Shown: piece by piece, positions 1 to 39,363 of the stretch | How the letters are laid out: each line of letters starts with the position of its first letter | How positions within the stretch are numbered: position 1 is the stretch's first letter | NCBI GenBank assembly: GCA_031263295.1 | Contig: JAISGC010000092.1 | Location: 1-39,363, forward strand | Direction: 5' to 3' | Length of the DNA: 39,363 nucleotides | DNA from: Rickettsiales bacterium | Lineage (GTDB): Bacteria > Pseudomonadota > Alphaproteobacteria > Rs-D84 | Translations under genes and position numbers: made by a program | Notes under the pieces: model-generated | What the model was told of the DNA's origin: nothing | The model's database searches: none | The model's input: only the letters and a program-made list of their open reading frames with translations

Positions 1-267
1 CATCGAAAGAATGCGCTCGACCTCGCCGCCGAAGTCCGCGGGCCCGGGGGTATCGACTATATTTATTTTATTGTCGTTCCACAGGATGCTGGTCGGCTTG
101 GCCGATATGGTGATGCCGCGCTCGCGCTCTATCTCGCCAGAATCCATAACCCGCTCGGCCACGCGCTCGTTGGCGCGGAATGTTCCCGCCTGTTTCAGCA
201 TATTGTCCACCAGCGTCGTTTTGCCGTGGTCGACATGGGCGATTATCGCAATATTTCTTATCTTCAT
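1..267 (-). CDS. typA: Translational GTPase TypA/BipA, N-terminal fragment (gene continues past window start)
   Basis: Reverse-strand translation from ATG at 265-267: [89 protein letters not shown]. The P-loop AHVDHGKTT and [12 protein letters not shown] match the TypA/BipA pattern. Absent from the ORF track because it is open at the window edge. Confidence 0.85.
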
Positions 268-344
268 TTTATTTCAAGCTCACGCGACATCCTCCCGCAT
301 TGAGGGAATTGACGCAAACTCCTCCGTCATAAGTCGTTATATTT

Positions 345-419
345 TGGTAGCGGCGGAGGGATTCGGACCCCCGACCAAGGGATTATGATTCCCGTGCTCT
401 ACCCCTGAGCTACGCCGCC
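345..419 (-). tRNA. tRNA-Met (anticodon CAU); lysidine-type tRNA-Ile2 not excluded
   Basis: The reverse complement folds as a cloverleaf: GGCGGCG-TA-GCTC-AGGGGTA-GAGC-A-CGGGA-ATCATAA-TCCCT-TGGTC-GGGGG-TCCGAAT-CCCTC-CGCCGCT-A-CCA. Anticodon is CAT and the CCA is encoded. The 5' half resembles elongator tRNA-Met. The T-loop reads TCCGAAT rather than the usual TTCGAAT. Confidence 0.85.
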
Positions 420-462
420 TTTGGTCGGGCCATTATATAGGATGGAATGCAAAATGTCAAAA

Positions 463-1176
463 TTAGGTATCAGGTATCTGGAAACAGGTATCAGGGGTGC
501 AGTGCAAATTATAAGACAATGCCTTGCAACAAATGCAGACCTCCTGATACCTGTTTCCAGATACCTGATACCTATGTCTGTGCCGGACATAGACGATGAT
601 GTCCGCAGAAAGCGCGCCGATGAACGCGCCCGCCAGGACATCCGTCGGCCAATGCGCGCCGTAGCACACGCGGCCGATTCCGGCTATTGCCGCAATCGTC
701 CAAGAGACAGGCTTTAACCGCGGATAGAGCAGCCCGATTGAAACCAATGCCGCGAACGCGCCCGCCGTATGGCCGGACGGAAAGCTGTGCGCGATGTCCG
801 ACATCGAGAACGGGTCGAACGCGTGGAACGGGGGCCGCAGGCGCCCGACCGCGAGCTTTATCGCGCCGACGAGACCCTCGGCGAGCACGACGGCGCAAAA
901 AATGTTGGCCGAAAGTTTTTCAAGCCCGAGTTTGTTTGTCGTCGCGAACCTGTATATTTTCGCCGCGATAAAGGCGAGCAGGGCGGCCGCCGCTATATAT
1001 TTCCATTGCCCGACCGAATCCGTCCAGGCCCAGATTTTCCAGTCCGAAAAAGGCCGCGTCAAATCGAACAGAAATCCGTCCGCCCCTGCGAATCCAAGGA
1101 TCAGAAGAATTGTCAATATTATCGTTCCGCGAAAAACCGCGCGCGGGTTTATATGCTCGTGTTTGGTCAGAAACAT
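463..1176 (-). CDS. PAP2-family (acid phosphatase / undecaprenyl-diphosphatase-like) membrane protein
   Basis: The three PAP2 motifs are present: KLAVGRLRP, FPSGHT, GRVCYGAHWPTD. The protein is hydrophobic with multiple TM segments. The last ~36 codons and the stop codon are encoded by the MITE-like repeat at 465-573. Confidence 0.8.
   Translation of the reverse strand: MFLTKHEHINPRAVFRGTIILTILLILGFAGADGFLFDLTRPFSDWKIWAWTDSVGQWKYIAAAALLAFIAAKIYRFATTNKLGLEKLSANIFCAVVLAEGLVGAIKLAVGRLRPPFHAFDPFSMSDIAHSFPSGHTAGAFAALVSIGLLYPRLKPVSWTIAAIAGIGRVCYGAHWPTDVLAGAFIGALSADIIVYVRHRHRYQVSGNRYQEVCICCKALSYNLHCTPDTCFQIPDT
465..573. mobile_element. MITE-like 109-bp element, copy 1 (31-bp perfect terminal inverted repeats built of AGGTATC heptamers)
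   Basis: Left arm AGGTATCAGGTATCTGGAAACAGGTATCAGG (465-495) is the exact reverse complement of 543-573. A second copy lies at 16850-16959 in the opposite orientation. No transposase is present in the window. Confidence 0.7.
1093..1105 (+). repeat. Polar AAGGATCAGA motif, loop-less copy (inside PAP2 CDS)
   Basis: TCCAAGGATCAGA. The exact 10-mer AAGGATCAGA is at 1096-1105 on the + strand. Confidence 0.6.
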
Positions 1177-1179
1177 TTT

Positions 1180-2733
1180 TTATTCCTTTGATGAAAGCCG
1201 GTTGTAGACCTCGGGCGCGAGAAGTATGTCCATCGCGACCGCCGATGCCGCCGCGTCCTCGTCGGCCCCGGACTTTATGTTCGGGCATCCGCGGCGTATT
1301 TCCGCCGGGTCGAATTGGGCGTCGTTGAAGTCCTTGGCCGCGTATTCGCGATTTTTGATGTTCAGAACGAAGGCGTCCTTTTGGTCCGCGGTCCGAATAT
1401 TAGACAGGCATACAAGCGGGAAAAATCCGCGGCCGTCGATTTTGCGCCCTTGGCCCGATTTGATTTCGCGGTTCAGAAGTTCGAGCGTTCCGCCGTTTTT
1501 AAGAGGAAGCTTTGATAATAATTTCGCGCGTCCTGCGGTCGGAACGCCGATAACGACCGCCGCATTGTTCTCCCACAGCGCGAAGGCCAATGCCTCGGCC
1601 GCGCCGTTGGTCGCGTTCGATACCGCCGCCACAATCGGAACGCCCGCCGCCATGGGCTCGTTCGACGGGATTATCTCGACATCGTCCGTCGCGACCTCGG
1701 ACATCAATGCGACCGGAACCTGCCCGACCAGCAAGCCCGCCAATTGCGCGAAGGCCGTCTCGTCGTCGCCGCCCGTCGCGCGCAGGTCGAGGTATATTCC
1801 GGCGATTTCGCTCTTGTAAATATCCAATGCGTTCATAATTATGTCGACCGCCCCGGGCGTTATTTTATGGACTATGATTTCAAGTATCGAGCCGCCCGCA
1901 TTCGTATTCATAAGGACCACATCCGCGTCCGCGAGTATTATCGACGCGCGCCGAAGCGTCGCCGATTTTTCTTTGCGGTCGCGGCCGATCGCACGGACCT
2001 TTATAGTGCCCGACGAAAATCCGTTGAAGAGACCGAGGACCTCCATATCGGACAAATCGCGCAGCCTGCGTCCGTTCGCCATTGTCAGAATGTCGCCCTC
2101 CTCCAAGCCCGCCGCGTCAGCAGACGAGCCCTTGAATATGGTATTGATTACATAGTCGCCCGATGTTGTCCGGACGCCCGCGATGCCGAGCGTCGTCAAA
2201 ACATGCGGGTCGTCGGAGAGCGTTCGCGGCGCCGTGTATTTTCCGCTTTCGTTTATTCCGCGCATCATGGCCGTTATCGCGGCGCGATATATTTCGGACG
2301 CCGGTATGGTGGAGCGCGGCGCCAGTTTCGATATTATCGCGGTCGTTATCTCGCCATAGCTTTTCCAGTCCTTGTCCGCGGGCCGCGGCCAGTTTCCGAT
2401 AATATCGTTGGCGCGCAGAACCACCACCCGTTGGTCGGTCGCGGCGATTTTTATCTTCGGCGCTATGTTTTCCAAGGATTCCAACGCGACGCGCATATCC
2501 TTGCCGCCCCATTTCACCCCGTCGAGCGTTTCATATATGTCCGCGAATGTTTCGGACATTTCCGATTCGGCCGCGGTCAGTTCGTCGAACTGCGGCGCCG
2601 CCTCGGCGGCGAAGCCGCCGAGAGAGAACAGAGATACGAAAATAGAGAATAAGAGAATAAGAGAATAAGAGAACGGAGCCTGACATAACCGCCGTGCTTT
2701 AAGTTTTAATGAAAGCATTTTAATAATCTCCAT
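1180..2733 (-). CDS. S41 (C-terminal processing peptidase)-like secreted protein with PDZ-like segment; catalytic residues appear substituted
   Basis: The ORF is 517 aa; an alternative ATG at 2718 has a better-spaced GGAG. It has a signal-like N-terminus, a PDZ-like GLEEGDILTMANG, and S41 core blocks IYLDLRATGG, VSNATNGAAEALA and GVPTAGRAKL. Confidence 0.65.
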   Translation of the reverse strand: MEIIKMLSLKLKARRLCQAPFSYSLILLFSIFVSLFSLGGFAAEAAPQFDELTAAESEMSETFADIYETLDGVKWGGKDMRVALESLENIAPKIKIAATDQRVVVLRANDIIGNWPRPADKDWKSYGEITTAIISKLAPRSTIPASEIYRAAITAMMRGINESGKYTAPRTLSDDPHVLTTLGIAGVRTTSGDYVINTIFKGSSADAAGLEEGDILTMANGRRLRDLSDMEVLGLFNGFSSGTIKVRAIGRDRKEKSATLRRASIILADADVVLMNTNAGGSILEIIVHKITPGAVDIIMNALDIYKSEIAGIYLDLRATGGDDETAFAQLAGLLVGQVPVALMSEVATDDVEIIPSNEPMAAGVPIVAAVSNATNGAAEALAFALWENNAAVVIGVPTAGRAKLLSKLPLKNGGTLELLNREIKSGQGRKIDGRGFFPLVCLSNIRTADQKDAFVLNIKNREYAAKDFNDAQFDPAEIRRGCPNIKSGADEDAAASAVAMDILLAPEVYNRLSSKE

Positions 2734-2786
2734 TCTCTTACTCTCTGCAAACGCGAAGCGTTTGCGCTCTCTTATTCTCTATTCAT
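2644..2786. repeat. GAGAATAA-octamer inverted-repeat region with embedded GCAAACGC-GAA-GCGTTTGC hairpin
   Basis: The tandem (GAGAATAA) x3.5 at 2644-2673 lies inside the signal-peptide codons of the S41-like gene. The complementary ATTCTCTTA.../CTCTTATTCTCTATTC arm is at 2730-2784. An 8-bp-stem hairpin is at 2747-2765. The same family occurs at 5196-5306. Confidence 0.75.
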
Positions 2787-3643
2787 TTTTCCCGGATATT
2801 AAAGTTCATAAGGAGCGCGTTCGAGACGAATATCGAAGAGAGCGTTCCCTCGAATATCGAAAACAGCATGGCCAGCGCAAAGTCGCCCAGCGTTCCGCCC
2901 GCAAATATCAGCATCGCCATCATTCCGAGCGCCGTCGAGACCGATGTTATCTGCGTGCGGACGAACATCTCGTTCACGGACAAATCTATAAGCTGGTCCG
3001 TCGGCATAGTCTTGTATTTCTTCGCGTTCTCCTCGATGCGGTCGTAGTTCACGATTTTGTCGTTTATCGAATATCCTATGCCGGTCAGAATCACCGCTAT
3101 CGCCGTCTGGGAAAACTCCAATCCCGCAATCGAATAAAATCCGAACATCAAAAAGAAATCCAATGAAAGCGCCAGAAACGAGCCGACCGCGTATCCGCCC
3201 CTGTATCGAATCCACACATAGACCGCCATCATAAGGAACGCGAATACTATCGCCATAATTCCGCCGCGTATCAGTTCGCCGCCGATTTTCGGCCCGACTA
3301 TCTGAACCTGCTGATAGCTCACCCGGTCGCCGAGGGCCTTTTTGATTTCGGCGACGCGCGCGTTCTGCTCCGCCTCGGTCGCGTTCTTATCCAGACCGAC
3401 GCGTATCAGGACATTGCCTTTGTCATCGGCTTGGAGCTCGGGATTCCATTCGGCCAGGTCGCCGCGCATTTTATCGAGCTGGTATCCCGCCGCCGGCTTC
3501 GCGTCTATCGCGATGCCGCCCGAAAAGTCTATGCCATAGTTCAGCCCCTTGAAAACCAAGGATGCGACAGCACCGAGTATCAGCAGAACGCTGACCGCGT
3601 AGACCAGTTTCCGGTATTTCATAAACTTGAAGTCGAATGTCAT
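2783..3643 (-). CDS. secF: Protein translocase subunit SecF
   Basis: 286 aa with the N-terminus MTFDFKFMKYRKLVY...GIDFSGG and the SecF TM pattern. It has a 4-bp ATGA overlap with the upstream secD. Confidence 0.9.
   Translation of the reverse strand: MTFDFKFMKYRKLVYAVSVLLILGAVASLVFKGLNYGIDFSGGIAIDAKPAAGYQLDKMRGDLAEWNPELQADDKGNVLIRVGLDKNATEAEQNARVAEIKKALGDRVSYQQVQIVGPKIGGELIRGGIMAIVFAFLMMAVYVWIRYRGGYAVGSFLALSLDFFLMFGFYSIAGLEFSQTAIAVILTGIGYSINDKIVNYDRIEENAKKYKTMPTDQLIDLSVNEMFVRTQITSVSTALGMMAMLIFAGGTLGDFALAMLFSIFEGTLSSIFVSNALLMNFNIREK
3547..3563 (+). repeat. Degenerate copy of the polar palindromic motif (inside secF CDS)
   Basis: CCTTG-AAAAC-CAAGGAT followed by GCGA instead of CAGA. Confidence 0.35.
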
Positions 3644-5181
3644 TTTTTTATCCTTACGAATCCGATTTTGCGCCCGTGTTTTCCCATATAGAAATCAATC
3701 AGCAATTTGGAAAGCGGTATGCATGTGAACAAGGTCGTCATTATTCCGACCGAAAGCGTCACGGCGAATCCGCGTATCGGGCCTGCGCCGAACTGGAACA
3801 GGACCAGCGCGCAAATCAAGGTCGTCAGATTTCCGTCCATAACGGCCTTCAACGCCTTGCTGTATCCGGCGTCGACCGCGCGGAGGGCGCCAGACCCGGC
3901 TTTCATTTCGTCGCGGATTCTCTCGAATGGCAGAATATTCGCGTCGACCGCCATTCCGAGCGTCAGGACTATTCCGGCGATTCCGGGCAGGGTCAGGGTC
4001 GCGCCGAAAAATGCCGATATTCCGATTATCATAAGCAGGTTTATCAGAAGGACCGCGTCGGCGATAACGCCGAACCGGCCGTAAATCGCCAGCATAAACA
4101 TCATTATAAGGAGGACGCCCCAGACGCAGGCTATGCGCCCGGACTCTATCGCGTCCGCGCCGAGGCCCGCGCCGACGGTGCGCTCTTCTATCACTTCAAG
4201 CGGCGCGGGCAGGGCGCCCGAGCGCAACAGCACCGCCAAGTCCTCGGCCGTCCGCGTCGTGAAGTTCCCGGAAATCTGGCCGCGGCCGCCCGGTATGGGC
4301 TCCCTGATAACCGGCGCGGACAAGACCTCGTTGTCGAGGACTATCGCGAATCTCTGCCCGACATTCTCGGTGGTGAGGCGCGCGAACTTTCGCGCTCCGG
4401 CCGAATCGAACTCCTGGGTCACGACGGGCACATTGTTTTGGTCGAATGAGGCCTGCGAATCGGTGAGGTTTTCGCCCGACAATTCAACCTTGGTGAAAAT
4501 CGGAACCATTCCGCCGTCGCGCGACGGCAGGGCGATTGTGCCCGACGGCAATTTCTCCGCGCCTATCGCGTTTTCGTTCACAAGGTGGAATGTCATTTTC
4601 GCGGTCTTGCCGATAAGCTCTTTTATGCGGTCGGGATTGTCGACGCCGGGCAGCTGAACCAGAATATATTTTCCGCCCTGCTGCTGAATCGAAGGCTCCT
4701 TGGTGCCGAAGGCGTCTATGCGGCGGCGCACGATTTCGATACTGCGGGCCAAAGCGTCGGACAGGACCTTTTCGCGCTCGCGGTCCGAATATCCGACCGA
4801 GATTGTATTGCCGTTATTTTCGACGCTGGCGTCCGGGATGACGGACTTTATGCGGCCCTTGGCGGCGGCGACATCGGCCGCGTTCACGACCTTGAACGAC
4901 ACATTGCCCTGGCCGCGGGTCAAATCGGAAAATCTTATCACGCCTTTTTCTCGGTTGAGCAAGCCGCCGCGGACCCCGTCGTAAAGCGCGGCCGATTTTT
5001 CACGCATCATCGCGTCGGTGTCGACCGCGAGCAACAGCTGCGCGCCGCCCTTCAAGTCGAGCCCCAAAGACACCGGGTGATAAAATCCGGGAAGAACGGA
5101 TTCGGATGCGGGCCAAATGGTCGGCAGCGCCAGAGACACGCCGAACAGCGCCGTGAATATAATAAGCAATTTCTTTAACAT
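3640..5181 (-). CDS. secD: Protein translocase subunit SecD
   Basis: The start is placed at ATG 5179-5181 (MLKKLLIIFTALFGVSLALP), preceded by AAGGAAAGAG. The 29 upstream codons of the track ORF are translation of the GAGAATAA repeat. The SecD periplasmic domain and C-terminal TM bundle are recognisable. Confidence 0.9.
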   Translation of the reverse strand: MLKKLLIIFTALFGVSLALPTIWPASESVLPGFYHPVSLGLDLKGGAQLLLAVDTDAMMREKSAALYDGVRGGLLNREKGVIRFSDLTRGQGNVSFKVVNAADVAAAKGRIKSVIPDASVENNGNTISVGYSDREREKVLSDALARSIEIVRRRIDAFGTKEPSIQQQGGKYILVQLPGVDNPDRIKELIGKTAKMTFHLVNENAIGAEKLPSGTIALPSRDGGMVPIFTKVELSGENLTDSQASFDQNNVPVVTQEFDSAGARKFARLTTENVGQRFAIVLDNEVLSAPVIREPIPGGRGQISGNFTTRTAEDLAVLLRSGALPAPLEVIEERTVGAGLGADAIESGRIACVWGVLLIMMFMLAIYGRFGVIADAVLLINLLMIIGISAFFGATLTLPGIAGIVLTLGMAVDANILPFERIRDEMKAGSGALRAVDAGYSKALKAVMDGNLTTLICALVLFQFGAGPIRGFAVTLSVGIMTTLFTCIPLSKLLIDFYMGKHGRKIGFVRIKK

Positions 5182-5195
5182 AACTCTTTCCTTGT

Positions 5196-5306
5196 AAGAA
5201 AGAGAATGAGAGAATGCAAACGCTTCGCGTTTGCAGAGAATAAGAGAATGGCGTTTGCGACTCCGCAAGTTCCATTCTCTTATTCTCTTATTCTCTTATT
5301 CTCTAT
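5196..5306. repeat. GAGAATAA/GAGAATG repeat inverted pair with TGCAAACGC-TTC-GCGTTTGCA hairpin (fills the yajC-secD spacer)
   Basis: AGAGAATGAGAGAATG is at 5201-5216, the palindrome at 5215-5235, GAGAATAAGAGAATG at 5236-5250, and the complementary ATTCTCTTATTCTCTTATTCTCTTATTCTCT at 5274-5304. The yajC stop codon (5303-5305) lies in the last unit. Confidence 0.75.
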
Positions 5307-5578
5307 ACTATGTTCGCCACGGCGCTTTTCGGAATCTCTATCACGACTCCGTCGGCGATTTCGACGCGGACGGCCTCGTCCTTTATCTCGCGTATCGTGC
5401 CGTAGATTCCGCCCGCGAATATTATCCGCGCGCCGACTCTCAATCCCGCCAGCATATTCTTATATTCGGCCATCTTCTTTTTGTTCGGCCGTATCATCAT
5501 AAAATACATCAGGGCGAAGATTACCCCGCACCAGATTATCATTCCCAAAGTGCTGTTCCCGGTGGCTGCGTTTTCCAT
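5303..5578 (-). CDS. yajC: Preprotein translocase subunit YajC
   Basis: 91 aa with a single N-terminal TM and FALMYFMMIRPNKKK followed by a GD.V.T.GG.G-like C-terminal region. SD AAGGA lies upstream. The position upstream of secDF is the classic arrangement. Confidence 0.9.
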   Translation of the reverse strand: MENAATGNSTLGMIIWCGVIFALMYFMMIRPNKKKMAEYKNMLAGLRVGARIIFAGGIYGTIREIKDEAVRVEIADGVVIEIPKSAVANIV

Positions 5579-5640
5579 AATAAATCCTTTTATTTATGGG
5601 AATATAGCAATAAAAAGCGGGAAGTGCAAAGGGCAAAATA

Positions 5641-5751
5641 GGGGTCAGGGACAGGGGTTAGGGGTTAGCGCAGCGCGCGATAAGTTTTTTATAAAAAACA
5701 AGCGTGGCAACAATATTCTCTATCCCCTAACCCCTGTCCCTAACCCCTAAC
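5641..5751. repeat. G-rich heptamer inverted repeat (GGGGTCAGGGACAGGGGTTAGGGG / complement)
   Basis: Arm 5641-5664 matches the reverse complement of 5724-5747 with one mismatch, separated by a ~59-nt AT-rich spacer. Each arm has four G-runs. The mutL stop (5747-5749) lies in the right arm. Confidence 0.75.
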
Positions 5752-7381
5752 TTCTCTCGAACCGGCCGTCCAGCTCGTCGAATGTGAAGACGCGCCAGAC
5801 CGGGCGGCCGTGGTTGCATTCCCCGCCGCGCTCGGTCTCTTCGATTTGCCGCAGGAGCGCGTTCATTTGCTCCAACGACAGGCGCTGGCCCGCGCGGACG
5901 CTGTGGTGGCAGGCGTAATTCGCGAGCTTCAAGTGCAGTTTTTCCATCGCGATGGACGAATGGCCGTTGGCTTGAACTTCGTCCGCCATCGCGCCGAGGC
6001 ATTCGGTCCAGTCCAAGTCGAAGTCCGCGGGCTTTTCATAAATCGCAATATCGTCTTCGCCGAACGGCCCGAGCGCGAGGCCCGACGCCGCGAGCTCGTC
6101 CTTCAATTCCAGAACGCTCGCGGCCTGGCCCGGGCGCAGGCGGATTATTTCCGGCGCGAGAAGCGGCTGGCGCTTGACGGCTCCGGTCCGCAGCTTCTCG
6201 TATGTGATGCGTTCGTGCGCGGCGTGCTGGTCTATGATAATCAGCCCCGTCGCCGTCTCGGACAGAATATATTTGTTCGCGATCTGCGCGCGGGCCAGCC
6301 CCAGCGGATAATCCAAAGCGGGCAGGGGCGAATCGATTTGATTCGGCGCGGGCATCGCGGCGAACAAATCCTGCGGCCCGGACCAGGCGGGGGCGGCGAT
6401 TGGAAAATCCACCCCGGCCAGCGGCCCAGATATTGCGGCCGTCGGCGTCGCCGCGATGGCCGCGCGAAGAGCCTTCACGATAAAATCCCGGATGCGGTTC
6501 GGCTCTAAAAAATGCACATCGGTTTTGGCGGGCGAGACATTCACATCGACCGATTGCGGCGGCAGTTCCAGATACAAACAGCACAGCGGAAACTCGCGCG
6601 CATGCATCACATCGAAGTATGCGGCGCGGAGCGCCCCGACCAAAACCTTGTCTTTCACGGGCCGCCGGTTCACGAACAGATACTGGTCGATGGAGCTGGC
6701 GCGGCGCAAGGTGGGCTTGCTTGCGAATCCGGTCAGCTTTATGTCTCCGTCCGCCGCGTTTATTTCAAGCATCCCGTCTTCGGCGTCGTTTCCCATAATC
6801 GCTCCGATCCTTGCAATCAAAGGATCAGAACGATTGTATCGGTATTTGTCATTGAGGTTGAAGCCGATGTCGGGGCGCGCGAGCGCGAGCCGTTTCACGA
6901 CCTCGGCAATCGCCATCATCTCGACCCTGTCGGCGCGGAGAAACTTCAATCTTGCGGGGACTTTTTGGAAAAGATTTTTGACGCGGACGCGCGTGCCCGA
7001 TTCCCAACTGCTCGGGCGGACGGCCCCGTTTTCAAGCGCCATTCCGTTCGTTTCTATGATGGTCTCCGAGACCGACGAAATCGACGGCAGGGCCTCGCCG
7101 CGGAATCCCATAAAGTTTATGTTCAATAAATCGTCCGTGGGCAGCTTGCTGGTTGCATGGCGCAGGACCGATTTCTCCAAATCCTCGCGCGACATTCCGC
7201 CGCCGTTGTCCGCGACCTGTATCAGCGTTCGCCCGCCGTCTATGACATTTATCGTTATCTCGGTTCCGCCCGCGTCCAGCGCGTTTTCGACCAGTTCTTT
7301 GACGACGCTGGCGGGCCGTTCGACCACCTCGCCCGCGGCGATTCTGTCAATCAGTTCATCGGGCAGAATCCTAACCTGCAT
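5747..7381 (-). CDS. mutL: DNA mismatch repair endonuclease MutL
   Basis: The N-terminal GHKL ATPase motifs are present (RIAAGEVVERPASVVKELVENALDAG). The C-terminal endonuclease motif DQHAAHERITYE is present. At 544 aa it is short for MutL. Confidence 0.9.
   Translation of the reverse strand: MQVRILPDELIDRIAAGEVVERPASVVKELVENALDAGGTEITINVIDGGRTLIQVADNGGGMSREDLEKSVLRHATSKLPTDDLLNINFMGFRGEALPSISSVSETIIETNGMALENGAVRPSSWESGTRVRVKNLFQKVPARLKFLRADRVEMMAIAEVVKRLALARPDIGFNLNDKYRYNRSDPLIARIGAIMGNDAEDGMLEINAADGDIKLTGFASKPTLRRASSIDQYLFVNRRPVKDKVLVGALRAAYFDVMHAREFPLCCLYLELPPQSVDVNVSPAKTDVHFLEPNRIRDFIVKALRAAIAATPTAAISGPLAGVDFPIAAPAWSGPQDLFAAMPAPNQIDSPLPALDYPLGLARAQIANKYILSETATGLIIIDQHAAHERITYEKLRTGAVKRQPLLAPEIIRLRPGQAASVLELKDELAASGLALGPFGEDDIAIYEKPADFDLDWTECLGAMADEVQANGHSSIAMEKLHLKLANYACHHSVRAGQRLSLEQMNALLRQIEETERGGECNHGRPVWRVFTFDELDGRFERS
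6822..6852 (+). repeat. Polar palindromic motif copy (inside mutL CDS)
   Basis: CTCCGATCCTT-GCAATCA-AAGGATCAGAACG. The exact 10-mer is at 6840-6849. Confidence 0.65.
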
Positions 7382-7904
7382 TTTCTATCACCCATTCCGC
7401 GCATTTAATCATAGCGTAAAAATCATTGAAATCCGGCGCGTCCATTTTGATTTTTTTATGAGAAATATCAACGGGCAGCGCGTTCCAAATGTTGTTCATT
7501 TCATAATTGCCGAAATCCATTCCGACGGGCTCCTTCAACACGAATGCGCGCCACAAGGCAATGTGCGCGGGCTCCATATCGTTTTCGTTCGGATCCTTGC
7601 AAACAAAGGATCGGAACGATTCATAGGCTGGCGCGGTCATAGCCGCGCGAAGACACATTTCCGTGTCCGCGCATCCGCCGTCCTCGTATCTTATCGACAT
7701 CCATCCGCGCCGATCCGCCGGTATCAAATCAATCCAATTTCTCATAAGCTTCGCCGCGGCAAAATCAGTTCCTTCGGGCGCGGGCAGGGCGGGGACCTCT
7801 ATTCTTGGCGCGACGATTTTCGACAGAGCCGCGCGGACTTTTTCGTCCGCTATGTCGGTCGTCATCTCCGCGCGCTTTTTAAGATAGGTCAAATCAATCG
7901 CCAT
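7371..7904 (-). CDS. Hypothetical protein (177 aa) wedged between greA and mutL
   Basis: Long ORF with an ATG start. It has 11-bp overlaps with greA (3' end) and mutL (5' end), suggesting translational coupling. I recognise no family motif. Confidence 0.55.
   Translation of the reverse strand: MAIDLTYLKKRAEMTTDIADEKVRAALSKIVAPRIEVPALPAPEGTDFAAAKLMRNWIDLIPADRRGWMSIRYEDGGCADTEMCLRAAMTAPAYESFRSFVCKDPNENDMEPAHIALWRAFVLKEPVGMDFGNYEMNNIWNALPVDISHKKIKMDAPDFNDFYAMIKCAEWVIENAG
7587..7618 (+). repeat. Polar palindromic motif, near-perfect palindrome variant (inside orf177)
   Basis: CGTTCGGATCCTT-GCAAACA-AAGGATCGGAACG. Confidence 0.55.
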
Positions 7905-8367
7905 ATTTCACATCGATTATCTCGAACTCTTTTTCTCCGCCGGGCATCCGGACGACGAAGGCGTCGCCCTTGCTTTTTCCGATCATAGCGCGGGCGAGCG
8001 GCGATGTGTTCGATATTATTCCCGCCGCGGCGTTCGCCTCGCATTCGGCCAAAATCCGATAGCGGACTTTCCGTCCGTCCTCGTCTTCGAGCGAGACCAT
8101 GGCCCCGAACATAACCGAATCCCCCGAAAGCGCGGCCGTGTCTATGACATTGGCGTTTTTCAGTATGGATTCAAGGCGCGCTATGTCGCGGTCGATTCTC
8201 CGCTGGTCGTCCTTGGCGGTCTTGTAATCCGCATTCTCGGACAGGTCGCCGAGTTCGCGCGCCGTATGGACGGCCGTCAAAATCGCCGGGCGCTCGACCT
8301 CCGTCAAATGGCGCAGCTCGGACTGCAAGCGGTCGAAGCCCGCGCGCGAAATCGGTTGTTTGTTCAT
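7894..8367 (-). CDS. greA: Transcription elongation factor GreA
   Basis: 157 aa. ...ELGDLSENADYKTAKDDQ... matches the acidic coiled-coil tip, and the C-terminal globular domain has SPLARAMIGK. SD GGAAAGGA is present. Confidence 0.92.
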   Translation of the reverse strand: MNKQPISRAGFDRLQSELRHLTEVERPAILTAVHTARELGDLSENADYKTAKDDQRRIDRDIARLESILKNANVIDTAALSGDSVMFGAMVSLEDEDGRKVRYRILAECEANAAAGIISNTSPLARAMIGKSKGDAFVVRMPGGEKEFEIIDVKYGD

Positions 8368-8421
8368 GGGTCCTTTCCTATATTTGCAAGATTATAAATT
8401 AAAAGCTATAATTTGCAAGTT

Positions 8422-9471
8422 ATGCCGATTATGACGCGTTTTTTGGCGCTTCGATTTGCGAAATCCCTGGGCCTGGTCGTCCTTATCGTCAGCGGGATTA
8501 TTTTCGCGACATCGTTTATGCAGGATATTGCCGGGGCGCCGAGCGTGCCCGCCGCGCTGTCTTTGTCTCTGTCCCACTTCTTCGAGCTGTTTCCGATGTT
8601 CCTTCCGCTCGCGGCCTTTATAGGAACCTTGCTCGCGTTCTATCGGCTGCTTGTATCGAGCGAACTGGTCATAGTCCAGTCCGCCGGTTGGTCGGCCTAT
8701 AAGATAATGCGGCCGATGCTATGGGTGTCGCTGTCGTTCGGAATGCTGGCCGCGATGGTTATCAATCCAATCGGCGCCAATTACGATTTGGAAAGCAAAA
8801 TCAATTCCAAGATTGAAAAGATAGACGATGCCGTCTGGCTGCGCGAGAAGACCGGAGACGGCGCGATTATCATCCGCAGCGTGAATCTGAACAGCGCGGG
8901 CGACGGCCTCGATTTTGTCGACGCCGCGATTCTGCGCCAGAACGCCGCGTTCCAGATAGAAGAGCGCGTCGACGCAAAAGTTTTATCACTGCGCGGCGGG
9001 CGCCTATCCGCGAAGGGCGCCGCGATATTGTCCAAAGACGGCGCGCTCCGGACCGCGGACTGGTCCGCCGATACGACCCTGACCGGCGAGAATGTTATGA
9101 AGCGATACCTTAAAACCAACCAGGTCTCGTTCTGGGAACTGCCCGGGTTTATCGCCGCTTTGCGCGGGATGGGCGCCGGGACCGACGCGCATCTGATGCA
9201 GTTTTTGTCGCTCTTGTTCCTGCCGCTCGTTATGGTTTCCATGTGCGTGATGGGCGCGCTGTTTTCGCAGACCCGAGAGCGCCGCAATTTCTCGTTCGCG
9301 AAAAAGTTCGGATTCGGAATCCTCGCGTGCTTTGTGGTCTATTTCGTCATTCAGATATTTTCCGCAATGGGGTCCAGTGGCGCGATGCCGCCATTGGTCG
9401 CGGCCTTGGCGCCGCCCGCGATAGTTCTGTTCCTTTCGGCCAGCGGGATAATCAGAGCAGAGAATAAGTAA
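8422..9471 (+). CDS. LptF/LptG-family (YjgP/YjgQ) LPS export permease
   Basis: The architecture is three N-terminal TMs, a large soluble loop and three C-terminal TMs, at ~350 aa. The track start at 8413 is TTG; ATG at 8422 or 8431 is more likely. TATAAT at 8407-8412 is only 9 nt upstream of 8422, so the mRNA may be near-leaderless. Confidence 0.6.
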   Translation: MPIMTRFLALRFAKSLGLVVLIVSGIIFATSFMQDIAGAPSVPAALSLSLSHFFELFPMFLPLAAFIGTLLAFYRLLVSSELVIVQSAGWSAYKIMRPMLWVSLSFGMLAAMVINPIGANYDLESKINSKIEKIDDAVWLREKTGDGAIIIRSVNLNSAGDGLDFVDAAILRQNAAFQIEERVDAKVLSLRGGRLSAKGAAILSKDGALRTADWSADTTLTGENVMKRYLKTNQVSFWELPGFIAALRGMGAGTDAHLMQFLSLLFLPLVMVSMCVMGALFSQTRERRNFSFAKKFGFGILACFVVYFVIQIFSAMGSSGAMPPLVAALAPPAIVLFLSASGIIRAENK

Positions 9472-9538
9472 AGGAGGGCGGTCTGGCGACCGCGGGCGGG
9501 CCCTTGGCAGTAGCATAACTATAAAGAAAGAGAAAAGA

Positions 9539-9679
9539 ATGCCGTTGAAGAAAAAAAATAAGTTTCGCAACAAGGTTGTTTTCTGGATTGCGATGGCGGC
9601 CCTGCTTGCGCTGGCGTTCTATGTGCCGAAGCATCCGAACGCGGGCAGGTCCGGCGAAATCGAGTATGAATTATACTGA
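9539..9679 (+). CDS. Possible small membrane protein (46 aa), below ORF-track cutoff
   Basis: ATG at 9539 is preceded by AGAAAGAGAAAAGA. The product is MPLKKKNKFRNKVVFWIAMAALLALAFYVPKHPNAGRSGEIEYELY: a basic N-terminus followed by one TM. It overlaps the xerD start by 14 nt. There is no homology evidence. Confidence 0.25.
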   Translation: MPLKKKNKFRNKVVFWIAMAALLALAFYVPKHPNAGRSGEIEYELY

Positions 9680-10535
9680 ATTATTTTTGGAATCGCTGTC
9701 GGCCGAAAAAGGGCGCGGCGCGAAGACGCTCGAATCTTACGGGCGGGATCTGGCGCAGGCGTCCGCCGCGGTCGGCGATTTGGCGGCGGCGACCGCCGCG
9801 GATTTGCAAGACTTTATAACGGGCCTCGTTCGCAACGGCGCGGCCGCGACATCGGTCGCGCGCAAATGCTCGGCCCTCCGCGGATATTATAAGTTTCTGA
9901 TGATTGAAAAAATAATTTCGGAAAATCCAGCCGCCGCGCTGGATTTGCCGAAGCGGACGAAAAAACTGCCCGGCGTTCTGACCGCAGACGAAATCGACCT
10001 GTTGATTTCGCAGGCCGACGATGCAAAGCATTCCGCGCGCATCCGCGCGATGATAGAGTTGTCCTATGCGTCGGGCCTCCGCGTTTCGGAGCTGTGCGAG
10101 CTGAAAATAAAATCAGTCCTGGGCGACCGGCTTCTCGTCAAAGGCAAGGGAAGCAAGGAGCGCATCGTTCCGATGCACCGCGAGGCCGCGGCGGCGCTTG
10201 AAAAATATATGGCGGTCCGCGATGCATTTCCGAATAGTGAATCACCGTTTGTCTTTTGTTCGTCCGGCGCGTCCAAGCACATCACGCGCGACGGATTTTT
10301 CAAGATTATAAAAAAGTGCGCGGTGCTCGCGGGCATCTCCCCGGAGCGCGTCAGCCCGCACAAGCTGCGTCATTCCTTCGCGTCGCATCTGTTGGAGAAC
10401 GGCGCGAATCTGCGCGCGATTCAGGTTATGCTCGGACACGAGGATATTTCGACGACGCAAATCTATACACATGTCCGCGCGGACAAATTAAAGAACGATG
10501 TTTTCAAGCATCATCCGCTCGCAAGGAATAAATAA
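9666..10535 (+). CDS. xerD: Tyrosine recombinase XerD (XerC/XerD family)
   Basis: The start is placed at ATG 9666 (MNYTELFLESLSAEKG...). Catalytic-domain blocks are ASGLRVSEL, KGKGSKERIVP, HKLRHSFASHLLENGANLRAIQVMLGHEDISTTQIYTHV and a C-terminal HHP. Confidence 0.8.
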   Translation: MNYTELFLESLSAEKGRGAKTLESYGRDLAQASAAVGDLAAATAADLQDFITGLVRNGAAATSVARKCSALRGYYKFLMIEKIISENPAAALDLPKRTKKLPGVLTADEIDLLISQADDAKHSARIRAMIELSYASGLRVSELCELKIKSVLGDRLLVKGKGSKERIVPMHREAAAALEKYMAVRDAFPNSESPFVFCSSGASKHITRDGFFKIIKKCAVLAGISPERVSPHKLRHSFASHLLENGANLRAIQVMLGHEDISTTQIYTHVRADKLKNDVFKHHPLARNK

Positions 10536-10595
10536 GCGGCGAGCCACCGCGGGCATTGGCTTTTTCAGTGCAAAAGTGATAGGGTTATATTTCCT

Positions 10596-11060
10596 ATGAT
10601 ACAAAAATGTGATTTTAAGGGATGCGAAAAACTGGGCAACTGCCGCTGCCCGAAGAATCGCGAGCTGAAAGACTATTGGCATTTCTGTCAGGAGCATGCG
10701 GCCGAATACAACAAGAACTGGAATTATTACGCCGGTATGACCGAGGACGAAATCGACCGCGAATGGGAGAAGGATACTTTCGGCGAGCAGCGGGCCGACG
10801 GGTCATACACCGCGGCCATACGCGATTTCCTGGCGGGCAAGACCAGGGTGCCCGAAAAGAAAAAATCCGCGCCGACCGACATCGCGCGCGCGTTCAATCT
10901 GTTTGGCCTGCCGTCGACGGCGGGCTGGGGCGAGGTTCAGAAAAAATACCGCGCGCTCGCCAAGGCGCATCACCCCGACGCCAGCAAATCCAAGGATCAG
11001 AGCAGATTCATAGAAATCGGAAAGGCGTATGCTCTGCTGAAAAAGTTTTTCGGAAAATAG
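10596..11060 (+). CDS. J-domain protein with N-terminal Cys/His-rich segment
   Basis: The C-terminal J domain reads VQKKYRALAKAHHPDAS...AYALL (HPD motif). The N-terminus is CDFKGCEKLGNCRCPKN...HFCQEH. Confidence 0.75.
   Translation: MIQKCDFKGCEKLGNCRCPKNRELKDYWHFCQEHAAEYNKNWNYYAGMTEDEIDREWEKDTFGEQRADGSYTAAIRDFLAGKTRVPEKKKSAPTDIARAFNLFGLPSTAGWGEVQKKYRALAKAHHPDASKSKDQSRFIEIGKAYALLKKFFGK
10988..11002 (+). repeat. Polar AAGGATCAGA motif, loop-less copy (inside J-domain CDS)
   Basis: ATCCAAGGATCAGAG. The exact 10-mer is at 10992-11001, read as K-D-Q. Confidence 0.6.
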
Positions 11061-11145
11061 TCAGTATTCACCCCGCCCAAGTTTTGCTAGGGCTCGCGAC
11101 TCCGGGTCTGCGACCCTTCGTCGCTCGCCAAGCAAAACTTTCCCG

Positions 11146-11174
11146 CCCCACTTGGACCCTGCGGGTCCGTGGGG
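11146..11174 (-). terminator. GC-rich hairpin 3' of paralog 1 (terminator-like, no clear U-tract)
   Basis: In the sense strand, CCCCACGGACCC-GCA-GGGTCC(AA)GTGGGG forms a 12-bp stem with a 2-nt bulge. It begins 61 nt downstream of the stop. A related hairpin follows paralog 2. Confidence 0.45.
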
Positions 11175-11234
11175 CAGGAGAAGGCGCGTGATAAGATTTC
11201 AGAGCAAAAGAGAATGACGCCGGCGGCGCGCCGG

Positions 11235-12026
11235 TCAGCATCCTTCCGGAAATTTGGGAATATCGAAGTTCGTATTTTCCTCCCCAAGGATTACTCCCTC
11301 TCCGTCCGTGCATCTTGCTTTGCCTTCCGGAATGACTTTTAACCAATCTTTGGCGGGCGCTCCGGTGGATGTCCTGAAATTATCCCGCAGGCATCCCATT
11401 TTTCCGTTTCCGCCGTCCGTGCGCTTCATCTCTGCGTCTGTCAGATAACGCGCCGCCGCGGCTTCGCCGTAAAATACATTCCCGGCAAAAGGCATCGTGA
11501 AGTCGAGCGATTCCGCGATGCGGTTTTGCTGGCCTGCTATCCAGCAGAACTTCTGCTTGCCCGGCGCGGGGTCGCCGAATGTCGCGTTGTTGCATTTAAC
11601 TTTGGCGTCCTTGGCGAAGCGCTGGCCGATTGTAAATCCAATATAAACGATTTTTTTCGCGTTGCATTCCGCGTCGGATAGTTTCGGCGCCGCAGCGGGC
11701 GTTGCCGCAGGAGCCGCGGCGGATGTCGCGGTTGCCGTGTTTGCGGGCGGCGTTGCCGCGGAAGATGCGGCGAACGACGCCTCGCGCCTGGCCATAGTTA
11801 TTTTCGCGTCGCATTGCGCGTTCGTAATCATTTCGGCCTGCTTTTTTTGCAAATCGGCCAGTTGGTTTTTCAAGGCGGCTATGTCCGGGAACGCGCAGTC
11901 CGGGACCGATACCGCGCGGTTGATGCAGACCTTGGCGCAGTTTTGGAACACGCCCGAATCGACATTCACGGCCCGCGCCGACATCGCGGCCGCGATAAAG
12001 AACATAGTGGCGAAAAGTTTTTTCAT
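11235..12026 (-). CDS. Secreted Cys-rich protein, paralog 1 of 3 (unknown function)
   Basis: The start is placed at ATG 12024-12026 (MKKLFATMFFIAAAMSARA signal peptide). It has a conserved N-terminal block VF.NCAKVCINR...PDC.FPDI..L..QLADL, an Ala/Thr/Pro linker, and a C-terminal domain with KCNNATFGDPAPGKQKFCW. Confidence 0.75.
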   Translation of the reverse strand: MKKLFATMFFIAAAMSARAVNVDSGVFQNCAKVCINRAVSVPDCAFPDIAALKNQLADLQKKQAEMITNAQCDAKITMARREASFAASSAATPPANTATATSAAAPAATPAAAPKLSDAECNAKKIVYIGFTIGQRFAKDAKVKCNNATFGDPAPGKQKFCWIAGQQNRIAESLDFTMPFAGNVFYGEAAAARYLTDAEMKRTDGGNGKMGCLRDNFRTSTGAPAKDWLKVIPEGKARCTDGEGVILGEENTNFDIPKFPEGC

Positions 12027-12240
12027 ATAAAATCCATTTGCGCATCGACCATCGCCACCCGAAGCATCGCCCAAGGTGGTTGGAGTTTCATAACAATCGT
12101 TTTCGGAATTGCGTGCTTATTCGGTATATTCGCACACTCCAACCGGTATTGTTGGAGCATTTATCGTCCCTTCGGACGCGAAAACTACGGGTTATGAAGC
12201 CCGGCGCGAGGATTTCCCGCGCTGGGGGAATTATAGCATA
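12027..12240 (-). promoter_or_regulatory. Promoter (TGcTATAAT) plus conserved structured leader, copy 1
   Basis: The extended -10 is on the minus strand (plus-strand ATTATAGCA at 12230-12238). The leader shares hairpins and the duplicated CUCCAAC / GGUUGGAG blocks with 13262-13460 and 27140-27337. Confidence 0.6.
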
Positions 12241-12300
12241 AAAGATTGGAAAGTTAAAGAGTGAAAAATGCGCGACGCAGTGCGGTTCTTCGCCACCACC

Positions 12301-12335
12301 CCGCCCCGCCGGGACCCTGCGGGCCCGCGGGGCGG
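12301..12335 (-). terminator. GC-rich hairpin 3' of paralog 2 (terminator-like)
   Basis: CCGCCCCGCCGGGACCC-TGC-GGGCCCGCGGGGCGG forms ~15 bp with two bulges. It begins 12 nt after the stop at 12347. Confidence 0.45.
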
Positions 12336-12346
12336 AGCAGGCGAGG

Positions 12347-13261
12347 CTAGTCGCAGCCATCCATCAGCCTGAATGAATCTGGAATATTGAAGATGGTATT
12401 TTCTTTCGCCAAAAATCTTCCGTTGCTGTCAAAGCAAGATAAATTGCCTTTGTCTTGATTATACCAGGTTTCCGCCGGTGTCGAAAAACGATCCCGACCG
12501 CATCTTATTGCCATCTTGCCGGTCGCCTCTTGCTCCGTAAGAACATTCGGCCTTGAATCTGCGCCGAAAAACACCAAGGCGTTATAAGGCATTGGGATAT
12601 TCATGGTGCCTTCCGTCCAACGATTAAACTGGCCCAGAATCCAGCAAGATTTCAGTTTGCCGGGCGCAGGATCTTTGGAAAAACCTCTCCTCGAATCTAC
12701 TTTGCAATCGAATGAGTCGCCCATTGTAAATGCTTTGGTTGTTATTGCCGAAGCCATATAGATGATTCTTTTTCTGTCGCATTCGGCCTTCGTGAATGGC
12801 AGCACCTTTATTGTAGGGTCGGTCTTGGCCGGGTTTGCCGTCGTTATTTTCGCGTCGCACTGCGCCGCCGTAAGGTGGTCCGCCTTTATTGCGGCGAGCT
12901 CTTTTTTCGAATCGGCCAATTGCGATCTCAACGCGGCGATGTCCGCGGAGGCGGCCCCGGCCGCGGCGGTGTTTTTCGTGTCGCATGCCGCCGTCGCCGC
13001 CTGCTTTTCCGTCGCCACTTTCGTGTTGCACTGCGCCGCCGTAAGGTGGTCCGCCTTTATTGCGGCAATCTCTTTTTTCGAATCGGACAATTGCGTCTTC
13101 AAGGTTTCTACATCTGGGGACGGGGACGCGCAGTCTGGGAAAACGGCGTTGTTTATGCAGGCCTTGGCGCAGCTTTGGAATACGGATGCGGGCACATTGA
13201 CCGCCCCGGCCGCAGATGCCGCCGCCGCGATTGTTGCGGCAAAAACGAAAAATATTTTCAT
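12347..13261 (-). CDS. Secreted Cys-rich protein, paralog 2 of 3 (with internal 57-codon duplication)
   Basis: It has the signal peptide MKIFFVFAATIAAAASAAGA and the same N-terminal block as paralog 1. The coiled segment L..QL.DSKKE.AAIKADHLTAAQC is present twice. The C-terminal domain contains DPAPGKLKSCW. Confidence 0.75.
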   Translation of the reverse strand: MKIFFVFAATIAAAASAAGAVNVPASVFQSCAKACINNAVFPDCASPSPDVETLKTQLSDSKKEIAAIKADHLTAAQCNTKVATEKQAATAACDTKNTAAAGAASADIAALRSQLADSKKELAAIKADHLTAAQCDAKITTANPAKTDPTIKVLPFTKAECDRKRIIYMASAITTKAFTMGDSFDCKVDSRRGFSKDPAPGKLKSCWILGQFNRWTEGTMNIPMPYNALVFFGADSRPNVLTEQEATGKMAIRCGRDRFSTPAETWYNQDKGNLSCFDSNGRFLAKENTIFNIPDSFRLMDGCD

Positions 13262-13460
13262 ATCAATCCTCCTTTCGTAAATCCGCCATTGCTATGGCGG
13301 TTGGAGGTTTACGACAATTTATGAGAATTGTGCCGCTTATTCAATATATTCGCGCGCCCTCCAACCGATGGTTGGAGCGATTTTCGTCCTGTTCGGACGC
13401 TCATAATCGGGTCGTAAAACCCCATCGCGGAAAATCCCGCGACGGGGGAATTATAGCATA
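13262..13460 (-). promoter_or_regulatory. Promoter (TGcTATAAT) plus conserved structured leader, copy 2
   Basis: Plus-strand ATTATAGCA is at 13450-13458. The SD AGGAGG lies 7 nt before the ATG. This copy carries compensatory variants relative to copies 1 and 3 (GGUUGGAGG/CCUCCAACC; CCGCC/GGCGG). Confidence 0.6.
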
Positions 13461-13492
13461 TATTGTGGGTTGCGGGGAAATGAAAAAGAACA

Positions 13493-13572
13493 AAACTAAA
13501 ACAAAAAATTGCAAAGCAATTTTTTGTCATTCCCGCCTGCGCGGGAATGACAAACCACTTCGTGGTTTGTTT
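13493..13572. repeat. Core-less triple-hairpin repeat (chimera of the ends of elements at 22952 and 25916)
   Basis: It consists of CAAAAAATTGC-AAA-GCAATTTTTTG, then GTCATTCCCGC-CTGC-GCGGGAATGAC, then AAACCAC-TTC-GTGGTTT. 13493-13536 is identical to 25907-25950, and 13529-13572 is identical to 23091-23134. Confidence 0.8.
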
Positions 13573-13596
13573 ATGATTTCATAATAAATAAGGCAA

Positions 13597-13965
13597 TTAC
13601 TTCACAAGGTCCGCGCATTTGGGGGACGGGTTCACGGTTACATAATTCAGCGCGATTGCGAAATAGCAGGTCGGGCAGTTCAATTCTTCCAAGGCCTTGG
13701 CCGCGTCGCCGTCGTATTTCGCCAGGACTTTCTCGACATGGGCCTCTTGGTGCGCGATTGTGTCAATCGCGGTCATATAATCGTCCCACGGGAATGTCTT
13801 TTTAAGCTCGCGCACTTCGCAGTCGCAATATTCCTTGTTATTATTATGCGCGTCCATACAAAAGGCATGCGTGTCTTTCAGCGTCGTTTCCTTCACAAGG
13901 TCCATCGGATCCGTGCCGCATGAAGCGAGCAGGGCGAGCGATATTACGGAAAGTATTTTTTTCAT
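13597..13965 (-). CDS. Putative lipoprotein (122 aa, unknown function)
   Basis: It has a signal peptide with the lipobox LLASC and 7 further Cys residues. I recognise no family. Confidence 0.6.
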   Translation of the reverse strand: MKKILSVISLALLASCGTDPMDLVKETTLKDTHAFCMDAHNNNKEYCDCEVRELKKTFPWDDYMTAIDTIAHQEAHVEKVLAKYDGDAAKALEELNCPTCYFAIALNYVTVNPSPKCADLVK

Positions 13966-14006
13966 TGCGCGATCCTTTTTGTTTAAGAGGATTATATCAT
14001 AAAAAA

Positions 14007-14081
14007 GGACTAGGGACTAGGATTAGGACTAGGGGCGGCGGGAAGTCGGGCTCCACTAGTCCTAATCCTAGTCCTAGTTCC
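14007..14081. repeat. GGACTAG-heptamer inverted repeat
   Basis: GGACTAGGGACTAGGATTAGGACTAGGGG (14007-14035) pairs with CCACTAGTCCTAATCCTAGTCCTAGTTCC (14053-14081). It abuts the stop of the adenosyltransferase gene. The 20-mer 14014-14033 recurs inside trmB. Confidence 0.75.
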
Positions 14082-14083
14082 CA

Positions 14084-14617
14084 TCACATAGCCATTGCGC
14101 GGCGCTGGTCCTGGGATGCCAGTTCGTCGGGGAATAATTCGGGCATATTCGCCTCGCGCTCGAAGCTTTTCACAAACAGATAGTCCGACAGGCGGTTTAA
14201 GTATCTCATTATCGGGTAAAGGTTATAGGCGGCGTCGCCCGATTCGCGCTGGTCGTTGTTCATTTTCACGACCGAGCGCTCGGCGCGGCGGCAGACCGCG
14301 CGGGCCAATGACACGAATCCCTTCGGATTCACGAACCAGGTCGGAATGGAATTGTTGTGGCCGGAGACATAATCCTCCATCAGCGTGATTTGCCGCGCGA
14401 GCGCCGTCTCGTTGTTGTTCCTATAATAAAGGTATCCCATCAGTTCGGACAAGAATGATTGTATCGCCTCGAACTTGCCGTCGCAGAGCCCGAGCACGCA
14501 GGACAATTCGTCGATGTTGCCCATAACATCGAGTATGGCGGCCGATTTCGGCGCCATTGCGTCCGGCGCAATCTGCGTCATTCCGTTATCCCCAAGTTTA
14601 GTTGTCACAAGCGCCAT
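14084..14617 (-). CDS. ATP:cob(I)alamin adenosyltransferase, PduO type
   Basis: 177 aa. The N-terminal TKLGDNGMT matches the T..GD.G.T motif, and the length and helical-bundle composition fit the PduO/MMAB family. It is adjacent to the AdoCbl-dependent RNR. Confidence 0.75.
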   Translation of the reverse strand: MALVTTKLGDNGMTQIAPDAMAPKSAAILDVMGNIDELSCVLGLCDGKFEAIQSFLSELMGYLYYRNNNETALARQITLMEDYVSGHNNSIPTWFVNPKGFVSLARAVCRRAERSVVKMNNDQRESGDAAYNLYPIMRYLNRLSDYLFVKSFEREANMPELFPDELASQDQRRAMAM

Positions 14618-14695
14618 TCTATTACTCTCTCTTTTAATAAAATTACCACTACCCCGTCATCGGCTTCGTGGTGAACACCCCGCTATACCTCTCTT

Positions 14696-16561
14696 CTACA
14701 CAACCTCGCACGCGCCGCCGGCGCAGGCCACCGAATCGGCGACGAAGTTCACAAAGTTCTTTTCTTCCTCTATTTCGTCCAAGTGGAACTCGCGCGTTCC
14801 CGCGAACTTCTTGTATTCCTCTTCGTTCGTGTCCTCGAACGGGGCCTGGATATAAGACGAATCGGAATAGGGCAGCAGCGATATGCCGGTGTAGTTGTCG
14901 CGGTTTTCCCACATCCACTCCCGAACCTCGTCCCACTCGTGATTCTTCACATTGCAGGTGCAGGAGACATTGTTATAGTTGTCGCCGCTGATGTGGCCGG
15001 GCTTTATCCAATGCTCAAACATATATTTGACCCGTTCCAAGAACTCCAATGCGGTCTGGGCGCGGCGCGTTATGGCGCCGTCGGGGGCCTTGATGACCAA
15101 CGACAGCACTCCGTTTTTCGTCGGGTTCATTTCCTCGTCCTCGATAAGTTCGGGGAAGTTCTTTTTCATATAATCGTAAAGCGGCTCCATCTTGTTCACG
15201 CGAAGGCGCCGGATGTAATGCTTCGCATGCCACGGATGTATGCCCGACGAAGTGCCGAGAACCAAGGAGCCCGTGCCGTCCGGCTTGATGGTCGTCTGGC
15301 GGTCGGCGGTCTTGATGCCGATTTTTTTAGCAATCAGGGCGTTGGCTTCCTTGACCTTCGCGGCCGCTCCCTCGAAGTTTATCTTGGTCAAATCTGGATG
15401 CGACGCGATTCCGGTCAAAGAGACTCCTATGAGGGCCATATCGTCCGCGTTCTTCTTCCATTCCGGGTCTATATATATGAAGTTCGTATAGGCCGCCTGC
15501 AAAGTCCCGAGGACGGACGCGTAATATGCGCGCTCGAAAAAGTCCTCTTCGGTTTCCATATTGCCCATATTTACCGATGTTAGGTTGCAGAATCCGTGGC
15601 TCGGCATCGAAATCTCGCAGCACGGGTTCACCAGCCAGTCGGGATTGTTTGTCCAGACCACGCCCGGCTCGCCGCAGCCAGACGCCTCGGTCTGCTTGAA
15701 TATCTTGTCGAACTCTTCCTTGGAAACATTTCCGCGGTCGAACTGAACGGAGTTGTTGGCGAGTCCTCGCTGCGGATTATCCTTCCACCATTCGCCTTCC
15801 TTGGCGTGCAGCATCAGATCGTCGTCTTTGTCGAACAGGCATATCATCGCCGAACGGCGCACGCCGCCCGATAAAATCGCCTCGGATATAAAGCAGCATA
15901 TGTCATAGCAGTCAAGGCTGGTCAGCGTCGATTCGCCAGCCGTTATCTTTCTGTCAAGAAGCCTCATTATATTATCCGATGTCGCCTTCAAGGGTTCGGG
16001 TCCCGGGGCCGCGCACATGGAGCTGCGAATCAGAGCGCCCTTTGGCCGTATGGGCGAGTAATCTATTTCAAGCGAATCGCCGGTCTGAAAATAAGCCTTG
16101 GTTATCGCGCGGATGCAGTCGGCCCAGCCCTCGATTGAGTCTTCCGGCTGGAATGTCGTCTTTTTGCCCGAGCGCGCCGCCAATTTGGGCAATTTTCCAA
16201 TAAAATTGCGGCGAACGGAGAATCCGACCCCGCAGCCGCACAATAACAGATACATCAAGTCCGCGAATGCGTCCAATGTGTCGAGCCCGATGGCCGAACA
16301 ATTATACATCCGCGCGTTGTTGCGCATCACGGCCTCGCCGCCGAACTGCATAGAGCGCATCGACGGCAGAATCTTTTTCGCGCGGACCAGCTTATAGGCC
16401 GCCTCTATTTCGTCTTTGCACTGGGGGAACTTCGCGAGGTGCATATTCATATTGCGGTCGACGGTCTCGTCCCAGGTCTCGCGGCGCTTTTTTTCCGGGT
16501 CATACTTGGAGTATTTCATATAAAATGTCAGATCAGACAAAAGTTTTAACGATTCGTTCAT
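14696..16561 (-). CDS. nrdJ: Class II (adenosylcobalamin-dependent) ribonucleotide reductase, monomeric RTPR-like
   Basis: 621 aa. The motifs present are an N-terminal ...RRETWDETVDR..., LPSMRSMQFGG, the active-site NPCCEISM, and the C-terminal redox pair CAGGACEVV. SD AAGGAGG lies 7 nt upstream, and TATAAT (minus strand) is at 16589-16594. Confidence 0.78.
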   Translation of the reverse strand: MNESLKLLSDLTFYMKYSKYDPEKKRRETWDETVDRNMNMHLAKFPQCKDEIEAAYKLVRAKKILPSMRSMQFGGEAVMRNNARMYNCSAIGLDTLDAFADLMYLLLCGCGVGFSVRRNFIGKLPKLAARSGKKTTFQPEDSIEGWADCIRAITKAYFQTGDSLEIDYSPIRPKGALIRSSMCAAPGPEPLKATSDNIMRLLDRKITAGESTLTSLDCYDICCFISEAILSGGVRRSAMICLFDKDDDLMLHAKEGEWWKDNPQRGLANNSVQFDRGNVSKEEFDKIFKQTEASGCGEPGVVWTNNPDWLVNPCCEISMPSHGFCNLTSVNMGNMETEEDFFERAYYASVLGTLQAAYTNFIYIDPEWKKNADDMALIGVSLTGIASHPDLTKINFEGAAAKVKEANALIAKKIGIKTADRQTTIKPDGTGSLVLGTSSGIHPWHAKHYIRRLRVNKMEPLYDYMKKNFPELIEDEEMNPTKNGVLSLVIKAPDGAITRRAQTALEFLERVKYMFEHWIKPGHISGDNYNNVSCTCNVKNHEWDEVREWMWENRDNYTGISLLPYSDSSYIQAPFEDTNEEEYKKFAGTREFHLDEIEEEKNFVNFVADSVACAGGACEVV

Positions 16562-16606
16562 AGAAATGCCTCCTTTATTCCGTTTAACATTATATCATAT
16601 AAAAAA

Positions 16607-16652
16607 TCAATGTATAGTGTCGTTTTTCCGAAACGACCACAATATATAGTTT
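16607..16652 (-). promoter_or_regulatory. Two putative NrdR boxes overlapping the nrdJ promoter
   Basis: In the minus-sense reading the boxes are AAACTATATATTGTGG (16637-16652) and CGACACTATACATTGA (16607-16622). Both resemble the acaCwAtATaTwGtgt NrdR consensus. Their centres are ~30 bp apart, and the proximal box sits at the -35 position. Confidence 0.45.
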
Positions 16653-16849
16653 TTAGGGCTGATTCGGGGGCATAAAAAAATTGCAATTTTTTTACTTTTT
16701 TGCTTGCGCCGTATGGTTTGGCGGATTCTTGGGATATTTTTCGGCGCTTGACAACAAATTGTTGACGCAAAGGCAAATTGTGCGAAGATTTTTGCGGCAA
16801 TCTGAACCGCGGCTTGTGAAAAGGACAATTTTAGGGCATAATTTTGCAA

Positions 16850-16959
16850 AGGTATCAGGTATCTGGGAATAGGTATCAGGAGGACGGCACTTGTTGTAAT
16901 GCATTGGCGTTATGATTTGCACTGCACCCCTGATACCTATTCCCAGATACCTGATACCT
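16850..16959. mobile_element. MITE-like 110-bp element, copy 2 (inverted relative to copy 1)
   Basis: The 31-bp perfect arms are AGGTATCAGGTATCTGGGAATAGGTATCAGG (16850-16880) and its complement (16929-16959). The arm-internal variant GGGAATAGG, versus GGAAACAGG in copy 1, is matched in both arms. The element lies 22 nt upstream of trxB. Confidence 0.7.
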
Positions 16960-16981
16960 AATTACTTAAAGGAAAAAGACA

Positions 16982-17881
16982 ATGACTTACGATATTATCG
17001 TTTTGGGCAGCGGGCCCGCGGGATTGACGGCGGCGCTATACGGCGCGCGCGCGAATAAAAAGACCTTGGTTCTCGGCGGCGATACCTTGGGCGGCCAGAT
17101 GGCGGGCATTCCGAAGCTTGAAAACTATCCGGGCTTTGCGGGCTCCGGGACCGAACTGGCCGAGTTTATGAAAAAGCAGGCCGTCGAGTTCGGGGCCGAG
17201 TTTGTCGGCGCCGCCGCTAAAAAAGTCGAAGCTATGGACGCGGGATATAAAGTCGCCGCCACCGACGGCAAGACATACGAAGGAACCGCGGTCATAATCG
17301 CGACCGGGGCGTCGCCCAAAAAGCTCGAAATCGCGGGCGCGCGCGAGTTCGCCGGAAAGGGCGTTTCCTATTGCGCGACCTGCGACGGATTTTTTTACAG
17401 CAAGAAAGTCGTCGCCGTCTATGGCGGCGGCAATTCGGCGCTGAACGACGCGCTCTATTTGGCGAATCTTGCCGAGAAAGTCTATATCATATATAGGAAG
17501 CCCGCCTTCACGCGCGCCGAGGCCGTTCTGGTCAAGCGCGTCGAAGAGACGAAAAACATAGAATGCGTTTTCGATGCCGAAATAACGGAGGTCGTCGGCG
17601 ACGCGACGGGCCTGACCGGATTGAAGACGACCGTCGGCGAATTGAAAGCGGACGGATTGTTCGTCGCGATAGGGCACGAGGCCAATACGGACTTTCTGTC
17701 GGAAAATTACGACCGCGACCATATGGGCCGACTGCTGACGGATGCGAATACGGCGCGGATGACGGACGGGCTGTTCGCGGCGGGCGATGTCCGGCACACC
17801 GGAAAGATGCAGATTTGCGTCGCCACTGGATGGGGCTGCGAGGCCGCGATGGACGCGATTGCGTTCTTGAATAAAAAATGA
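16982..17881 (+). CDS. trxB: Thioredoxin-disulfide reductase
   Basis: 299 aa. It has the FAD motif GSGPAG, the redox-active CATCDG, the NADPH motif GGGNSA, and the C-terminal GD motif. Confidence 0.92.
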   Translation: MTYDIIVLGSGPAGLTAALYGARANKKTLVLGGDTLGGQMAGIPKLENYPGFAGSGTELAEFMKKQAVEFGAEFVGAAAKKVEAMDAGYKVAATDGKTYEGTAVIIATGASPKKLEIAGAREFAGKGVSYCATCDGFFYSKKVVAVYGGGNSALNDALYLANLAEKVYIIYRKPAFTRAEAVLVKRVEETKNIECVFDAEITEVVGDATGLTGLKTTVGELKADGLFVAIGHEANTDFLSENYDRDHMGRLLTDANTARMTDGLFAAGDVRHTGKMQICVATGWGCEAAMDAIAFLNKK

Positions 17882-17948
17882 GCAATTAGCAATGAGCAGT
17901 GAGCAATAGGAGTGTTCTCATTGCTCACTGCTCATTGCTAATTGCTCA
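17879..17948. terminator. 29-bp perfect palindrome of GAGCAAT heptamers between convergent trxB and the CDGSH gene (bidirectional terminator-like)
   Basis: TGAGCAATTAGCAATGAGCAGTGAGCAAT (17879-17907), a 12-nt loop, and the exact complement (17920-17948). The outermost TGA of each arm is the stop codon of the gene entering from that side. Confidence 0.6.
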
Positions 17949-18632
17949 TTTATAATTTGCTTTCCATTTCATCGACGCGTGCGCGCCGTTGCAGAAGGGC
18001 TTGTTCGCGGATGCGCCGCATCGACATAGGGTCTGTTTTTGGCGGACTTCATAAACCTCTCCGTCCGCACCGATGACTTTTATTCCGCCGCGAATCCAAA
18101 GCGGCCCCGATATGCCGAGCCCGCCGTCTTCGATTGCATCGACCTCCGGCGCCGTTTTGTCTTCCAAGGATTTGCCGTCTTTCGTGAACATCAAGAGCCG
18201 TCCCGCGGGACACAGATTCGCCTCTTCTATCGCGAGTTTCGGATTTTGCCCCGATGCGACCAGATTCCAGATTCTTCCGCCCCTATCGCAAAAACGCGCG
18301 AAGGCGCAATAGTTTTGGTTGTCCAAAAGGGTCAGGTCCGGGCCGTCGATCGATTCGGCCGAAGGCTGCTTCATTATCGGCGTTTTATCCGCAGTCTCCG
18401 TCCCGTCGAAATGCGCGGCCGCGTGCGAGCCGTCGCAGAACGGCGCGTTTTTCGATCGCCCGCATCGGCAGACTGCGACCGGGTCGGTCTTTATCTCGAA
18501 GGATTTTCCCTCGCCGTATTTTACGCTGATGCCGTTTTCATCCGTCAGGATTACTTTCTGCGCTATGGACGGCGCGCCGTATAAAAGATACGGCCCGTCT
18601 TTTTCGATTTTTATATAGATTTCTTTTGACAT
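17946..18632 (-). CDS. CDGSH iron-sulfur domain protein (two CDGSH motifs plus central Cys cluster)
   Basis: The motifs are CRCGRSKNAPFCDGSH and CRCGASANKPFCNGAH. The central segment CAFARFCDRGG...CPAGR resembles a mono-cluster ferredoxin-like insert. Confidence 0.8.
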   Translation of the reverse strand: MSKEIYIKIEKDGPYLLYGAPSIAQKVILTDENGISVKYGEGKSFEIKTDPVAVCRCGRSKNAPFCDGSHAAAHFDGTETADKTPIMKQPSAESIDGPDLTLLDNQNYCAFARFCDRGGRIWNLVASGQNPKLAIEEANLCPAGRLLMFTKDGKSLEDKTAPEVDAIEDGGLGISGPLWIRGGIKVIGADGEVYEVRQKQTLCRCGASANKPFCNGAHASMKWKANYK

Positions 18633-18922
18633 ATTTCCATTGTCGGATTTTTGGCGGACGAAAGCAACAGGAATAAACGCCTGACTTGAAACAGGCGGCC
18701 GGGAGCTAACAAGTCAGCAATATTGACCTGACTGCCTTCCGATATATAGATCGTATTGTATAGCAATCACATCCCGGCCATAGTGCGGGACAAAACCAAC
18801 AGACGATTCAGGCTTGTTAGGGCCGCCATTGCCGATATTGTTAGGATCGATTTCGGCTGTATCTTTGTTCCCAGCAGGAATCTTGACCTATCCTGAAACA
18901 TTTGTCAATCGTTTTTTTTCGT

Positions 18923-19564
18923 TTATTTGTAATTTCTTACAATTTTTGTTTTCGCAAATCCGCGTTTTTTCAATTCCCCGCCAATATCGTGGATTTTTAT
19001 CTTGCCGGCTTTGCCCTTGTTGTATTTGCATATTCTTTCAAGCTCATCTATCTCGGCTTCCCATGGCTCATGATTTTCCTGATAGTTCCAATCGGGATAC
19101 TTTTTTTCGGTTTTGTGAAAATCGGCAAGGCATGCGTTTTCGATATGCTTGTATGATATGGATACTTTTTGTTCAGTTTCTCCGAACAGGCCTTTGACGC
19201 TTCCGACAAAGTCTTGCTGGTAAATCATATATATTTCGATTTTCTTCCCGTCGGATAGTTCATGGAACAGATGCCACCAAACTCCTATGGATCTCTGGCT
19301 AGGCTGGCCGTTCAAGCCGCCGGTTTTGTAGATGTTCAGTGTTCCCTTCATTCCGCCCTTGTCTTCGGATCCGCCTATTTTTTTGATAATTCCGTTCACG
19401 GCGATTATATAGACGCGGCCGATATTGCGCTTTAATATGTCCGTCGCCAGCCCGTTCCCTTTTTCATCGATAATCTTCGGCAGATATATGAAGTCCAGAA
19501 CATCGCCGGATTTTATTTTCACATCGGCAATCTTGAATGCGGTTTTCACTTGGGATATTTTCAT
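18923..19564 (-). CDS. Putative restriction endonuclease with GIY-YIG-like nuclease motifs
   Basis: 213 aa, starting 1 nt after the methylase stop. GRVYIIAVNGIIKKIGGS fits the GIY...YIG spacing; QRSIGVWWHLFHE fits the R...H region; and ENACLADFHKTEKKYPDWN fits the E..L......P.WN pattern. The DNA is visibly AT-richer than its flanks. The motifs were read by eye only. Confidence 0.5.
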   Translation of the reverse strand: MKISQVKTAFKIADVKIKSGDVLDFIYLPKIIDEKGNGLATDILKRNIGRVYIIAVNGIIKKIGGSEDKGGMKGTLNIYKTGGLNGQPSQRSIGVWWHLFHELSDGKKIEIYMIYQQDFVGSVKGLFGETEQKVSISYKHIENACLADFHKTEKKYPDWNYQENHEPWEAEIDELERICKYNKGKAGKIKIHDIGGELKKRGFAKTKIVRNYK

Positions 19565-19565
19565 T

Positions 19566-20564
19566 TTATTCTCCGATGATAATCAGTTCGTGCGAGTGCT
19601 TCACATTCCCGTTGTCATAATCGCGCTCCGCGCGATTCTTGCCGATGCGCGTTTCGCCCTGGCCCATGGTATATTGCCATGATGTCTCGATAATCTTGAA
19701 ATCCTTGTAGGCATCGCGGATCCAGGCGCAGTCGTTGTATGACAAGACGAATCCTCCTTTGTGCGCGCGCAAAAGCCTCGCCAGCGTCTCGTGGTCGAAT
19801 CCGTTGTGGTGTATCGGAAAGTTCCGCATCGGGTATATCCCGCGGAACATCTTGGAATCGCCAGCCAGAAAATACGGCGGATCCAAGTAAAGAAAATCTC
19901 CGTTGTGCTTCGGGATGCTGGTCGCGAAGGATTCGTTGAACACACGCAGGTCCGCGCGGAAATCGCGCACGCGCGAAACCATAGCGTCGTATTTTTTACT
20001 ATCTTTGTAAATCGACGACATCCAGCCCAGAAATCCCGGCCCGTATGAAAGATTATGGTTGAAGAAATAATACGCCGCGGCGTCGAGCGGGTCTAGTTTT
20101 CCGTCGTATCCGTCGACTTTATTCCAGTGCTCTTTCAGTATATTTTTTATGTGCTCGTATTCTTCCGCGGTCGGAGCGATCCCGGCGAGCCGATCCGCCA
20201 ATTCATTCGGCTGCGTAGTCTGCACTTTCCAATAGTTCGCGAGCATATCGAATATGTCGTATGCGACGACCGGGATTTTTAATTCGCGCGCAATCGCAAT
20301 CTCGACGCTGGCGCCGCCGATGAAAGGCGATGCGACAAGCTTCGCTTTATCGGGTATGTATTCGAGAATCTTTCCAACGGCCAAGGATTTTCCGCCCGCG
20401 TAGCGCAAAGGCGAGCCGGCGTATCTTTTATAATTCCCATTTGCGCCTTTTAATCGGCGCAAAGCACGCGCTCTGTCGAAATTGAGGACCTTCGTATCGA
20501 AATAATCCTGTTCCAATGGAAGTTCAAGAATGCGGTCAAAATCTTTTCTCAATGTGTCGGGCAT
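19566..20564 (-). CDS. DNA N6-adenine methyltransferase, Dam-like (D12 class)
   Basis: 332 aa. YAGGKS, the motif I-like SPFIGGAS and the catalytic FLYLDPPY occur in the order typical of the alpha-class Dam/DpnIIA family. Confidence 0.8.
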   Translation of the reverse strand: MPDTLRKDFDRILELPLEQDYFDTKVLNFDRARALRRLKGANGNYKRYAGSPLRYAGGKSLAVGKILEYIPDKAKLVASPFIGGASVEIAIARELKIPVVAYDIFDMLANYWKVQTTQPNELADRLAGIAPTAEEYEHIKNILKEHWNKVDGYDGKLDPLDAAAYYFFNHNLSYGPGFLGWMSSIYKDSKKYDAMVSRVRDFRADLRVFNESFATSIPKHNGDFLYLDPPYFLAGDSKMFRGIYPMRNFPIHHNGFDHETLARLLRAHKGGFVLSYNDCAWIRDAYKDFKIIETSWQYTMGQGETRIGKNRAERDYDNGNVKHSHELIIIGE

Positions 20565-20576
20565 ACTGAAACTATA

Positions 20577-21776
20577 TCACTTCTTTCGGCCGGAAAACAA
20601 CACCATTGTTGTTATTATTCCGAAGATTCCGGTCGCGATCCACACGGCGCGCGTCTGGCCCAAAAGAAATATCGCCGCCGCGCCGACCAACGGCGTTATG
20701 AATTTCGGAAGATTCGTCGAAGTGTTGAATATTCCGTAGAATCTGGACTGCTCGTCTTTTTTCGCGACATCGAAAAATACCAGGTCGTGAAGCGCTTCCT
20801 GAATCGCGCCGGAGACCTGCATCATTATGAATATCCAAATCATCATATCTCCCTTGGCGAAGAACATCAGGAAGCTGCACGCTATGAAAAGAATAAACGC
20901 CAGGCCGAGCCCCGCGGTCGTTCCCTTCTTGCCGAAGCGGCGCGCTATCCGGCCCGTGGGCTCGGACAAAATAACATAGGGCAGAATGCCCGCGGTCAGA
21001 ATCAGGCCGAGCGCGTCTTTGGTAAATCCCGCCTCGATGACTATTATCGGCCAGTATAGAATGCGGAGCGACTTCATCGCGTAATAGCCGAAGTTCAGAG
21101 CATAGGCCCTGCGGAAATCCGCGCGCCCGAAATACTGAATCACTCCGCGCCAGATGGAGCGCAGGGTTCTGTTGGGCGATATGCGCGGCAGCTTTTTCTC
21201 CTCTTGAACAATATTGTAATGCTTGAACATAATCCATCCGGCCAGATACATTATGCTGCTGGCGAAGAATGCGCTGCGGTTGCCGAAGACGCCCGCAATC
21301 TGCATCGCTATCACCGGAGCCAAAACCGCGCCGACATTCAGCCACAGATGGTATCGCCCGTTCATCTTCGCGATTCCGCCCCGGCCCGCGAAGTCCGCCA
21401 TAAACAGCGGTATCAGCGTCATTATCAAAACCAGCGGTATCGCCGTGAAGAAATCCAAAATCAGAAATGTCATGGGCTTGACCGAGAACGACAAAAGTAT
21501 ATAGCTGACGAAAATGGAAAACATAGCGAAGTAGAAAAGCTTCGCCTTGGAAAACATCCGCATGGCCTCGCCGAAAAAAATCTGGATAATCAGGCCGAAT
21601 GCGAAATATGCCGAGGAATACAATCCGACCATCTCTGGCGTTTTCCAAATCTCCAATAATATAAGGGAATAGACCGCGCTGATTATCCCGTCGCCGAATC
21701 CGGTGAACAGCCCCAGGTTCGCGAACGAAAATCCGCTGACCCCGTGTTTCGTCGAAATGTATCTATCGGATTTCAT
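20577..21776 (-). CDS. MFS transporter
   Basis: 399 aa with ~12 hydrophobic segments. It ends 12 nt upstream of the methylase start. The substrate cannot be inferred. Confidence 0.7.
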   Translation of the reverse strand: MKSDRYISTKHGVSGFSFANLGLFTGFGDGIISAVYSLILLEIWKTPEMVGLYSSAYFAFGLIIQIFFGEAMRMFSKAKLFYFAMFSIFVSYILLSFSVKPMTFLILDFFTAIPLVLIMTLIPLFMADFAGRGGIAKMNGRYHLWLNVGAVLAPVIAMQIAGVFGNRSAFFASSIMYLAGWIMFKHYNIVQEEKKLPRISPNRTLRSIWRGVIQYFGRADFRRAYALNFGYYAMKSLRILYWPIIVIEAGFTKDALGLILTAGILPYVILSEPTGRIARRFGKKGTTAGLGLAFILFIACSFLMFFAKGDMMIWIFIMMQVSGAIQEALHDLVFFDVAKKDEQSRFYGIFNTSTNLPKFITPLVGAAAIFLLGQTRAVWIATGIFGIITTMVLFSGRKK

Positions 21777-21855
21777 CGCCGGAATTATACCATAAATAGC
21801 GGTTGTTTTTGCGCGGAAAAAAAGCTAGGATTGTCCGAAACCAAAAGGAAAAGAT

Positions 21856-22944
21856 ATGGCGAAAAAAGCCGACATACCAAACAGCGTCCTGTCGAAGAAC
21901 CCGGCCCTGGAATCCGCGCTCGCGCAGATACAAAAGCAGTTCGGCAAAGAGGCCATCATGCAGTTCGGCGACGACGCGAACCATAACATCGAATCCATCT
22001 CGACCGGATCCCTCGGCCTCGATATAGCGCTCGGCATAGGCGGATACCCGCGCGGGCGCATAGTCGAAATATACGGCCCGGAATCGTCCGGGAAAACGAC
22101 GCTCGCGCTGCACGCCTGCGCCGAATCGCAGAAAAAGGGCGGAACCGTCGCCTATATAGACGCCGAGAATGCGCTGGATACGAGTTATGCAAAAAAACTC
22201 GGATGCGATGTCAAGAATATGATTATATCGCAACCCGATTCGGGCGAGCAGGCGCTTGAAATCGCCAACACTCTGATACAATCGGGCGCGGTCGATGTCG
22301 TCGTGGTCGATTCGGTCGCGGCTCTGATTCCGCAGGCCGAGATAAACGGCAACATAGGCGATTCGTTCGTCGGCACGACCGCGCGCCTGATGTCGCAGGG
22401 CTTGAAAAAACTGGCGCAATCGGTTTCGCGCAACAATGTTCTCCTTATATTCATCAACCAGATTCGTATGAAAATCGGCGTTATGTTCGGCAATCCCGAA
22501 ACGACATCGGGCGGCAACGCCTTGAAGTTCTACGCCTCGGTCCGCCTGGACATCCGCCGCACCGGCGCGATAAAGGATAAAGAGAATGTAGTCGGAAACG
22601 AGACGCGCGTGAAAGTCGTCAAAAACAAAGTCGCGCCGCCTTTCCGCGTCGTCGACTTCAAGATTATGTATGGCGAGGGCATTTCGCGAGTGTCCGAGAT
22701 TTTGGATATGGGCGTGAAATACGGGCTGATAGACAAGGCGGGCGCGTTCTATTCCCTGAACTCCGAACGCATAGGGCAGGGCGAGGCGAACGCACGCGAA
22801 TGGCTGCGTAATAATCCCGCGGCCCAGGAAGAGCTGCTTTCCAAAATTATGGAAAAGTCGAACGGCATAGCCGACGATATGCAGGGGACGCCCGAGGCCG
22901 ACGCCGAAGGGACCGAACCGACGGAAGCGCCCAGCGAGCAATAA
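21856..22944 (+). CDS. recA: Recombinase RecA
   Basis: 362 aa. It has Walker [10 protein letters not shown] and the blocks IVVDSVAAL and [37 protein letters not shown], followed by an acidic C-terminal tail. Confidence 0.97.
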
Positions 22945-22951
22945 AATCAAA

Positions 22952-23135
22952 ACAAACGATTGCGCAAGCAATCGTTTGTCATTCCCGCGAAAGCGGGAAT
23001 AGGGTTCTAAACCTTACATTCAGCTACTACTTGTTTTCCAGATTACATTTGTATGTGAAACAAGTTTGTTGTTATAAGGCTGAAAGCCCTATTCCCGCCT
23101 GCGCGGGAATGACAAACCACTTCGTGGTTTGTTTT
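22952..23135. repeat. Nested palindromic element A (terminal hairpins + two ATTCCCGC-N4-GCGGGAAT hairpins + ~90-nt imperfect palindromic core)
   Basis: A 12-bp-stem hairpin at 22952-22979 lies just 3' of recA. It is followed by GTCATTCCCGC-GAAA-GCGGGAAT, the core at 23002-23089, ATTCCCGC-CTGC-GCGGGAATGAC, and AAACCAC-TTC-GTGGTTT. 22978-23038 is the exact reverse complement of 26015-26075. Confidence 0.8.
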
Positions 23136-23197
23136 TGTTATTTTTGATTTCATATGCTTTTTATGATATAATCCCCACAAAATAAAAGGATTTGTCT

Positions 23198-24370
23198 ATG
23201 AAGAAAATACTCGCGCTTATCGCGCTTCTTCCGGGCGCGGCGATCGCCGCAAACAGCACCGCCGATTTGTCCGGAGGCCCGGCCAAAAAGCAAACCGCCG
23301 CCGTGCAGACCATCAAGACAAATGGCGCGCCGCTGCGGGTCAAGCAGGAAGTGAATCTCTATTACACCGGTCCGTCGCGCAGAAGCGCCGCCGCGCAAAA
23401 TACCTATGCGGGCTGCACCGGCGACGGATGCGCCGCGGCCCGCTCCGCGCGCGCCGAGACATATCGCGCCGCGAACGACAAGAAATATAATTTGGCCAAT
23501 CCTTTTTATCAGCCGCTGAAAGAAACATTTTTCAGCATAACCGACGCGTCTTTTTCCGGCGCCGGATTCAAGTTTGACATAGACAACGGCGCGTGGGCCA
23601 ATAACAAAGGCAAACTGGACAACAACTCCGTCTCGTTCACAGAAAATCTGTCATACGGAATAACCGACAACTTCGCGATATTGGGCGAGGTCCGCTTCGC
23701 GCGCGATGAATTGCGTGTAAAGTGGGACACGGTGCCGTTTCCGCTCGATGTCGACAAATACGACGACAGCAGGTTGGCGTCCTTCGGCGCCGGGTTCAAG
23801 TGGCGCGTCTCGGACAGCAAGAACTGGATTTCGTTCCTGTTCGGCGGAATCGAGAATGCCAAGGATGTCGGCAATGTCTTTTCGGTCAACACCAAAATCG
23901 GATACAAGAACGACGACACGACCATATACGGGCTTGCGGGCGCGCAGTTCATAAACTGGGACCATTCGAACGGATACGGATTCGGCATCACGAACCAATA
24001 CGGCCAGAGCGAATATTTTATGCTGAAAGAAAAGACCAGCAATTCGATTTACTACGCGGCGGGCGCGGGCCTGTTCGCGGCGATAAACGAGGACTGGTCC
24101 AGCGACTTGCAGATAACATATCAGGATCTTGAATGGCATTCGCAGGTTCTGGCGCAGGCGTCGATCGCCTATCAGCCGTGGAACTCGGTCGCGGTGAATC
24201 TCTACGGCCGATTCGCGCTTTGGGATAACGCGAACGGATTCAATTCCGATGTCTACGGGCCGCATCCTTATATAGGCGACGGGACGGAGCCGGTCGTCAA
24301 TGTCGGCGTCGCAAAGTTTGCGGACTATCGGGAGTATCTTGTGGGCGTGCAGTTATTGGCGGCGTTTTAA
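23198..24370 (+). CDS. Outer-membrane beta-barrel-like protein (unknown family)
   Basis: The start is placed at ATG 23198 (the track start at 23192 is TTG), with AAGGA 8 nt upstream. It has the signal peptide MKKILALIALLPGAAIA, alternating aromatic/Gly-rich strands, and a C-terminal ...VQLLAAF with terminal Phe. Confidence 0.65.
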   Translation: MKKILALIALLPGAAIAANSTADLSGGPAKKQTAAVQTIKTNGAPLRVKQEVNLYYTGPSRRSAAAQNTYAGCTGDGCAAARSARAETYRAANDKKYNLANPFYQPLKETFFSITDASFSGAGFKFDIDNGAWANNKGKLDNNSVSFTENLSYGITDNFAILGEVRFARDELRVKWDTVPFPLDVDKYDDSRLASFGAGFKWRVSDSKNWISFLFGGIENAKDVGNVFSVNTKIGYKNDDTTIYGLAGAQFINWDHSNGYGFGITNQYGQSEYFMLKEKTSNSIYYAAGAGLFAAINEDWSSDLQITYQDLEWHSQVLAQASIAYQPWNSVAVNLYGRFALWDNANGFNSDVYGPHPYIGDGTEPVVNVGVAKFADYREYLVGVQLLAAF

Positions 24371-24371
24371 T

Positions 24372-24491
24372 AATTAGCAATGTGCAGTGAGCAATGAGCA
24401 ATTGCGGCTCGTTGGAAAGGAAGAGAGAACAAATGAAAAAACTTTATCGCGGGATTTTATTGCTCATTGCTCATTGCTCACTGCTCGTTGC
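24372..24491. repeat. GAGCAAT-heptamer inverted repeat straddling the RBS and start of the second OMP gene
   Basis: The left arm is AATTAGCAATGTGCAGTGAGCAATGAGCAATTGC (24372-24405). The right arm is ATTGCTCATTGCTCATTGCTCACTGCTCGTTGC (24459-24491). The core GCAGTGAGCAATGAGCAAT is complementary between the arms. Confidence 0.7.
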
Positions 24492-25170
24492 GGTGGCGCC
24501 CGCCCGCGCCGTCGAAATCGCCGACGATACGGCCGACCCTATGTTCCTTGAAAAGTTCGGCGACTTTGTTTCCCGCACATCCGCGGACTTCGGCAAATAT
24601 TTTCAGGCGCGCGAGATAGCCTCTTACGGATACTCCGACCGATTCGCGGTCGACCTAGACTTGCGCTGGCGCAGCGGCGGGAACAATAAAAAGGACGACG
24701 ATCCGAACAACGACTTCAAGGACGGGTTCTCCAACCTCGGCGTTATGGGAAAATACCGCGCTGGCAAGGGCGATACCGGCGCGACCGATATTCTGTTCGG
24801 CTTCGGATTCGGCGGCCGCGATGTCGTGCCGAATTACTCGGACGAGGTTTATTCCGTCGGTATGCGGACCGGGCGTCAGTGGCAGGTTCTGACGCTGTCG
24901 GCGACGGTTCTGACAAACTGGATATTCGACCGCGAGCACGGAATCGCTTACATAGACTTGACGCCCGAGGCGTATTTCCGACTTGTCGGCGACTGGTCCT
25001 TCGGCGCGGGCGCGACATTCCGAAAATCCACCACGACCATTTTCGATCAGACCTGGATAAACGCGAAACTCGGAACCCAAATCGGAAAAACCGGATGGTA
25101 TCTGAACGGCGGATACGAAACCAAGTCGAAAGACCTTCGCATCGGCGGCAGCATTTATATGTTGTTCTAG
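24433..25170 (+). CDS. Small outer-membrane beta-barrel-like protein (unknown family)
   Basis: The start is placed at ATG 24433, preceded by GGAAAGGAAGAGAG. The signal peptide MKKLYRGILLLIAHCSLLVAVAPARA is partly encoded by the heptamer repeat. The C-terminus is ...GGSIYMLF with terminal Phe. Confidence 0.65.
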   Translation: MKKLYRGILLLIAHCSLLVAVAPARAVEIADDTADPMFLEKFGDFVSRTSADFGKYFQAREIASYGYSDRFAVDLDLRWRSGGNNKKDDDPNNDFKDGFSNLGVMGKYRAGKGDTGATDILFGFGFGGRDVVPNYSDEVYSVGMRTGRQWQVLTLSATVLTNWIFDREHGIAYIDLTPEAYFRLVGDWSFGAGATFRKSTTTIFDQTWINAKLGTQIGKTGWYLNGGYETKSKDLRIGGSIYMLF

Positions 25171-25221
25171 GCCCGATGCCGGGCCGGGCGGGCTATTGCG
25201 CAGTGCAAAAAGGGTAAAAAA

Positions 25222-25533
25222 ATGTTCCAAAAAGAATGGATTGATTTTATCAATGATATAAGCGGGCGATTGAAAGAGCTTGACGGAAATACCGAGATTC
25301 TCGCGCGCATAGCGAAGATGACCGAAGAAGTCGGCGAGTTTGCGGGCGCGGCTATGCTCAGCATGGGCTATGGCCGCAAAAGCAAAATCGATTCGTTCGA
25401 TCCGAAAAATCTGACCGAAGAGTTCGGCGATGTCGTCATAACCGCATGCCTGCTGGCGCGGGAATTGGGCCTCGACCTGAACGCCGCATTGTCCGCGCGG
25501 AAATCGGAAATTTCGCTGCGTTGGGCGGCATAG
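25222..25533 (+). CDS. MazG-like nucleotide pyrophosphohydrolase domain protein
   Basis: 103 aa. It has the paired acidic helices EEVGEFAGA and EEFGDVV, characteristic of the all-alpha NTP pyrophosphohydrolase (MazG) fold. Confidence 0.65.
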   Translation: MFQKEWIDFINDISGRLKELDGNTEILARIAKMTEEVGEFAGAAMLSMGYGRKSKIDSFDPKNLTEEFGDVVITACLLARELGLDLNAALSARKSEISLRWAA

Positions 25534-25585
25534 CGAATCGGCGTTTTCTCTTGCAACTTATTTTCATTTCGGATATTATTTGACG

Positions 25586-25697
25586 GAACCAAGTTGGGAA
25601 ACTTGCGTTCGGGCTGTGAGAAGCCTTTATTTGAGCGGCGCGCCTTTTGCGCCGTGATCCGCGCGCAAAAAACTTGCGGCCAGTCGGCCGTTTTTTT
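25586..25697 (+). ncRNA. Candidate small RNA (~112 nt) defined by promoter and terminator only
   Basis: TTGCAA (25551-25556), a 17-nt spacer and TATTAT (25574-25579) form a near-consensus promoter. The predicted transcript starts with a 10-bp hairpin (GAACCAAGUU-GGGA-AACUUGCGUUC). It ends with CGGCC-AGUC-GGCCG plus U7 (25677-25697). There is no homology evidence, and the terminator could equally serve the upstream MazG-like gene. Confidence 0.25.
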
Positions 25698-25826
25698 GCG
25701 CCCAAACCCCGTTATGGTCGGGGGGCTGTTTGCGAGCAATCCGAACAGAATCATTCTCAAATATGATTTCTCAACCGCCCCGGCCGCATCAAAGTTTTCC
25801 CGACGAAGCCATGTCTTCCGCGTGGC

Positions 25827-26172
25827 GTTCCCCTCCTTTGGAGGGGTGCCGCCCGACACACATCGTGTGGTGGGCGGCGGGGTGGTGCTTAAAGCGGGAG
25901 CTGTCGAAACTAAAACAAAAAATTGCAAAGCAATTTTTTGTCATTCCCGCGCATGCGGGAATGGGGCTTTAAGACTTCTAGCGAAAAACTTGTTACACAC
26001 ACAACGAACATTGTGAAAACAAGTAGTAGCTGAATGTAAGGTTTAGAACCCTATTCCCGCTTTCGCGGGAATGACAAAAAATCCTTTCAGGATTTTTTGT
26101 TTAAGTTTTGTCAGTGCCAATGTGAAGCACCACCCCGGCCGCTCCGCGGCCACTCCTCCAAAGGAGGGGAAC
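25827..26172. repeat. ~346-bp composite palindrome: GTTCCCCTCCTTTGGAGGGG module / nested element B (25916-26099) / inverted module
   Basis: Module 25827-25903 and its inverted partner 26124-26172 flank element B. Element B runs: hairpin CAAAAAATTGC-AAA-GCAATTTTTTG, GTCATTCCCGC-GCAT-GCGGGAAT, the core, ATTCCCGC-TTTC-GCGGGAATGAC, and hairpin CAAAAAATCC-TTTC-AGGATTTTTTG. Confidence 0.8.
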
Positions 26173-26215
26173 ACCAGTTGGAAGGCAGTGCAAAAACAAA
26201 AACAGGGAGAAAAAT

Positions 26216-26779
26216 ATGAGAAAGTTCAATTATCAAAGTGCAAAGTTCAATTGCGGCGCGCGAAAAAGCAAAAGCGCATTCGGCAGGCTTCCATTGAACT
26301 TTGCAATTTGCACTTTGCTAATTTGCGGCGTCGGCGAAAGCGAGGCCGCCAAGTTCTGCGTGGTCAACGAAGTCGCCTCGTGGTCGGCGGACGCGAACGC
26401 GCGGACCTGGACGACCACTATGAAAAATGGCTCAGTCATTTCCGGACGCTATGCCTGCGCGTCCGACTTGTCGCAGGGACCGGGATGCGAAAACAATATT
26501 CCGGCCGGTTGCATCCCGACATCAACCGCAATTGCATTTTCATCGGTGAATAGCGTTTATTCCGCAAAACCGGTTCACTCGCCAACCGGGGATTTCTGCT
26601 GGTGCCAAATCTTGTCGCCGAACCCCACGGGATGGATTATAACCGGCCGGTTCGGTGTGTGGCCCGGCGGATGCAACGGCACCGGCGGCCATTTCGGAAG
26701 CACATATCCGAATTGCGCGGGATTATGCGCGAACTCCGGATATAGGCTTTTGACCGGGCCTATAAATATCGGATATTAA
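26216..26779 (+). CDS. Secreted Cys-rich protein (187 aa, unknown function)
   Basis: The SD AGGGAGA lies 6 nt upstream. It has an N-terminal basic stretch followed by the hydrophobic segment LNFAICTLLICGVGESEA, and the mature part has 10 Cys. I recognise no family. Confidence 0.55.
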   Translation: MRKFNYQSAKFNCGARKSKSAFGRLPLNFAICTLLICGVGESEAAKFCVVNEVASWSADANARTWTTTMKNGSVISGRYACASDLSQGPGCENNIPAGCIPTSTAIAFSSVNSVYSAKPVHSPTGDFCWCQILSPNPTGWIITGRFGVWPGGCNGTGGHFGSTYPNCAGLCANSGYRLLTGPINIGY

Positions 26780-27069
26780 AACTCCGCGAGTTTCGTCTGA
26801 CCGGCGAAATGCGCGCTTGGCGGGGCGCGGAAAATATACCAAAGAATGCCGACTACGGCGACGCCGCCGACCGCCGCGATTGCAAGCGCGGTCCCGCCGT
26901 TGCCGCCGGACTTCCCGCCCGATTTATAGACATTGCAGCCCGGGTCTCCGTTTGTGCAGCTGGGCAGATTTGAGCCCGTGCCGGTATCGCTCGGGCCGCC
27001 GCGCGGCGAATCGACCGCGCCCGCCGCGAACGCGAGCATCGAAAATAAAATCGCGACGATTGTCTTCAT
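26776..27069 (-). CDS. Small signal-peptide plus C-terminal-TM protein (97 aa, Gly-rich)
   Basis: It has the signal peptide MKTIVAILFSMLAFAAGA, a Gly/Ser-rich middle and the C-terminal TM ALAIAAVGGVAVVGILWYIF. It has no obvious SD. Its stop overlaps the stop of the convergent 187-aa gene (TTAA). Confidence 0.4.
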   Translation of the reverse strand: MKTIVAILFSMLAFAAGAVDSPRGGPSDTGTGSNLPSCTNGDPGCNVYKSGGKSGGNGGTALAIAAVGGVAVVGILWYIFRAPPSAHFAGQTKLAEF

Positions 27070-27139
27070 TTATTTTATTAAAGCAAAATCCGCGCCATCG
27101 GGCAAACAGAATCTGGTTGTTTTCAGGAATCGAATCTTG

Positions 27140-27337
27140 TATAATTTCAACCAGCGGGATATGCTATTCCGCCGGGCCTTATAACCCGTCTTTTGAGCGT
27201 CCGAAGGGACGATAAATGCTCCAACGATTTCGGTTGGAGTGCGGCGAATATGCTGAATAAGCCGCGCAATTCTCAAAGATTGTTATAAGACTCCAACCAC
27301 CTGCGCTAAGGCTTCGGGTGGCAACAGGGAGGATTTT
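27140..27337 (+). promoter_or_regulatory. Promoter (TATAAT 27140-27145) plus conserved structured leader, copy 3
   Basis: The blocks are CGTCC-GAAG-GGACG (27198-27211), CTCCAAC (27219-27225)/GTTGGAG (27233-27239), GCGGC-GAATATGCTGAATAA-GCCGC (27241-27265) and CAATT/GATTG (27267-27282). These are followed by the second CTCCAACC (27291-27298), CCACC/GGTGG (27296-27321) and SD GGGAGG (27327-27332). Confidence 0.6.
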
Positions 27338-28087
27338 ATGAAAAAGTTTATCGCAATGGCGATGATTGTTCTGGCGGCCGGGCGCTCGCCCGCCGTCGAT
27401 GTCGCTGGGCGGATATTCACGAACTGCGCGACCGTATGCATCAACCGCGAGCTGAACGCGCCGGACTGCCAGTTCCCGGACATCAGCGGTCTGAACGGCC
27501 AGCTGGCCGACTTGCGAAAAGAATTGTCCGACATAAAGGCGGATCATCTGACGGCCGCCGAGTGCGGCGTCAAGACCGCGGCCGCGGTTGCCGCGGTTCC
27601 GGCATGTCCGACTTGCGCGCCCGCGACGACTACCGCGACAACTCCGTCCGTCACGACGGCGACAACTCCGCCTGACGCGGGGACGACCACTGCGTCAACC
27701 TCGGCGGTCAGTCTCGAATGCGCCCAACGAAAGCGCGTTTATTACGGCATTATGAAAAAGAAAACCATAACCGCCGGGACATCCGTCAAATGCGACAACG
27801 CGACATTCGGCGACCCGAAGAAAGGCGCGAGCAAAAAGTGCTATGTCGACGGCATCCGAAAGGCCGACGAAAACGGCGGGTTTTCAATGGAGGCCGACGG
27901 GCTCGTTATGTATGGGCTGATAGATGTGAGAGAAATCACTTCGGCCGCCGAAATGAAATGCGACAATAAAACATTCGAGGATCCGGCCAAGGGCGCGAGC
28001 AAGAAATGCTATGACTGGCAGGGCAACGAAATAGCGGACGAGAACAAGAGCTTCACTCCGCCGAATCCGAAGCCGACGGGGTGCTAG
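27338..28087 (+). CDS. Secreted Cys-rich protein, paralog 3 of 3
   Basis: It has the signal peptide MKKFIAMAMIVLAAGRSPA, the shared N-terminal block (IFTNCATVCINR...PDCQFPDISGLNGQLADLRKELSDIKADHLTAAEC) and a Thr/Ala/Pro linker. The C-terminal domain has two copies of KCDN.TF.DP.KGASKKCY. Confidence 0.75.
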   Translation: MKKFIAMAMIVLAAGRSPAVDVAGRIFTNCATVCINRELNAPDCQFPDISGLNGQLADLRKELSDIKADHLTAAECGVKTAAAVAAVPACPTCAPATTTATTPSVTTATTPPDAGTTTASTSAVSLECAQRKRVYYGIMKKKTITAGTSVKCDNATFGDPKKGASKKCYVDGIRKADENGGFSMEADGLVMYGLIDVREITSAAEMKCDNKTFEDPAKGASKKCYDWQGNEIADENKSFTPPNPKPTGC

Positions 28088-29388
28088 GGCCGTTTAAGTT
28101 CGCTGCGCATCTTGTCCCAGTAATCCAGGCGCTTTTTTATCTCGCGCTCGAAGCCGCGCTCGACCGGCGTATAAAACTTTTGCCGGCCCATTTGTTCCGG
28201 AAAGCAATTCTGGCCGGAAAATCCCGATTCGGTGTCGGGCTCATAGACATAGTCTTTGCCGTAATCCATATCCTTCATCATTCGCGTCGGCGCGTTCAGT
28301 ATATTTTTCGGCGGCATCAGGGACCCGTATTTTTCGGCCGCGGCCCATGCGAACATTTTCGCTTTGTCGTTGCGATTGCTTTTCGGCGCCGTGCCGAGAT
28401 AAATCACAAGTTCGGTCAATGCTATGTCGCCTTCGGGACTGCCCATTCTGTCGTATGCGTTCCAGCACGCGATGGCGAGCTGCACTGCCTGCGGATCGGC
28501 CAGGCCGACATCCTCCATTGCGAATCGGGTCAGACGGCGAAATAAATACTGCGGGTCCTGGCCGCCGGTCATCATCCGCGCGACCCAGTAAAGCGCCGCG
28601 TCCGTGTCGGATGCGCGCAAAGATTTATGCACGGCCGAGATTAAATTATAATGCTCGTCGCCGGTCTTGTCCGACAGCATCGCCTTTTTCTGAACCAGTT
28701 TATCAAGCGCCTCCGATGAAATCGGGCGCGCGACTTTTGCGTCGGCGAGATACTCGATTGTGTTCAATAAAAAGCGCGCGTCGCCATCCGCCATTTCGGA
28801 GAGCGACTTTCGCGCCGCGTCGTCAAGCAACGGAAACACTTCGAGATATTTTTCCGCCCTTTCGCTCAACCCCAACAAATCAAAGGATGAGAGCGGTTCA
28901 AGCACTCCGATATGGCACCGCGAGAGCAGGGCGTTATTTAACGAGAACGACGGGTTCTCGGTCGTCGCGCCGACAAACACGACCGTGCCGTCTTCGAGAT
29001 ACGGCAGCAATGTATCCTGCTGTGTTTTGTTGAAGCGGTGGATTTCGTCGATAAACAGAAGCGTGCCGCGGCCAAGCACCGCGTCCATCTTCGCCGCCTC
29101 CATCGCCTTCTTTATATCGGCCGTTCCGGAAAATACCGCCGACATCGGAATGAATGTCATATCGGTCGTTTTCGCCAAGGCTCGCGCTATCGTCGTCTTG
29201 CCGCATCCCGGCGGCCCCCACAAAATCATATTCGACAATTTGCCGTTGTCCGCCATTTGGCGCACGATTCCCGATTCGCCAAGCAGTCGCGGCTGGCCCA
29301 CGATTTCATCTATCGTTTTCGGGCGCATGCGGTCGGCCAGCGGCTGGCGCGGGCTTGAAATCGGCGAAATACTTTGTTTTACTTTCAT
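28084..29388 (-). CDS. rarA: Replication-associated recombination protein RarA/MgsA (AAA+ ATPase)
   Basis: It has PLADRMRPKTIDEIVGQ, Walker A GPPGCGKTT, Walker B LFIDEIHRFNK and the C-terminal MgsA_C-like DPQ..RRL...EDVG. The ATG at 29388 is preferred over the track TTG at 29430. Confidence 0.88.
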   Translation of the reverse strand: MKVKQSISPISSPRQPLADRMRPKTIDEIVGQPRLLGESGIVRQMADNGKLSNMILWGPPGCGKTTIARALAKTTDMTFIPMSAVFSGTADIKKAMEAAKMDAVLGRGTLLFIDEIHRFNKTQQDTLLPYLEDGTVVFVGATTENPSFSLNNALLSRCHIGVLEPLSSFDLLGLSERAEKYLEVFPLLDDAARKSLSEMADGDARFLLNTIEYLADAKVARPISSEALDKLVQKKAMLSDKTGDEHYNLISAVHKSLRASDTDAALYWVARMMTGGQDPQYLFRRLTRFAMEDVGLADPQAVQLAIACWNAYDRMGSPEGDIALTELVIYLGTAPKSNRNDKAKMFAWAAAEKYGSLMPPKNILNAPTRMMKDMDYGKDYVYEPDTESGFSGQNCFPEQMGRQKFYTPVERGFEREIKKRLDYWDKMRSELKRP

Positions 29389-29485
29389 TTTACTTTGGCG
29401 CGAAGCCGCGCCGGGCTTTCTCTTATGCAATGCTTTATTCTATTGCGATTTTACTTTAAGTTTATTTACTGCTATAATTATAGCA

Positions 29486-29857
29486 ATGAAAACGACGAAA
29501 GACAATGCATTCACTACGGCGGTCGCGAACCTTGCGGCGGCGGCGGTCCGCGGCAATCCAAAGCTGACCATAGACGCGGCGGTGCGCCAGGCGGCCGAAT
29601 CGCTCCGGCGCGCGGCGGTCGTTCAATTGACTGCGAAACAAGTCAGCGAATCGGTGAAGCCGGGGCACTTGGTTTGCTTCGAGGACGGGACGAAACATAT
29701 AATGCTGCGCCGATACATAAAGCGGCGGTTCAATCTGACGCCCGACCAGTATCGCGAAAAGTGGGGGCTGCCCGACGATTATCCCATGACCGCGCCGAAC
29801 CATTCTTTGCGCCGCACGCGCATTGCGAAAAAAACGGGCCTGGGGAAAAAGCGCTGA
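29486..29857 (+). CDS. MucR/Ros-family transcriptional regulator (zinc ligands apparently missing)
   Basis: 123 aa from ATG 29486. The C-terminal block LTPDQYREKWGLPDDYPMTAPNHSLRRTRIAKKTGLG is the Ros/MucR signature. TATAAT at 29473-29478 is only 7 nt upstream of the ATG. The stop overlaps the rlmN start (TGATG). Confidence 0.75.
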   Translation: MKTTKDNAFTTAVANLAAAAVRGNPKLTIDAAVRQAAESLRRAAVVQLTAKQVSESVKPGHLVCFEDGTKHIMLRRYIKRRFNLTPDQYREKWGLPDDYPMTAPNHSLRRTRIAKKTGLGKKR

Positions 29858-30906
29858 TGCAAAACCTCTATTCCAAATCTTTATCGGAGATTGAAAAAAT
29901 CGTTTCGGACCTCGGCGAGCCGAAGTTCCGCGCCAAGCAAATCCGCGAATGGCTGGACCGCGGATGCCCTGATTTCTTGCTTATGAAAAACATCGGCGCG
30001 CCGCTTCAATCAAAATTGTCAGAATCGTTCCAATCCTTGCCAATCAAGGATCAGAGCGTTTTGGCATCCGCCGACGGCGCGACGAAAAAGTTCCTTTTCG
30101 AGATAGAGGGAGGCGCGAAAATCGAATCGGTTTTAATGAAGACCAGCTATGGAAACAGCGTTTGCGTTTCGTCTCAGGCGGGCTGCGCCATGGGTTGCCG
30201 ATTCTGCGCTTCTACCTTGCTCGGCCTGTCGCGGAATCTTACGGCCGACGAAATGACGGCGCAGGTTTTGCGGTGCCAATGGGAATGCAGGCAAGACGGC
30301 ACGCGTCCAAACGGCGATAAAAATCAGAACGACATAACGCACATTGTAATAATGGGAACGGGCGAGCCGTTGGCTAATTACGACAACACCATCGCGTTTA
30401 TGGCGGCGGCGAATGAAAAGCTAAATATCGGATGGCGGCGAATAACATTGTCGACCTGCGGGTTGGTTCCGGAGATTCGGCGCCTGCGCGATTTTGGCGA
30501 ACCGATAAACCTTGCGATTTCGCTTCACGCGCCGAACGATGCTCTGCGCCGCGAAATTATGCCGATTGCGAATAAATATTCAATTGCCGAAACGCTCGAT
30601 GCTGCGTTCGAGTTCTCGACTCTGCACAATCGCCAACTGATGATCGAATATATTTTACTCGGCGGCGTGAATGATTCGGACGAGAATGCGGCGGAGCTTG
30701 CGGCGCTGCTTCGCGGCAAATTGGTTATGGTAAATCTGATTCCTTGGAATCCTGTCGCCGAGCGCGACTGGGCCGCCGCTCCGTCCGGCAACCGGGTTCA
30801 CAAGTTCCAGGATATTTTAATCGCGGCGGGCGTCCACACGCGAATCCGCAAAGAACGCGGCGCCGACATAGGTTCGGCCTGCGGCCAGCTGCGCCTCGGC
30901 AAATAA
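29857..30906 (+). CDS. rlmN: 23S rRNA/tRNA adenine-C2 methyltransferase RlmN (radical SAM)
   Basis: 349 aa from ATG 29857. It has PKFRAKQIREW, the radical-SAM cluster CAMGCRFCAS, GEPLANYDN and the C-terminal ...GADIGSACGQL. Confidence 0.88.
   Translation: MQNLYSKSLSEIEKIVSDLGEPKFRAKQIREWLDRGCPDFLLMKNIGAPLQSKLSESFQSLPIKDQSVLASADGATKKFLFEIEGGAKIESVLMKTSYGNSVCVSSQAGCAMGCRFCASTLLGLSRNLTADEMTAQVLRCQWECRQDGTRPNGDKNQNDITHIVIMGTGEPLANYDNTIAFMAAANEKLNIGWRRITLSTCGLVPEIRRLRDFGEPINLAISLHAPNDALRREIMPIANKYSIAETLDAAFEFSTLHNRQLMIEYILLGGVNDSDENAAELAALLRGKLVMVNLIPWNPVAERDWAAAPSGNRVHKFQDILIAAGVHTRIRKERGADIGSACGQLRLGK
30029..30058 (+). repeat. Polar palindromic motif copy (inside rlmN CDS)
   Basis: TCCAATCCTTG-CCAAT-CAAGGATCAGAGCG. 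It shares 27/30 nt with the copy at 32648-32677. Confidence 0.65.
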
Positions 30907-31143
30907 TTTTCGGCTTTATTCTTTTGTCGGTTTGTGATACCATTCCGGTGCGTCCGAAAGGGGCCGAGACCTGAAAATCTCGATAGTGAACGCGCACGAA
31001 TAAAGCGCGTAAAAAAACATTCCCGCTGAAATAATTGGCGGGATTGTGGCCGCCATATATTGAAAGCGGCTGCGATCGTTTTCACTACGATTTTTTCAGA
31101 ATCCCGCCGCCTTTTGGAAGAAAATAAACCAAAAGGTGGAATT

Positions 31144-32442
31144 ATGAGAAAAATTTTATTTATCGCGGCGATGATGGCCGCTGCGCGTTCCGCATCCGCG
31201 GGCGTCGCATTCCTGAAATCGGAAATGTCGTTTGATTACGAACGCAGGCATGAGTATGGATATGCCAGAGTGAATGCCAGCGATATTCTGGATTCAAAAC
31301 TTCTTGGAACGAAAGGATGCCTGACATCAGATTGCATGATGGCGTGTAGACATACTGACAAATACGATAGTTGTAGCAGTATGTTCAACTGCGCCGAAGA
31401 ATCGGCTGTCAATAGTTTAGATTTTTATGTGAGCATGGACAATTGCGGCAATGGGGCGTATTTAAGATACAGCGGCCAGCTGGGGAGCGACCAAATGGCT
31501 TTCAATTGGACATATCCGAAAGGCTCCGATTCCAACGGACAACAGATTCTTAATCCCGTGATGTCCGAGGCGATTGCGGCCTGCAATGAAATCCCGGTCG
31601 GCGAGCTGAATAATATAAAGGGCGTTATGACCGGTGCGGCCGTCGTGTCCGGAATCGGGGCCGCCGGAAATCTCGCCGCCAGCGCGGGCAATATCTATGG
31701 CGCGGTCAAGAACGGCCAGGCGGCCGCGGGCGAATCGGCCGACGCGACAACCGCAGTGGCGGCGCCTGCGGCGTCGGCCGAGACCGCAGTTGCGACGAAC
31801 GGCAATGGTCTGAAACCGGGCGAAGCATTCAAGGGTCAACAGATGATGAACACGATAACCGCCGGTGTCGGTGCCGCCGCCGGAACAACATCGACCATCA
31901 TCAACGCGGCCTCCGCGGGCAAGCTGGGCAAGATAATCGACCAAATCGAGGGCTGCAAATCCGCGCTCGGCAAGGTAACGGCTGCCGCGTCAGACACCGC
32001 GTCATTGGAGGAGCAGATGGCCGCGTCGAACAGCAAATCCGACGCCAAGTCCGCCTGCAATAAAATCAGTGTGTCCGACATAAAGAATCTTAAAGGCGCG
32101 ATGGTCGCCGCCGCCGTGATTTCGGGAATCGGCGCGGCCGGGAACATCGCATCGACCGCCGGGAACATAGTCGGCGCCGTTAAAAACACGCAGGAGAAAA
32201 AGGCGGTCGATTCGGCGGCGCCGACCAATGGCGAAACGGCCGTCGCGCCGGGCGAGGTCGCGAGCGGCGGCTTAAAGCCGGGCGAATCGTTCAAGGGTCA
32301 GAATATCGTCAATGTCGCATCCGCCGGGGTCGGCGCGGCGACCGGCGCAGTCTCGACCGCCATGAGCGCGGCCGCGGCCGGAAAGCTGGATGGCATAATC
32401 GCTGGCGTTGAAAAATGCCGCGACGCCGTGTCCAAATTGTAG
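31144..32442 (+). CDS. Secreted protein with Cys-rich N-domain and two Gly/Ala-rich ~130-158-aa repeats (unknown function)
   Basis: The start is placed at ATG 31144, preceded by AAAAGGTGGA. It has the signal peptide MRKILFIAAMMAAARSASA. Repeat 1 starts at Cys147 (31582) and repeat 2 at Cys305 (32056). Both contain C-N-.-I-.V..(I/L)-.N(I/L)KG...AA.V(V/I)SGIGAAGN...GLKPGE.FKGQ...AGKL...I...(E/K)-C. Confidence 0.6.
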   Translation: MRKILFIAAMMAAARSASAGVAFLKSEMSFDYERRHEYGYARVNASDILDSKLLGTKGCLTSDCMMACRHTDKYDSCSSMFNCAEESAVNSLDFYVSMDNCGNGAYLRYSGQLGSDQMAFNWTYPKGSDSNGQQILNPVMSEAIAACNEIPVGELNNIKGVMTGAAVVSGIGAAGNLAASAGNIYGAVKNGQAAAGESADATTAVAAPAASAETAVATNGNGLKPGEAFKGQQMMNTITAGVGAAAGTTSTIINAASAGKLGKIIDQIEGCKSALGKVTAAASDTASLEEQMAASNSKSDAKSACNKISVSDIKNLKGAMVAAAVISGIGAAGNIASTAGNIVGAVKNTQEKKAVDSAAPTNGETAVAPGEVASGGLKPGESFKGQNIVNVASAGVGAATGAVSTAMSAAAAGKLDGIIAGVEKCRDAVSKL

Positions 32443-32477
32443 TTCGTTTGTTCCTGAATAATCCGCCAAACGGCGGA

Positions 32478-33110
32478 TTATTTTTTTATGACAATGTATC
32501 GCGTGACGCCCGCGCCGAACATATCTTTTTCTTGATACCTTGTTTTTACCGGCGGCATTTTTTCGGCCGATATTTTTAATCCGGCGGATTTTATTTGCAG
32601 AAGAATCCAATCGAAATAGTCCGCGTGGTCGGTGCCTATGGAAATCTTCCCATCCTTGCAAATCAAGGACCAGAGCGTTTTTATGAAGTCCGCGGACAAG
32701 AGCCGCCGCTTCTCGTGCCTGGCCTTCGGCCACGGGTCCGGATGCAAAATCCATATTTCTGAAAACGGCCCGGCGGCGGGCATTTTTCGGATGTCGTCGG
32801 GCCAAATTCTGATGTTTTTATATTGCGGCAAAATCTTGCCCTCGTCGTCCGCTATGCGCGACAATAACGACGCGACGCCGTTTATAAAAGGCTCCGCCCC
32901 TATGATTATTTTATCGGGGTTTGCTTCGGCGAGTTCGATAATGTGTTCTCCCGCGCCGAAACCGATTTCTAGTATAGGACTAGGATTAGGACTAGGACTG
33001 GGGAGCAGGGACGGCAAAAGTTTGTCGACAAGATGCTGTTGCCGCGCGGACAGGCTTTTGCCGTGGACCCGGCCGAATGTTCGGATAAATTGATTTTCCG
33101 TCTTTTCCAT
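32478..33110 (-). CDS. trmB: tRNA (guanine46-N7)-methyltransferase TrmB
   Basis: The start is placed at ATG 33108-33110, which avoids overlapping the divergent gltX. It has the SAM motif LEIGFGAGEH and the block IWILHPDPWPKARHEKRRL. It contains the in-frame heptamer-repeat peptide PSPSPNPSP. Confidence 0.85.
   Translation of the reverse strand: MEKTENQFIRTFGRVHGKSLSARQQHLVDKLLPSLLPSPSPNPSPILEIGFGAGEHIIELAEANPDKIIIGAEPFINGVASLLSRIADDEGKILPQYKNIRIWPDDIRKMPAAGPFSEIWILHPDPWPKARHEKRRLLSADFIKTLWSLICKDGKISIGTDHADYFDWILLQIKSAGLKISAEKMPPVKTRYQEKDMFGAGVTRYIVIKK
32648..32677 (+). repeat. Polar palindromic motif copy, variant (inside trmB CDS)
   Basis: TCCCATCCTTG-CAAAT-CAAGGACCAGAGCG. Confidence 0.6.
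32974..33003. repeat. Single arm of the GGACTAG-heptamer repeat, in frame inside trmB
   Basis: ATAGGACTAGGATTAGGACTAGGACTGGGG. The 20-mer 32977-32996 is identical to 14014-14033. It encodes PSPSPNPSPI on the minus strand, just upstream of the SAM-binding motif. Confidence 0.75.
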
Positions 33111-33126
33111 AGTATTATTATAAATT

Positions 33127-34692
33127 ATGAGAAACGGATTGTCGAAAGATTTAATCGCGCGAGTTTTGGGTGTCGCGCCGAAATACACGCTCGCGGAATT
33201 GGAAGAAAAATATCCGCCGCGAGACCTGCAAGACGGCGCGATGGTGACGCGCTTTGCGCCGTCGCCGACCGGCTTTATGCATATCGGAAATCTTTACTCG
33301 ATGCTGATTGATAAAAAATTGGCGCAACAATCCGCGGGCGTTTTTTATCTGCGTATAGAGGACACGGACACCAAACGCGAAATCTCCGGCGCGGTCGATG
33401 TTATTTTGGATGCCGCCAGGACATACGATTTGACTCCGGACGAGGGGCCGTTTTATCAATCCGAGCGCAAAGATATTTATCACTCGGTTGCGGCCGAGTT
33501 GCTGGCGACCGGCCGTGCGTATCCTTGCTTTTTGACAACGGACGAAATGGAGGCGATTCGCGAGAAACAAAAGGCGGCCGGACTGGCCACCGGAATATAC
33601 GGCGATTGGGCGAAATGGCGCGATGCGACGGACGATGAAATCATTGCCGAATTGGACGCGGGGCGGACGCCCAGCATCCGGCTCTGGTCCTTGGGAAACA
33701 AGGATCAGAAGATTTTTTGCAAGGATGCTGTCCGCGGCTCAATCGCGTTTCCCGAGAACGACGAGGATGTAGTTTTAATCAAGTCGAACGATGGGCTTCC
33801 GACATATCATTTCGCGCATCTGGCGGACGATCATTTTATGCGGACCACGCATGTCGTGCGCGGCGAGGAATGGCTGCCGTCGTTGCCGCTGCATTATCAG
33901 TTGTTCAAGATGATGGAATGGGCGCCGCCCGCATACATCCACACATCGACACTGGACACAATAGACGCCGAAACTGGAAAGCAGAGGAAATTATCAAAGC
34001 GAAAAGACCCATTTGCGAACATTGCTTTTTTTGCCGAATCCGGCTGGCCCGGCGATGCTGTTCTGGAATACCTGTTCAATATAGTGTCGAGCGGCTATGA
34101 AGACGAAAAAGCAAAAGGCAAGGTCGCGAACATCTGGGATGCGGAATTAAAAATCAAAAAGATTCCGACATCGGGCGCTTTGTTCGACTGGAAAAAACTC
34201 GAATGGTGGAGCAGGGAGTTTATCGCGGCTCTCTCGGTCGAAGAATTGGTCCGGCGCGTTTCAGACTGGGCCGCCGAGTATGGCGATGCCGCGAACAAGG
34301 CCGAGGTCGCGGATGAAAAATATCTGCGGGCGATTCTTTCGATAGAGCGCGACAATCCCAAACGCGTCAGAAAAGACTTTATAAACTGGAAGCAGACGCT
34401 GGATGAAATATCGTATTTCTTCGACGATTTATTCGCTGCGCCGGAGGCCGCGCAATTGAACAAAGATATTTTGCGCAATTTCCTCCAATCCTTTGATTTC
34501 AAGGATCAGAAGGATTTATGGTGGGAGAAAATCCAAAAAATCGCGAACGATTTTGGCGTGCCGAACGGCGATGCGGCGATGGCTCTCCGGATCGCGATAA
34601 CCGGCCGCACTATGGCCCCGGATTTATATTCCGTTATGCAGGCGATGGGCGAGGCCCGCGTCCACAATCGCATAGAAAAGGCGTTGAAATGA
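33127..34692 (+). CDS. gltX: Glutamate--tRNA ligase
   Basis: 521 aa. The class I signatures present are RFAPSPTGFMHIGN (HIGH) and KLSKRK (KMSKS). The GluRS blocks YLRIEDTD and DG.PTYHFA are also present. Confidence 0.9.
   Translation: MRNGLSKDLIARVLGVAPKYTLAELEEKYPPRDLQDGAMVTRFAPSPTGFMHIGNLYSMLIDKKLAQQSAGVFYLRIEDTDTKREISGAVDVILDAARTYDLTPDEGPFYQSERKDIYHSVAAELLATGRAYPCFLTTDEMEAIREKQKAAGLATGIYGDWAKWRDATDDEIIAELDAGRTPSIRLWSLGNKDQKIFCKDAVRGSIAFPENDEDVVLIKSNDGLPTYHFAHLADDHFMRTTHVVRGEEWLPSLPLHYQLFKMMEWAPPAYIHTSTLDTIDAETGKQRKLSKRKDPFANIAFFAESGWPGDAVLEYLFNIVSSGYEDEKAKGKVANIWDAELKIKKIPTSGALFDWKKLEWWSREFIAALSVEELVRRVSDWAAEYGDAANKAEVADEKYLRAILSIERDNPKRVRKDFINWKQTLDEISYFFDDLFAAPEAAQLNKDILRNFLQSFDFKDQKDLWWEKIQKIANDFGVPNGDAAMALRIAITGRTMAPDLYSVMQAMGEARVHNRIEKALK
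33682..33711 (+). repeat. Polar palindromic motif copy (inside gltX CDS)
   Basis: CTCTGGTCCTT-GGGAAAC-AAGGATCAGAAG. The exact 10-mer is at 33700-33709. Confidence 0.65.
34483..34513 (+). repeat. Polar palindromic motif copy (inside gltX CDS)
   Basis: CTCCAATCCTT-TGATTTC-AAGGATCAGAAGG. The exact 10-mer is at 34501-34510. Confidence 0.65.
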
Positions 34693-35426
34693 AAAAGAAA
34701 CAGCAGGCGAAAATCATAAAAAAATCGGCGCGCGGCGGAGCGTTGTTGCGCGCGTTGCAGGCGACCGGATTATTCCGCTGGGAAAAGCCGGTCAGCCATG
34801 GAGAATCGGTCGCGAACATTCTGACGCACGGGATAGGAATCGGAATAGCTATCGCCGCGCTGGTTGTCCTTGAATGCTTCGCGGTTCTCTCGGGCGATCC
34901 GTGGGCGGTCGCATCCTGCGCGATTTTCGGCGCGACTATGTTCACGCTTTATTTCGGCAGCACAATGTGCCACGCGATGATAGGTTGCAAATACGATAGT
35001 TTTTTCGAGGTCTGGGATTCGATTTCGATTTACGCATTGATTGCCGGAACATACACTCCGTTCTGTCTGGTGAATCTTCGCGGGCCGCTCGGCTGGTCCG
35101 TGTTCGGCCTGATGTGGGGAATCGTCGCCCTCGGCGCCGCGATTAAAATACGGAATCCGAACCGCCAGCCCAAATGGATTGTCGCGCTCTATCTTCTGAT
35201 GGGCTGGACGATACTCTTCATAATTCCGGCGATGCTGAACAATGTTCCGGCGCGCGGATTGTGGTTCATATTGGCGGGCGCGCTGTCATACACAATCGGC
35301 GTGATATTTTATCTGTGGCGGAGGATGAAGTTCTCGCATATGGTCTGGCATCTGTTCGTAATCGGCGGGACGATTTCGTTCTTCTTCTCCGTCCTGTTCG
35401 GGAGCATCATAGACTATGCGCGTTAA
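34689..35426 (+). CDS. Hemolysin III / PAQR-family membrane protein
   Basis: 245 aa from ATG 34689, with an ATGA overlap with the gltX stop. It has 7 TM segments and the family His motifs (NILTHGIG..., MCHAM, FSHMVWHLFV). Confidence 0.8.
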   Translation: MKKKQQAKIIKKSARGGALLRALQATGLFRWEKPVSHGESVANILTHGIGIGIAIAALVVLECFAVLSGDPWAVASCAIFGATMFTLYFGSTMCHAMIGCKYDSFFEVWDSISIYALIAGTYTPFCLVNLRGPLGWSVFGLMWGIVALGAAIKIRNPNRQPKWIVALYLLMGWTILFIIPAMLNNVPARGLWFILAGALSYTIGVIFYLWRRMKFSHMVWHLFVIGGTISFFFSVLFGSIIDYAR

Positions 35427-37467
35427 AATAATCAACATAGCCAGCGCCGTCGCCGCCGCATTGGCGATGGTTTTCATATTACAAAGGAATGAAAAAATGA
35501 GCGAAGGAATCAGACTTGAAAACCTGGACGCGGCCGTGCGGCCCCAGGATGATTTTTACGATTTTGCGACCGCGGGCTGGCGCAAAGCGAATCCCCTGCG
35601 CCCGGAGTTTTCAAGGTTCGGAGCGTTCGACAAACTGGGCGAGGAGGTCTTGGTCCAGGTCGACGAACTGATAACCGGCATAGCGAAGGACCCGCGCGGC
35701 GATTTGGAAAATAAAATCGCGACGATTTACAACGGCGCGATGAATTACGATAAACGCAACGCGGACGGAATAAAACCGGTCGCCGCGGAGTTCGCGGAAA
35801 TCGACGCGATGACGGACTGGGAGACATATCTCGGCCGCGCGCACCGCATCGGCGGCGTCTTTTTCAACAGCGGGACGGATGTCGATATGATGGATTCCGG
35901 GACGCATATTTTCGGCATAAGCCAGACGCATTTTCCGTTGTCCCGCGATTATCTTTTGGACAAGGACGACAAGTCCGCGCGCGTGCGTTCGGAATACGGC
36001 CGCTATATCGGAAAAGTGCTCGCGATGTTCAGAATCGTCGGCACGGACGCGAGGGAGATTTTGGAATATGAAATAGAAATGGCAAAGGGGCTGTATCCGA
36101 AGGAAAAATTGCGCGAGCCATTGGACAACTATCACAAGATGTCGGTCGAGGAATTGAAAAAAAGATTCGCCGGATTTGATTGGGATAAATATTTTAAGGC
36201 TCGCGGCGCGGCGCCCGAAGTGGTCGATGTTGGCCAGCCGGAGCCGGTTGAACAAGCAATAAACATTCTGATAGAGTCGCAGAACAAGAGTATGCCCGCG
36301 GCGGCTCGCCGCCTCCAATCCTTACGAACAAAGGATCAGAGATTTCTACGCGCGTATCTGAAATACAGGATTGCGAACGGCGCGATGACGGAGCTCGGCG
36401 ACGCACAGTATGACCTCGCGTTCGATTTCTACGGCCGTATGGTCAGCGGCAAGGAGGAGCGCCGCCCGAAGTGGAAGGACGCCGCGAACATAACCGAGGG
36501 CGTTCTGGGCGAGGCGATAGGCCAGCTCTATGTCAAAAAATATTTCCCGCCTGAGGCGAAAAAGCGGATGGTCGATCTGGTCGAAAATCTTCGCCGCGCG
36601 TATGCCGACCGATTGGGCGCAATCGATTGGATGTCGCCGGAAACCAAAAAGGCGGCGCAGGAAAAATTGGCCGCGTTTGGCGTCAAAATCGGATACCCGG
36701 ACAAATGGCGCGATTACTCGAAACTCGAACTCAAAGGCGATTCGCTTTACGCCGATCTGGTGCGCTCGGCGCGGTTCGATGACGATTGGGAATTGGAAAA
36801 ACTGCGCGGCGGGCGCGTAGACAGGACCGAGTGGCATATGACGCCGCAGACCGTCAACGCATACTTTTCGCCCGTGAATAACGAGATTGTTTTTCCCGCC
36901 GCGATCTTGCAGCCGCCGTTCTTCGATATGACGGCCGACGATGCGTTCAACTACGGCGCCATCGGATCGGTCATCGGGCACGAGATGACGCACGGCTTCG
37001 ACGATTCGGGCCGCCGGTTCGATAAAGACGGAAATATGAAAAACTGGTGGACGGACGCGGACACGAAAAACTTCGACGCGCGCGCCAAGGTTATGAAGGA
37101 CTGGTTCGATAAAATCGAGGTCGCGCCCGGCCTTCATGCGAACGGCGAGTTCACGCTGGGCGAGAATCTGGCCGACTACGGCGGGCTGACGATTGCGTTC
37201 GACGCATATAAAAAATACGGGCGGGCGGCAGGCGCGGGCGAAAAATACACGCCGGAGCAAAGATTCTTCATCGCATACGGCGGCGCGGAAATCGCGAACA
37301 TCCGGCCCGACGAAGTCATCCGGCGGACCAAGGTCGACGAGCACTCGCTGAGCGAATGGCGGGTCAACGGAATCCTGCCGCATGTGGACGCGTGGCAGAC
37401 CGCGTTCGGCGTCGCGGACGGCGACAAGATGTGGCTCGCGCCGGACAAACGGGTCAGGCTTTGGTAA
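35416..37467 (+). CDS. pepO: M13-family zinc metallopeptidase (PepO / endothelin-converting-enzyme-like)
   Basis: 683 aa. It has HEMTHGFD (HExxH), ENLADYGG and the N-terminal RPQDDFYDF. The start may be 35416 (which gives a signal anchor) or the ATG at 35497. Confidence 0.88.
   Translation: MRVKIINIASAVAAALAMVFILQRNEKMSEGIRLENLDAAVRPQDDFYDFATAGWRKANPLRPEFSRFGAFDKLGEEVLVQVDELITGIAKDPRGDLENKIATIYNGAMNYDKRNADGIKPVAAEFAEIDAMTDWETYLGRAHRIGGVFFNSGTDVDMMDSGTHIFGISQTHFPLSRDYLLDKDDKSARVRSEYGRYIGKVLAMFRIVGTDAREILEYEIEMAKGLYPKEKLREPLDNYHKMSVEELKKRFAGFDWDKYFKARGAAPEVVDVGQPEPVEQAINILIESQNKSMPAAARRLQSLRTKDQRFLRAYLKYRIANGAMTELGDAQYDLAFDFYGRMVSGKEERRPKWKDAANITEGVLGEAIGQLYVKKYFPPEAKKRMVDLVENLRRAYADRLGAIDWMSPETKKAAQEKLAAFGVKIGYPDKWRDYSKLELKGDSLYADLVRSARFDDDWELEKLRGGRVDRTEWHMTPQTVNAYFSPVNNEIVFPAAILQPPFFDMTADDAFNYGAIGSVIGHEMTHGFDDSGRRFDKDGNMKNWWTDADTKNFDARAKVMKDWFDKIEVAPGLHANGEFTLGENLADYGGLTIAFDAYKKYGRAAGAGEKYTPEQRFFIAYGGAEIANIRPDEVIRRTKVDEHSLSEWRVNGILPHVDAWQTAFGVADGDKMWLAPDKRVRLW
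36313..36343 (+). repeat. Polar palindromic motif copy (inside pepO CDS)
   Basis: CTCCAATCCTT-ACGAACA-AAGGATCAGAGAT. The exact 10-mer is at 36331-36340. Confidence 0.65.
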
Positions 37468-37478
37468 GGCTATTTTTC

Positions 37479-37674
37479 GGCACGGCATTCCACCGCGATA
37501 AGATTCCCCTTCCCTTGGGAAGGGGTGTCATTTTGCGAAGCAAAATGACGGGGTAGGGGTAAAAATAAATTGCTTTCCACTACCCCGTCTCGCGGCGCCA
37601 CACCCTGCGTGTGTCGCCGCGAGACACCCGCAACGCCCGCGAAGGGGAATCTTATCGCGGTGGAATGCCGTGCC
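37479..37674. mobile_element. 196-bp element with 33-bp perfect terminal inverted repeats and three or four internal hairpins (MITE-like)
   Basis: GGCACGGCATTCCACCGCGATAAGATTCCCCTT (37479-37511) is the exact reverse complement of 37642-37674. Internal hairpins include GTCATTTTGC-GAA-GCAAAATGAC, CGGGGTAG...CTACCCCG and TCTCGCGGCG...CGCCGCGAGA. It sits between the convergent pepO and HTH genes. Confidence 0.6.
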
Positions 37675-37695
37675 AATCAAACCGATTCTCACAAC

Positions 37696-37947
37696 CTACG
37701 CCGTTTTCTGGCCGTCTTCCATCAAATACCGAGTGAACGCGCTGATGTCGCGGTCGTGGCCGGTCGCGTGCAGGATTTTGGCCAGCGTCTGGACCGACGG
37801 CCAGCGCTCCGTTCCGTCGCGGCTGAACCGCTTGGATTTATTGAAAGTCGTCGGGTCCAGTCCGCTCGCGCGGGCAAGGCCGGAACAGCTTTTGTCGTGG
37901 GCCTTGGCGAACTTGTCGATGGCATCCCATATATCAATGTGCTTCAT
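37696..37947 (-). CDS. Small HTH DNA-binding protein (phage-repressor/XRE-like N-terminal domain only)
   Basis: 83 aa with SD AAGGAG. IWDAIDKFAKAHDKSCSGLARASGLDPTTFNKSKR...RWPSVQTLAKIL matches the HTH region seen at the N-terminus of S24-type repressors. No peptidase domain follows. Confidence 0.65.
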   Translation of the reverse strand: MKHIDIWDAIDKFAKAHDKSCSGLARASGLDPTTFNKSKRFSRDGTERWPSVQTLAKILHATGHDRDISAFTRYLMEDGQKTA

Positions 37948-37967
37948 TTTCTCTTCTCCTTATAATA

Positions 37968-37981
37968 GATTCCTAGGAATC
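37968..37981. promoter_or_regulatory. Perfect 14-bp palindrome GATTCCTAGGAATC (candidate operator) in the HTH/hemW divergent spacer
   Basis: It lies 21 nt upstream of the HTH gene start. A related TTCC-TTTCA-GGAA palindrome is at 38029-38041. Confidence 0.35.
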
Positions 37982-38140
37982 GATACAAATTATAGGAGTA
38001 TAATATCATAAAAACAAATAAGCTTCTATTCCTTTCAGGAACTTATCAAATGATTATAGAATCCGGGGCGGAACTCGCCTGGGATTAGGTATCGCATTCC
38101 TGCGACCGATTCGGCAAACGGCGTTTCGGGCGTTATAATA

Positions 38141-39235
38141 ATGGGTATGAACTTTTACATCCATGTCCCTTTTTGTGTGAAAAAATGCAACTACTGCGCA
38201 TTTTATTCCGTGTGCGACGCGCCCGATTGGGAAAATTATACGCGCGGCGTGTGCGAACAATTGGATTATTTTAAGGGACTAGGGACCAGGGATCAGGGAC
38301 CAGATACCATATTCTTTGGGGGCGGAACGCCCAGCCTGATGCCCGTGAAATACGCCGCGCAAATTATCGAAAAAATCGGGGCGAAAAATCCGGCCGAGTT
38401 CACGATAGAGGCTAATCCTAAAACTCTCAACGCCAGCAAATTAAAGGACTGGAAAGATTTGGGCCTGACGCGTTTGTCCGTCGGGATGCAAAGTTTCGAT
38501 GACGAGGAACTGCAATTTTTGGGACGGATTCACAGCGCGGCGGACGCGTGCGCGCTGATTGACGCGGGTCTAGATTCGGGCCTGCGCGTCAGCGCGGATT
38601 TTATTTACGGATTGCCCGGACAGAGCGCCGCCGCCGCCGTGCGCCTTTGCGAAAATATAAATGTGCTCGGCATTGAGCACGCGTCGCTTTACGAACTGAC
38701 GATAGAAAAGGGCACGCCGTTCGCCGGTATGAAACCGCCGACCGAATCGATCGGCGCCGAAATGTATCGAACGATTCAATCGGCGTTGCGATTGCCGCGC
38801 TATGAAGTCTCGAACTATGGCGAGCCCTGTTTGCACAATTCGGCAATCTGGGCGGGCGAACAATATATAGGGGTCGGCGAATCGGCCGCCGGGCGTGTTC
38901 GCGATTCGGACGGATGGCTTGAAACGAAAATTGTCGGCGGTTGTGTTGTTGCGAATCGGTTGACCAATGCCGAACGCGCGACGGAAATTATTATGACGGG
39001 CCTGCGGACGATGAGAGGGGTTGCCTTATGCGCGGTGTTCCCCTCCTTTGGAGGGGTGCCGCCCGAAGGGCGGCTGGGTGGTGCGTCCAGCGGAAGCTGC
39101 GCAATCCCTCTTCATATAAACTGGCCCTTCATCAACTCGCACCCGGAATATTTTATCGCCGCCGCCGATTCGCTTCGCATGACCGAATCGGGGCTGCTGC
39201 TGCTGGACGGATTGATGGGGGATGTGATTTTATAA
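38141..39235 (+). CDS. hemW: Radical SAM heme chaperone HemW / oxygen-independent coproporphyrinogen-III-oxidase-like protein
   Basis: 364 aa. It has YIHVPFCVKKCNYCAF (CxxxCxxC), FFGGGTPS and SVGMQSF, plus a HemN_C-like C-terminus. It contains two repeat-derived in-frame segments (38275-38303 and 39037-39099). Confidence 0.85.
   Translation: MGMNFYIHVPFCVKKCNYCAFYSVCDAPDWENYTRGVCEQLDYFKGLGTRDQGPDTIFFGGGTPSLMPVKYAAQIIEKIGAKNPAEFTIEANPKTLNASKLKDWKDLGLTRLSVGMQSFDDEELQFLGRIHSAADACALIDAGLDSGLRVSADFIYGLPGQSAAAAVRLCENINVLGIEHASLYELTIEKGTPFAGMKPPTESIGAEMYRTIQSALRLPRYEVSNYGEPCLHNSAIWAGEQYIGVGESAAGRVRDSDGWLETKIVGGCVVANRLTNAERATEIIMTGLRTMRGVALCAVFPSFGGVPPEGRLGGASSGSCAIPLHINWPFINSHPEYFIAAADSLRMTESGLLLLDGLMGDVIL
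38275..38303. repeat. GGGACYA tandem heptamers in frame inside hemW
   Basis: GGGACTA GGGACCA GGGATCA GGGACCA G, encoding GLGTRDQGP. Confidence 0.6.
39037..39099. repeat. 63-nt copy of the GTTCCCCTCCTTTGGAGGGG hairpin module, in frame inside hemW
   Basis: 39037-39066 is identical to 25827-25856. It is exactly 21 codons long and encodes VFPSFGGVPPEGRLGGASSGS. Confidence 0.7.
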
Positions 39236-39244
39236 TTCTGGCAG

Positions 39245-39345
39245 AGTGCTATCGCGGGCTCCATCCTGCCCCCTTGTGGGGCGGGATAGAGTTGCCCGAT
39301 TTTTTGCGAAGCAAAAAATCGCTGGCAACTCTTGGGTGGGGGTGA
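39245..39345. repeat. Modular hairpin repeat 3' of hemW, related (in reverse orientation) to 11066-11185
   Basis: It contains GAGTTGCC...GGCAACTC enclosing GATTTTTTGC-GAA-GCAAAAAATC. It shares the flanks CACCCC.CCCAAG and TCCCGCCCCAC...GGGGCAGG with the element downstream of the J-domain gene. Confidence 0.5.
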
Positions 39346-39363
39346 ACCTTTATAAATAAAGCA

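Follow-up and report, generated by a model that had tools for sequence, protein, structure and literature searches.

A dyad-symmetric DNA word overlaid on housekeeping genes of an uncultured 'Rickettsiales'-labelled alphaproteobacterial lineage: a putative duplex recognition site

Introduction

Uptake words of the USS/DUS type are asymmetric and occur mostly singly, whereas the motif described here is a dyad with fixed spacing; the palindromic elements of Rickettsia (RPEs) are insertions of 100-150 bp. A bias in reading frame, absence from genes without homologues and a location at poorly conserved residues are documented for USS/DUS (PMC2817400), and A. pleuropneumoniae has 765 uptake sequences among 2,012 ORFs. 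As for chromosomal landmarks, the ZapT sites of Caulobacter lie mostly within ORFs (PMC7188993), as does the present motif, and Corynebacterium has ten parS sites in 35 kb (PMC7083940), a precedent for a clustered landmark array. Here, we analyse a contig of 39,363 nucleotides (the window), for which a sequence-only reading had described a strand-polar hairpin motif within genes, together with orthologous loci of relatives.

Results

A dyad-symmetric DNA word, TC-N3-TCCTT-N7-AAGGA-N3-GA, is overlaid on coding sequence at about 12-13 positions in housekeeping genes of this uncultured 'Rickettsiales'-labelled alphaproteobacterial lineage (Table 1). The ideal dyad is TCTGATCCTT-N7-AAGGATCAGA with A/T-rich outer flanks (AAAWCGC...GCGWTTT). 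The hairpin copies described earlier are real, but the unit is larger than had been thought, dyad-symmetric and ~39-41 bp long: AAAWCGCTC-TGA-TCCTT N7 AAGGA-TCA-GAGCGWTTT. Both arms converge on one consensus, in which a tolerant triplet lies between the invariant blocks AAGGA and GA, and the spacing is fixed at 7 bp. Strong copies are nearly all fixed-spacing dyads, with 34 two-armed versus ~6 one-armed. The overall extent of the motif is put at roughly 27-40 bases.

Every copy listed by the sequence-only reading was recovered, with hosts PAP2, secF, mutL, orf177, a DnaJ-domain gene, rlmN, trmB, gltX (two) and an M13 peptidase gene (pepO); one position, 6840, was wrong, the copy lying at 6820 and its hairpin at 6796-6836, not 6822-6852. 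The AAG-GAT-CAG reading in + strand genes and the identity of 27 of 30 nt between the rlmN and trmB copies were likewise reproduced. As reported before, the exact 10-mer AAGGATCAGA occurs seven times on the + strand of the window and never on the - strand, against 0.04 expected from dinucleotide shuffles; with one mismatch allowed, there are 15 matches versus 1.6 expected. Enrichment over codon-shuffled coding sequence, a check set beforehand, was also found: in synonymous-codon shuffles, which preserve every protein and the codon usage of each gene, the 10-mer averaged 0.33 (maximum 2; observed 7) and the core TCCTT-N7-AAGGA averaged 0.35 (observed 7), and the observed counts were reached in 0 of 1000 shuffles. 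The restriction to coding sequence carries no weight, since ORFs make up ~90% of the window and all copies would fall within them by chance with P = 0.27-0.38.

Table 1. Copies of the motif in the window, with coding-strand sequence and state in orthologues
Gene	Position	Gene strand	Type	Coding-strand sequence	Frame	Remarks
PAP2	1074..1112	-	half-site (one-armed)	CTT CTG ATC CTT GGA	2	10-mer at 1096-1105 on +, GCGAATCC just before; nhmmer 14.9 bits
secF	3535..3572	-	degenerate two-armed	GCA TCC TTG GTT TTC AAG GGG CTG	1	S-L-V-F-K-G; absent from L018 and L020 orthologues, length unchanged
mutL	6796..6836	-	strong	AAT CGT TCT GAT CCT TTG ATT GCA AGG ATC GGA GCG ATT	3	S-D-P-L-I-A-R-I-G; perfect arm TCTGATCCTT on coding strand gives AAGGATCAGA on +
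orf177 (conserved unknown gene)	7585..7622	-	strong	GAA TCG TTC CGA TCC TTT GTT TGC AAG GAT CCG AAC GAA	1	equal-length orthologues: 5' arm only in L022, 3' arm only in L020, neither in L018
DnaJ-domain gene	10987..11007	+	one-armed	AGC AAA TCC AAG GAT CAG AGC		half-site also in L022 orthologue
rarA/mgsA (AAA+)	28878..28899	-	weak one-armed (5' arm)	CCG CTC TCA TCC TTT GAT TTG	1	orthologous half-sites in L014, L016; absent from L023, outgroup L025
rlmN	30022..30062	+	strong	GAA TCG TTC CAA TCC TTG CCA ATC AAG GAT CAG AGC GTT	1	kept in L014, L016, L018
trmB	32641..32681	-	strong	ACG CTC TGG TCC TTG ATT TGC AAG GAT GGG AAG ATT	1	missing in L023 and outgroup L025, length the same
gltX, copy a	33677..33716	+		CGG CTC TGG TCC TTG GGA AAC AAG GAT CAG AAG ATT	1	
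gltX, copy b	34478..34517	+	two-armed	TTC CTC CAA TCC TTT GAT TTC AAG GAT CAG AAG GAT	1	only two-armed window copy with T-rich + strand spacer
pepO (M13 peptidase)	36309..36347	+		CGC CTC CAA TCC TTA CGA ACA AAG GAT CAG AGA TTT	1	site stronger in L014, L023, L024
radical-SAM gene	38440..38460		vestige	AAA ACT CTC ... AAG GAC TGG AAA GAT TTG		outer 5' flank and 3' arm retained, 5' core gone; complete in L014, L017, L023, L024

In orthologues from seven relatives (L014, L016, L017, L018/L023, L020, L022 and L024/L026; GC 37-55%), the motif sits at matching codons of gltX (two sites), rlmN, trmB, pepO, mutL and the radical-SAM gene, and its synonymous positions stay conserved between genomes whose proteins differ by 25-40% and whose GC differs by 18 points. 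Codons for the same amino acid are identical in 175 of 206 pairwise comparisons inside the motif (85%) versus 2286 of 4316 outside it (53%). G9, a third codon position, is retained in 51 of 52 half-sites even though different codons are used there (CAG, GGG, CCG, TGG, CGG). The chance that S-L-x-x-K-D would be written with the non-preferred codons TCC-TTR-...-AAG-GAT is 0.014, and six of the seven such peptides in the window are so written. One DNA word is read in three frames: most genes use frame 1 (favoured in 8 of 11 gene families, a preference that we assume to reflect amino-acid tolerance), mutL uses frame 3, and lptG and PAP2 use frame 2. Sites were gained and lost one by one between lineages, and the outgroup locus L025 (21.6 kb; rarA, trmB, gltX, thrS) gave no motif match at E<1. 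The placement of orthologous sites at the same codons without change in length, the excess of codon identity and the empty outgroup together indicate that the constraint acts on nucleotides, rather than on peptides or on an inserted element; the earlier proposal of a nucleotide-level signal is borne out by synonymous-site conservation, codon-shuffle enrichment and the three frames.

No motif-associated length change was seen at any aligned site relative to the compared orthologues, including GltX (60 homologues and outgroup DNA), MutL (about 53-54 sequences) and, against relatives, orf177, secF, lptG and the radical-SAM gene; RlmN aligns without gaps at the motif to solved structures (PDB entries). 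Ancestral residues persist in the spacer codons, such as G-N in GltX and F-D in gltX copy b. These alignments show that the motif arose through base substitution in existing genes, and the KDQ segments, raised earlier as either insertions or overwritten sequence, align with orthologues as substitutions at equal length.

In the frame used most often, the motif runs x-TC NNN TCC TTx xxx xxx AAG GAx xxG Axx and encodes S-L/F-x-x-K-D. A perfect 5' arm in this frame would read TC TGA TCC and place a stop codon in frame, and for this reason the 5' arm is imperfect, whereas AAGGATCAGA survives on the coding strand in the 3' arm. None of the 24 frame-1 copies has TGA at that codon, which varies widely, and 12 of the 24 have TCA in the 3' arm; in frame 3, mutL of L018 and L022 has two perfect 10-bp arms. 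The C.A/A.C mismatches, formerly taken as strand asymmetry, are a remnant of this avoidance (TC TGA TCC replaced by CAA, TGG, CGA, CAG and others). The - strand genes orf177, trmB and secF share with + strand genes the frame in which the dyad is read (S-[LF]-x-x-K-D/G). The single absolute orientation described before holds for the 10-mer in the window but not in relatives, where it lies on both strands (9 versus 7) and where the motif is inverted along with rlmN in L014 and L018. The reading frame goes with the gene rather than with the chromosome, and the one-strand polarity is largely explained as a coding artefact of in-frame stop avoidance.

Discussion

We propose, with a probability of about 0.45, that the motif is a putative site at which a dimeric protein recognises double-stranded DNA, and possibly part of a landmark array of the parS/matS type. 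This reading is suggested by arms that independently approach one consensus, by the invariant blocks, by the fixed 7-bp spacing and by the lack of compensatory pairing: at variable positions 6-8 and 11-15, arms were no more complementary to their own partners than to shuffled ones. The dyad would be recognised as duplex by a symmetric, dimeric DNA-binding protein with sequence specificity, and single arms would be weak half-sites. Single-strand folding is weak for several copies (-4 to -6 kcal/mol; z of about -1.5 to -2.5). If the duplex-site reading holds, the likeliest role, somewhat better than an even chance, would be that of a landmark or loading array on the chromosome, of the parS, matS or ZapT-site type, because there are few sites, they are almost identical and lie mostly inside genes, and they are kept within one ~30-kb syntenic block. 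The copy-free stretch at 11-28 kb of the window and the lack of strong copies from thrS to tatC, both detailed below, weakly fit a distribution of this type. Clustering is weak (P about 0.1 by a scan statistic for the 42.8-kb contig L018+L023). A search for a candidate binder among the unknown ORFs of the block gave no Pfam or NCBIfam matches.

The main rival, which we consider unlikely but worth serious thought, is a molecular drive such as that behind USS/DUS. An uptake or recombination machinery would prefer fragments bearing a 'self' word, better-matching mutations would spread by biased uptake and homologous replacement, and copies would build up in core genes at unchanged length. Such drive would fit the substitution-only origin, the strong frame bias, the location at poorly conserved residues, exactly where outgroups differ, the orthologous conservation with lineage-specific gain and loss, and the single arms alongside inverted pairs. 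It would also fit the 11-28 kb stretch of the window, which is free of copies (P about 0.001-0.006, with boundaries set post hoc) and in part lower in GC and probably accessory. The density in core segments, ~1 per 2.5-4 kb, is comparable with that in A. pleuropneumoniae, and GAC for GAT in all four L016 copies may be a 'dialect'; a genome-wide spread at ~1 per 3-4 kb, if true, would favour this alternative. The prevalence of fixed-spacing dyads among strong copies speaks against it, as do core stretches of 10-13 kb (thrS, ftsK, recJ, tatC) and RNR-trxB that lack a strong copy in several genomes; from thrS to tatC (~10-13 kb) there is none in L023, L024 and L014, the sole match being a weak one of 18.8 bits within L024 thrS. 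To our knowledge, no natural transformation with an uptake sequence is known in this group.

It is rather improbable that the palindrome acts as a single strand, folding in mRNA, antisense RNA or ssDNA to serve within genes as a (bidirectional) terminator or to affect stability, or being targeted, or left as a footprint, by a hairpin enzyme (REP/RAYT, IS200/IS605 TnpA). With arms of 10-16 nt and loops of 5-7 nt, most copies do out-fold shuffles (z -3 to -5 for mutL, orf177 and rlmN), the outer flanks are A-rich 5' and T-rich 3' as in bidirectional terminators, gltX copy a was flagged as terminator-like, and the opposite strand of frame-1 copies has G.T wobbles in place of the A.C mismatches. 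However, the variable arm positions show zero compensatory changes, unrelated genes conserve primary sequence and not pairing, conserved copies can fold weakly (trmB -4.7, pepO -4.1 kcal/mol) and one-armed copies are conserved. Terminator-like sites were not enriched (22 versus 18.8 in shuffles), and no Rfam family matched. Because no insertion is linked to the motif, it is not a transposed element, and a scan of ~40 ORFs found no transposase of the Y1 or any other kind; the REP/RAYT or IS200-type footprint suggested by the sequence-only reading is not supported. Its other suggestion, a replication-oriented polar signal (Chi-, KOPS- or Ter-like) with an asymmetric unit GCAAATCC-AAGGATCAGAGCG fixed relative to fork movement and independent of transcription, is very unlikely. 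The exact 10-mers are 7/7 on the + strand, and host genes lie in both orientations; moreover, the spacer is A-rich on + in 7 of 8 two-armed copies and all three half-sites are on +, a weak polarity that a perfectly symmetric binder would not predict, although the combined 10 of 11 (P about 0.012) is a post hoc figure from a window chosen for this bias. In the L018/L014 gene order, the sites would form two opposed groups meeting at the rlmN-rarA inversion breakpoint. Yet one consensus serves both arms, making a dyad; stop avoidance together with two copies outside frame 1 covers the asymmetry of the 10-mer; and in relatives the orientation goes with the host gene. Sites are conserved both in the gene order of the window and in that of the L018 type, which cannot both be co-oriented with replication, and GC skew changes sign inside the window while the orientation stays constant. 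The Chi/KOPS reading is not supported.

Near-identical palindromes of ~40 bp in unrelated genes of a Rickettsiales-labelled lineage, mostly in one frame, recall a trimmed relic of an in-frame mobile element like the RPEs. This origin is contradicted by the alignments and has hardly any probability left: no extra residues appear relative to relatives, outgroups or solved structures at the sites tested, the spacer codons keep ancestral residues, and arms are gained and lost independently. Protein-level selection for a shared peptide, S-L-x-x-K-D-Q, is the reading to which we give practically no credence, even though eight gene families encode S-[LF]-x-x-K-[DG]. It is contradicted by codons that are fixed and non-preferred, by DNA counts beyond the reach of synonymous shuffling and by frame, the same DNA being read S-D-P-L-I-x-R-I in mutL and L-I-L-x-S-K-G in lptG. 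Residues differ at these sites in outgroup orthologues, which do not encode the same peptides with other codons, and L023 residues are outgroup-like where the DNA motif is absent.

A dyad word in the coding sequence of the window

The 10-mer AAGGATCAGA, which is the 3′ arm of the motif as seen on the + strand of the window, occurs seven times on that strand, as compared with 0.04 times expected from dinucleotide shuffles; when one mismatch is allowed, 15 matches are found versus 1.6 expected. The count of seven reported in the sequence-only reading was borne out, the host genes named there agree with our gene assignments, and the start positions stand, except that 6840 should read 6820. That all copies lie within coding sequences is true but uninformative, because ORFs occupy approximately 90% of the window (P = 0.27–0.38).

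When 52 half-sites were pooled, A1 A2 G3 G4 A5 were invariant or nearly so (48–52 of 52), T6 C7 A8 were variable, and G9 A10 were invariant (51–52 of 52), with R, S, R, W, T, T and T at the next seven positions; this pattern defines the word as TC-N3-TCCTT-N7-AAGGA-N3-GA, bordered on the outside by A/T-rich sequence. Ideally, the two arms read TCTGATCCTT / AAGGATCAGA, and together with the flanking sequence the word extends into a larger dyad-symmetric element of approximately 39–41 bp, as in mutL (AATCGTTCCGATCCTT-GCAATCA-AAGGATCAGAACGATT) and rlmN (GAATCGTTCCAATCCTT-GCCAATC-AAGGATCAGAGCGTTTT). A profile search of the window listed nine two-armed copies, one of them a vestige, and three one-armed copies.

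Copies of the motif in the window, as listed from the profile search
Feature	Position (nt)
One-armed copy	1074-1112
Two-armed copy, weak	3535-3572
Two-armed copy	6796-6836
Two-armed copy	7585-7622
One-armed copy	10987-11007
One-armed copy	28878-28899
Two-armed copy	30022-30062
Two-armed copy	32641-32681
Two-armed copy	33677-33716
Two-armed copy	34478-34517
Two-armed copy	36309-36347
Vestigial two-armed copy	~38440-38460

This single DNA word is used in three reading frames. Frame 1 (xTC NNN TCC TTx xxx xxx AAG GAx xxG Axx) is found in rlmN, trmB, the two gltX sites (gltX-a and gltX-b), pepO, the radical-SAM gene, secF and orf177, a conserved gene beside mutL; frame 3 is found in mutL (TCT GAT CCT TTG ATT TCA AGG ATC AGA), and frame 2 in PAP2 and in lptG of L018, a syntenic locus from a relative. 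G9 is a third codon position that stays constant while its codon varies (CAG, GGG, CCG, TGG, CGG), which, on these codons, we read as direct evidence that selection acts on this base.

The strict pattern TCCNATCCTT-N7-AAGGATCAGA gave 6 and 7 unrelated single matches in genome and metagenome collections, which is the chance level, and this pattern is over-specific to the CAA variant of the window. A search of viral contigs with the perfect dyad returned one chance match and hence no link to phages, and in the literature the 10-mer turned up in nothing but primers.

Constraint on nucleotides at orthologous sites

The proteins nearest to GltX and MutL of the window are only approximately 72–75% identical to them; by protein similarity, homologs of these two proteins place the window among uncultured alphaproteobacteria, which are termed "Rickettsiales bacterium" in some sources. 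Syntenic DNA from seven relatives was compared (L014, L016, L017, L018+L023, L020/L021, L022 and L024/L026), together with L025 as an outgroup locus; L018 and L023 are contiguous (42.8 kb), and GC content across the seven ranges from 37% to 55%. Relatives carry the motif at identical codons in gltX (both sites), rlmN, trmB, pepO, mutL and the radical-SAM gene, and orthologous half-sites are present in the DnaJ-domain gene and rarA; the outgroup locus (rarA, trmB, gltX, thrS) contains no match.

The footprint of a hairpin-targeting ssDNA element had been one of the readings proposed earlier, and the ortholog alignments do not agree with this proposal. No motif-associated change in length was detected in GltX at either site (60 homologs and outgroup DNA), in MutL (53 homologs), in RlmN compared with solved structures, or in the alignments of TrmB, orf177, SecF, LptG and the radical-SAM protein. 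Distant orthologs carry STGNPNARIF in place of the lineage sequence SLGNKDQKIF in GltX and GQPLIERV in place of SDPLIARI in MutL, in both cases at equal length. Constant length at the aligned sites indicates that the motif arose by substitution and not by insertion.

This result bears on two types of mobile palindrome. Rickettsial palindromic elements (RPEs) also lie within the coding genes of Rickettsiales and are translated in frame, but they are insertions of 100–150 bp that add a peptide, whereas the motif adds no residues relative to orthologs that lack it; an RPE-like origin is thereby contradicted. REP/BIME and IS200/IS605-type elements likewise are imperfect palindromes of 20–40 nt repeated in a genome, but REPs are inserted outside genes, carry a conserved 5′ tetranucleotide and have an associated RAYT gene, whereas the copies studied here are intragenic, without insertion and without covariation, which contradicts a REP/RAYT hairpin element. 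Pfam and NCBIfam scans of window ORFs revealed no Y1 (HUH) or other transposase.

Among aligned codons for the same amino acid, 85% (175/206) are identical inside the motif versus 53% (2286/4316) outside it, in pairwise comparisons that are not independent. The codons of the motif are non-preferred ones (TCC, 26% of Ser; TTR, 32% of Leu; AAG, 43%; GAT, 39%), and, of the seven window peptides that fit S-[LF]-x-x-K-[DE], six are encoded with them. In 1,000 within-gene synonymous-codon shuffles, the 10-mer was obtained 0.33 times and the core 0.35 times, versus seven observed for each, and no shuffle reached seven in either case; the enrichment therefore survives codon-shuffled controls. The explanation that a peptide motif is selected at the protein level is contradicted. 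Within the loci aligned, these comparisons show a lineage-specific dyad word that is constrained at the nucleotide level and originated by substitution only. The motif also presents a clean case of dual coding, in which a nucleotide signal shapes the residues of the essential enzymes GltX, MutL, RlmN and TrmB lineage-wide.

Apparent strand polarity of the word

A perfect 5′ arm placed in frame 1 would be TC TGA TCC, with a stop codon in frame. Across 24 frame-1 copies, the codon at this position is never TGA (CAA, TGG, CAG, GGA, CGA, TCA, TAT and others are used), and the 3′ arm retains TCA in 12 of the 24; because the 5′ arm would hold a stop, a perfect AAGGATCAGA can persist on the coding strand alone. 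Of the seven 10-mers in the window, five come from the five frame-1 genes on the + strand. The remaining two belong to the − strand genes mutL (frame 3) and PAP2 (frame 2), whose TGA is out of frame, so that a perfect arm stands on the coding (−) strand, and the three − strand frame-1 genes have, as it happens, imperfect 3′ arms. Both arms are perfect in mutL of L018 and L022. Among the relatives, exact copies of the 10-mer occur on either strand (9 vs 7), and in L014 and L018 the 10-mer is inverted along with rlmN.

The constant DNA orientation that the sequence-only reading had treated as a property of the element thus does not hold beyond the window; the C·A/A·C mismatches that it described do exist, but they are a trace of stop-codon avoidance. 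The apparent polarity in the window is largely explained by coding. A replication-polar signal of the Chi/KOPS type, which calls for an asymmetric word, is contradicted because both arms share one consensus and the element is a dyad; GC skew changes sign inside the window while the orientation of the motif is constant.

A residual bias is nevertheless visible. The 7-nt spacer is A-rich on the + strand in seven of eight two-armed copies, and all three half-sites have the AAGGA arm on the + strand, preceded by a GCAAATCC-like sequence, whatever the orientation of the gene; combined, this gives 10/11 (P ~0.012), in a window chosen for this bias. When the gene order of the relatives is applied, the window sites would fall into two sets of opposite orientation that adjoin at the inversion breakpoint. 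Since the spacer codons are partly set by conserved residues, the residual bias may reflect history rather than function. As a methodological point, stop-codon avoidance in a favored frame can by itself create strand polarity of an intragenic palindromic word, and motif scans should check for it before replication-linked signals are invoked.

Single-strand fold versus double-stranded site

At the variable arm positions 6–8 and 11–15, the complementary fraction was no higher than in randomly paired arms; the arms are complementary only because each fits one consensus. Single-strand folding energies are modest and are weak in the well-conserved copies of trmB (−4.7 kcal/mol) and pepO (−4.1 kcal/mol). 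One-armed copies are kept between genomes in the DnaJ-domain gene (window and L022) and in rarA (window, L014 and L016). An Rfam search of the motif returned no family match, and a scan for terminator-like sites showed no enrichment and, among the copies, flagged only gltX-a. The lack of covariation, the weak folds, the conserved one-armed copies and the absence of an Rfam or terminator signal together favor double-stranded half-sites recognized by a putative symmetric protein over a structure-based RNA or ssDNA signal.

Several specific candidates were rejected. A hairpin defined by structure in RNA or ssDNA lacks compensatory changes, complementarity being at the shuffled-partner level; an intrinsic terminator is at odds with stems of modest stability, an unenriched scan and a single flagged copy; and a SECIS or recoding element (TGA beside a hairpin) fails because no copy keeps an in-frame TGA. 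The arrangement of 10-bp arms around a 7-bp spacer recalls the core site of a tyrosine recombinase, which was rejected for recombination because the spacers differ and the host genes are intact. The likeness of TGATCC to Caulobacter DnaA boxes was considered and dropped.

Gain, loss and distribution of sites

Gain and loss of sites proceed one arm at a time, with length unchanged. At orf177, the window has the complete site, L022 retains the 5′ arm alone, L020 the 3′ arm alone, and L018 has neither arm; at the radical-SAM gene, four relatives carry the full site, of which the window keeps a vestige. In L023, the motif is absent from gltX-a (3591–5309) and trmB (2133–2780), where outgroup-like residues (YSTGDKSRRIF) are found, through either reversion after the DNA constraint was lost or allele replacement. 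The lineage is an old, star-like radiation, and the word has therefore been maintained for long, apparently at some cost to protein sequence.

Over approximately 170 kb of lineage DNA, motif density ranges from ~1 per 2.5–4 kb in some segments to zero in stretches of 10–18 kb. The profile search found no copy between 11 and 28.8 kb of the window, a stretch that contains RNR, cobalamin adenosyltransferase and trxB as well as probably accessory genes of lower GC content. The probability of this empty stretch (P ~0.001–0.006) was calculated with boundaries picked after the fact, and the distribution statistic for the L018+L023 contig gave P ~0.1; these statistics are only suggestive. From thrS to tatC (~10–13 kb) in L023, L024 and L014, there is no strong copy, and the sole match is a weak one (18.8 bits) in thrS of L024. 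Except for this thrS copy and a half-site beside cobA in L020, one ancestral block of ~30 kb, which extends from dnaJ-xerC-lptG-greA-orf177-mutL to gltX-pepO-radical SAM, holds all sites; an inversion of ~25 kb splits this block in the window.

Candidate functions

We propose that the word is a putative binding site for a dimeric, sequence-specific DNA-binding protein, a reading to which we assign a probability of roughly 45%; within it, a role as a chromosomal landmark or loading array is considered most likely. The conserved ORFs of the block with no assigned family are candidate binders, and they gave no Pfam or NCBIfam match. Somewhat more tentatively still, the loci compared suggest that an uncultured alphaproteobacterial family may possess a new cis-element, a 27-bp split dyad with a putative dimeric reader that lies in at least a dozen housekeeping genes, has long been kept there at a measurable price in protein sequence and could serve as a non-canonical centromere or landmark array or as an uptake-type "self" signal. 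A landmark array would offer a handle on chromosome organization in a group known from metagenomes alone.

The main rival is drive of the uptake-signal type. USS/DUS words arise by substitution, are conserved at orthologous sites and are present throughout the core genome in hundreds to thousands of copies. Like them, the motif is a lineage-specific word that is strongly over-represented beyond composition and codon usage; it lies largely in core genes, in preferred frames, was made in genes by substitution and is common to orthologous positions of relatives, and a density near 1 per 3 kb would also fit. Reading-frame bias, placement at poorly conserved residues and absence from genes without homologs, all seen for the motif, are features of USS/DUS (PMC2817400). 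However, USS/DUS are asymmetric, mostly single 9–12-mers at ~1 per 1–3 kb genome-wide, whereas the motif is a fixed-spacing dyad of 2 × 10 bp, and long stretches of core genes (10–18 kb) are free of strong copies. No competence genes were found in the loci seen. An uptake-type signal, if true, would be the first outside Pasteurellaceae and Neisseriaceae and would extend the phenomenon to a new phylum-level context.

Known binding sites offer partial parallels to the proposed dimeric binder. We know of no consensus motif for ZapT sites, and matS is a short palindrome of 13 bp at ~1 per 35 kb. Both matS and ZapT sites are protein-binding sites of modest number that lie mostly inside ORFs of one region, as the motif copies would be under this proposal; ZapT is alphaproteobacterial, and its sites in Caulobacter are mostly intragenic (PMC7188993). 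No evidence places the window near the terminus, and a dif search of the loci gave no convincing site. Arrays of parS also consist of near-identical palindromic sites in a few tens of kilobases that are kept among relatives, with ten sites in 35 kb in C. glutamicum (PMC7083940). ParB recognizes duplex parS as a dimer, a mode that for the motif is a proposal. The two sequences are unrelated: the canonical 16-bp parS (TGTTNCACGTGAAACA) lacks the 7-bp spacer of the motif and has no match at ≤2 mismatches in any locus, and the window is without any ACGT. Furthermore, nine of the ten C. glutamicum sites are intergenic, whereas all motif copies are in coding sequence. Neither dnaA, parAB, gidAB nor origin markers were found in the loci examined, and searches for dif-like sites, canonical parS, DnaA boxes and CtrA boxes yielded nothing convincing there.

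HIP1 of cyanobacteria (GCGATCGC) is a GATC-containing palindrome with intragenic excess, orthologous conservation, an origin by substitution and an unresolved function. The motif shares its over-representation in genes, its orthologous positions and its making by substitution, but HIP1 is an 8-bp contiguous word present thousands of times per genome, whereas the motif, a 27-bp split dyad, numbers no more than tens of copies in the DNA seen, and GATC is not invariant in it, as positions 6–8 vary. A HIP1-like hyper-abundant palindrome was rejected in view of the N7 split and the 10–18 kb without a strong copy.

Other features of the window and its relatives

Comparison of window positions 1–18000 with L018 (1–21000), L014 and L026 shows the inverted block of ~25 kb to comprise trxB-RNR-...-dnaJ-xerC-lptG-greA-orf177-mutL-secDF-S41-PAP2. 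At one junction, additional genes (methyltransferase, MFS transporter, OmpA-like proteins, MazG) span ~10 kb, and rlmN lies across rarA-mucR in the window and L016. A XerC/D-like gene is located at 9576–10535, and L014 contains a loosely dif/Xer-core-like intergenic sequence, GCGCATAATATATATATTGTGCC (4590–4625, near 4604), in the middle of the motif block, with no counterpart in other loci.

The product of orf177 (7371–7904, −) is a conserved protein of ~180 aa without a Pfam or NCBIfam match; its orthologs lie at 9475–10011 in L018, 6208–6753 in L020 and 4299–4853 in L022, and in all relatives the orf177 frame overlaps the start of mutL. Antisense to mutL and orf177, a 510-codon open frame without family support (6456–7988, +) is most likely a GC-driven shadow ORF. 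In pepO (36250–36310), ~5 extra codons directly upstream of the motif distinguish the window from L014, L017, L023 and L024, the gap being drawn as 18 codons in one alignment and ~5 in another; this region is variable (gapped) relative to solved M13 peptidases, and the motif itself does not include the extra codons.

A perfect 8-bp tandem repeat, AGAGAATA × 3.8, occupies 2644–2673 at the 5′ end of the S41 peptidase gene, and its reverse complement, ATTCTCTT × 3.9, occupies 5274–5304 at the 5′ end of secD, with further copies at 2769 and 5235. The repeat-rich intergenic DNA noted earlier consists of inverted 12-mer pairs that are unrelated to the motif. These pairs form the families GGGAATGACAAA (13523/13543, 22975/23105, 25937/26067), AGGTATCAGGTA (465/562, 16850/16948) and ATTGCTCACTGC (17896/17920, 24384/24473), spaced 20–130 bp apart in or near intergenic DNA.

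Among short palindromes in the 39.4-kb window, ACGT and GTAC are absent (73 and 25 expected), and GATC and CATG occur at 0.29 and 0.42 of expectation. Avoidance differs among relatives (AGCT/CTAG rare in L014, TCGA in L020, GTAC in L017 and L022), which suggests restriction pressure with fast turnover. A gene for a D12/Dam-family N6-adenine DNA methyltransferase (19566–20564, −) adjoins an unannotated 213-aa ORF (18923–19564), with which it possibly forms a restriction-modification pair; both lie within the motif-free lower-GC stretch.

Follow-up and report, generated by a model that had tools for sequence, protein, structure and literature searches.

Three intergenic elements of an uncultured termite-gut alphaproteobacterium probably belong to a many-copy family of palindromic mosaic repeats

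In a contig of 39,363 nt from an uncultured termite-gut alphaproteobacterium, analysed over its whole length (the window), we probably see in three elements (A, B and C; Table 1) members of a many-copy, non-coding family of palindromic mosaic repeats, not the ends of a cassette. That A and B bracket OMP1, OMP2 and a MazG-like gene reflects the placement of two family members; the stretch between them is not taken for a cassette that moves or inverts. Element C, described from the sequence alone as an exact chimera of their ends, is best read as stock repeat ends in a frequent pairing and not as the scar of an excised cassette. This removes a tempting inference of an excision junction or gene cassette and places mosaic repeats of the dRS3/NIME type in an uncultured insect-gut alphaproteobacterium. 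It also documents a tagged-hairpin variant that lacks the base on which the only characterised Ssn nuclease depends. As it stands, the finding is an ordinary repeat family in a repeat-rich and heavily rearranged genome.

Architecture of the elements

The building block appears to be a 20-nt hairpin of the dRS3 type that was first described in Neisseria, ATTCCCGC-N4-GCGGGAAT, with an oriented 5' tag (TTTGTCA). Full members (A and B) consist of two such hairpins, inverted, around a 90-nt AT-rich core, each member being capped on both sides by a variable mini-hairpin. The pattern ATTCCC-N8-GGGAAT occurs at five sites in the window and at none in 100 dinucleotide-preserving shuffles. These exact matches, together with a many-copy depth in metagenome run X1, assign the hairpins to dRS3. 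The four loops of A and B are those that had been read at the outset (GAAA and CTGC in A, GCAT and TTTC in B), and the 3' tags in the window are AGGG, GGGG or GACA, not C-Y-R-G.

A and B are inverted copies of each other, as proposed in the sequence-only reading, with 83% complementarity over 165 nt in a repeat search. A script check returned 22978-23038 as the exact reverse complement of 26015-26075, and the exact match in fact covers 64 nt (22975-23038 against 26015-26078). The composition of C was likewise reproduced by script: its left half (13493-13536) is identical to the left 44 nt of B (25907-25950), its right half (13529-13572) to the right 44 nt of A (23091-23134), and the two halves overlap in ATTCCCGC. 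The cores have 36-39% GC against 54% for the whole window. Folded as single-stranded DNA, A reaches -57 kcal/mol (z = -11.9 against shuffled controls), and B and C (z = -9.7 and -7.9) also lie far under their shuffled controls.

The outer mini-hairpins of A and B had also been described correctly, and each of the three elements has one on either outer side. All six pass a terminator consensus scan and face outward. They vary within a frame ACAAA...TTTGT followed by a T-run, their stems are AT-rich with only 3-5 GC pairs, and judging from sequence they probably serve as terminators in both directions. The left ends of B and C have in common a 10-nt extension, AAACTAAAAC, which has a lower depth than the mini-hairpin itself (37-nt unitig, 12.6x), so the ends of B and C may be closer kin than random family members.

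All three elements are intergenic. A begins 8 nt past the stop codon of recA (Pfam 1e-133), C lies 3' of the gene for a 122-aa lipoprotein, and B sits within another palindromic repeat. A third copy of this GC-rich repeat was found at 39022-39066. Of the features typical of MITEs, inverted ends and many copies are present in the family; no direct target-site duplication could be made out where A, B or C end.

Table 1. Positions of the repeat elements, their parts and neighbouring features in the window
Feature	Position	Strand	Description
Element A	22945..23140	none	Full mosaic repeat: end, mini-hairpin, dRS3 hairpin, 90-nt core, dRS3 hairpin, mini-hairpin, end
Element B	25907..26111	none	Same family as A, inverted orientation
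Element C	13493..13575	none	Core-less: mini-hairpin, single symmetric dRS3 hairpin (loop CTGC), mini-hairpin
dRS3-type hairpin ATTCCCGC-GAAA-GCGGGAAT	22981..23000	+	NTS-sense on plus strand; 5' tag TTTGTCA, 3' flank AGGG
dRS3-type hairpin ATTCCCGC-CTGC-GCGGGAAT	23091..23110	-	NTS-sense on minus strand, loop there GCAG
dRS3-type hairpin, loop GCAT	25943..25962	+	
dRS3-type hairpin, loop TTTC	26053..26072	-	NTS-sense on minus strand, loop there GAAA
Core A	23001..23090	none	90-nt AT-rich imperfect palindrome, 36% GC; equivalent to RS element
Core B	25963..26052	none	90 nt, 39% GC
Outer mini-hairpin oA1	22951..22980	-	Terminator-like on minus strand: 13-bp stem, then T-run
Outer mini-hairpin oA2	23111..23133	+	Terminator-like on plus strand; exact match in C
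Outer mini-hairpin oB1	25914..25942	-	Terminator-like on minus strand; exact match in C
Outer mini-hairpin oB2	26073..26101	+	Terminator-like on plus strand
GC-rich palindromic repeat, left arm	25812..25903	none	Different repeat, with B at its centre
GC-rich palindromic repeat, right arm	26124..26187	none	Same repeat as left arm
Promoter-like site for OMP1	23144..23172	+	TTGATT-17-TATAAT, upstream TG, directly after A; consensus match only
OMP1 and OMP2	23198..25170	+	Ancestral gene pair, not cargo; after PAP2 in L081, L083 and L085
MazG-like gene	25222..25533	+	Absent at corresponding loci of relatives

Copies and contexts in metagenomes

Using Logan contigs of the source metagenome, we obtained depths that are summed over organisms and hence are not copies per this genome. 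Single-copy DNA of the contig has a depth of 4-10 in run X1, and the modules (both shared ends, the hairpin and the 90-nt core) stand at about 10-100 times single-copy depth. In X1 the summed depth is 640-880 for the hairpin, ~300 for oB1, ~297 for oA1 (at 22964, where single-copy DNA has 7-10) and 120-460 for the core (42 contigs at 90% likeness or more), while the tail of oB2 has ~97 and the exact unitig of hairpin plus oA2 43.5.

The ends of C recur in other combinations on metagenome contigs, the genome-wide shuffling of arms that the sequence-only reading had named as counting against itself. A 51-nt unitig (64x) joins oB1 to a hairpin with the loop GCAG, a 1087-nt contig (5.5x) has the same left end (oB1), and the oA2 end is found with other flanks on contigs of 1351 nt (9.1x) and 675 nt (8.5x). 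Exact oB1 is also present in runs X4 and X7 and exact oA2 in X5, all termite samples and from different studies, where the module copies have different flanks, a GTAG loop and a different core of the AGGG type. At least 120 contigs of unrelated environmental origin contain the hairpin with its tag TTTGTCA, for the most part as doublets.

Mosaicism may come about by copies swapping ends at the hairpin, since every copy has the same one. An exchange of arms among the three loci had been suggested; loci do appear to swap arms at the hairpin, but as mosaicism of the whole family and not as an event between three loci. C most likely arose from a full element whose interior was lost when the directly repeated ATTCCCGC arms slipped against each other at the foot of the long hairpin.

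Gene order around the elements

The bracketed genes encode a weakly OmpA-like 390-aa protein, its 258-aa partner and a weakly MazG-like 103-aa protein (Pfam). In three relatives (L081, L083 and L085) the order is XerD-LptFG-GreA-MutL-YajC-SecDF-S41-PAP2-OMP1-OMP2-...-RlmN-MgsA-MucR-TrmB-GltX, with no hairpins along it. From OMP1 to HlyIII (23198-35423) the window keeps this order across B, so synteny is broken at A only, on the PAP2 side. Within the block OMP1 has diverged most, with 42-43% identity where its neighbours have 58-83%. Relatives at 90-91% RecA identity have MFS-recA-small ORF-TypA, again without hairpins. The contig is heavily rearranged relative to genomes with 90% RecA identity, with breakpoints every few genes.

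We considered and rejected a cassette, excisable or composite, with A and B as its boundaries. Gene order should break at both boundaries of a cassette that moves as a whole, and OMP2...MgsA-MucR-TrmB-GltX-HlyIII continues across B. The proposal that OMP-OMP-MazG forms a bracketed mobile unit thus finds no support in an ancestral OMP1-OMP2 pair, in synteny that runs on across B, or in the depth of the segment (10.1 against 7-11 in its flanks, no amplification). Neither a transposase nor an Ssn-type GIY-YIG gene nor any other candidate enzyme could be seen in the 39-kb contig.

Alternative explanations

The sequence-only reading had taken C for the junction of a circularised 23091-25950 segment, excised across the direct ATTCCCGC repeats. 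C does match the expected junction letter for letter over 80 nt, and the palindromic stems do supply direct repeats; nevertheless we hold such an excision to be extremely improbable. C lies in unrelated chromosomal flanks (a lipo122-CobAT-RNR-TrxB block that is syntenic in the relative L208), both its halves are many-copy modules that occur with other partners, in other flanks and in other samples, and MazG does not belong to the ancestral OMP pair; the unbroken synteny across B and the even depth speak against it as well. It is also very improbable that A and B serve as inverted repeats for a RecA-mediated or site-specific 2.8-kb inversion acting as a switch, or that A mediated the rearrangement that separates PAP2 from OMP1. 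The long inverted match of A and B, the location of A precisely where the OMP region has its single synteny break and the rearranged state of the contig would suit these possibilities. However, the promoter-like site of OMP1 is inside the segment, so flipping would not switch the gene, and no inverted-form contigs were found among the Logan contigs, which cannot span the repeats. The other end of the PAP2 break has a heptamer palindrome (461-576) and no dRS3 element, and with breakpoints every few genes on this contig the coincidence of one with a repeat is weak evidence.

Two further explanations give the elements a function. As RNA or transcription elements (either terminators that work in both directions and have structured 3' UTRs, or a small RNA of the kind of Wolbachia WsnRNA46), they would have been duplicated for their usefulness. 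Consistent with this, terminator-like hairpins face outward at every end, the changes between oA1 and oB1 are compensatory (CG/CG against AA/TT), and B matches WsnRNA46 (RF02625) end to end below threshold, the consensus itself being a tagged hairpin doublet. However, B scores 25.6 bits where the Rfam gathering score is 65.3, the mini-hairpin stems are poor in GC pairs, and dozens of copies and the nesting of B in another repeat fit selfish spread better; this function is accordingly rather improbable. Slightly less so, yet still unlikely, the hairpins could be working sites of an Ssn-type single-strand nuclease system like NTS and SsnA of Neisseria, kept near envelope-protein genes to modulate recombination with incoming DNA and hence more than selfish repeats, with TTTGTCATTCCCGCGAAAGCGGGAATAGGG as the sequence to be cut as single-stranded DNA. 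The 5' tag, the stem and the GMAV-type loop match the NTS, and symbiont lineages such as Wolbachia and Rickettsia are rich in SRMs (PMC11893778). This tagged hairpin is found in many environments, all three loci lie next to genes for secreted or outer-membrane proteins, and OMP1 is the most diverged gene of its block. Against this, none of the five hairpins has a C at the position following the palindrome (it is A or G in each), and this C mattered more than any other base when SsnA binds (PMC11893778). They show 3-5 mismatches to the NTS of Chenal et al. 2025 (CGTCATTCCCGCGMAVGCGGGAATCYRG, at most one mismatch, including that C), and the SRM pattern of the same study (HGTCWYN(0-2)YYVSBRHN(0-5)WNVSBRGN(0-2)RNCYNB) has 0 matches in the window (shuffles average 0.24). 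A motif scan of the contig gave no candidate for a small GIY-YIG ORF, a 213-aa ORF tried as a candidate enzyme has no Pfam match, and with three loci only the adjacency to envelope genes is not significant. We retain the many-copy mosaic repeat family as the best explanation.

Comparison with known repeat systems

REPIN and BIME doublets with their RAYT transposases and the Rickettsia palindromic elements are short, non-autonomous intergenic hairpin repeats, rich in reduced symbiont-like genomes. The elements described here resemble these systems in being inverted-paired short hairpin repeats, clustered as mosaics, intergenic and non-autonomous, but no RAYT or IS200/IS605 gene was seen here and the hairpin is unrelated to the enterobacterial REP sequence. 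Nor do A, B and C lie in frame within genes. REP and BIME are also treated in the Discussion of PMC11893778. With WsnRNA46, B has in common the succession of tag, hairpin, AT-rich spacer, inverted hairpin and tag from end to end, as well as a Rickettsiales-type lineage, whereas the stem sequences differ and, as given above, the score of B falls below the Rfam threshold.

NTS and the Ssn-related motifs (SRM) are the repeats of the system of SsnA, a GIY-YIG single-strand nuclease (Chenal et al. 2025, PMC11893778), whose small (~94 aa) cd10448 gene is usually repeat-flanked (PMC11893778). The hairpins of the window are likewise oriented (5' tag GTCA, stem TTCCCGC, G-M-A-V loop), the tagged hairpin occurs in metagenome matches mainly as inverted doublets, and symbiotic Alphaproteobacteria (Wolbachia, Rickettsia) are among the SRM-rich hosts (PMC11893778). 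They differ in their 3' tags and in the missing C. The mini-hairpins begin about where SsnA cuts single-stranded DNA, a few nucleotides 5' of the GTCA tag, and could thus conceivably, if doubtfully, be products of cut and repair at that site.

NIMEs consist of dRS3 inverted repeats flanking RS elements of ~50-150 bp that form repeat families (Parkhill 2000, as summarised in Bentley 2007, PMC1797815). They show a wave of G+C with peaks at dRS3 and troughs at RS, and Bentley 2007 reports none outside Neisseria (PMC1797815). That the hairpins are of this type had been recognised from the sequence, and the exact dRS3 matches bear it out; the Neisseria context was mistaken as to the organism, the host being a termite-gut alphaproteobacterium, and there is no DUS here. 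Further differences are isolated units in the window in place of long dRS3 arrays with differing RS elements, the added outer terminator-like mini-hairpins and AAAAC-type ends, and no filamentous-phage or Piv-type recombinase in view. It is conceivable, if doubtful, that NIME-style mosaic building also operates in termite-gut Alphaproteobacteria with a variant hairpin (3' tag AGGG), which would imply a co-evolved hairpin-recognising enzyme, be it an Ssn-like nuclease with changed specificity or some other protein. If the mini-hairpins were made by cut and repair, the lineage would preserve in nature the way in which such repeats diversify and spread; were the partner enzyme found in the full genome, it would be useful for following the spread of cross-phylum hairpin repeats and any effect on envelope-gene variation. 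The likeness itself extends from the exact 20-nt hairpins of A, B and C to the dRS3 pairs of A and B around an AT-rich spacer of RS size (90 nt), a layout equal to an isolated dRS3-RS-dRS3 unit of Neisseria, with G+C rising at each hairpin and falling in the spacer. In both systems the spacers form many-copy families (the core in run X1), the units are intergenic and beside surface-protein genes, and the make-up is mosaic, which is attributed to recombination.

Architecture of the palindromic repeats

A repeat search of the window showed that A and B, the two full palindromic mosaic repeats, are inverted copies of each other (165 nt at 83%), as the sequence-only reading had claimed, with a longest common exact stretch of 64 nt instead of the 61 nt first given. 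Each consists of a mini-hairpin, a dRS3-type hairpin (ATTCCCGC-N4-GCGGGAAT), a 90-nt core, a second such hairpin and a closing mini-hairpin, and the hairpin loops agree with the earlier description. The cores are AT-rich (36-39% GC, compared with 54% in the window). C, the core-less member located 3' of a 122-aa lipoprotein gene, comprises two mini-hairpins with a single hairpin between them. Its description as an exact chimera holds letter by letter: its left 44 nt are the left end of B, its right 44 nt are the right end of A, and the two halves overlap in ATTCCCGC.

ATTCCC-N8-GGGAAT sites occur five times in the window and not once in 100 shuffles, and the single-strand folds of all three loci are far better than those of shuffled controls. 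All six mini-hairpins score as predicted terminators, each facing outward, and a strong predicted match to an OMP1 promoter follows directly after A. Differences between the stems of the left outer mini-hairpins of A and B (oA1 and oB1) come as paired changes, which suggests that structure is kept rather than sequence. B is nested exactly at the centre of a GC-rich palindromic repeat (TTCCCCTCCTTTGGAGGGG...) that is separate from the A/B/C family.

Positions of repeats and gene segments (window coordinates unless another contig is named)
Feature	Position	Remark
A	22945-23140	directly 3' of recA
B	25907-26111	
C	13493-13575	
GC-rich palindromic repeat, arms	25812-25903 and 26124-26187	
GC-rich palindromic repeat, third copy	39022-39066	
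Heptamer palindromes	461-576, 16847-16963, 17870-17957, 24372-24491	tandem-heptamer arms, AGGTATC-type and GAGCAAT-type
PAP2...XerD block	466-10532	inverted
OMP1	23198-24370	
OMP1 through HlyIII	23198-35423	
Segment used for depth	23106-25613	
Methylase and 213-aa ORF	18923-20564	between CDGSH and MFS
MFS transporter gene	20577-21776	strand opposite to recA
RlmN/MgsA rearrangement	28084-30903	
Tagged hairpin doublet	11080-11140 of L017	Micavibrio MAG

End modules occur in many copies and combinations

Depths were obtained from Logan contigs of the source metagenome run (X1) and related termite runs; they are summed over the community and thus indicate, rather than count, copy number in this genome. 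Single-copy parts of the window contig have a depth of 4-10 in X1. As community sums in the same run, the left-end module common to B and C reaches ~300, the hairpin 640-880 and the core 120-460 (42 contigs). The exact unitig of hairpin and right end common to A and C has a depth of 43.5, and the remaining two mini-hairpins are likewise many-copy.

The left end of the B/C type is joined to a GCAG-loop hairpin in a 64x unitig, terminates a separate 1087-nt contig of genome-like depth, and is found exactly in two other studies (X4 and X7) with other flanks, a GTAG loop and a different core of the AGGG type. The right end of the A/C type has other flanks in contigs of 1351 nt and 675 nt, both of genome-like depth, and is exact in a third study (X5). 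B and C share a further 10-nt extension, rarer than the mini-hairpin itself. The chimeric make-up of C, which had been considered remarkable, is unremarkable, since its arms are stock parts that occur in many combinations. Such shuffling of arms, named beforehand as the pattern that would speak against a special junction, is what the contigs of X1, X4, X5 and X7 contain, with copy number in the genome judged from depth.

The segment between A and B

The OMP1-OMP2-MazG segment had been read as one bracketed unit. Three relatives (L081, L083, and L085; OMP1 42-43% identical) share the order XerD-LptFG-GreA-MutL-YajC-SecDF-S41-PAP2-OMP1-OMP2-(variable)-RlmN-MgsA-MucR-TrmB-GltX-HlyIII, and none has a dRS3 hairpin within 10 kb to either side. 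From OMP1 through HlyIII this order is kept in the window, across B. The variable slot here holds MazG, B and two Cys-rich genes; the loci of the relatives lack a counterpart of MazG. The order breaks only on the PAP2 side, at A; the PAP2...XerD block is inverted, and its end has a different repeat, the heptamer palindrome at 461-576. The depth of the segment is 10.1 and that of its flanks 7-11, which gives no hint of additional circular copies. With gene order running across B, MazG missing at the relatives' loci and depth equal to that of the flanks, the bracketed segment is not a unit.

Relatives with 90-91% RecA identity encode MFS-recA-small ORF-TypA without hairpins. Compared with these, gene order in the window contig is interrupted every few genes, which makes the coincidence of a repeat with a breakpoint unsurprising. 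The contig of a closer relative (L086, OMP1 69% identical by tblastn) starts, on the upstream side of the OMP1 promoter, with ...GATGAC and a different mini-hairpin; judged from its sequence, this start resembles the right-hand end of an A-like element at the position occupied by A.

Within the conserved block, OMP1 has diverged most in the comparison with L081, L083, and L085 (OMP2 58-61%, S41 61-62% and MgsA 81-83% identity), and the strand of RlmN is opposite relative to MgsA when set against the same contigs, another local rearrangement. In six related loci (L001, L002, and L207-L210) MFS and recA are co-directional neighbours, hence the MFS gene of the window appears to have flipped as a single gene; a search of its flanks gave no convincing inverted repeats. 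Next to it are a Dam-like D12 methylase and a 213-aa ORF, a pair missing at this place in L207 and L210, which suggests an inserted restriction-modification islet. A GIY-YIG-like identity of this ORF was dropped because a Pfam search gave no match. Of the heptamer palindromes, one coincides with the PAP2 synteny break, another is situated between trxB and the CDGSH gene, and a further one overlaps the start of OMP2.

Proposed mechanism and alternatives

The A/B/C family consists of modular, palindromic repeats present in many copies between genes. We propose that it may spread through an enzyme provided in trans that acts on extruded or single-stranded hairpins; candidates would be an Ssn-type nuclease, an HUH transposase or an IS110-type recombinase, none of which is visible in the window. 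Copies could exchange ends at their common hairpin. Core-less members such as C would result from bypass of the long hairpin, with loss of the interior between the direct repeats of ATTCCCGC that lie at its base, the ordinary route of palindrome deletion. For the host, the outer hairpins probably serve as terminators, with the folded body providing a stable 3' end.

Four alternatives have low to modest odds beside this modular spread: excision, an inversion switch, an active role in an Ssn-type system, and a primary role as RNA. Regarding excision, Logan contigs (k=31) are unable to bridge these repeats. Joints of the 23000->26053 type in contigs have a shorter side of 22-24 nt and, in those displayed, 22-34 unrelated letters separating the two sides; they were set aside as empty-site or circle joints, being hairpin doublets of a generic kind that come from other loci or organisms. 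Regarding an RNA role, Rfam at gathering score detected nothing in the A/B/C region. Below threshold, B aligns end to end with WsnRNA46 of Wolbachia (25.6 bits, well below the threshold of 65.3 bits), a family whose Rfam consensus itself has the form of a tagged hairpin doublet. The miRNA-precursor families MIR9555 and MIR4416, also matched below threshold only, were dismissed as mirroring a long hairpin.

Comparison with known repeat systems

The Neisseria context of the sequence-only reading stands for the hairpin sequence, which is that of dRS3, and fails for the organism. The window is one entire contig of 39,363 bp. No Neisseria DUS of any dialect is present in it, the best relatives of the window RecA (90-91% identical; no match by exact look-up) are from uncultured 'Rickettsiales'/Alphaproteobacteria MAGs, and the source sample is a termite gut metagenome; a Neisseria origin was therefore rejected.

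Many dRS3 copies belong to a longer oriented motif, NTS (CGTCATTCCCGCGMAVGCGGGAATCYRG), which SsnA, a small GIY-YIG nuclease, binds and cuts beside, on single-stranded DNA only; NTS-related 'SRM' hairpins are spread over many phyla, with Wolbachia and Rickettsia among their hosts (Chenal et al. 2025, PMC11893778). For SsnA binding, the base that mattered most was the C following the palindrome (PMC11893778, section 8). Against strict NTS the window hairpins have 3-5 mismatches; the published SRM pattern is matched by none of them and this C is missing in all, so that exact membership holds for dRS3 only.

Public metagenome contigs were scanned for TTTGTCATTCCCGC-N4-GCGGGAAT, which serves classification and is no census of the A/B/C family. 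This universal tagged hairpin is present in at least 120 contigs of soil, sediment and ocean origin. Among the matches listed, loops are mostly GAAA, GAAG or GCAG, the 3' flank is mostly CCAG or CTAG, and a second, inverted hairpin is often ~20 nt away. In 5' tag, stem and loop type the window hairpins agree with these and with NTS, and they likewise form inverted doublets with the NTS sense inward. Their 3' flank is different: in A and B it is AGGG or GGGG, in C it is GACA.

Dense TTTGTCATTCCCGC-N4-GCGGGAAT arrays, up to 11 in 6 kb, are present in four environmental contigs (L173, L155, L166, and L095). In the Micavibrio MAG, a distant alphaproteobacterium, a tagged hairpin doublet (GTCATTCCAGCGTAGGCTGGAATCCAT...CTGGATTCCCAATTTCTTGGGAATGC) lies ~55 nt past the recA stop, a match to the window in both kind of element and kind of site.

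The closest systems to the A/B/C family are the Neisseria NIMEs and the NTS/SRM-Ssn repeats. The isolated NIME unit as defined in PMC1797815 has the layout seen here (hairpin, 90-nt AT-rich core, hairpin); the A/B/C family is a new member of this known kind, with a variant 3' tag and terminator-like caps in addition.

Follow-up and report, generated by a model that had tools for sequence, protein, structure and literature searches.

A multi-copy pseudoknotted leader RNA with a putative attenuator switch upstream of secreted-protein and regulator genes in gut Alphaproteobacteria

The window, that is, the whole 39,363-nt stretch of Rickettsiales DNA analysed here, carries several copies of a structured leader RNA that belongs to a previously uncatalogued family, having neither a family in Rfam 15 nor a description that we could find in the literature. 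Judged from its sequence, the family would represent a riboswitch-like or protein-controlled attenuator. We consider it reasonably probable that each copy is a self-contained cis-acting cassette, in which a promoter, a pseudoknotted sensor and a four-segment attenuator control the adjacent gene.

An initial annotation had placed the leader upstream of three paralogous genes for secreted Cys-rich proteins, and all three leaders were located there with every element listed for them. The forward-strand copy, c27, spans 27146-27321 (+) when counted from the inferred RNA start to where its last hairpin ends, and scored 123.4 bits (E 6e-30) with R1, a covariance model built from relatives. On the reverse strand, c12 (12055-12235, -; RNA from ~12229 to 12055) and c13 (13283-13455, -; RNA from ~13449 to 13283) scored 114.6 and 129.7 bits, respectively, which places the three strong copies at 115-130 bits with E values of ~1e-28 to 1e-31. 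The block GCGAAUAU-NNN-GAAUAAGC occurs at exactly three sites in the window, 27244-27262 (+), 12115-12133 (-) and 13335-13353 (-). The gene following c27 (27338-28087, +) encodes a secreted Cys-rich protein of 249 aa without a family assignment, and its paralogs at 11235-12026 and 12347-13261 (-) follow c12 and c13. The three leaders are 66-78% identical, whereas identity is 52-59% in the coding sequences after them, 29-36% in the encoded proteins and 44-48% in the DNA preceding the -10 box. Identity thus falls off outside the leader in both directions, so that recent gene conversion does not explain the similarity, and the proposal that the leader is under its own selection is upheld. The count of three was extended by a fourth, diverged copy at ~30943-31143 (+), upstream of the open reading frame (ORF) 31144-32442, whose product has an N-terminus resembling a signal peptide. 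Searches of Pfam and NCBIfam with the four secreted proteins of the window found no family.

The leader does precede the Cys-rich paralogs, but it is not specific to them, since unrelated genes follow it in at least 80 genomes. A pattern scan retrieved at least 116 stretches from at least 80 species-level genomes, nearly all of gut Alphaproteobacteria, and the pattern scan and covariance model together yielded more than 130 copies beyond the window in at least 80 species-level genomes, the hosts being Candidatus Enterousia and its relatives. R1 gave 113 matches in the loci L001-L100 and 23 further ones in L101-L121, in addition to the three strong copies and one weak copy in the window. Each copy comprises a near-invariant TATAAT, an RNA of ~180 nt, usually an intrinsic terminator, and then a co-oriented gene. 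Consistent with the cis-regulatory placement first suggested for the window, a co-oriented Shine-Dalgarno sequence (SD) and ORF follow 104 of the 116 copies listed, at a median of 50 nt after segment C (see below). The downstream genes encode signal-peptide proteins, small XRE-type regulators, ABC exporters and a DNA methylase, and have no pathway in common. HTH_31, HTH_19 or HTH_3 domains were found in 8-11 of the 96 downstream proteins scanned, and XRE-type HTH proteins account for at least 11 of the 96; most of the genes are non-HTH, and mostly they encode secreted proteins.

Some copies are orphan or tandem copies without a gene of their own (L018; the first copies in L083 and L011; three consecutive copies in L107), which is compatible with a stand-alone RNA. 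The copies could accordingly be abundant small RNAs with their own promoter and terminator, acting in trans as a protein sponge or by base-pairing; the adjacent gene would then be expressed only incidentally, through read-through, or, as has been suggested for Bartonella Brt1, as a second function of the RNA. Such a reading would also suit the completeness of every copy as a promoter/RNA/terminator unit, the high copy number (four in 39 kb of the window, and as many as at least five loci per MAG among the matches listed) and the Brt RNAs themselves, which have a like layout, great abundance and a proposed trans action (PMC5387305, PMC8070961). However, about 90% of the copies stand at a fixed short distance before a co-oriented start codon, and with the covariation of segments A, B and C described below we regard a stand-alone role as rather unlikely.

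The promoter of c27 is a TATAAT box at 27140-27145 (+), part of a near-invariant aligned block across the family (T in 97/105, A in 103/108, T in 77, A in 92, A in 99 and T in 107/112 sequences). TG precedes the box in about half of the copies, and the box stands at a fixed distance of 7-8 nt before the first hairpin. Neither the promoter nor the terminator was picked up by a simple scanner for such elements, since the former is of the extended -10 type and the latter has loops longer than 8 nt; our own counts were used instead. The 5'-terminal hairpin H0 (27151-27175, +) is variable in sequence, with double-sided changes in 7/7 pairs among 109 sequences. It is followed by H1, a GGG/CCC stem (27174-27187, +; 88.9% paired), whose loop contains the nucleotide C27177 and the segment X1 (CUUAUAAC, 27178-27185, +). 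Behind H1 lie X2 (UUUUGAG, 27191-27197, +) and the hairpin H2 (CGUCC-GAAG-GGACG, 27198-27211, +), which has double-sided changes in 5/5 pairs and is absent from a short subclass before one HTH family. A possible pairing between the G-run of H1 and segment A or C was discarded, being a trivial G-run/C-run match that is not conserved in c27.

The most conserved bases are carried by the loop of hairpin H4 (GAAUAUGCUGAAUAA, 27246-27260, +), with the signature GAAUAU...GAAUAA. Its stem, GCGGC/GCCGC in c27 (H4 at 27241-27265, +), covaries in 5/5 pairs and is 96.5% paired; the loop consists of two half-sites, which are separable by a hairpin in L075 and L011. Next to H4, G27266 (+) is joined to C27177 by a long-range Watson-Crick pair, corresponding to alignment columns 54 and 185 (C-G in 48, U-A in 37 and A-U in 5 sequences; U-A in c13). 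The hairpin H5 (CAAUU...GAUUG, 27267-27282, +) is 90.6% paired, with U-A in 61 and A-U in 35 sequences at columns 187-207. Its loop (CUCAAAG, 27272-27278) is X2', the pairing partner of X2: per-sequence complementarity of X2:X2' was 7.8 for native and 4.9 for permuted partners in 109 distinct sequences, and the X2 pairing is also present in the minimum free energy (MFE) fold. The tail after H5 contains X1' (GUUAUAAG, 27282-27289, +), the pseudoknot partner of X1, and all eight X1:X1' pairs covary (at columns 57-214, for example, A-U 42, C-G 39, G-C 10 and U-A 10). The two pseudoknot helices, X1:X1' and X2:X2', and the tertiary pair had been overlooked in the initial annotation.

Across the 109 sequences, 88.3-89.6% of the cells in the model are paired, compared with ~40% when partners are slid. 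The covariation score was 0.46, as against 0.07-0.10 for slid partners and 0.17-0.18 for shuffled alignments, and none of 500 shuffles attained 0.46. Double-sided changes were found in 35-36 of 45-46 pairs. Nine helices covary strongly, two pseudoknots among them, in addition to the long-range Watson-Crick pair. The compensatory changes noted between the window copies are thus genuine, recurring across the 109 sequences, and the structured leader withstood the addition of homologues. These data also bear on whether the cassette is merely a repeat at the DNA level, such as a mobile promoter cassette, a MITE or a set of protein-binding operator sites. The repeat is multi-copy, at times tandem and found before unrelated genes, and copies also occur on 3-4 predicted viral contigs (IMG/VR). 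These copies have methylase and PLD-nuclease genes as neighbours and seem to lie in host DNA or at the border of a prophage; a blastn search of the leader against plasmid and phage databases gave no match. Against this, double substitutions preserve pairing in nine helices, long-range ones included, G-U wobble is tolerated, which works solely in RNA and on one strand, strand and distance to the downstream gene are fixed, and copies read by eye showed neither terminal inverted repeats nor target duplications. A role confined to DNA therefore seems to us extremely improbable.

Within this fold, three segments have mutually exclusive pairings. In c27, segment 1, A (CUCCAAC, 27219-27225, +), and segment 3, C (ACUCCAACC, 27290-27298, +), can each pair with segment 2, B (GGUUGGAGU, 27232-27240, +); in the family, A:B is 89.9% and B:C 99.1% paired, and at the pair B9:C1 the alignment has G-C in 81, U-A in 18 and U-G in 7 sequences. 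More generally, B (GGUUGGAG) is complementary to either copy of CUCCAACC, that is, A or C. The corresponding segments of c12 (-) are A at 12151-12157, B at 12136-12144 and C at 12078-12086, with the -10 box at 12230-12235, the H4 loop at 12117-12131, the last hairpin, T, at 12055-12079 and the AUG at 12026-12024; those of c13 (-) are A at 13370-13377, B at 13358-13366 and C at 13299-13307, with the -10 box at 13450-13455, the loop at 13337-13351, T at 13283-13300 and the AUG at 13261-13259. As the search pattern fixed B in most sequences, the A/B/C covariation is that of about a dozen pattern-independent copies, read by eye. In these diverged copies A, B and C change jointly, as in CUCCUGACC/GGUCAGGAGG/CCUCCUGACC, CUUCUGCC/GGCAGGAGG/CCUCCUGCC and UCCCGACC/GGUCGGGA/CUCCCGACC, while in L035 A and C are unlike in sequence and each still pairs with B via G-U. 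The fourth window copy is another such case. With the filters off, R1 gave it just 15.9 bits (E ~0.01), but read by eye it has every element in order, with A (UUCCCGC, 31020-31026, +), B (GGCGGGAUU, 31037-31045) and C (AAUCCCGCC, 31111-31119) changed together, H4 at 31046-31073 with the loop CAUAUAUUGAAA, X1' (UUUUCAG) at 31104-31110, and X1/X1' and X2/X2' complementary. The switch-like layout first proposed from three copies is hence borne out by A, B and C co-varying as a triple and by the bases that C has in common with the terminator stem. The triple co-variation is intramolecular, and since A, B and C differ between copies of one genome, no single trans target can be common to all; conservation also extends to the bases shared by C and the foot of the terminator, an arrangement needless in a plain small RNA.

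In c27 the last hairpin T (CCACCUG...CGGGUGG, 27297-27321, +), which comprises segments 3-4, is followed by the SD (27327-27332) and the AUG (27338). Its stem pairs covary (A-U 65 and G-C 36 at columns 226-247), and in relatives the AACC of C doubles as the base of the terminator stem. Among the matches listed, 104 of 116 copies passed a hairpin-plus-U-tract test, two of which, the window copies c12 and c13, were set aside as false positives; the hairpins have medians of -9.8 kcal/mol, 9 bp and 6 U in the next 8 nt, and in 78 of the 104 passing copies the stem begins at the A of AACC in C. An intrinsic terminator thus lies between promoter and gene in most family members, the window copies excepted: these keep the last hairpin and lack the U-tract. 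CUCC, noted in the initial annotation as complementary to the SD GGAG, may mask the SD; in most relatives, the terminator serves as output element instead. In the fourth copy, the last hairpin (31115-31139) overlaps C by 5 nt, and its 3' strand contains the SD of ORF 31144-32442, AAGGUGG.

Another reading makes the leader a constitutive structured 5' untranslated region (UTR), which would stabilise the mRNA or set its expression and would duplicate together with its promoter, with no signal-dependent switching. The hairpin H0 at the extreme 5' end, the diversity of downstream genes and an MFE fold that strongly favours one state all fit this idea; for 108 of the 109 sequences, nested-only folding put B:C ~12 kcal/mol higher in energy than A:B, a gap that is probably overestimated because the nested calculation drops the pseudoknots from the B:C state. 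Yet compensatory change keeps both exclusive partners of B, a terminator between promoter and gene makes little sense without regulated read-through, and the pseudoknots and the invariant H4 loop go beyond what stabilisation needs, making a constitutive element improbable.

The sequence comparisons show the RNA family and its helices, the joint variation of A, B and C, the promoter, the bases common to C and the terminator, and the position in cis; for the cis-acting attenuator cassette that we favour, we infer beyond this the following junction geometry, direction of switching and effector. A sigma-70-type promoter precedes a ~180-nt structured leader and an output hairpin, through which the immediate downstream gene would be controlled in cis. 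The putative sensor domain consists of H0, then H1 and H5 embracing each other, the long-range pair, H2 and H4; X1:X1' ties the loop of H1 to the tail that follows H5, and X2:X2' ties the loop of H5 to the tail that follows H1. B (GGUUGGAGG) would pair either with A, giving a local hairpin that serves as anti-antiterminator, or with C, giving the antiterminator. With A:B formed, C would be free, the full T would form and transcription would stop; with B:C formed, the base of T would be occupied and the gene expressed. In the window lineage, where T lacks a U-tract, we propose that T would act on the ribosome-binding site, blocking or masking it. As X1' is continuous with C, the folded sensor domain would put C beside B and favour the replacement of A by C. 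The balance between A:B and B:C would be set by an effector, which may be a small ligand or else a protein bound to the RNA at the junction or the H4 loop.

We hypothesize from these sequence features that the leader may be a riboswitch. A new riboswitch class, whose sensor binds a small signalling molecule or host metabolite and thereby drives B from A to C, is a tentative possibility. If so, one signal would act on a large regulon of surface and secreted proteins, XRE regulators and exporters, through dozens of copies per ~1-Mb genome of genome-reduced, uncultured gut Alphaproteobacteria. Candidatus Enterousia and its relatives occur widely in the guts of humans, ruminants and birds, and to our knowledge their gene regulation is almost wholly unstudied; one RNA cassette before many surface-protein and regulator genes would constitute a major RNA-based regulatory layer. 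With pseudoknots that link loops and tails reciprocally and a strand for which two identical partners compete, the leader is an unusually clear natural case of two-state RNA design, and its model is already defined by abundant covariation. A ligand or protein partner, if found, would reveal a signal read by gut Alphaproteobacteria and provide a portable promoter-plus-switch module.

The initial annotation had recognised no described class in the leader, and searches agree with this. Rfam 15 comprises 4227 models, including riboswitches, T-box, ribosomal-protein leaders, alphaproteobacterial small RNAs and, as we take it, ROSE. At the gathering threshold, one tRNA alone passed in the whole window and tRNAs alone in ten Enterousia-type loci; at E<=10, the region 27050-27400 gave chance matches alone, none over the conserved blocks. 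No description of the RNA was found in literature searches with the sequence blocks, 'Enterousia' and RF32/structured RNA. A diverged member of a described class (T-box, ribosomal-protein leader, known riboswitch, ROSE thermometer or Brt) could share the general attenuator layout and, in the case of Brt, the genomic logic before XRE genes, but given the results with Rfam 15 even at E<=10, the lack of a conserved leader peptide and the Brt loci discussed below, we find such membership very unlikely.

ROSE thermometers of Rhizobiales are plain rows of hairpins before small heat-shock genes. Like them, the leader is a multi-copy alphaproteobacterial 5' UTR element, and the last hairpin of the fourth window copy masks the SD; it differs in its pseudoknots, its terminator and its unrelated downstream genes, and the Rfam search, whose library we take to include ROSE, matched none. 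T-box leaders have a specifier loop in stem I and, within the antiterminator, the T-box sequence with its UGGN bulge, and they precede genes related to amino acids. No Rfam T-box model matched the leader, its downstream genes encode secreted proteins and regulators, and B varies (GGUUGGAG, GGUCAGGAG, GGCGGGA), so there is no fixed UGGN, which argues against a T-box.

Classical four-segment attenuators include the trp leader, with its 1:2/2:3/3:4 pairings, and B. subtilis pyr with the anti-antiterminator logic of PyrR. The leader resembles them in its mutually exclusive helices A:B (anti-antiterminator), B:C (antiterminator) and C/T (terminator), and the antiterminator shares bases with the terminator and has its own competitor. 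It differs in bearing a big pseudoknotted domain, and no known PyrR, TRAP or BglG-type binding motif is present. No conserved short ORF with an SD was found over segment 1: in c27 an AUG-CUC-CAA... frame ends at the UAA of the loop and c12 has an AUG before A in another frame, while neither a start codon nor an SD is present at the AUG site in c13 or in the Enterousia copies. Without a conserved leader peptide, the switch would not be ribosome-mediated.

Among riboswitches that combine a pseudoknotted aptamer with a terminator platform, c-di-GMP-I (GEMM) is the nearest by gene association, with many copies per genome before surface, secreted and regulatory genes, some in tandem, as in the leader family. 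The leader likewise has a complex conserved fold (nine covarying helices, two pseudoknots, the 54:185 pair and the invariant H4 loop), invariant unpaired bases, a nearby promoter and a terminator as expression platform. Unlike in riboswitches, its shared strand is B, which belongs to an internal helix and does not form the 3' side of a closing P1, and the leader matches no Rfam riboswitch in sequence or structure; most metabolite riboswitches also differ from it in that its downstream genes share no pathway.

The closest analogue is the Bartonella Brt/Trp system, to which no homology was detected. Brt1-9 are multi-copy RNAs of ~200 nt, each with its own promoter (PMC5387305; review PMC8070961). 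Their 3' stem-loop is a transcription attenuator just before trp, a small promoterless XRE-type HTH gene, and they are among the most abundant transcripts, with trans action proposed too; Brt RNAs have been reported solely before HTH genes and solely in Bartonella (PMC5387305, PMC8070961). Brt loci were recovered from Bartonella plasmids via the published Brt 5' sequence, and in a one-way comparison, in which R1 was scored on Brt loci, R1 with filters off gave no sense-strand match in those of B. kosoyi pTLV-1 and B. grahamii pBGR3, the best score being 1.4 bits. A Brt 19-mer scan of metagenomes gave just chance matches, in GC-rich coding DNA, and a text search with Brt sequence fragments gave no match. 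A resemblance of 12/15 nt between AGAAUAAAUCCGCU and UGAAUAAACCCGCU, noticed by eye, was unsupported by R1. Brt RNAs also lack the GGUUGGAG, CUCCAACC and GAAUAU..GAAUAA blocks and their order, and the leader stands mostly before secreted-protein genes, in another bacterial order. The genomic logic is nevertheless shared: both are multi-copy RNAs of about 200 nt in alphaproteobacterial hosts, with their own promoter and a 3' attenuator hairpin before XRE-HTH genes, and both have alternative pairings, which in the highly conserved Brt copies are visible in the sequence. This analogy suggests that multi-copy attenuator cassettes before XRE regulators may be a recurring alphaproteobacterial strategy that has arisen more than once.

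The same leader lies at three places in the window, as the initial annotation had stated: reading all three regions revealed an identical block order in the copies at 27146-27321(+), 12055-12235(-) and 13283-13455(-) (c27, c12 and c13, respectively), and GCGAAUAU-NNN-GAAUAAGC occurs exactly three times in the whole window, at the positions reported there. In a MAFFT alignment of these copies from an organism of 54% GC, mean column identity was 75%. Between copies, the leaders share 66-78% identity, compared to 52-59% for the coding sequences, 29-36% for the proteins and 44-48% for the 200 nt upstream of the -10 box, confirming that the leaders are conserved and the encoded proteins far more diverged. 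Recent gene conversion does not account for a similarity restricted to the leader. The downstream ORFs, 27338-28087(+), 11235-12026(-) and 12347-13261(-), encode signal-peptide, Cys-rich proteins matching no Pfam or NCBIfam family.

The leader had been tied to these Cys-rich paralogs, but it proved instead to be a large family preceding other genes in many genomes. Scanning one genome per species with the pattern GGTTGGAG-N2-8-GAATAT-NNN-GAATAA returned at least 116 stretches from at least 80 assemblies (counted by accession prefix); three further loci, from Paenibacillus, Chryseobacterium and Omnitrophota, were discarded as chance matches. The remaining listed loci are from MAGs of gut Alphaproteobacteria that carry the labels Candidatus Enterousia, 'Rickettsiales' or Alphaproteobacteria; the sources are ruminants, humans, chickens and other animals, and several MAGs have at least 3-5 loci each. 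A covariance model, R1 (183 positions, 38 base pairs), built from 109 aligned copies, gave 113 matches in the numbered relative loci L001-L100 and 23 more in L101-L121, including copies without the search pattern and tandem pairs or triplets (L065, L069, L011, L083, L035 and L107). Run on the window with filters off, R1 scored c27, c12 and c13 at 115-130 bits and gave a weak match at 30941-31148. Read base by base, the latter is a fourth, strongly diverged copy (30943-31143, +) absent from the initial list, with all elements present in order and a shorter loop (CAUAUAUUGAAA), upstream of an ORF (31144-32442) encoding another signal-peptide protein of no known family. The leader was also found on contigs called viral in IMG/VR (L117:12016-12197, L118:8437-8617, L119:764-945 and L121:5460-5663), where its neighbours are a DNA methyltransferase-like gene and a nuclease of the PLD/Nuc family, and the gene it precedes encodes a secreted protein or an ABC exporter; such contigs probably derive from the host or from prophage borders.

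A near-invariant TATAAT opens each copy; 7-8 nt separate it from the first hairpin, and in about half of the copies TG stands two bases upstream of it. The elements follow in the order H0, H1, X2, H2, A-rich linker, A, short loop, B, H4, H5, X1', C and T, in which A, B and C are attenuator segments 1-3 and T is the last hairpin (segments 3-4). Hairpin H0 is variable in sequence, H1 is a GGG/CCC stem with X1 as its loop, X2 is the single strand between H1 and H2, and hairpin H2 is missing in a short subclass. The A-rich linker connects H2 to A (CCUCCAACC), which is followed by the short loop and B (GGUUGGAGG); H4 closes GAAUAU-NNN-GAAUAA, H5 is a CUAU/AUAG or CAAU/AUUG stem with X2' in its loop, and C (CCUCCAACC) directly follows X1'. 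Every helix listed earlier is real, and three interactions had been missed. X1 pairs with X1', the 7-9 nt just before C (for example UCAGAAC/GUUCUGA, UCAUAGC/GCUAUGA and CCGAAAG/CUUUCGG), with 72 distinct X1 sequences and a pairing score of 7.4 for native versus 5.2 for permuted partners. Likewise, 6-12 bp join X2 to the loop of H5 (109 distinct sequences; 7.8 native versus 4.9 permuted). The third is a Watson-Crick pair between the first H1-loop base and the base between H4 and H5 (54:185 in alignment columns; C-G 48, U-A 37, A-U 5); c27 and c12 carry it as C-G, c13 as U-A.

To gauge covariation, pairs were counted on the alignment of 109 sequences against an explicit structure that included the X1:X1' pseudoknot. 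Standard pairs filled 88.3% of cells, compared to 39-45% with 3' partners slid by 1-3 columns and about 72% after shuffling; the covariation score was 0.458, against 0.07-0.09 and 0.18, respectively, and was reached by none of 500 shuffles. Double-sided changes were present in 35 of 46 pairs, and in 8 of 8 for X1:X1'. The alternative structure with B:C gave the same picture, and a mutual-information scan ranked the modelled pairs top, adding solely 54:185. Only B and the H4 loop were constrained by the search pattern, so covariation in the remaining helices does not depend on the way the copies were collected. Columns 96 and 127 of the A2 alignment (G27206 and G27218 in c27), the last H2-loop base and the base just before A, also correlate (A-U 21, G-C 21, C-G 7, A-A 15), which could reflect a further tertiary pair or no more than a subfamily signal. 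In c27 (27216-27260) and c12 (12117-12160), an AUG directly precedes A, opening in c27 a 14-codon ORF (MLQRFRLECGEYAE) whose stop codon is the UAA in the conserved loop; its absence from c13 and the Enterousia copies suggests that it probably does not start a leader peptide.

As anticipated, B is able to form a local hairpin with A or to pair with C instead. Pairing in the alignment was 99.1% for B:C, always perfect over 8-11 bp, and 89.9% for A:B, usually with a wobble or mismatch at the outer end. Covariation also links position 9 of B to position 1 of C (G-C 81, U-A 18, U-G 7, mismatch 3), and this base of B fits A more poorly than C. Decisive for the switch were copies found by R1 rather than by the pattern, in which A, B and C change together: L036 and L058 (A CUCCUGACC, B GGUCAGGAGG, C CCUCCUGACC), L015 (A CUUCUGCC, B GGCAGGAGG, C CCUCCUGCC), L014 (A UCCCGACC, B GGUCGGGA, C CUCCCGACC), L026 (A UUCCCGAC, B GGUCGGGG, C CCCCGACC) and the fourth window copy (A UUCCCGC, B GGCGGGAUU, C AAUCCCGCC). 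In L035, A (CCUUUCAACC) and C (CCUCCCGCCCC) are unlike in sequence and both pair with B (GGGGUUGGGAGG) via G-U pairs, indicating that selection keeps pairing, not sequence identity. Furthermore, different triples occur inside one genome, such as in the window, so that the common partner must be the intramolecular B and not a shared trans factor. The main rival, a primarily trans-acting or dual-function sRNA, as already proposed for the Brt RNAs of Bartonella, is considered rather unlikely.

In the minimum free energy fold of the window copies and most others, H0 and T are formed, X1:X1' and X2:X2' make a long-range closing helix, H2, A:B and H4 lie in a four-way junction, and C is single-stranded. 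For 108 of the 109 sequences, forcing B:C carried a cost of about 12 kcal/mol under nested folding, which drops the pseudoknots in the B:C state, so the true energy gap between A:B and B:C is likely small. H1 and H5 covary too, though each has one G-C pair in common with X1:X1'; G53, C62, C186 and G208 have the alternative pairings 53:62 with 186:208, or 53:186 with 62:208. Strands run continuously from B to H4, H4 to 185, 54 to X1 and X1' to C, and in our model B:C, H4, 54:185 and X1:X1' form a locally perfect four-helix junction. From this geometry we infer that a folded sensor domain would present C to B, favouring the exchange of A for C.

Among the matches listed, 104 of 116 copies passed a test for a hairpin directly followed by a U-rich tract (medians of -9.8 kcal/mol, 9 bp and 6 U in 8); c12 and c13, both among the 104, have the U-run in or near coding sequence and were treated as false positives. 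The stem starts at the A of C's AACC in 78 of 104, making B:C (GGUU:AACC) and the terminator base mutually exclusive. In the proposed mechanism, A:B (1:2) would serve as anti-antiterminator, B:C (2:3) as antiterminator and C/T (3:4) as terminator. A co-oriented SD and ORF follow 104 of the 116 copies, among the matches listed, at a median of 50 nt after C. The window organism's copies keep the hairpin, but not the U-tract; the SD lies at most 5-9 nt after the hairpin in c27 and c13, and the 3' strand of the fourth copy's hairpin is itself the SD (AAGGUGG), with C overlapping this hairpin by 5 nt, suggesting that the same switch probably acts on translation in this lineage. A few orphan copies have, after the terminator, no ORF but another conserved segment, GGAAUCUG(U/C)CC...AUCUCCACA...GGGCAGAUUCC (L104:1095-1180(+), L067 on the minus strand, L056 and L099); this segment may be a second structured element.

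A Pfam search of 96 downstream proteins identified XRE-type HTH domains in 8-11, Listeria-Bacteroides repeat surface proteins (6), ABC exporters (2), one DNA methylase and one family-2 glycosyltransferase. Most of the 96 had no Pfam family, being short, Cys-rich proteins with a signal peptide, and no metabolic pathway was common to the set. This mix of surface, secreted and regulatory proteins resembles gene sets under second-messenger riboswitches or global regulators, which is only a lead.

The window also contains a second repeat family (13490-13600, 22950-23170 and 25912-26132), with which weak R1 matches at 22975-23149 and 25914-26101 coincide. Its palindrome, (C/U)ATTCCCGC-NNNN-GCGGGAAT(G/A), occurs at five sites against none expected, flanked by bidirectional terminator-like hairpins (AAAAAATTGCAAAGCAATTTTTT). 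At the 23k and 26k loci, a core of about 90 nt lies between two palindromes and is apparently reverse-complemented from one locus to the other, which suggests a REP/BIME-like, invertible or mobile element. A XerC/XerD-like tyrosine recombinase (Phage_integrase and SAM-like N-terminal domain; 9576-10535(+)) is separated by about 700 bp from the end of two tandem leader-gene units (11235-13460), with the possibly inverted repeat cores nearby.

Together, these data establish the leader as a new RNA family, widespread and multi-copy, that combines a complex pseudoknotted fold with a four-segment attenuator preserved by compensatory evolution; the finding is real and more substantial than was first visible. 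We favour, with reasonable confidence, a cis-acting attenuator set by a putative effector; within this reading, a true small-molecule riboswitch is a tentative candidate. Consistent with the earlier failure to recognise a described class, no Rfam 15 family matched the leader and no paper on it was found in the literature searched. The closest described system is Bartonella Brt1-9, nine highly expressed RNAs of about 200 nt, each directly upstream of an XRE-HTH gene (trp) without its own promoter; trp1 transcription rises upon deletion of the Brt 3' stem-loop, and the signal is unproven, with heme suggested (PMC5387305, PMC8070961). Brt is absent from Rfam, and R1 with filters off found nothing on the sense strand of Brt loci retrieved from Bartonella plasmids via the published 5' sequence. 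Brt-type RNAs, described as chromosomal, also occur on plasmids (L148:701-900 of B. kosoyi pTLV-1 and L149 of B. grahamii pBGR3), divergently placed beside an annotated HTH regulator and with their own alternative pairing, UUCCGGGAG versus CUCCCGGAA, or a local hairpin CCCGGAACUCCGGG. In genomic logic the leader resembles Brt, but it shows no detectable membership of the Brt family. It also works like a classical attenuator and looks like a riboswitch, a class defined by ligand binding.
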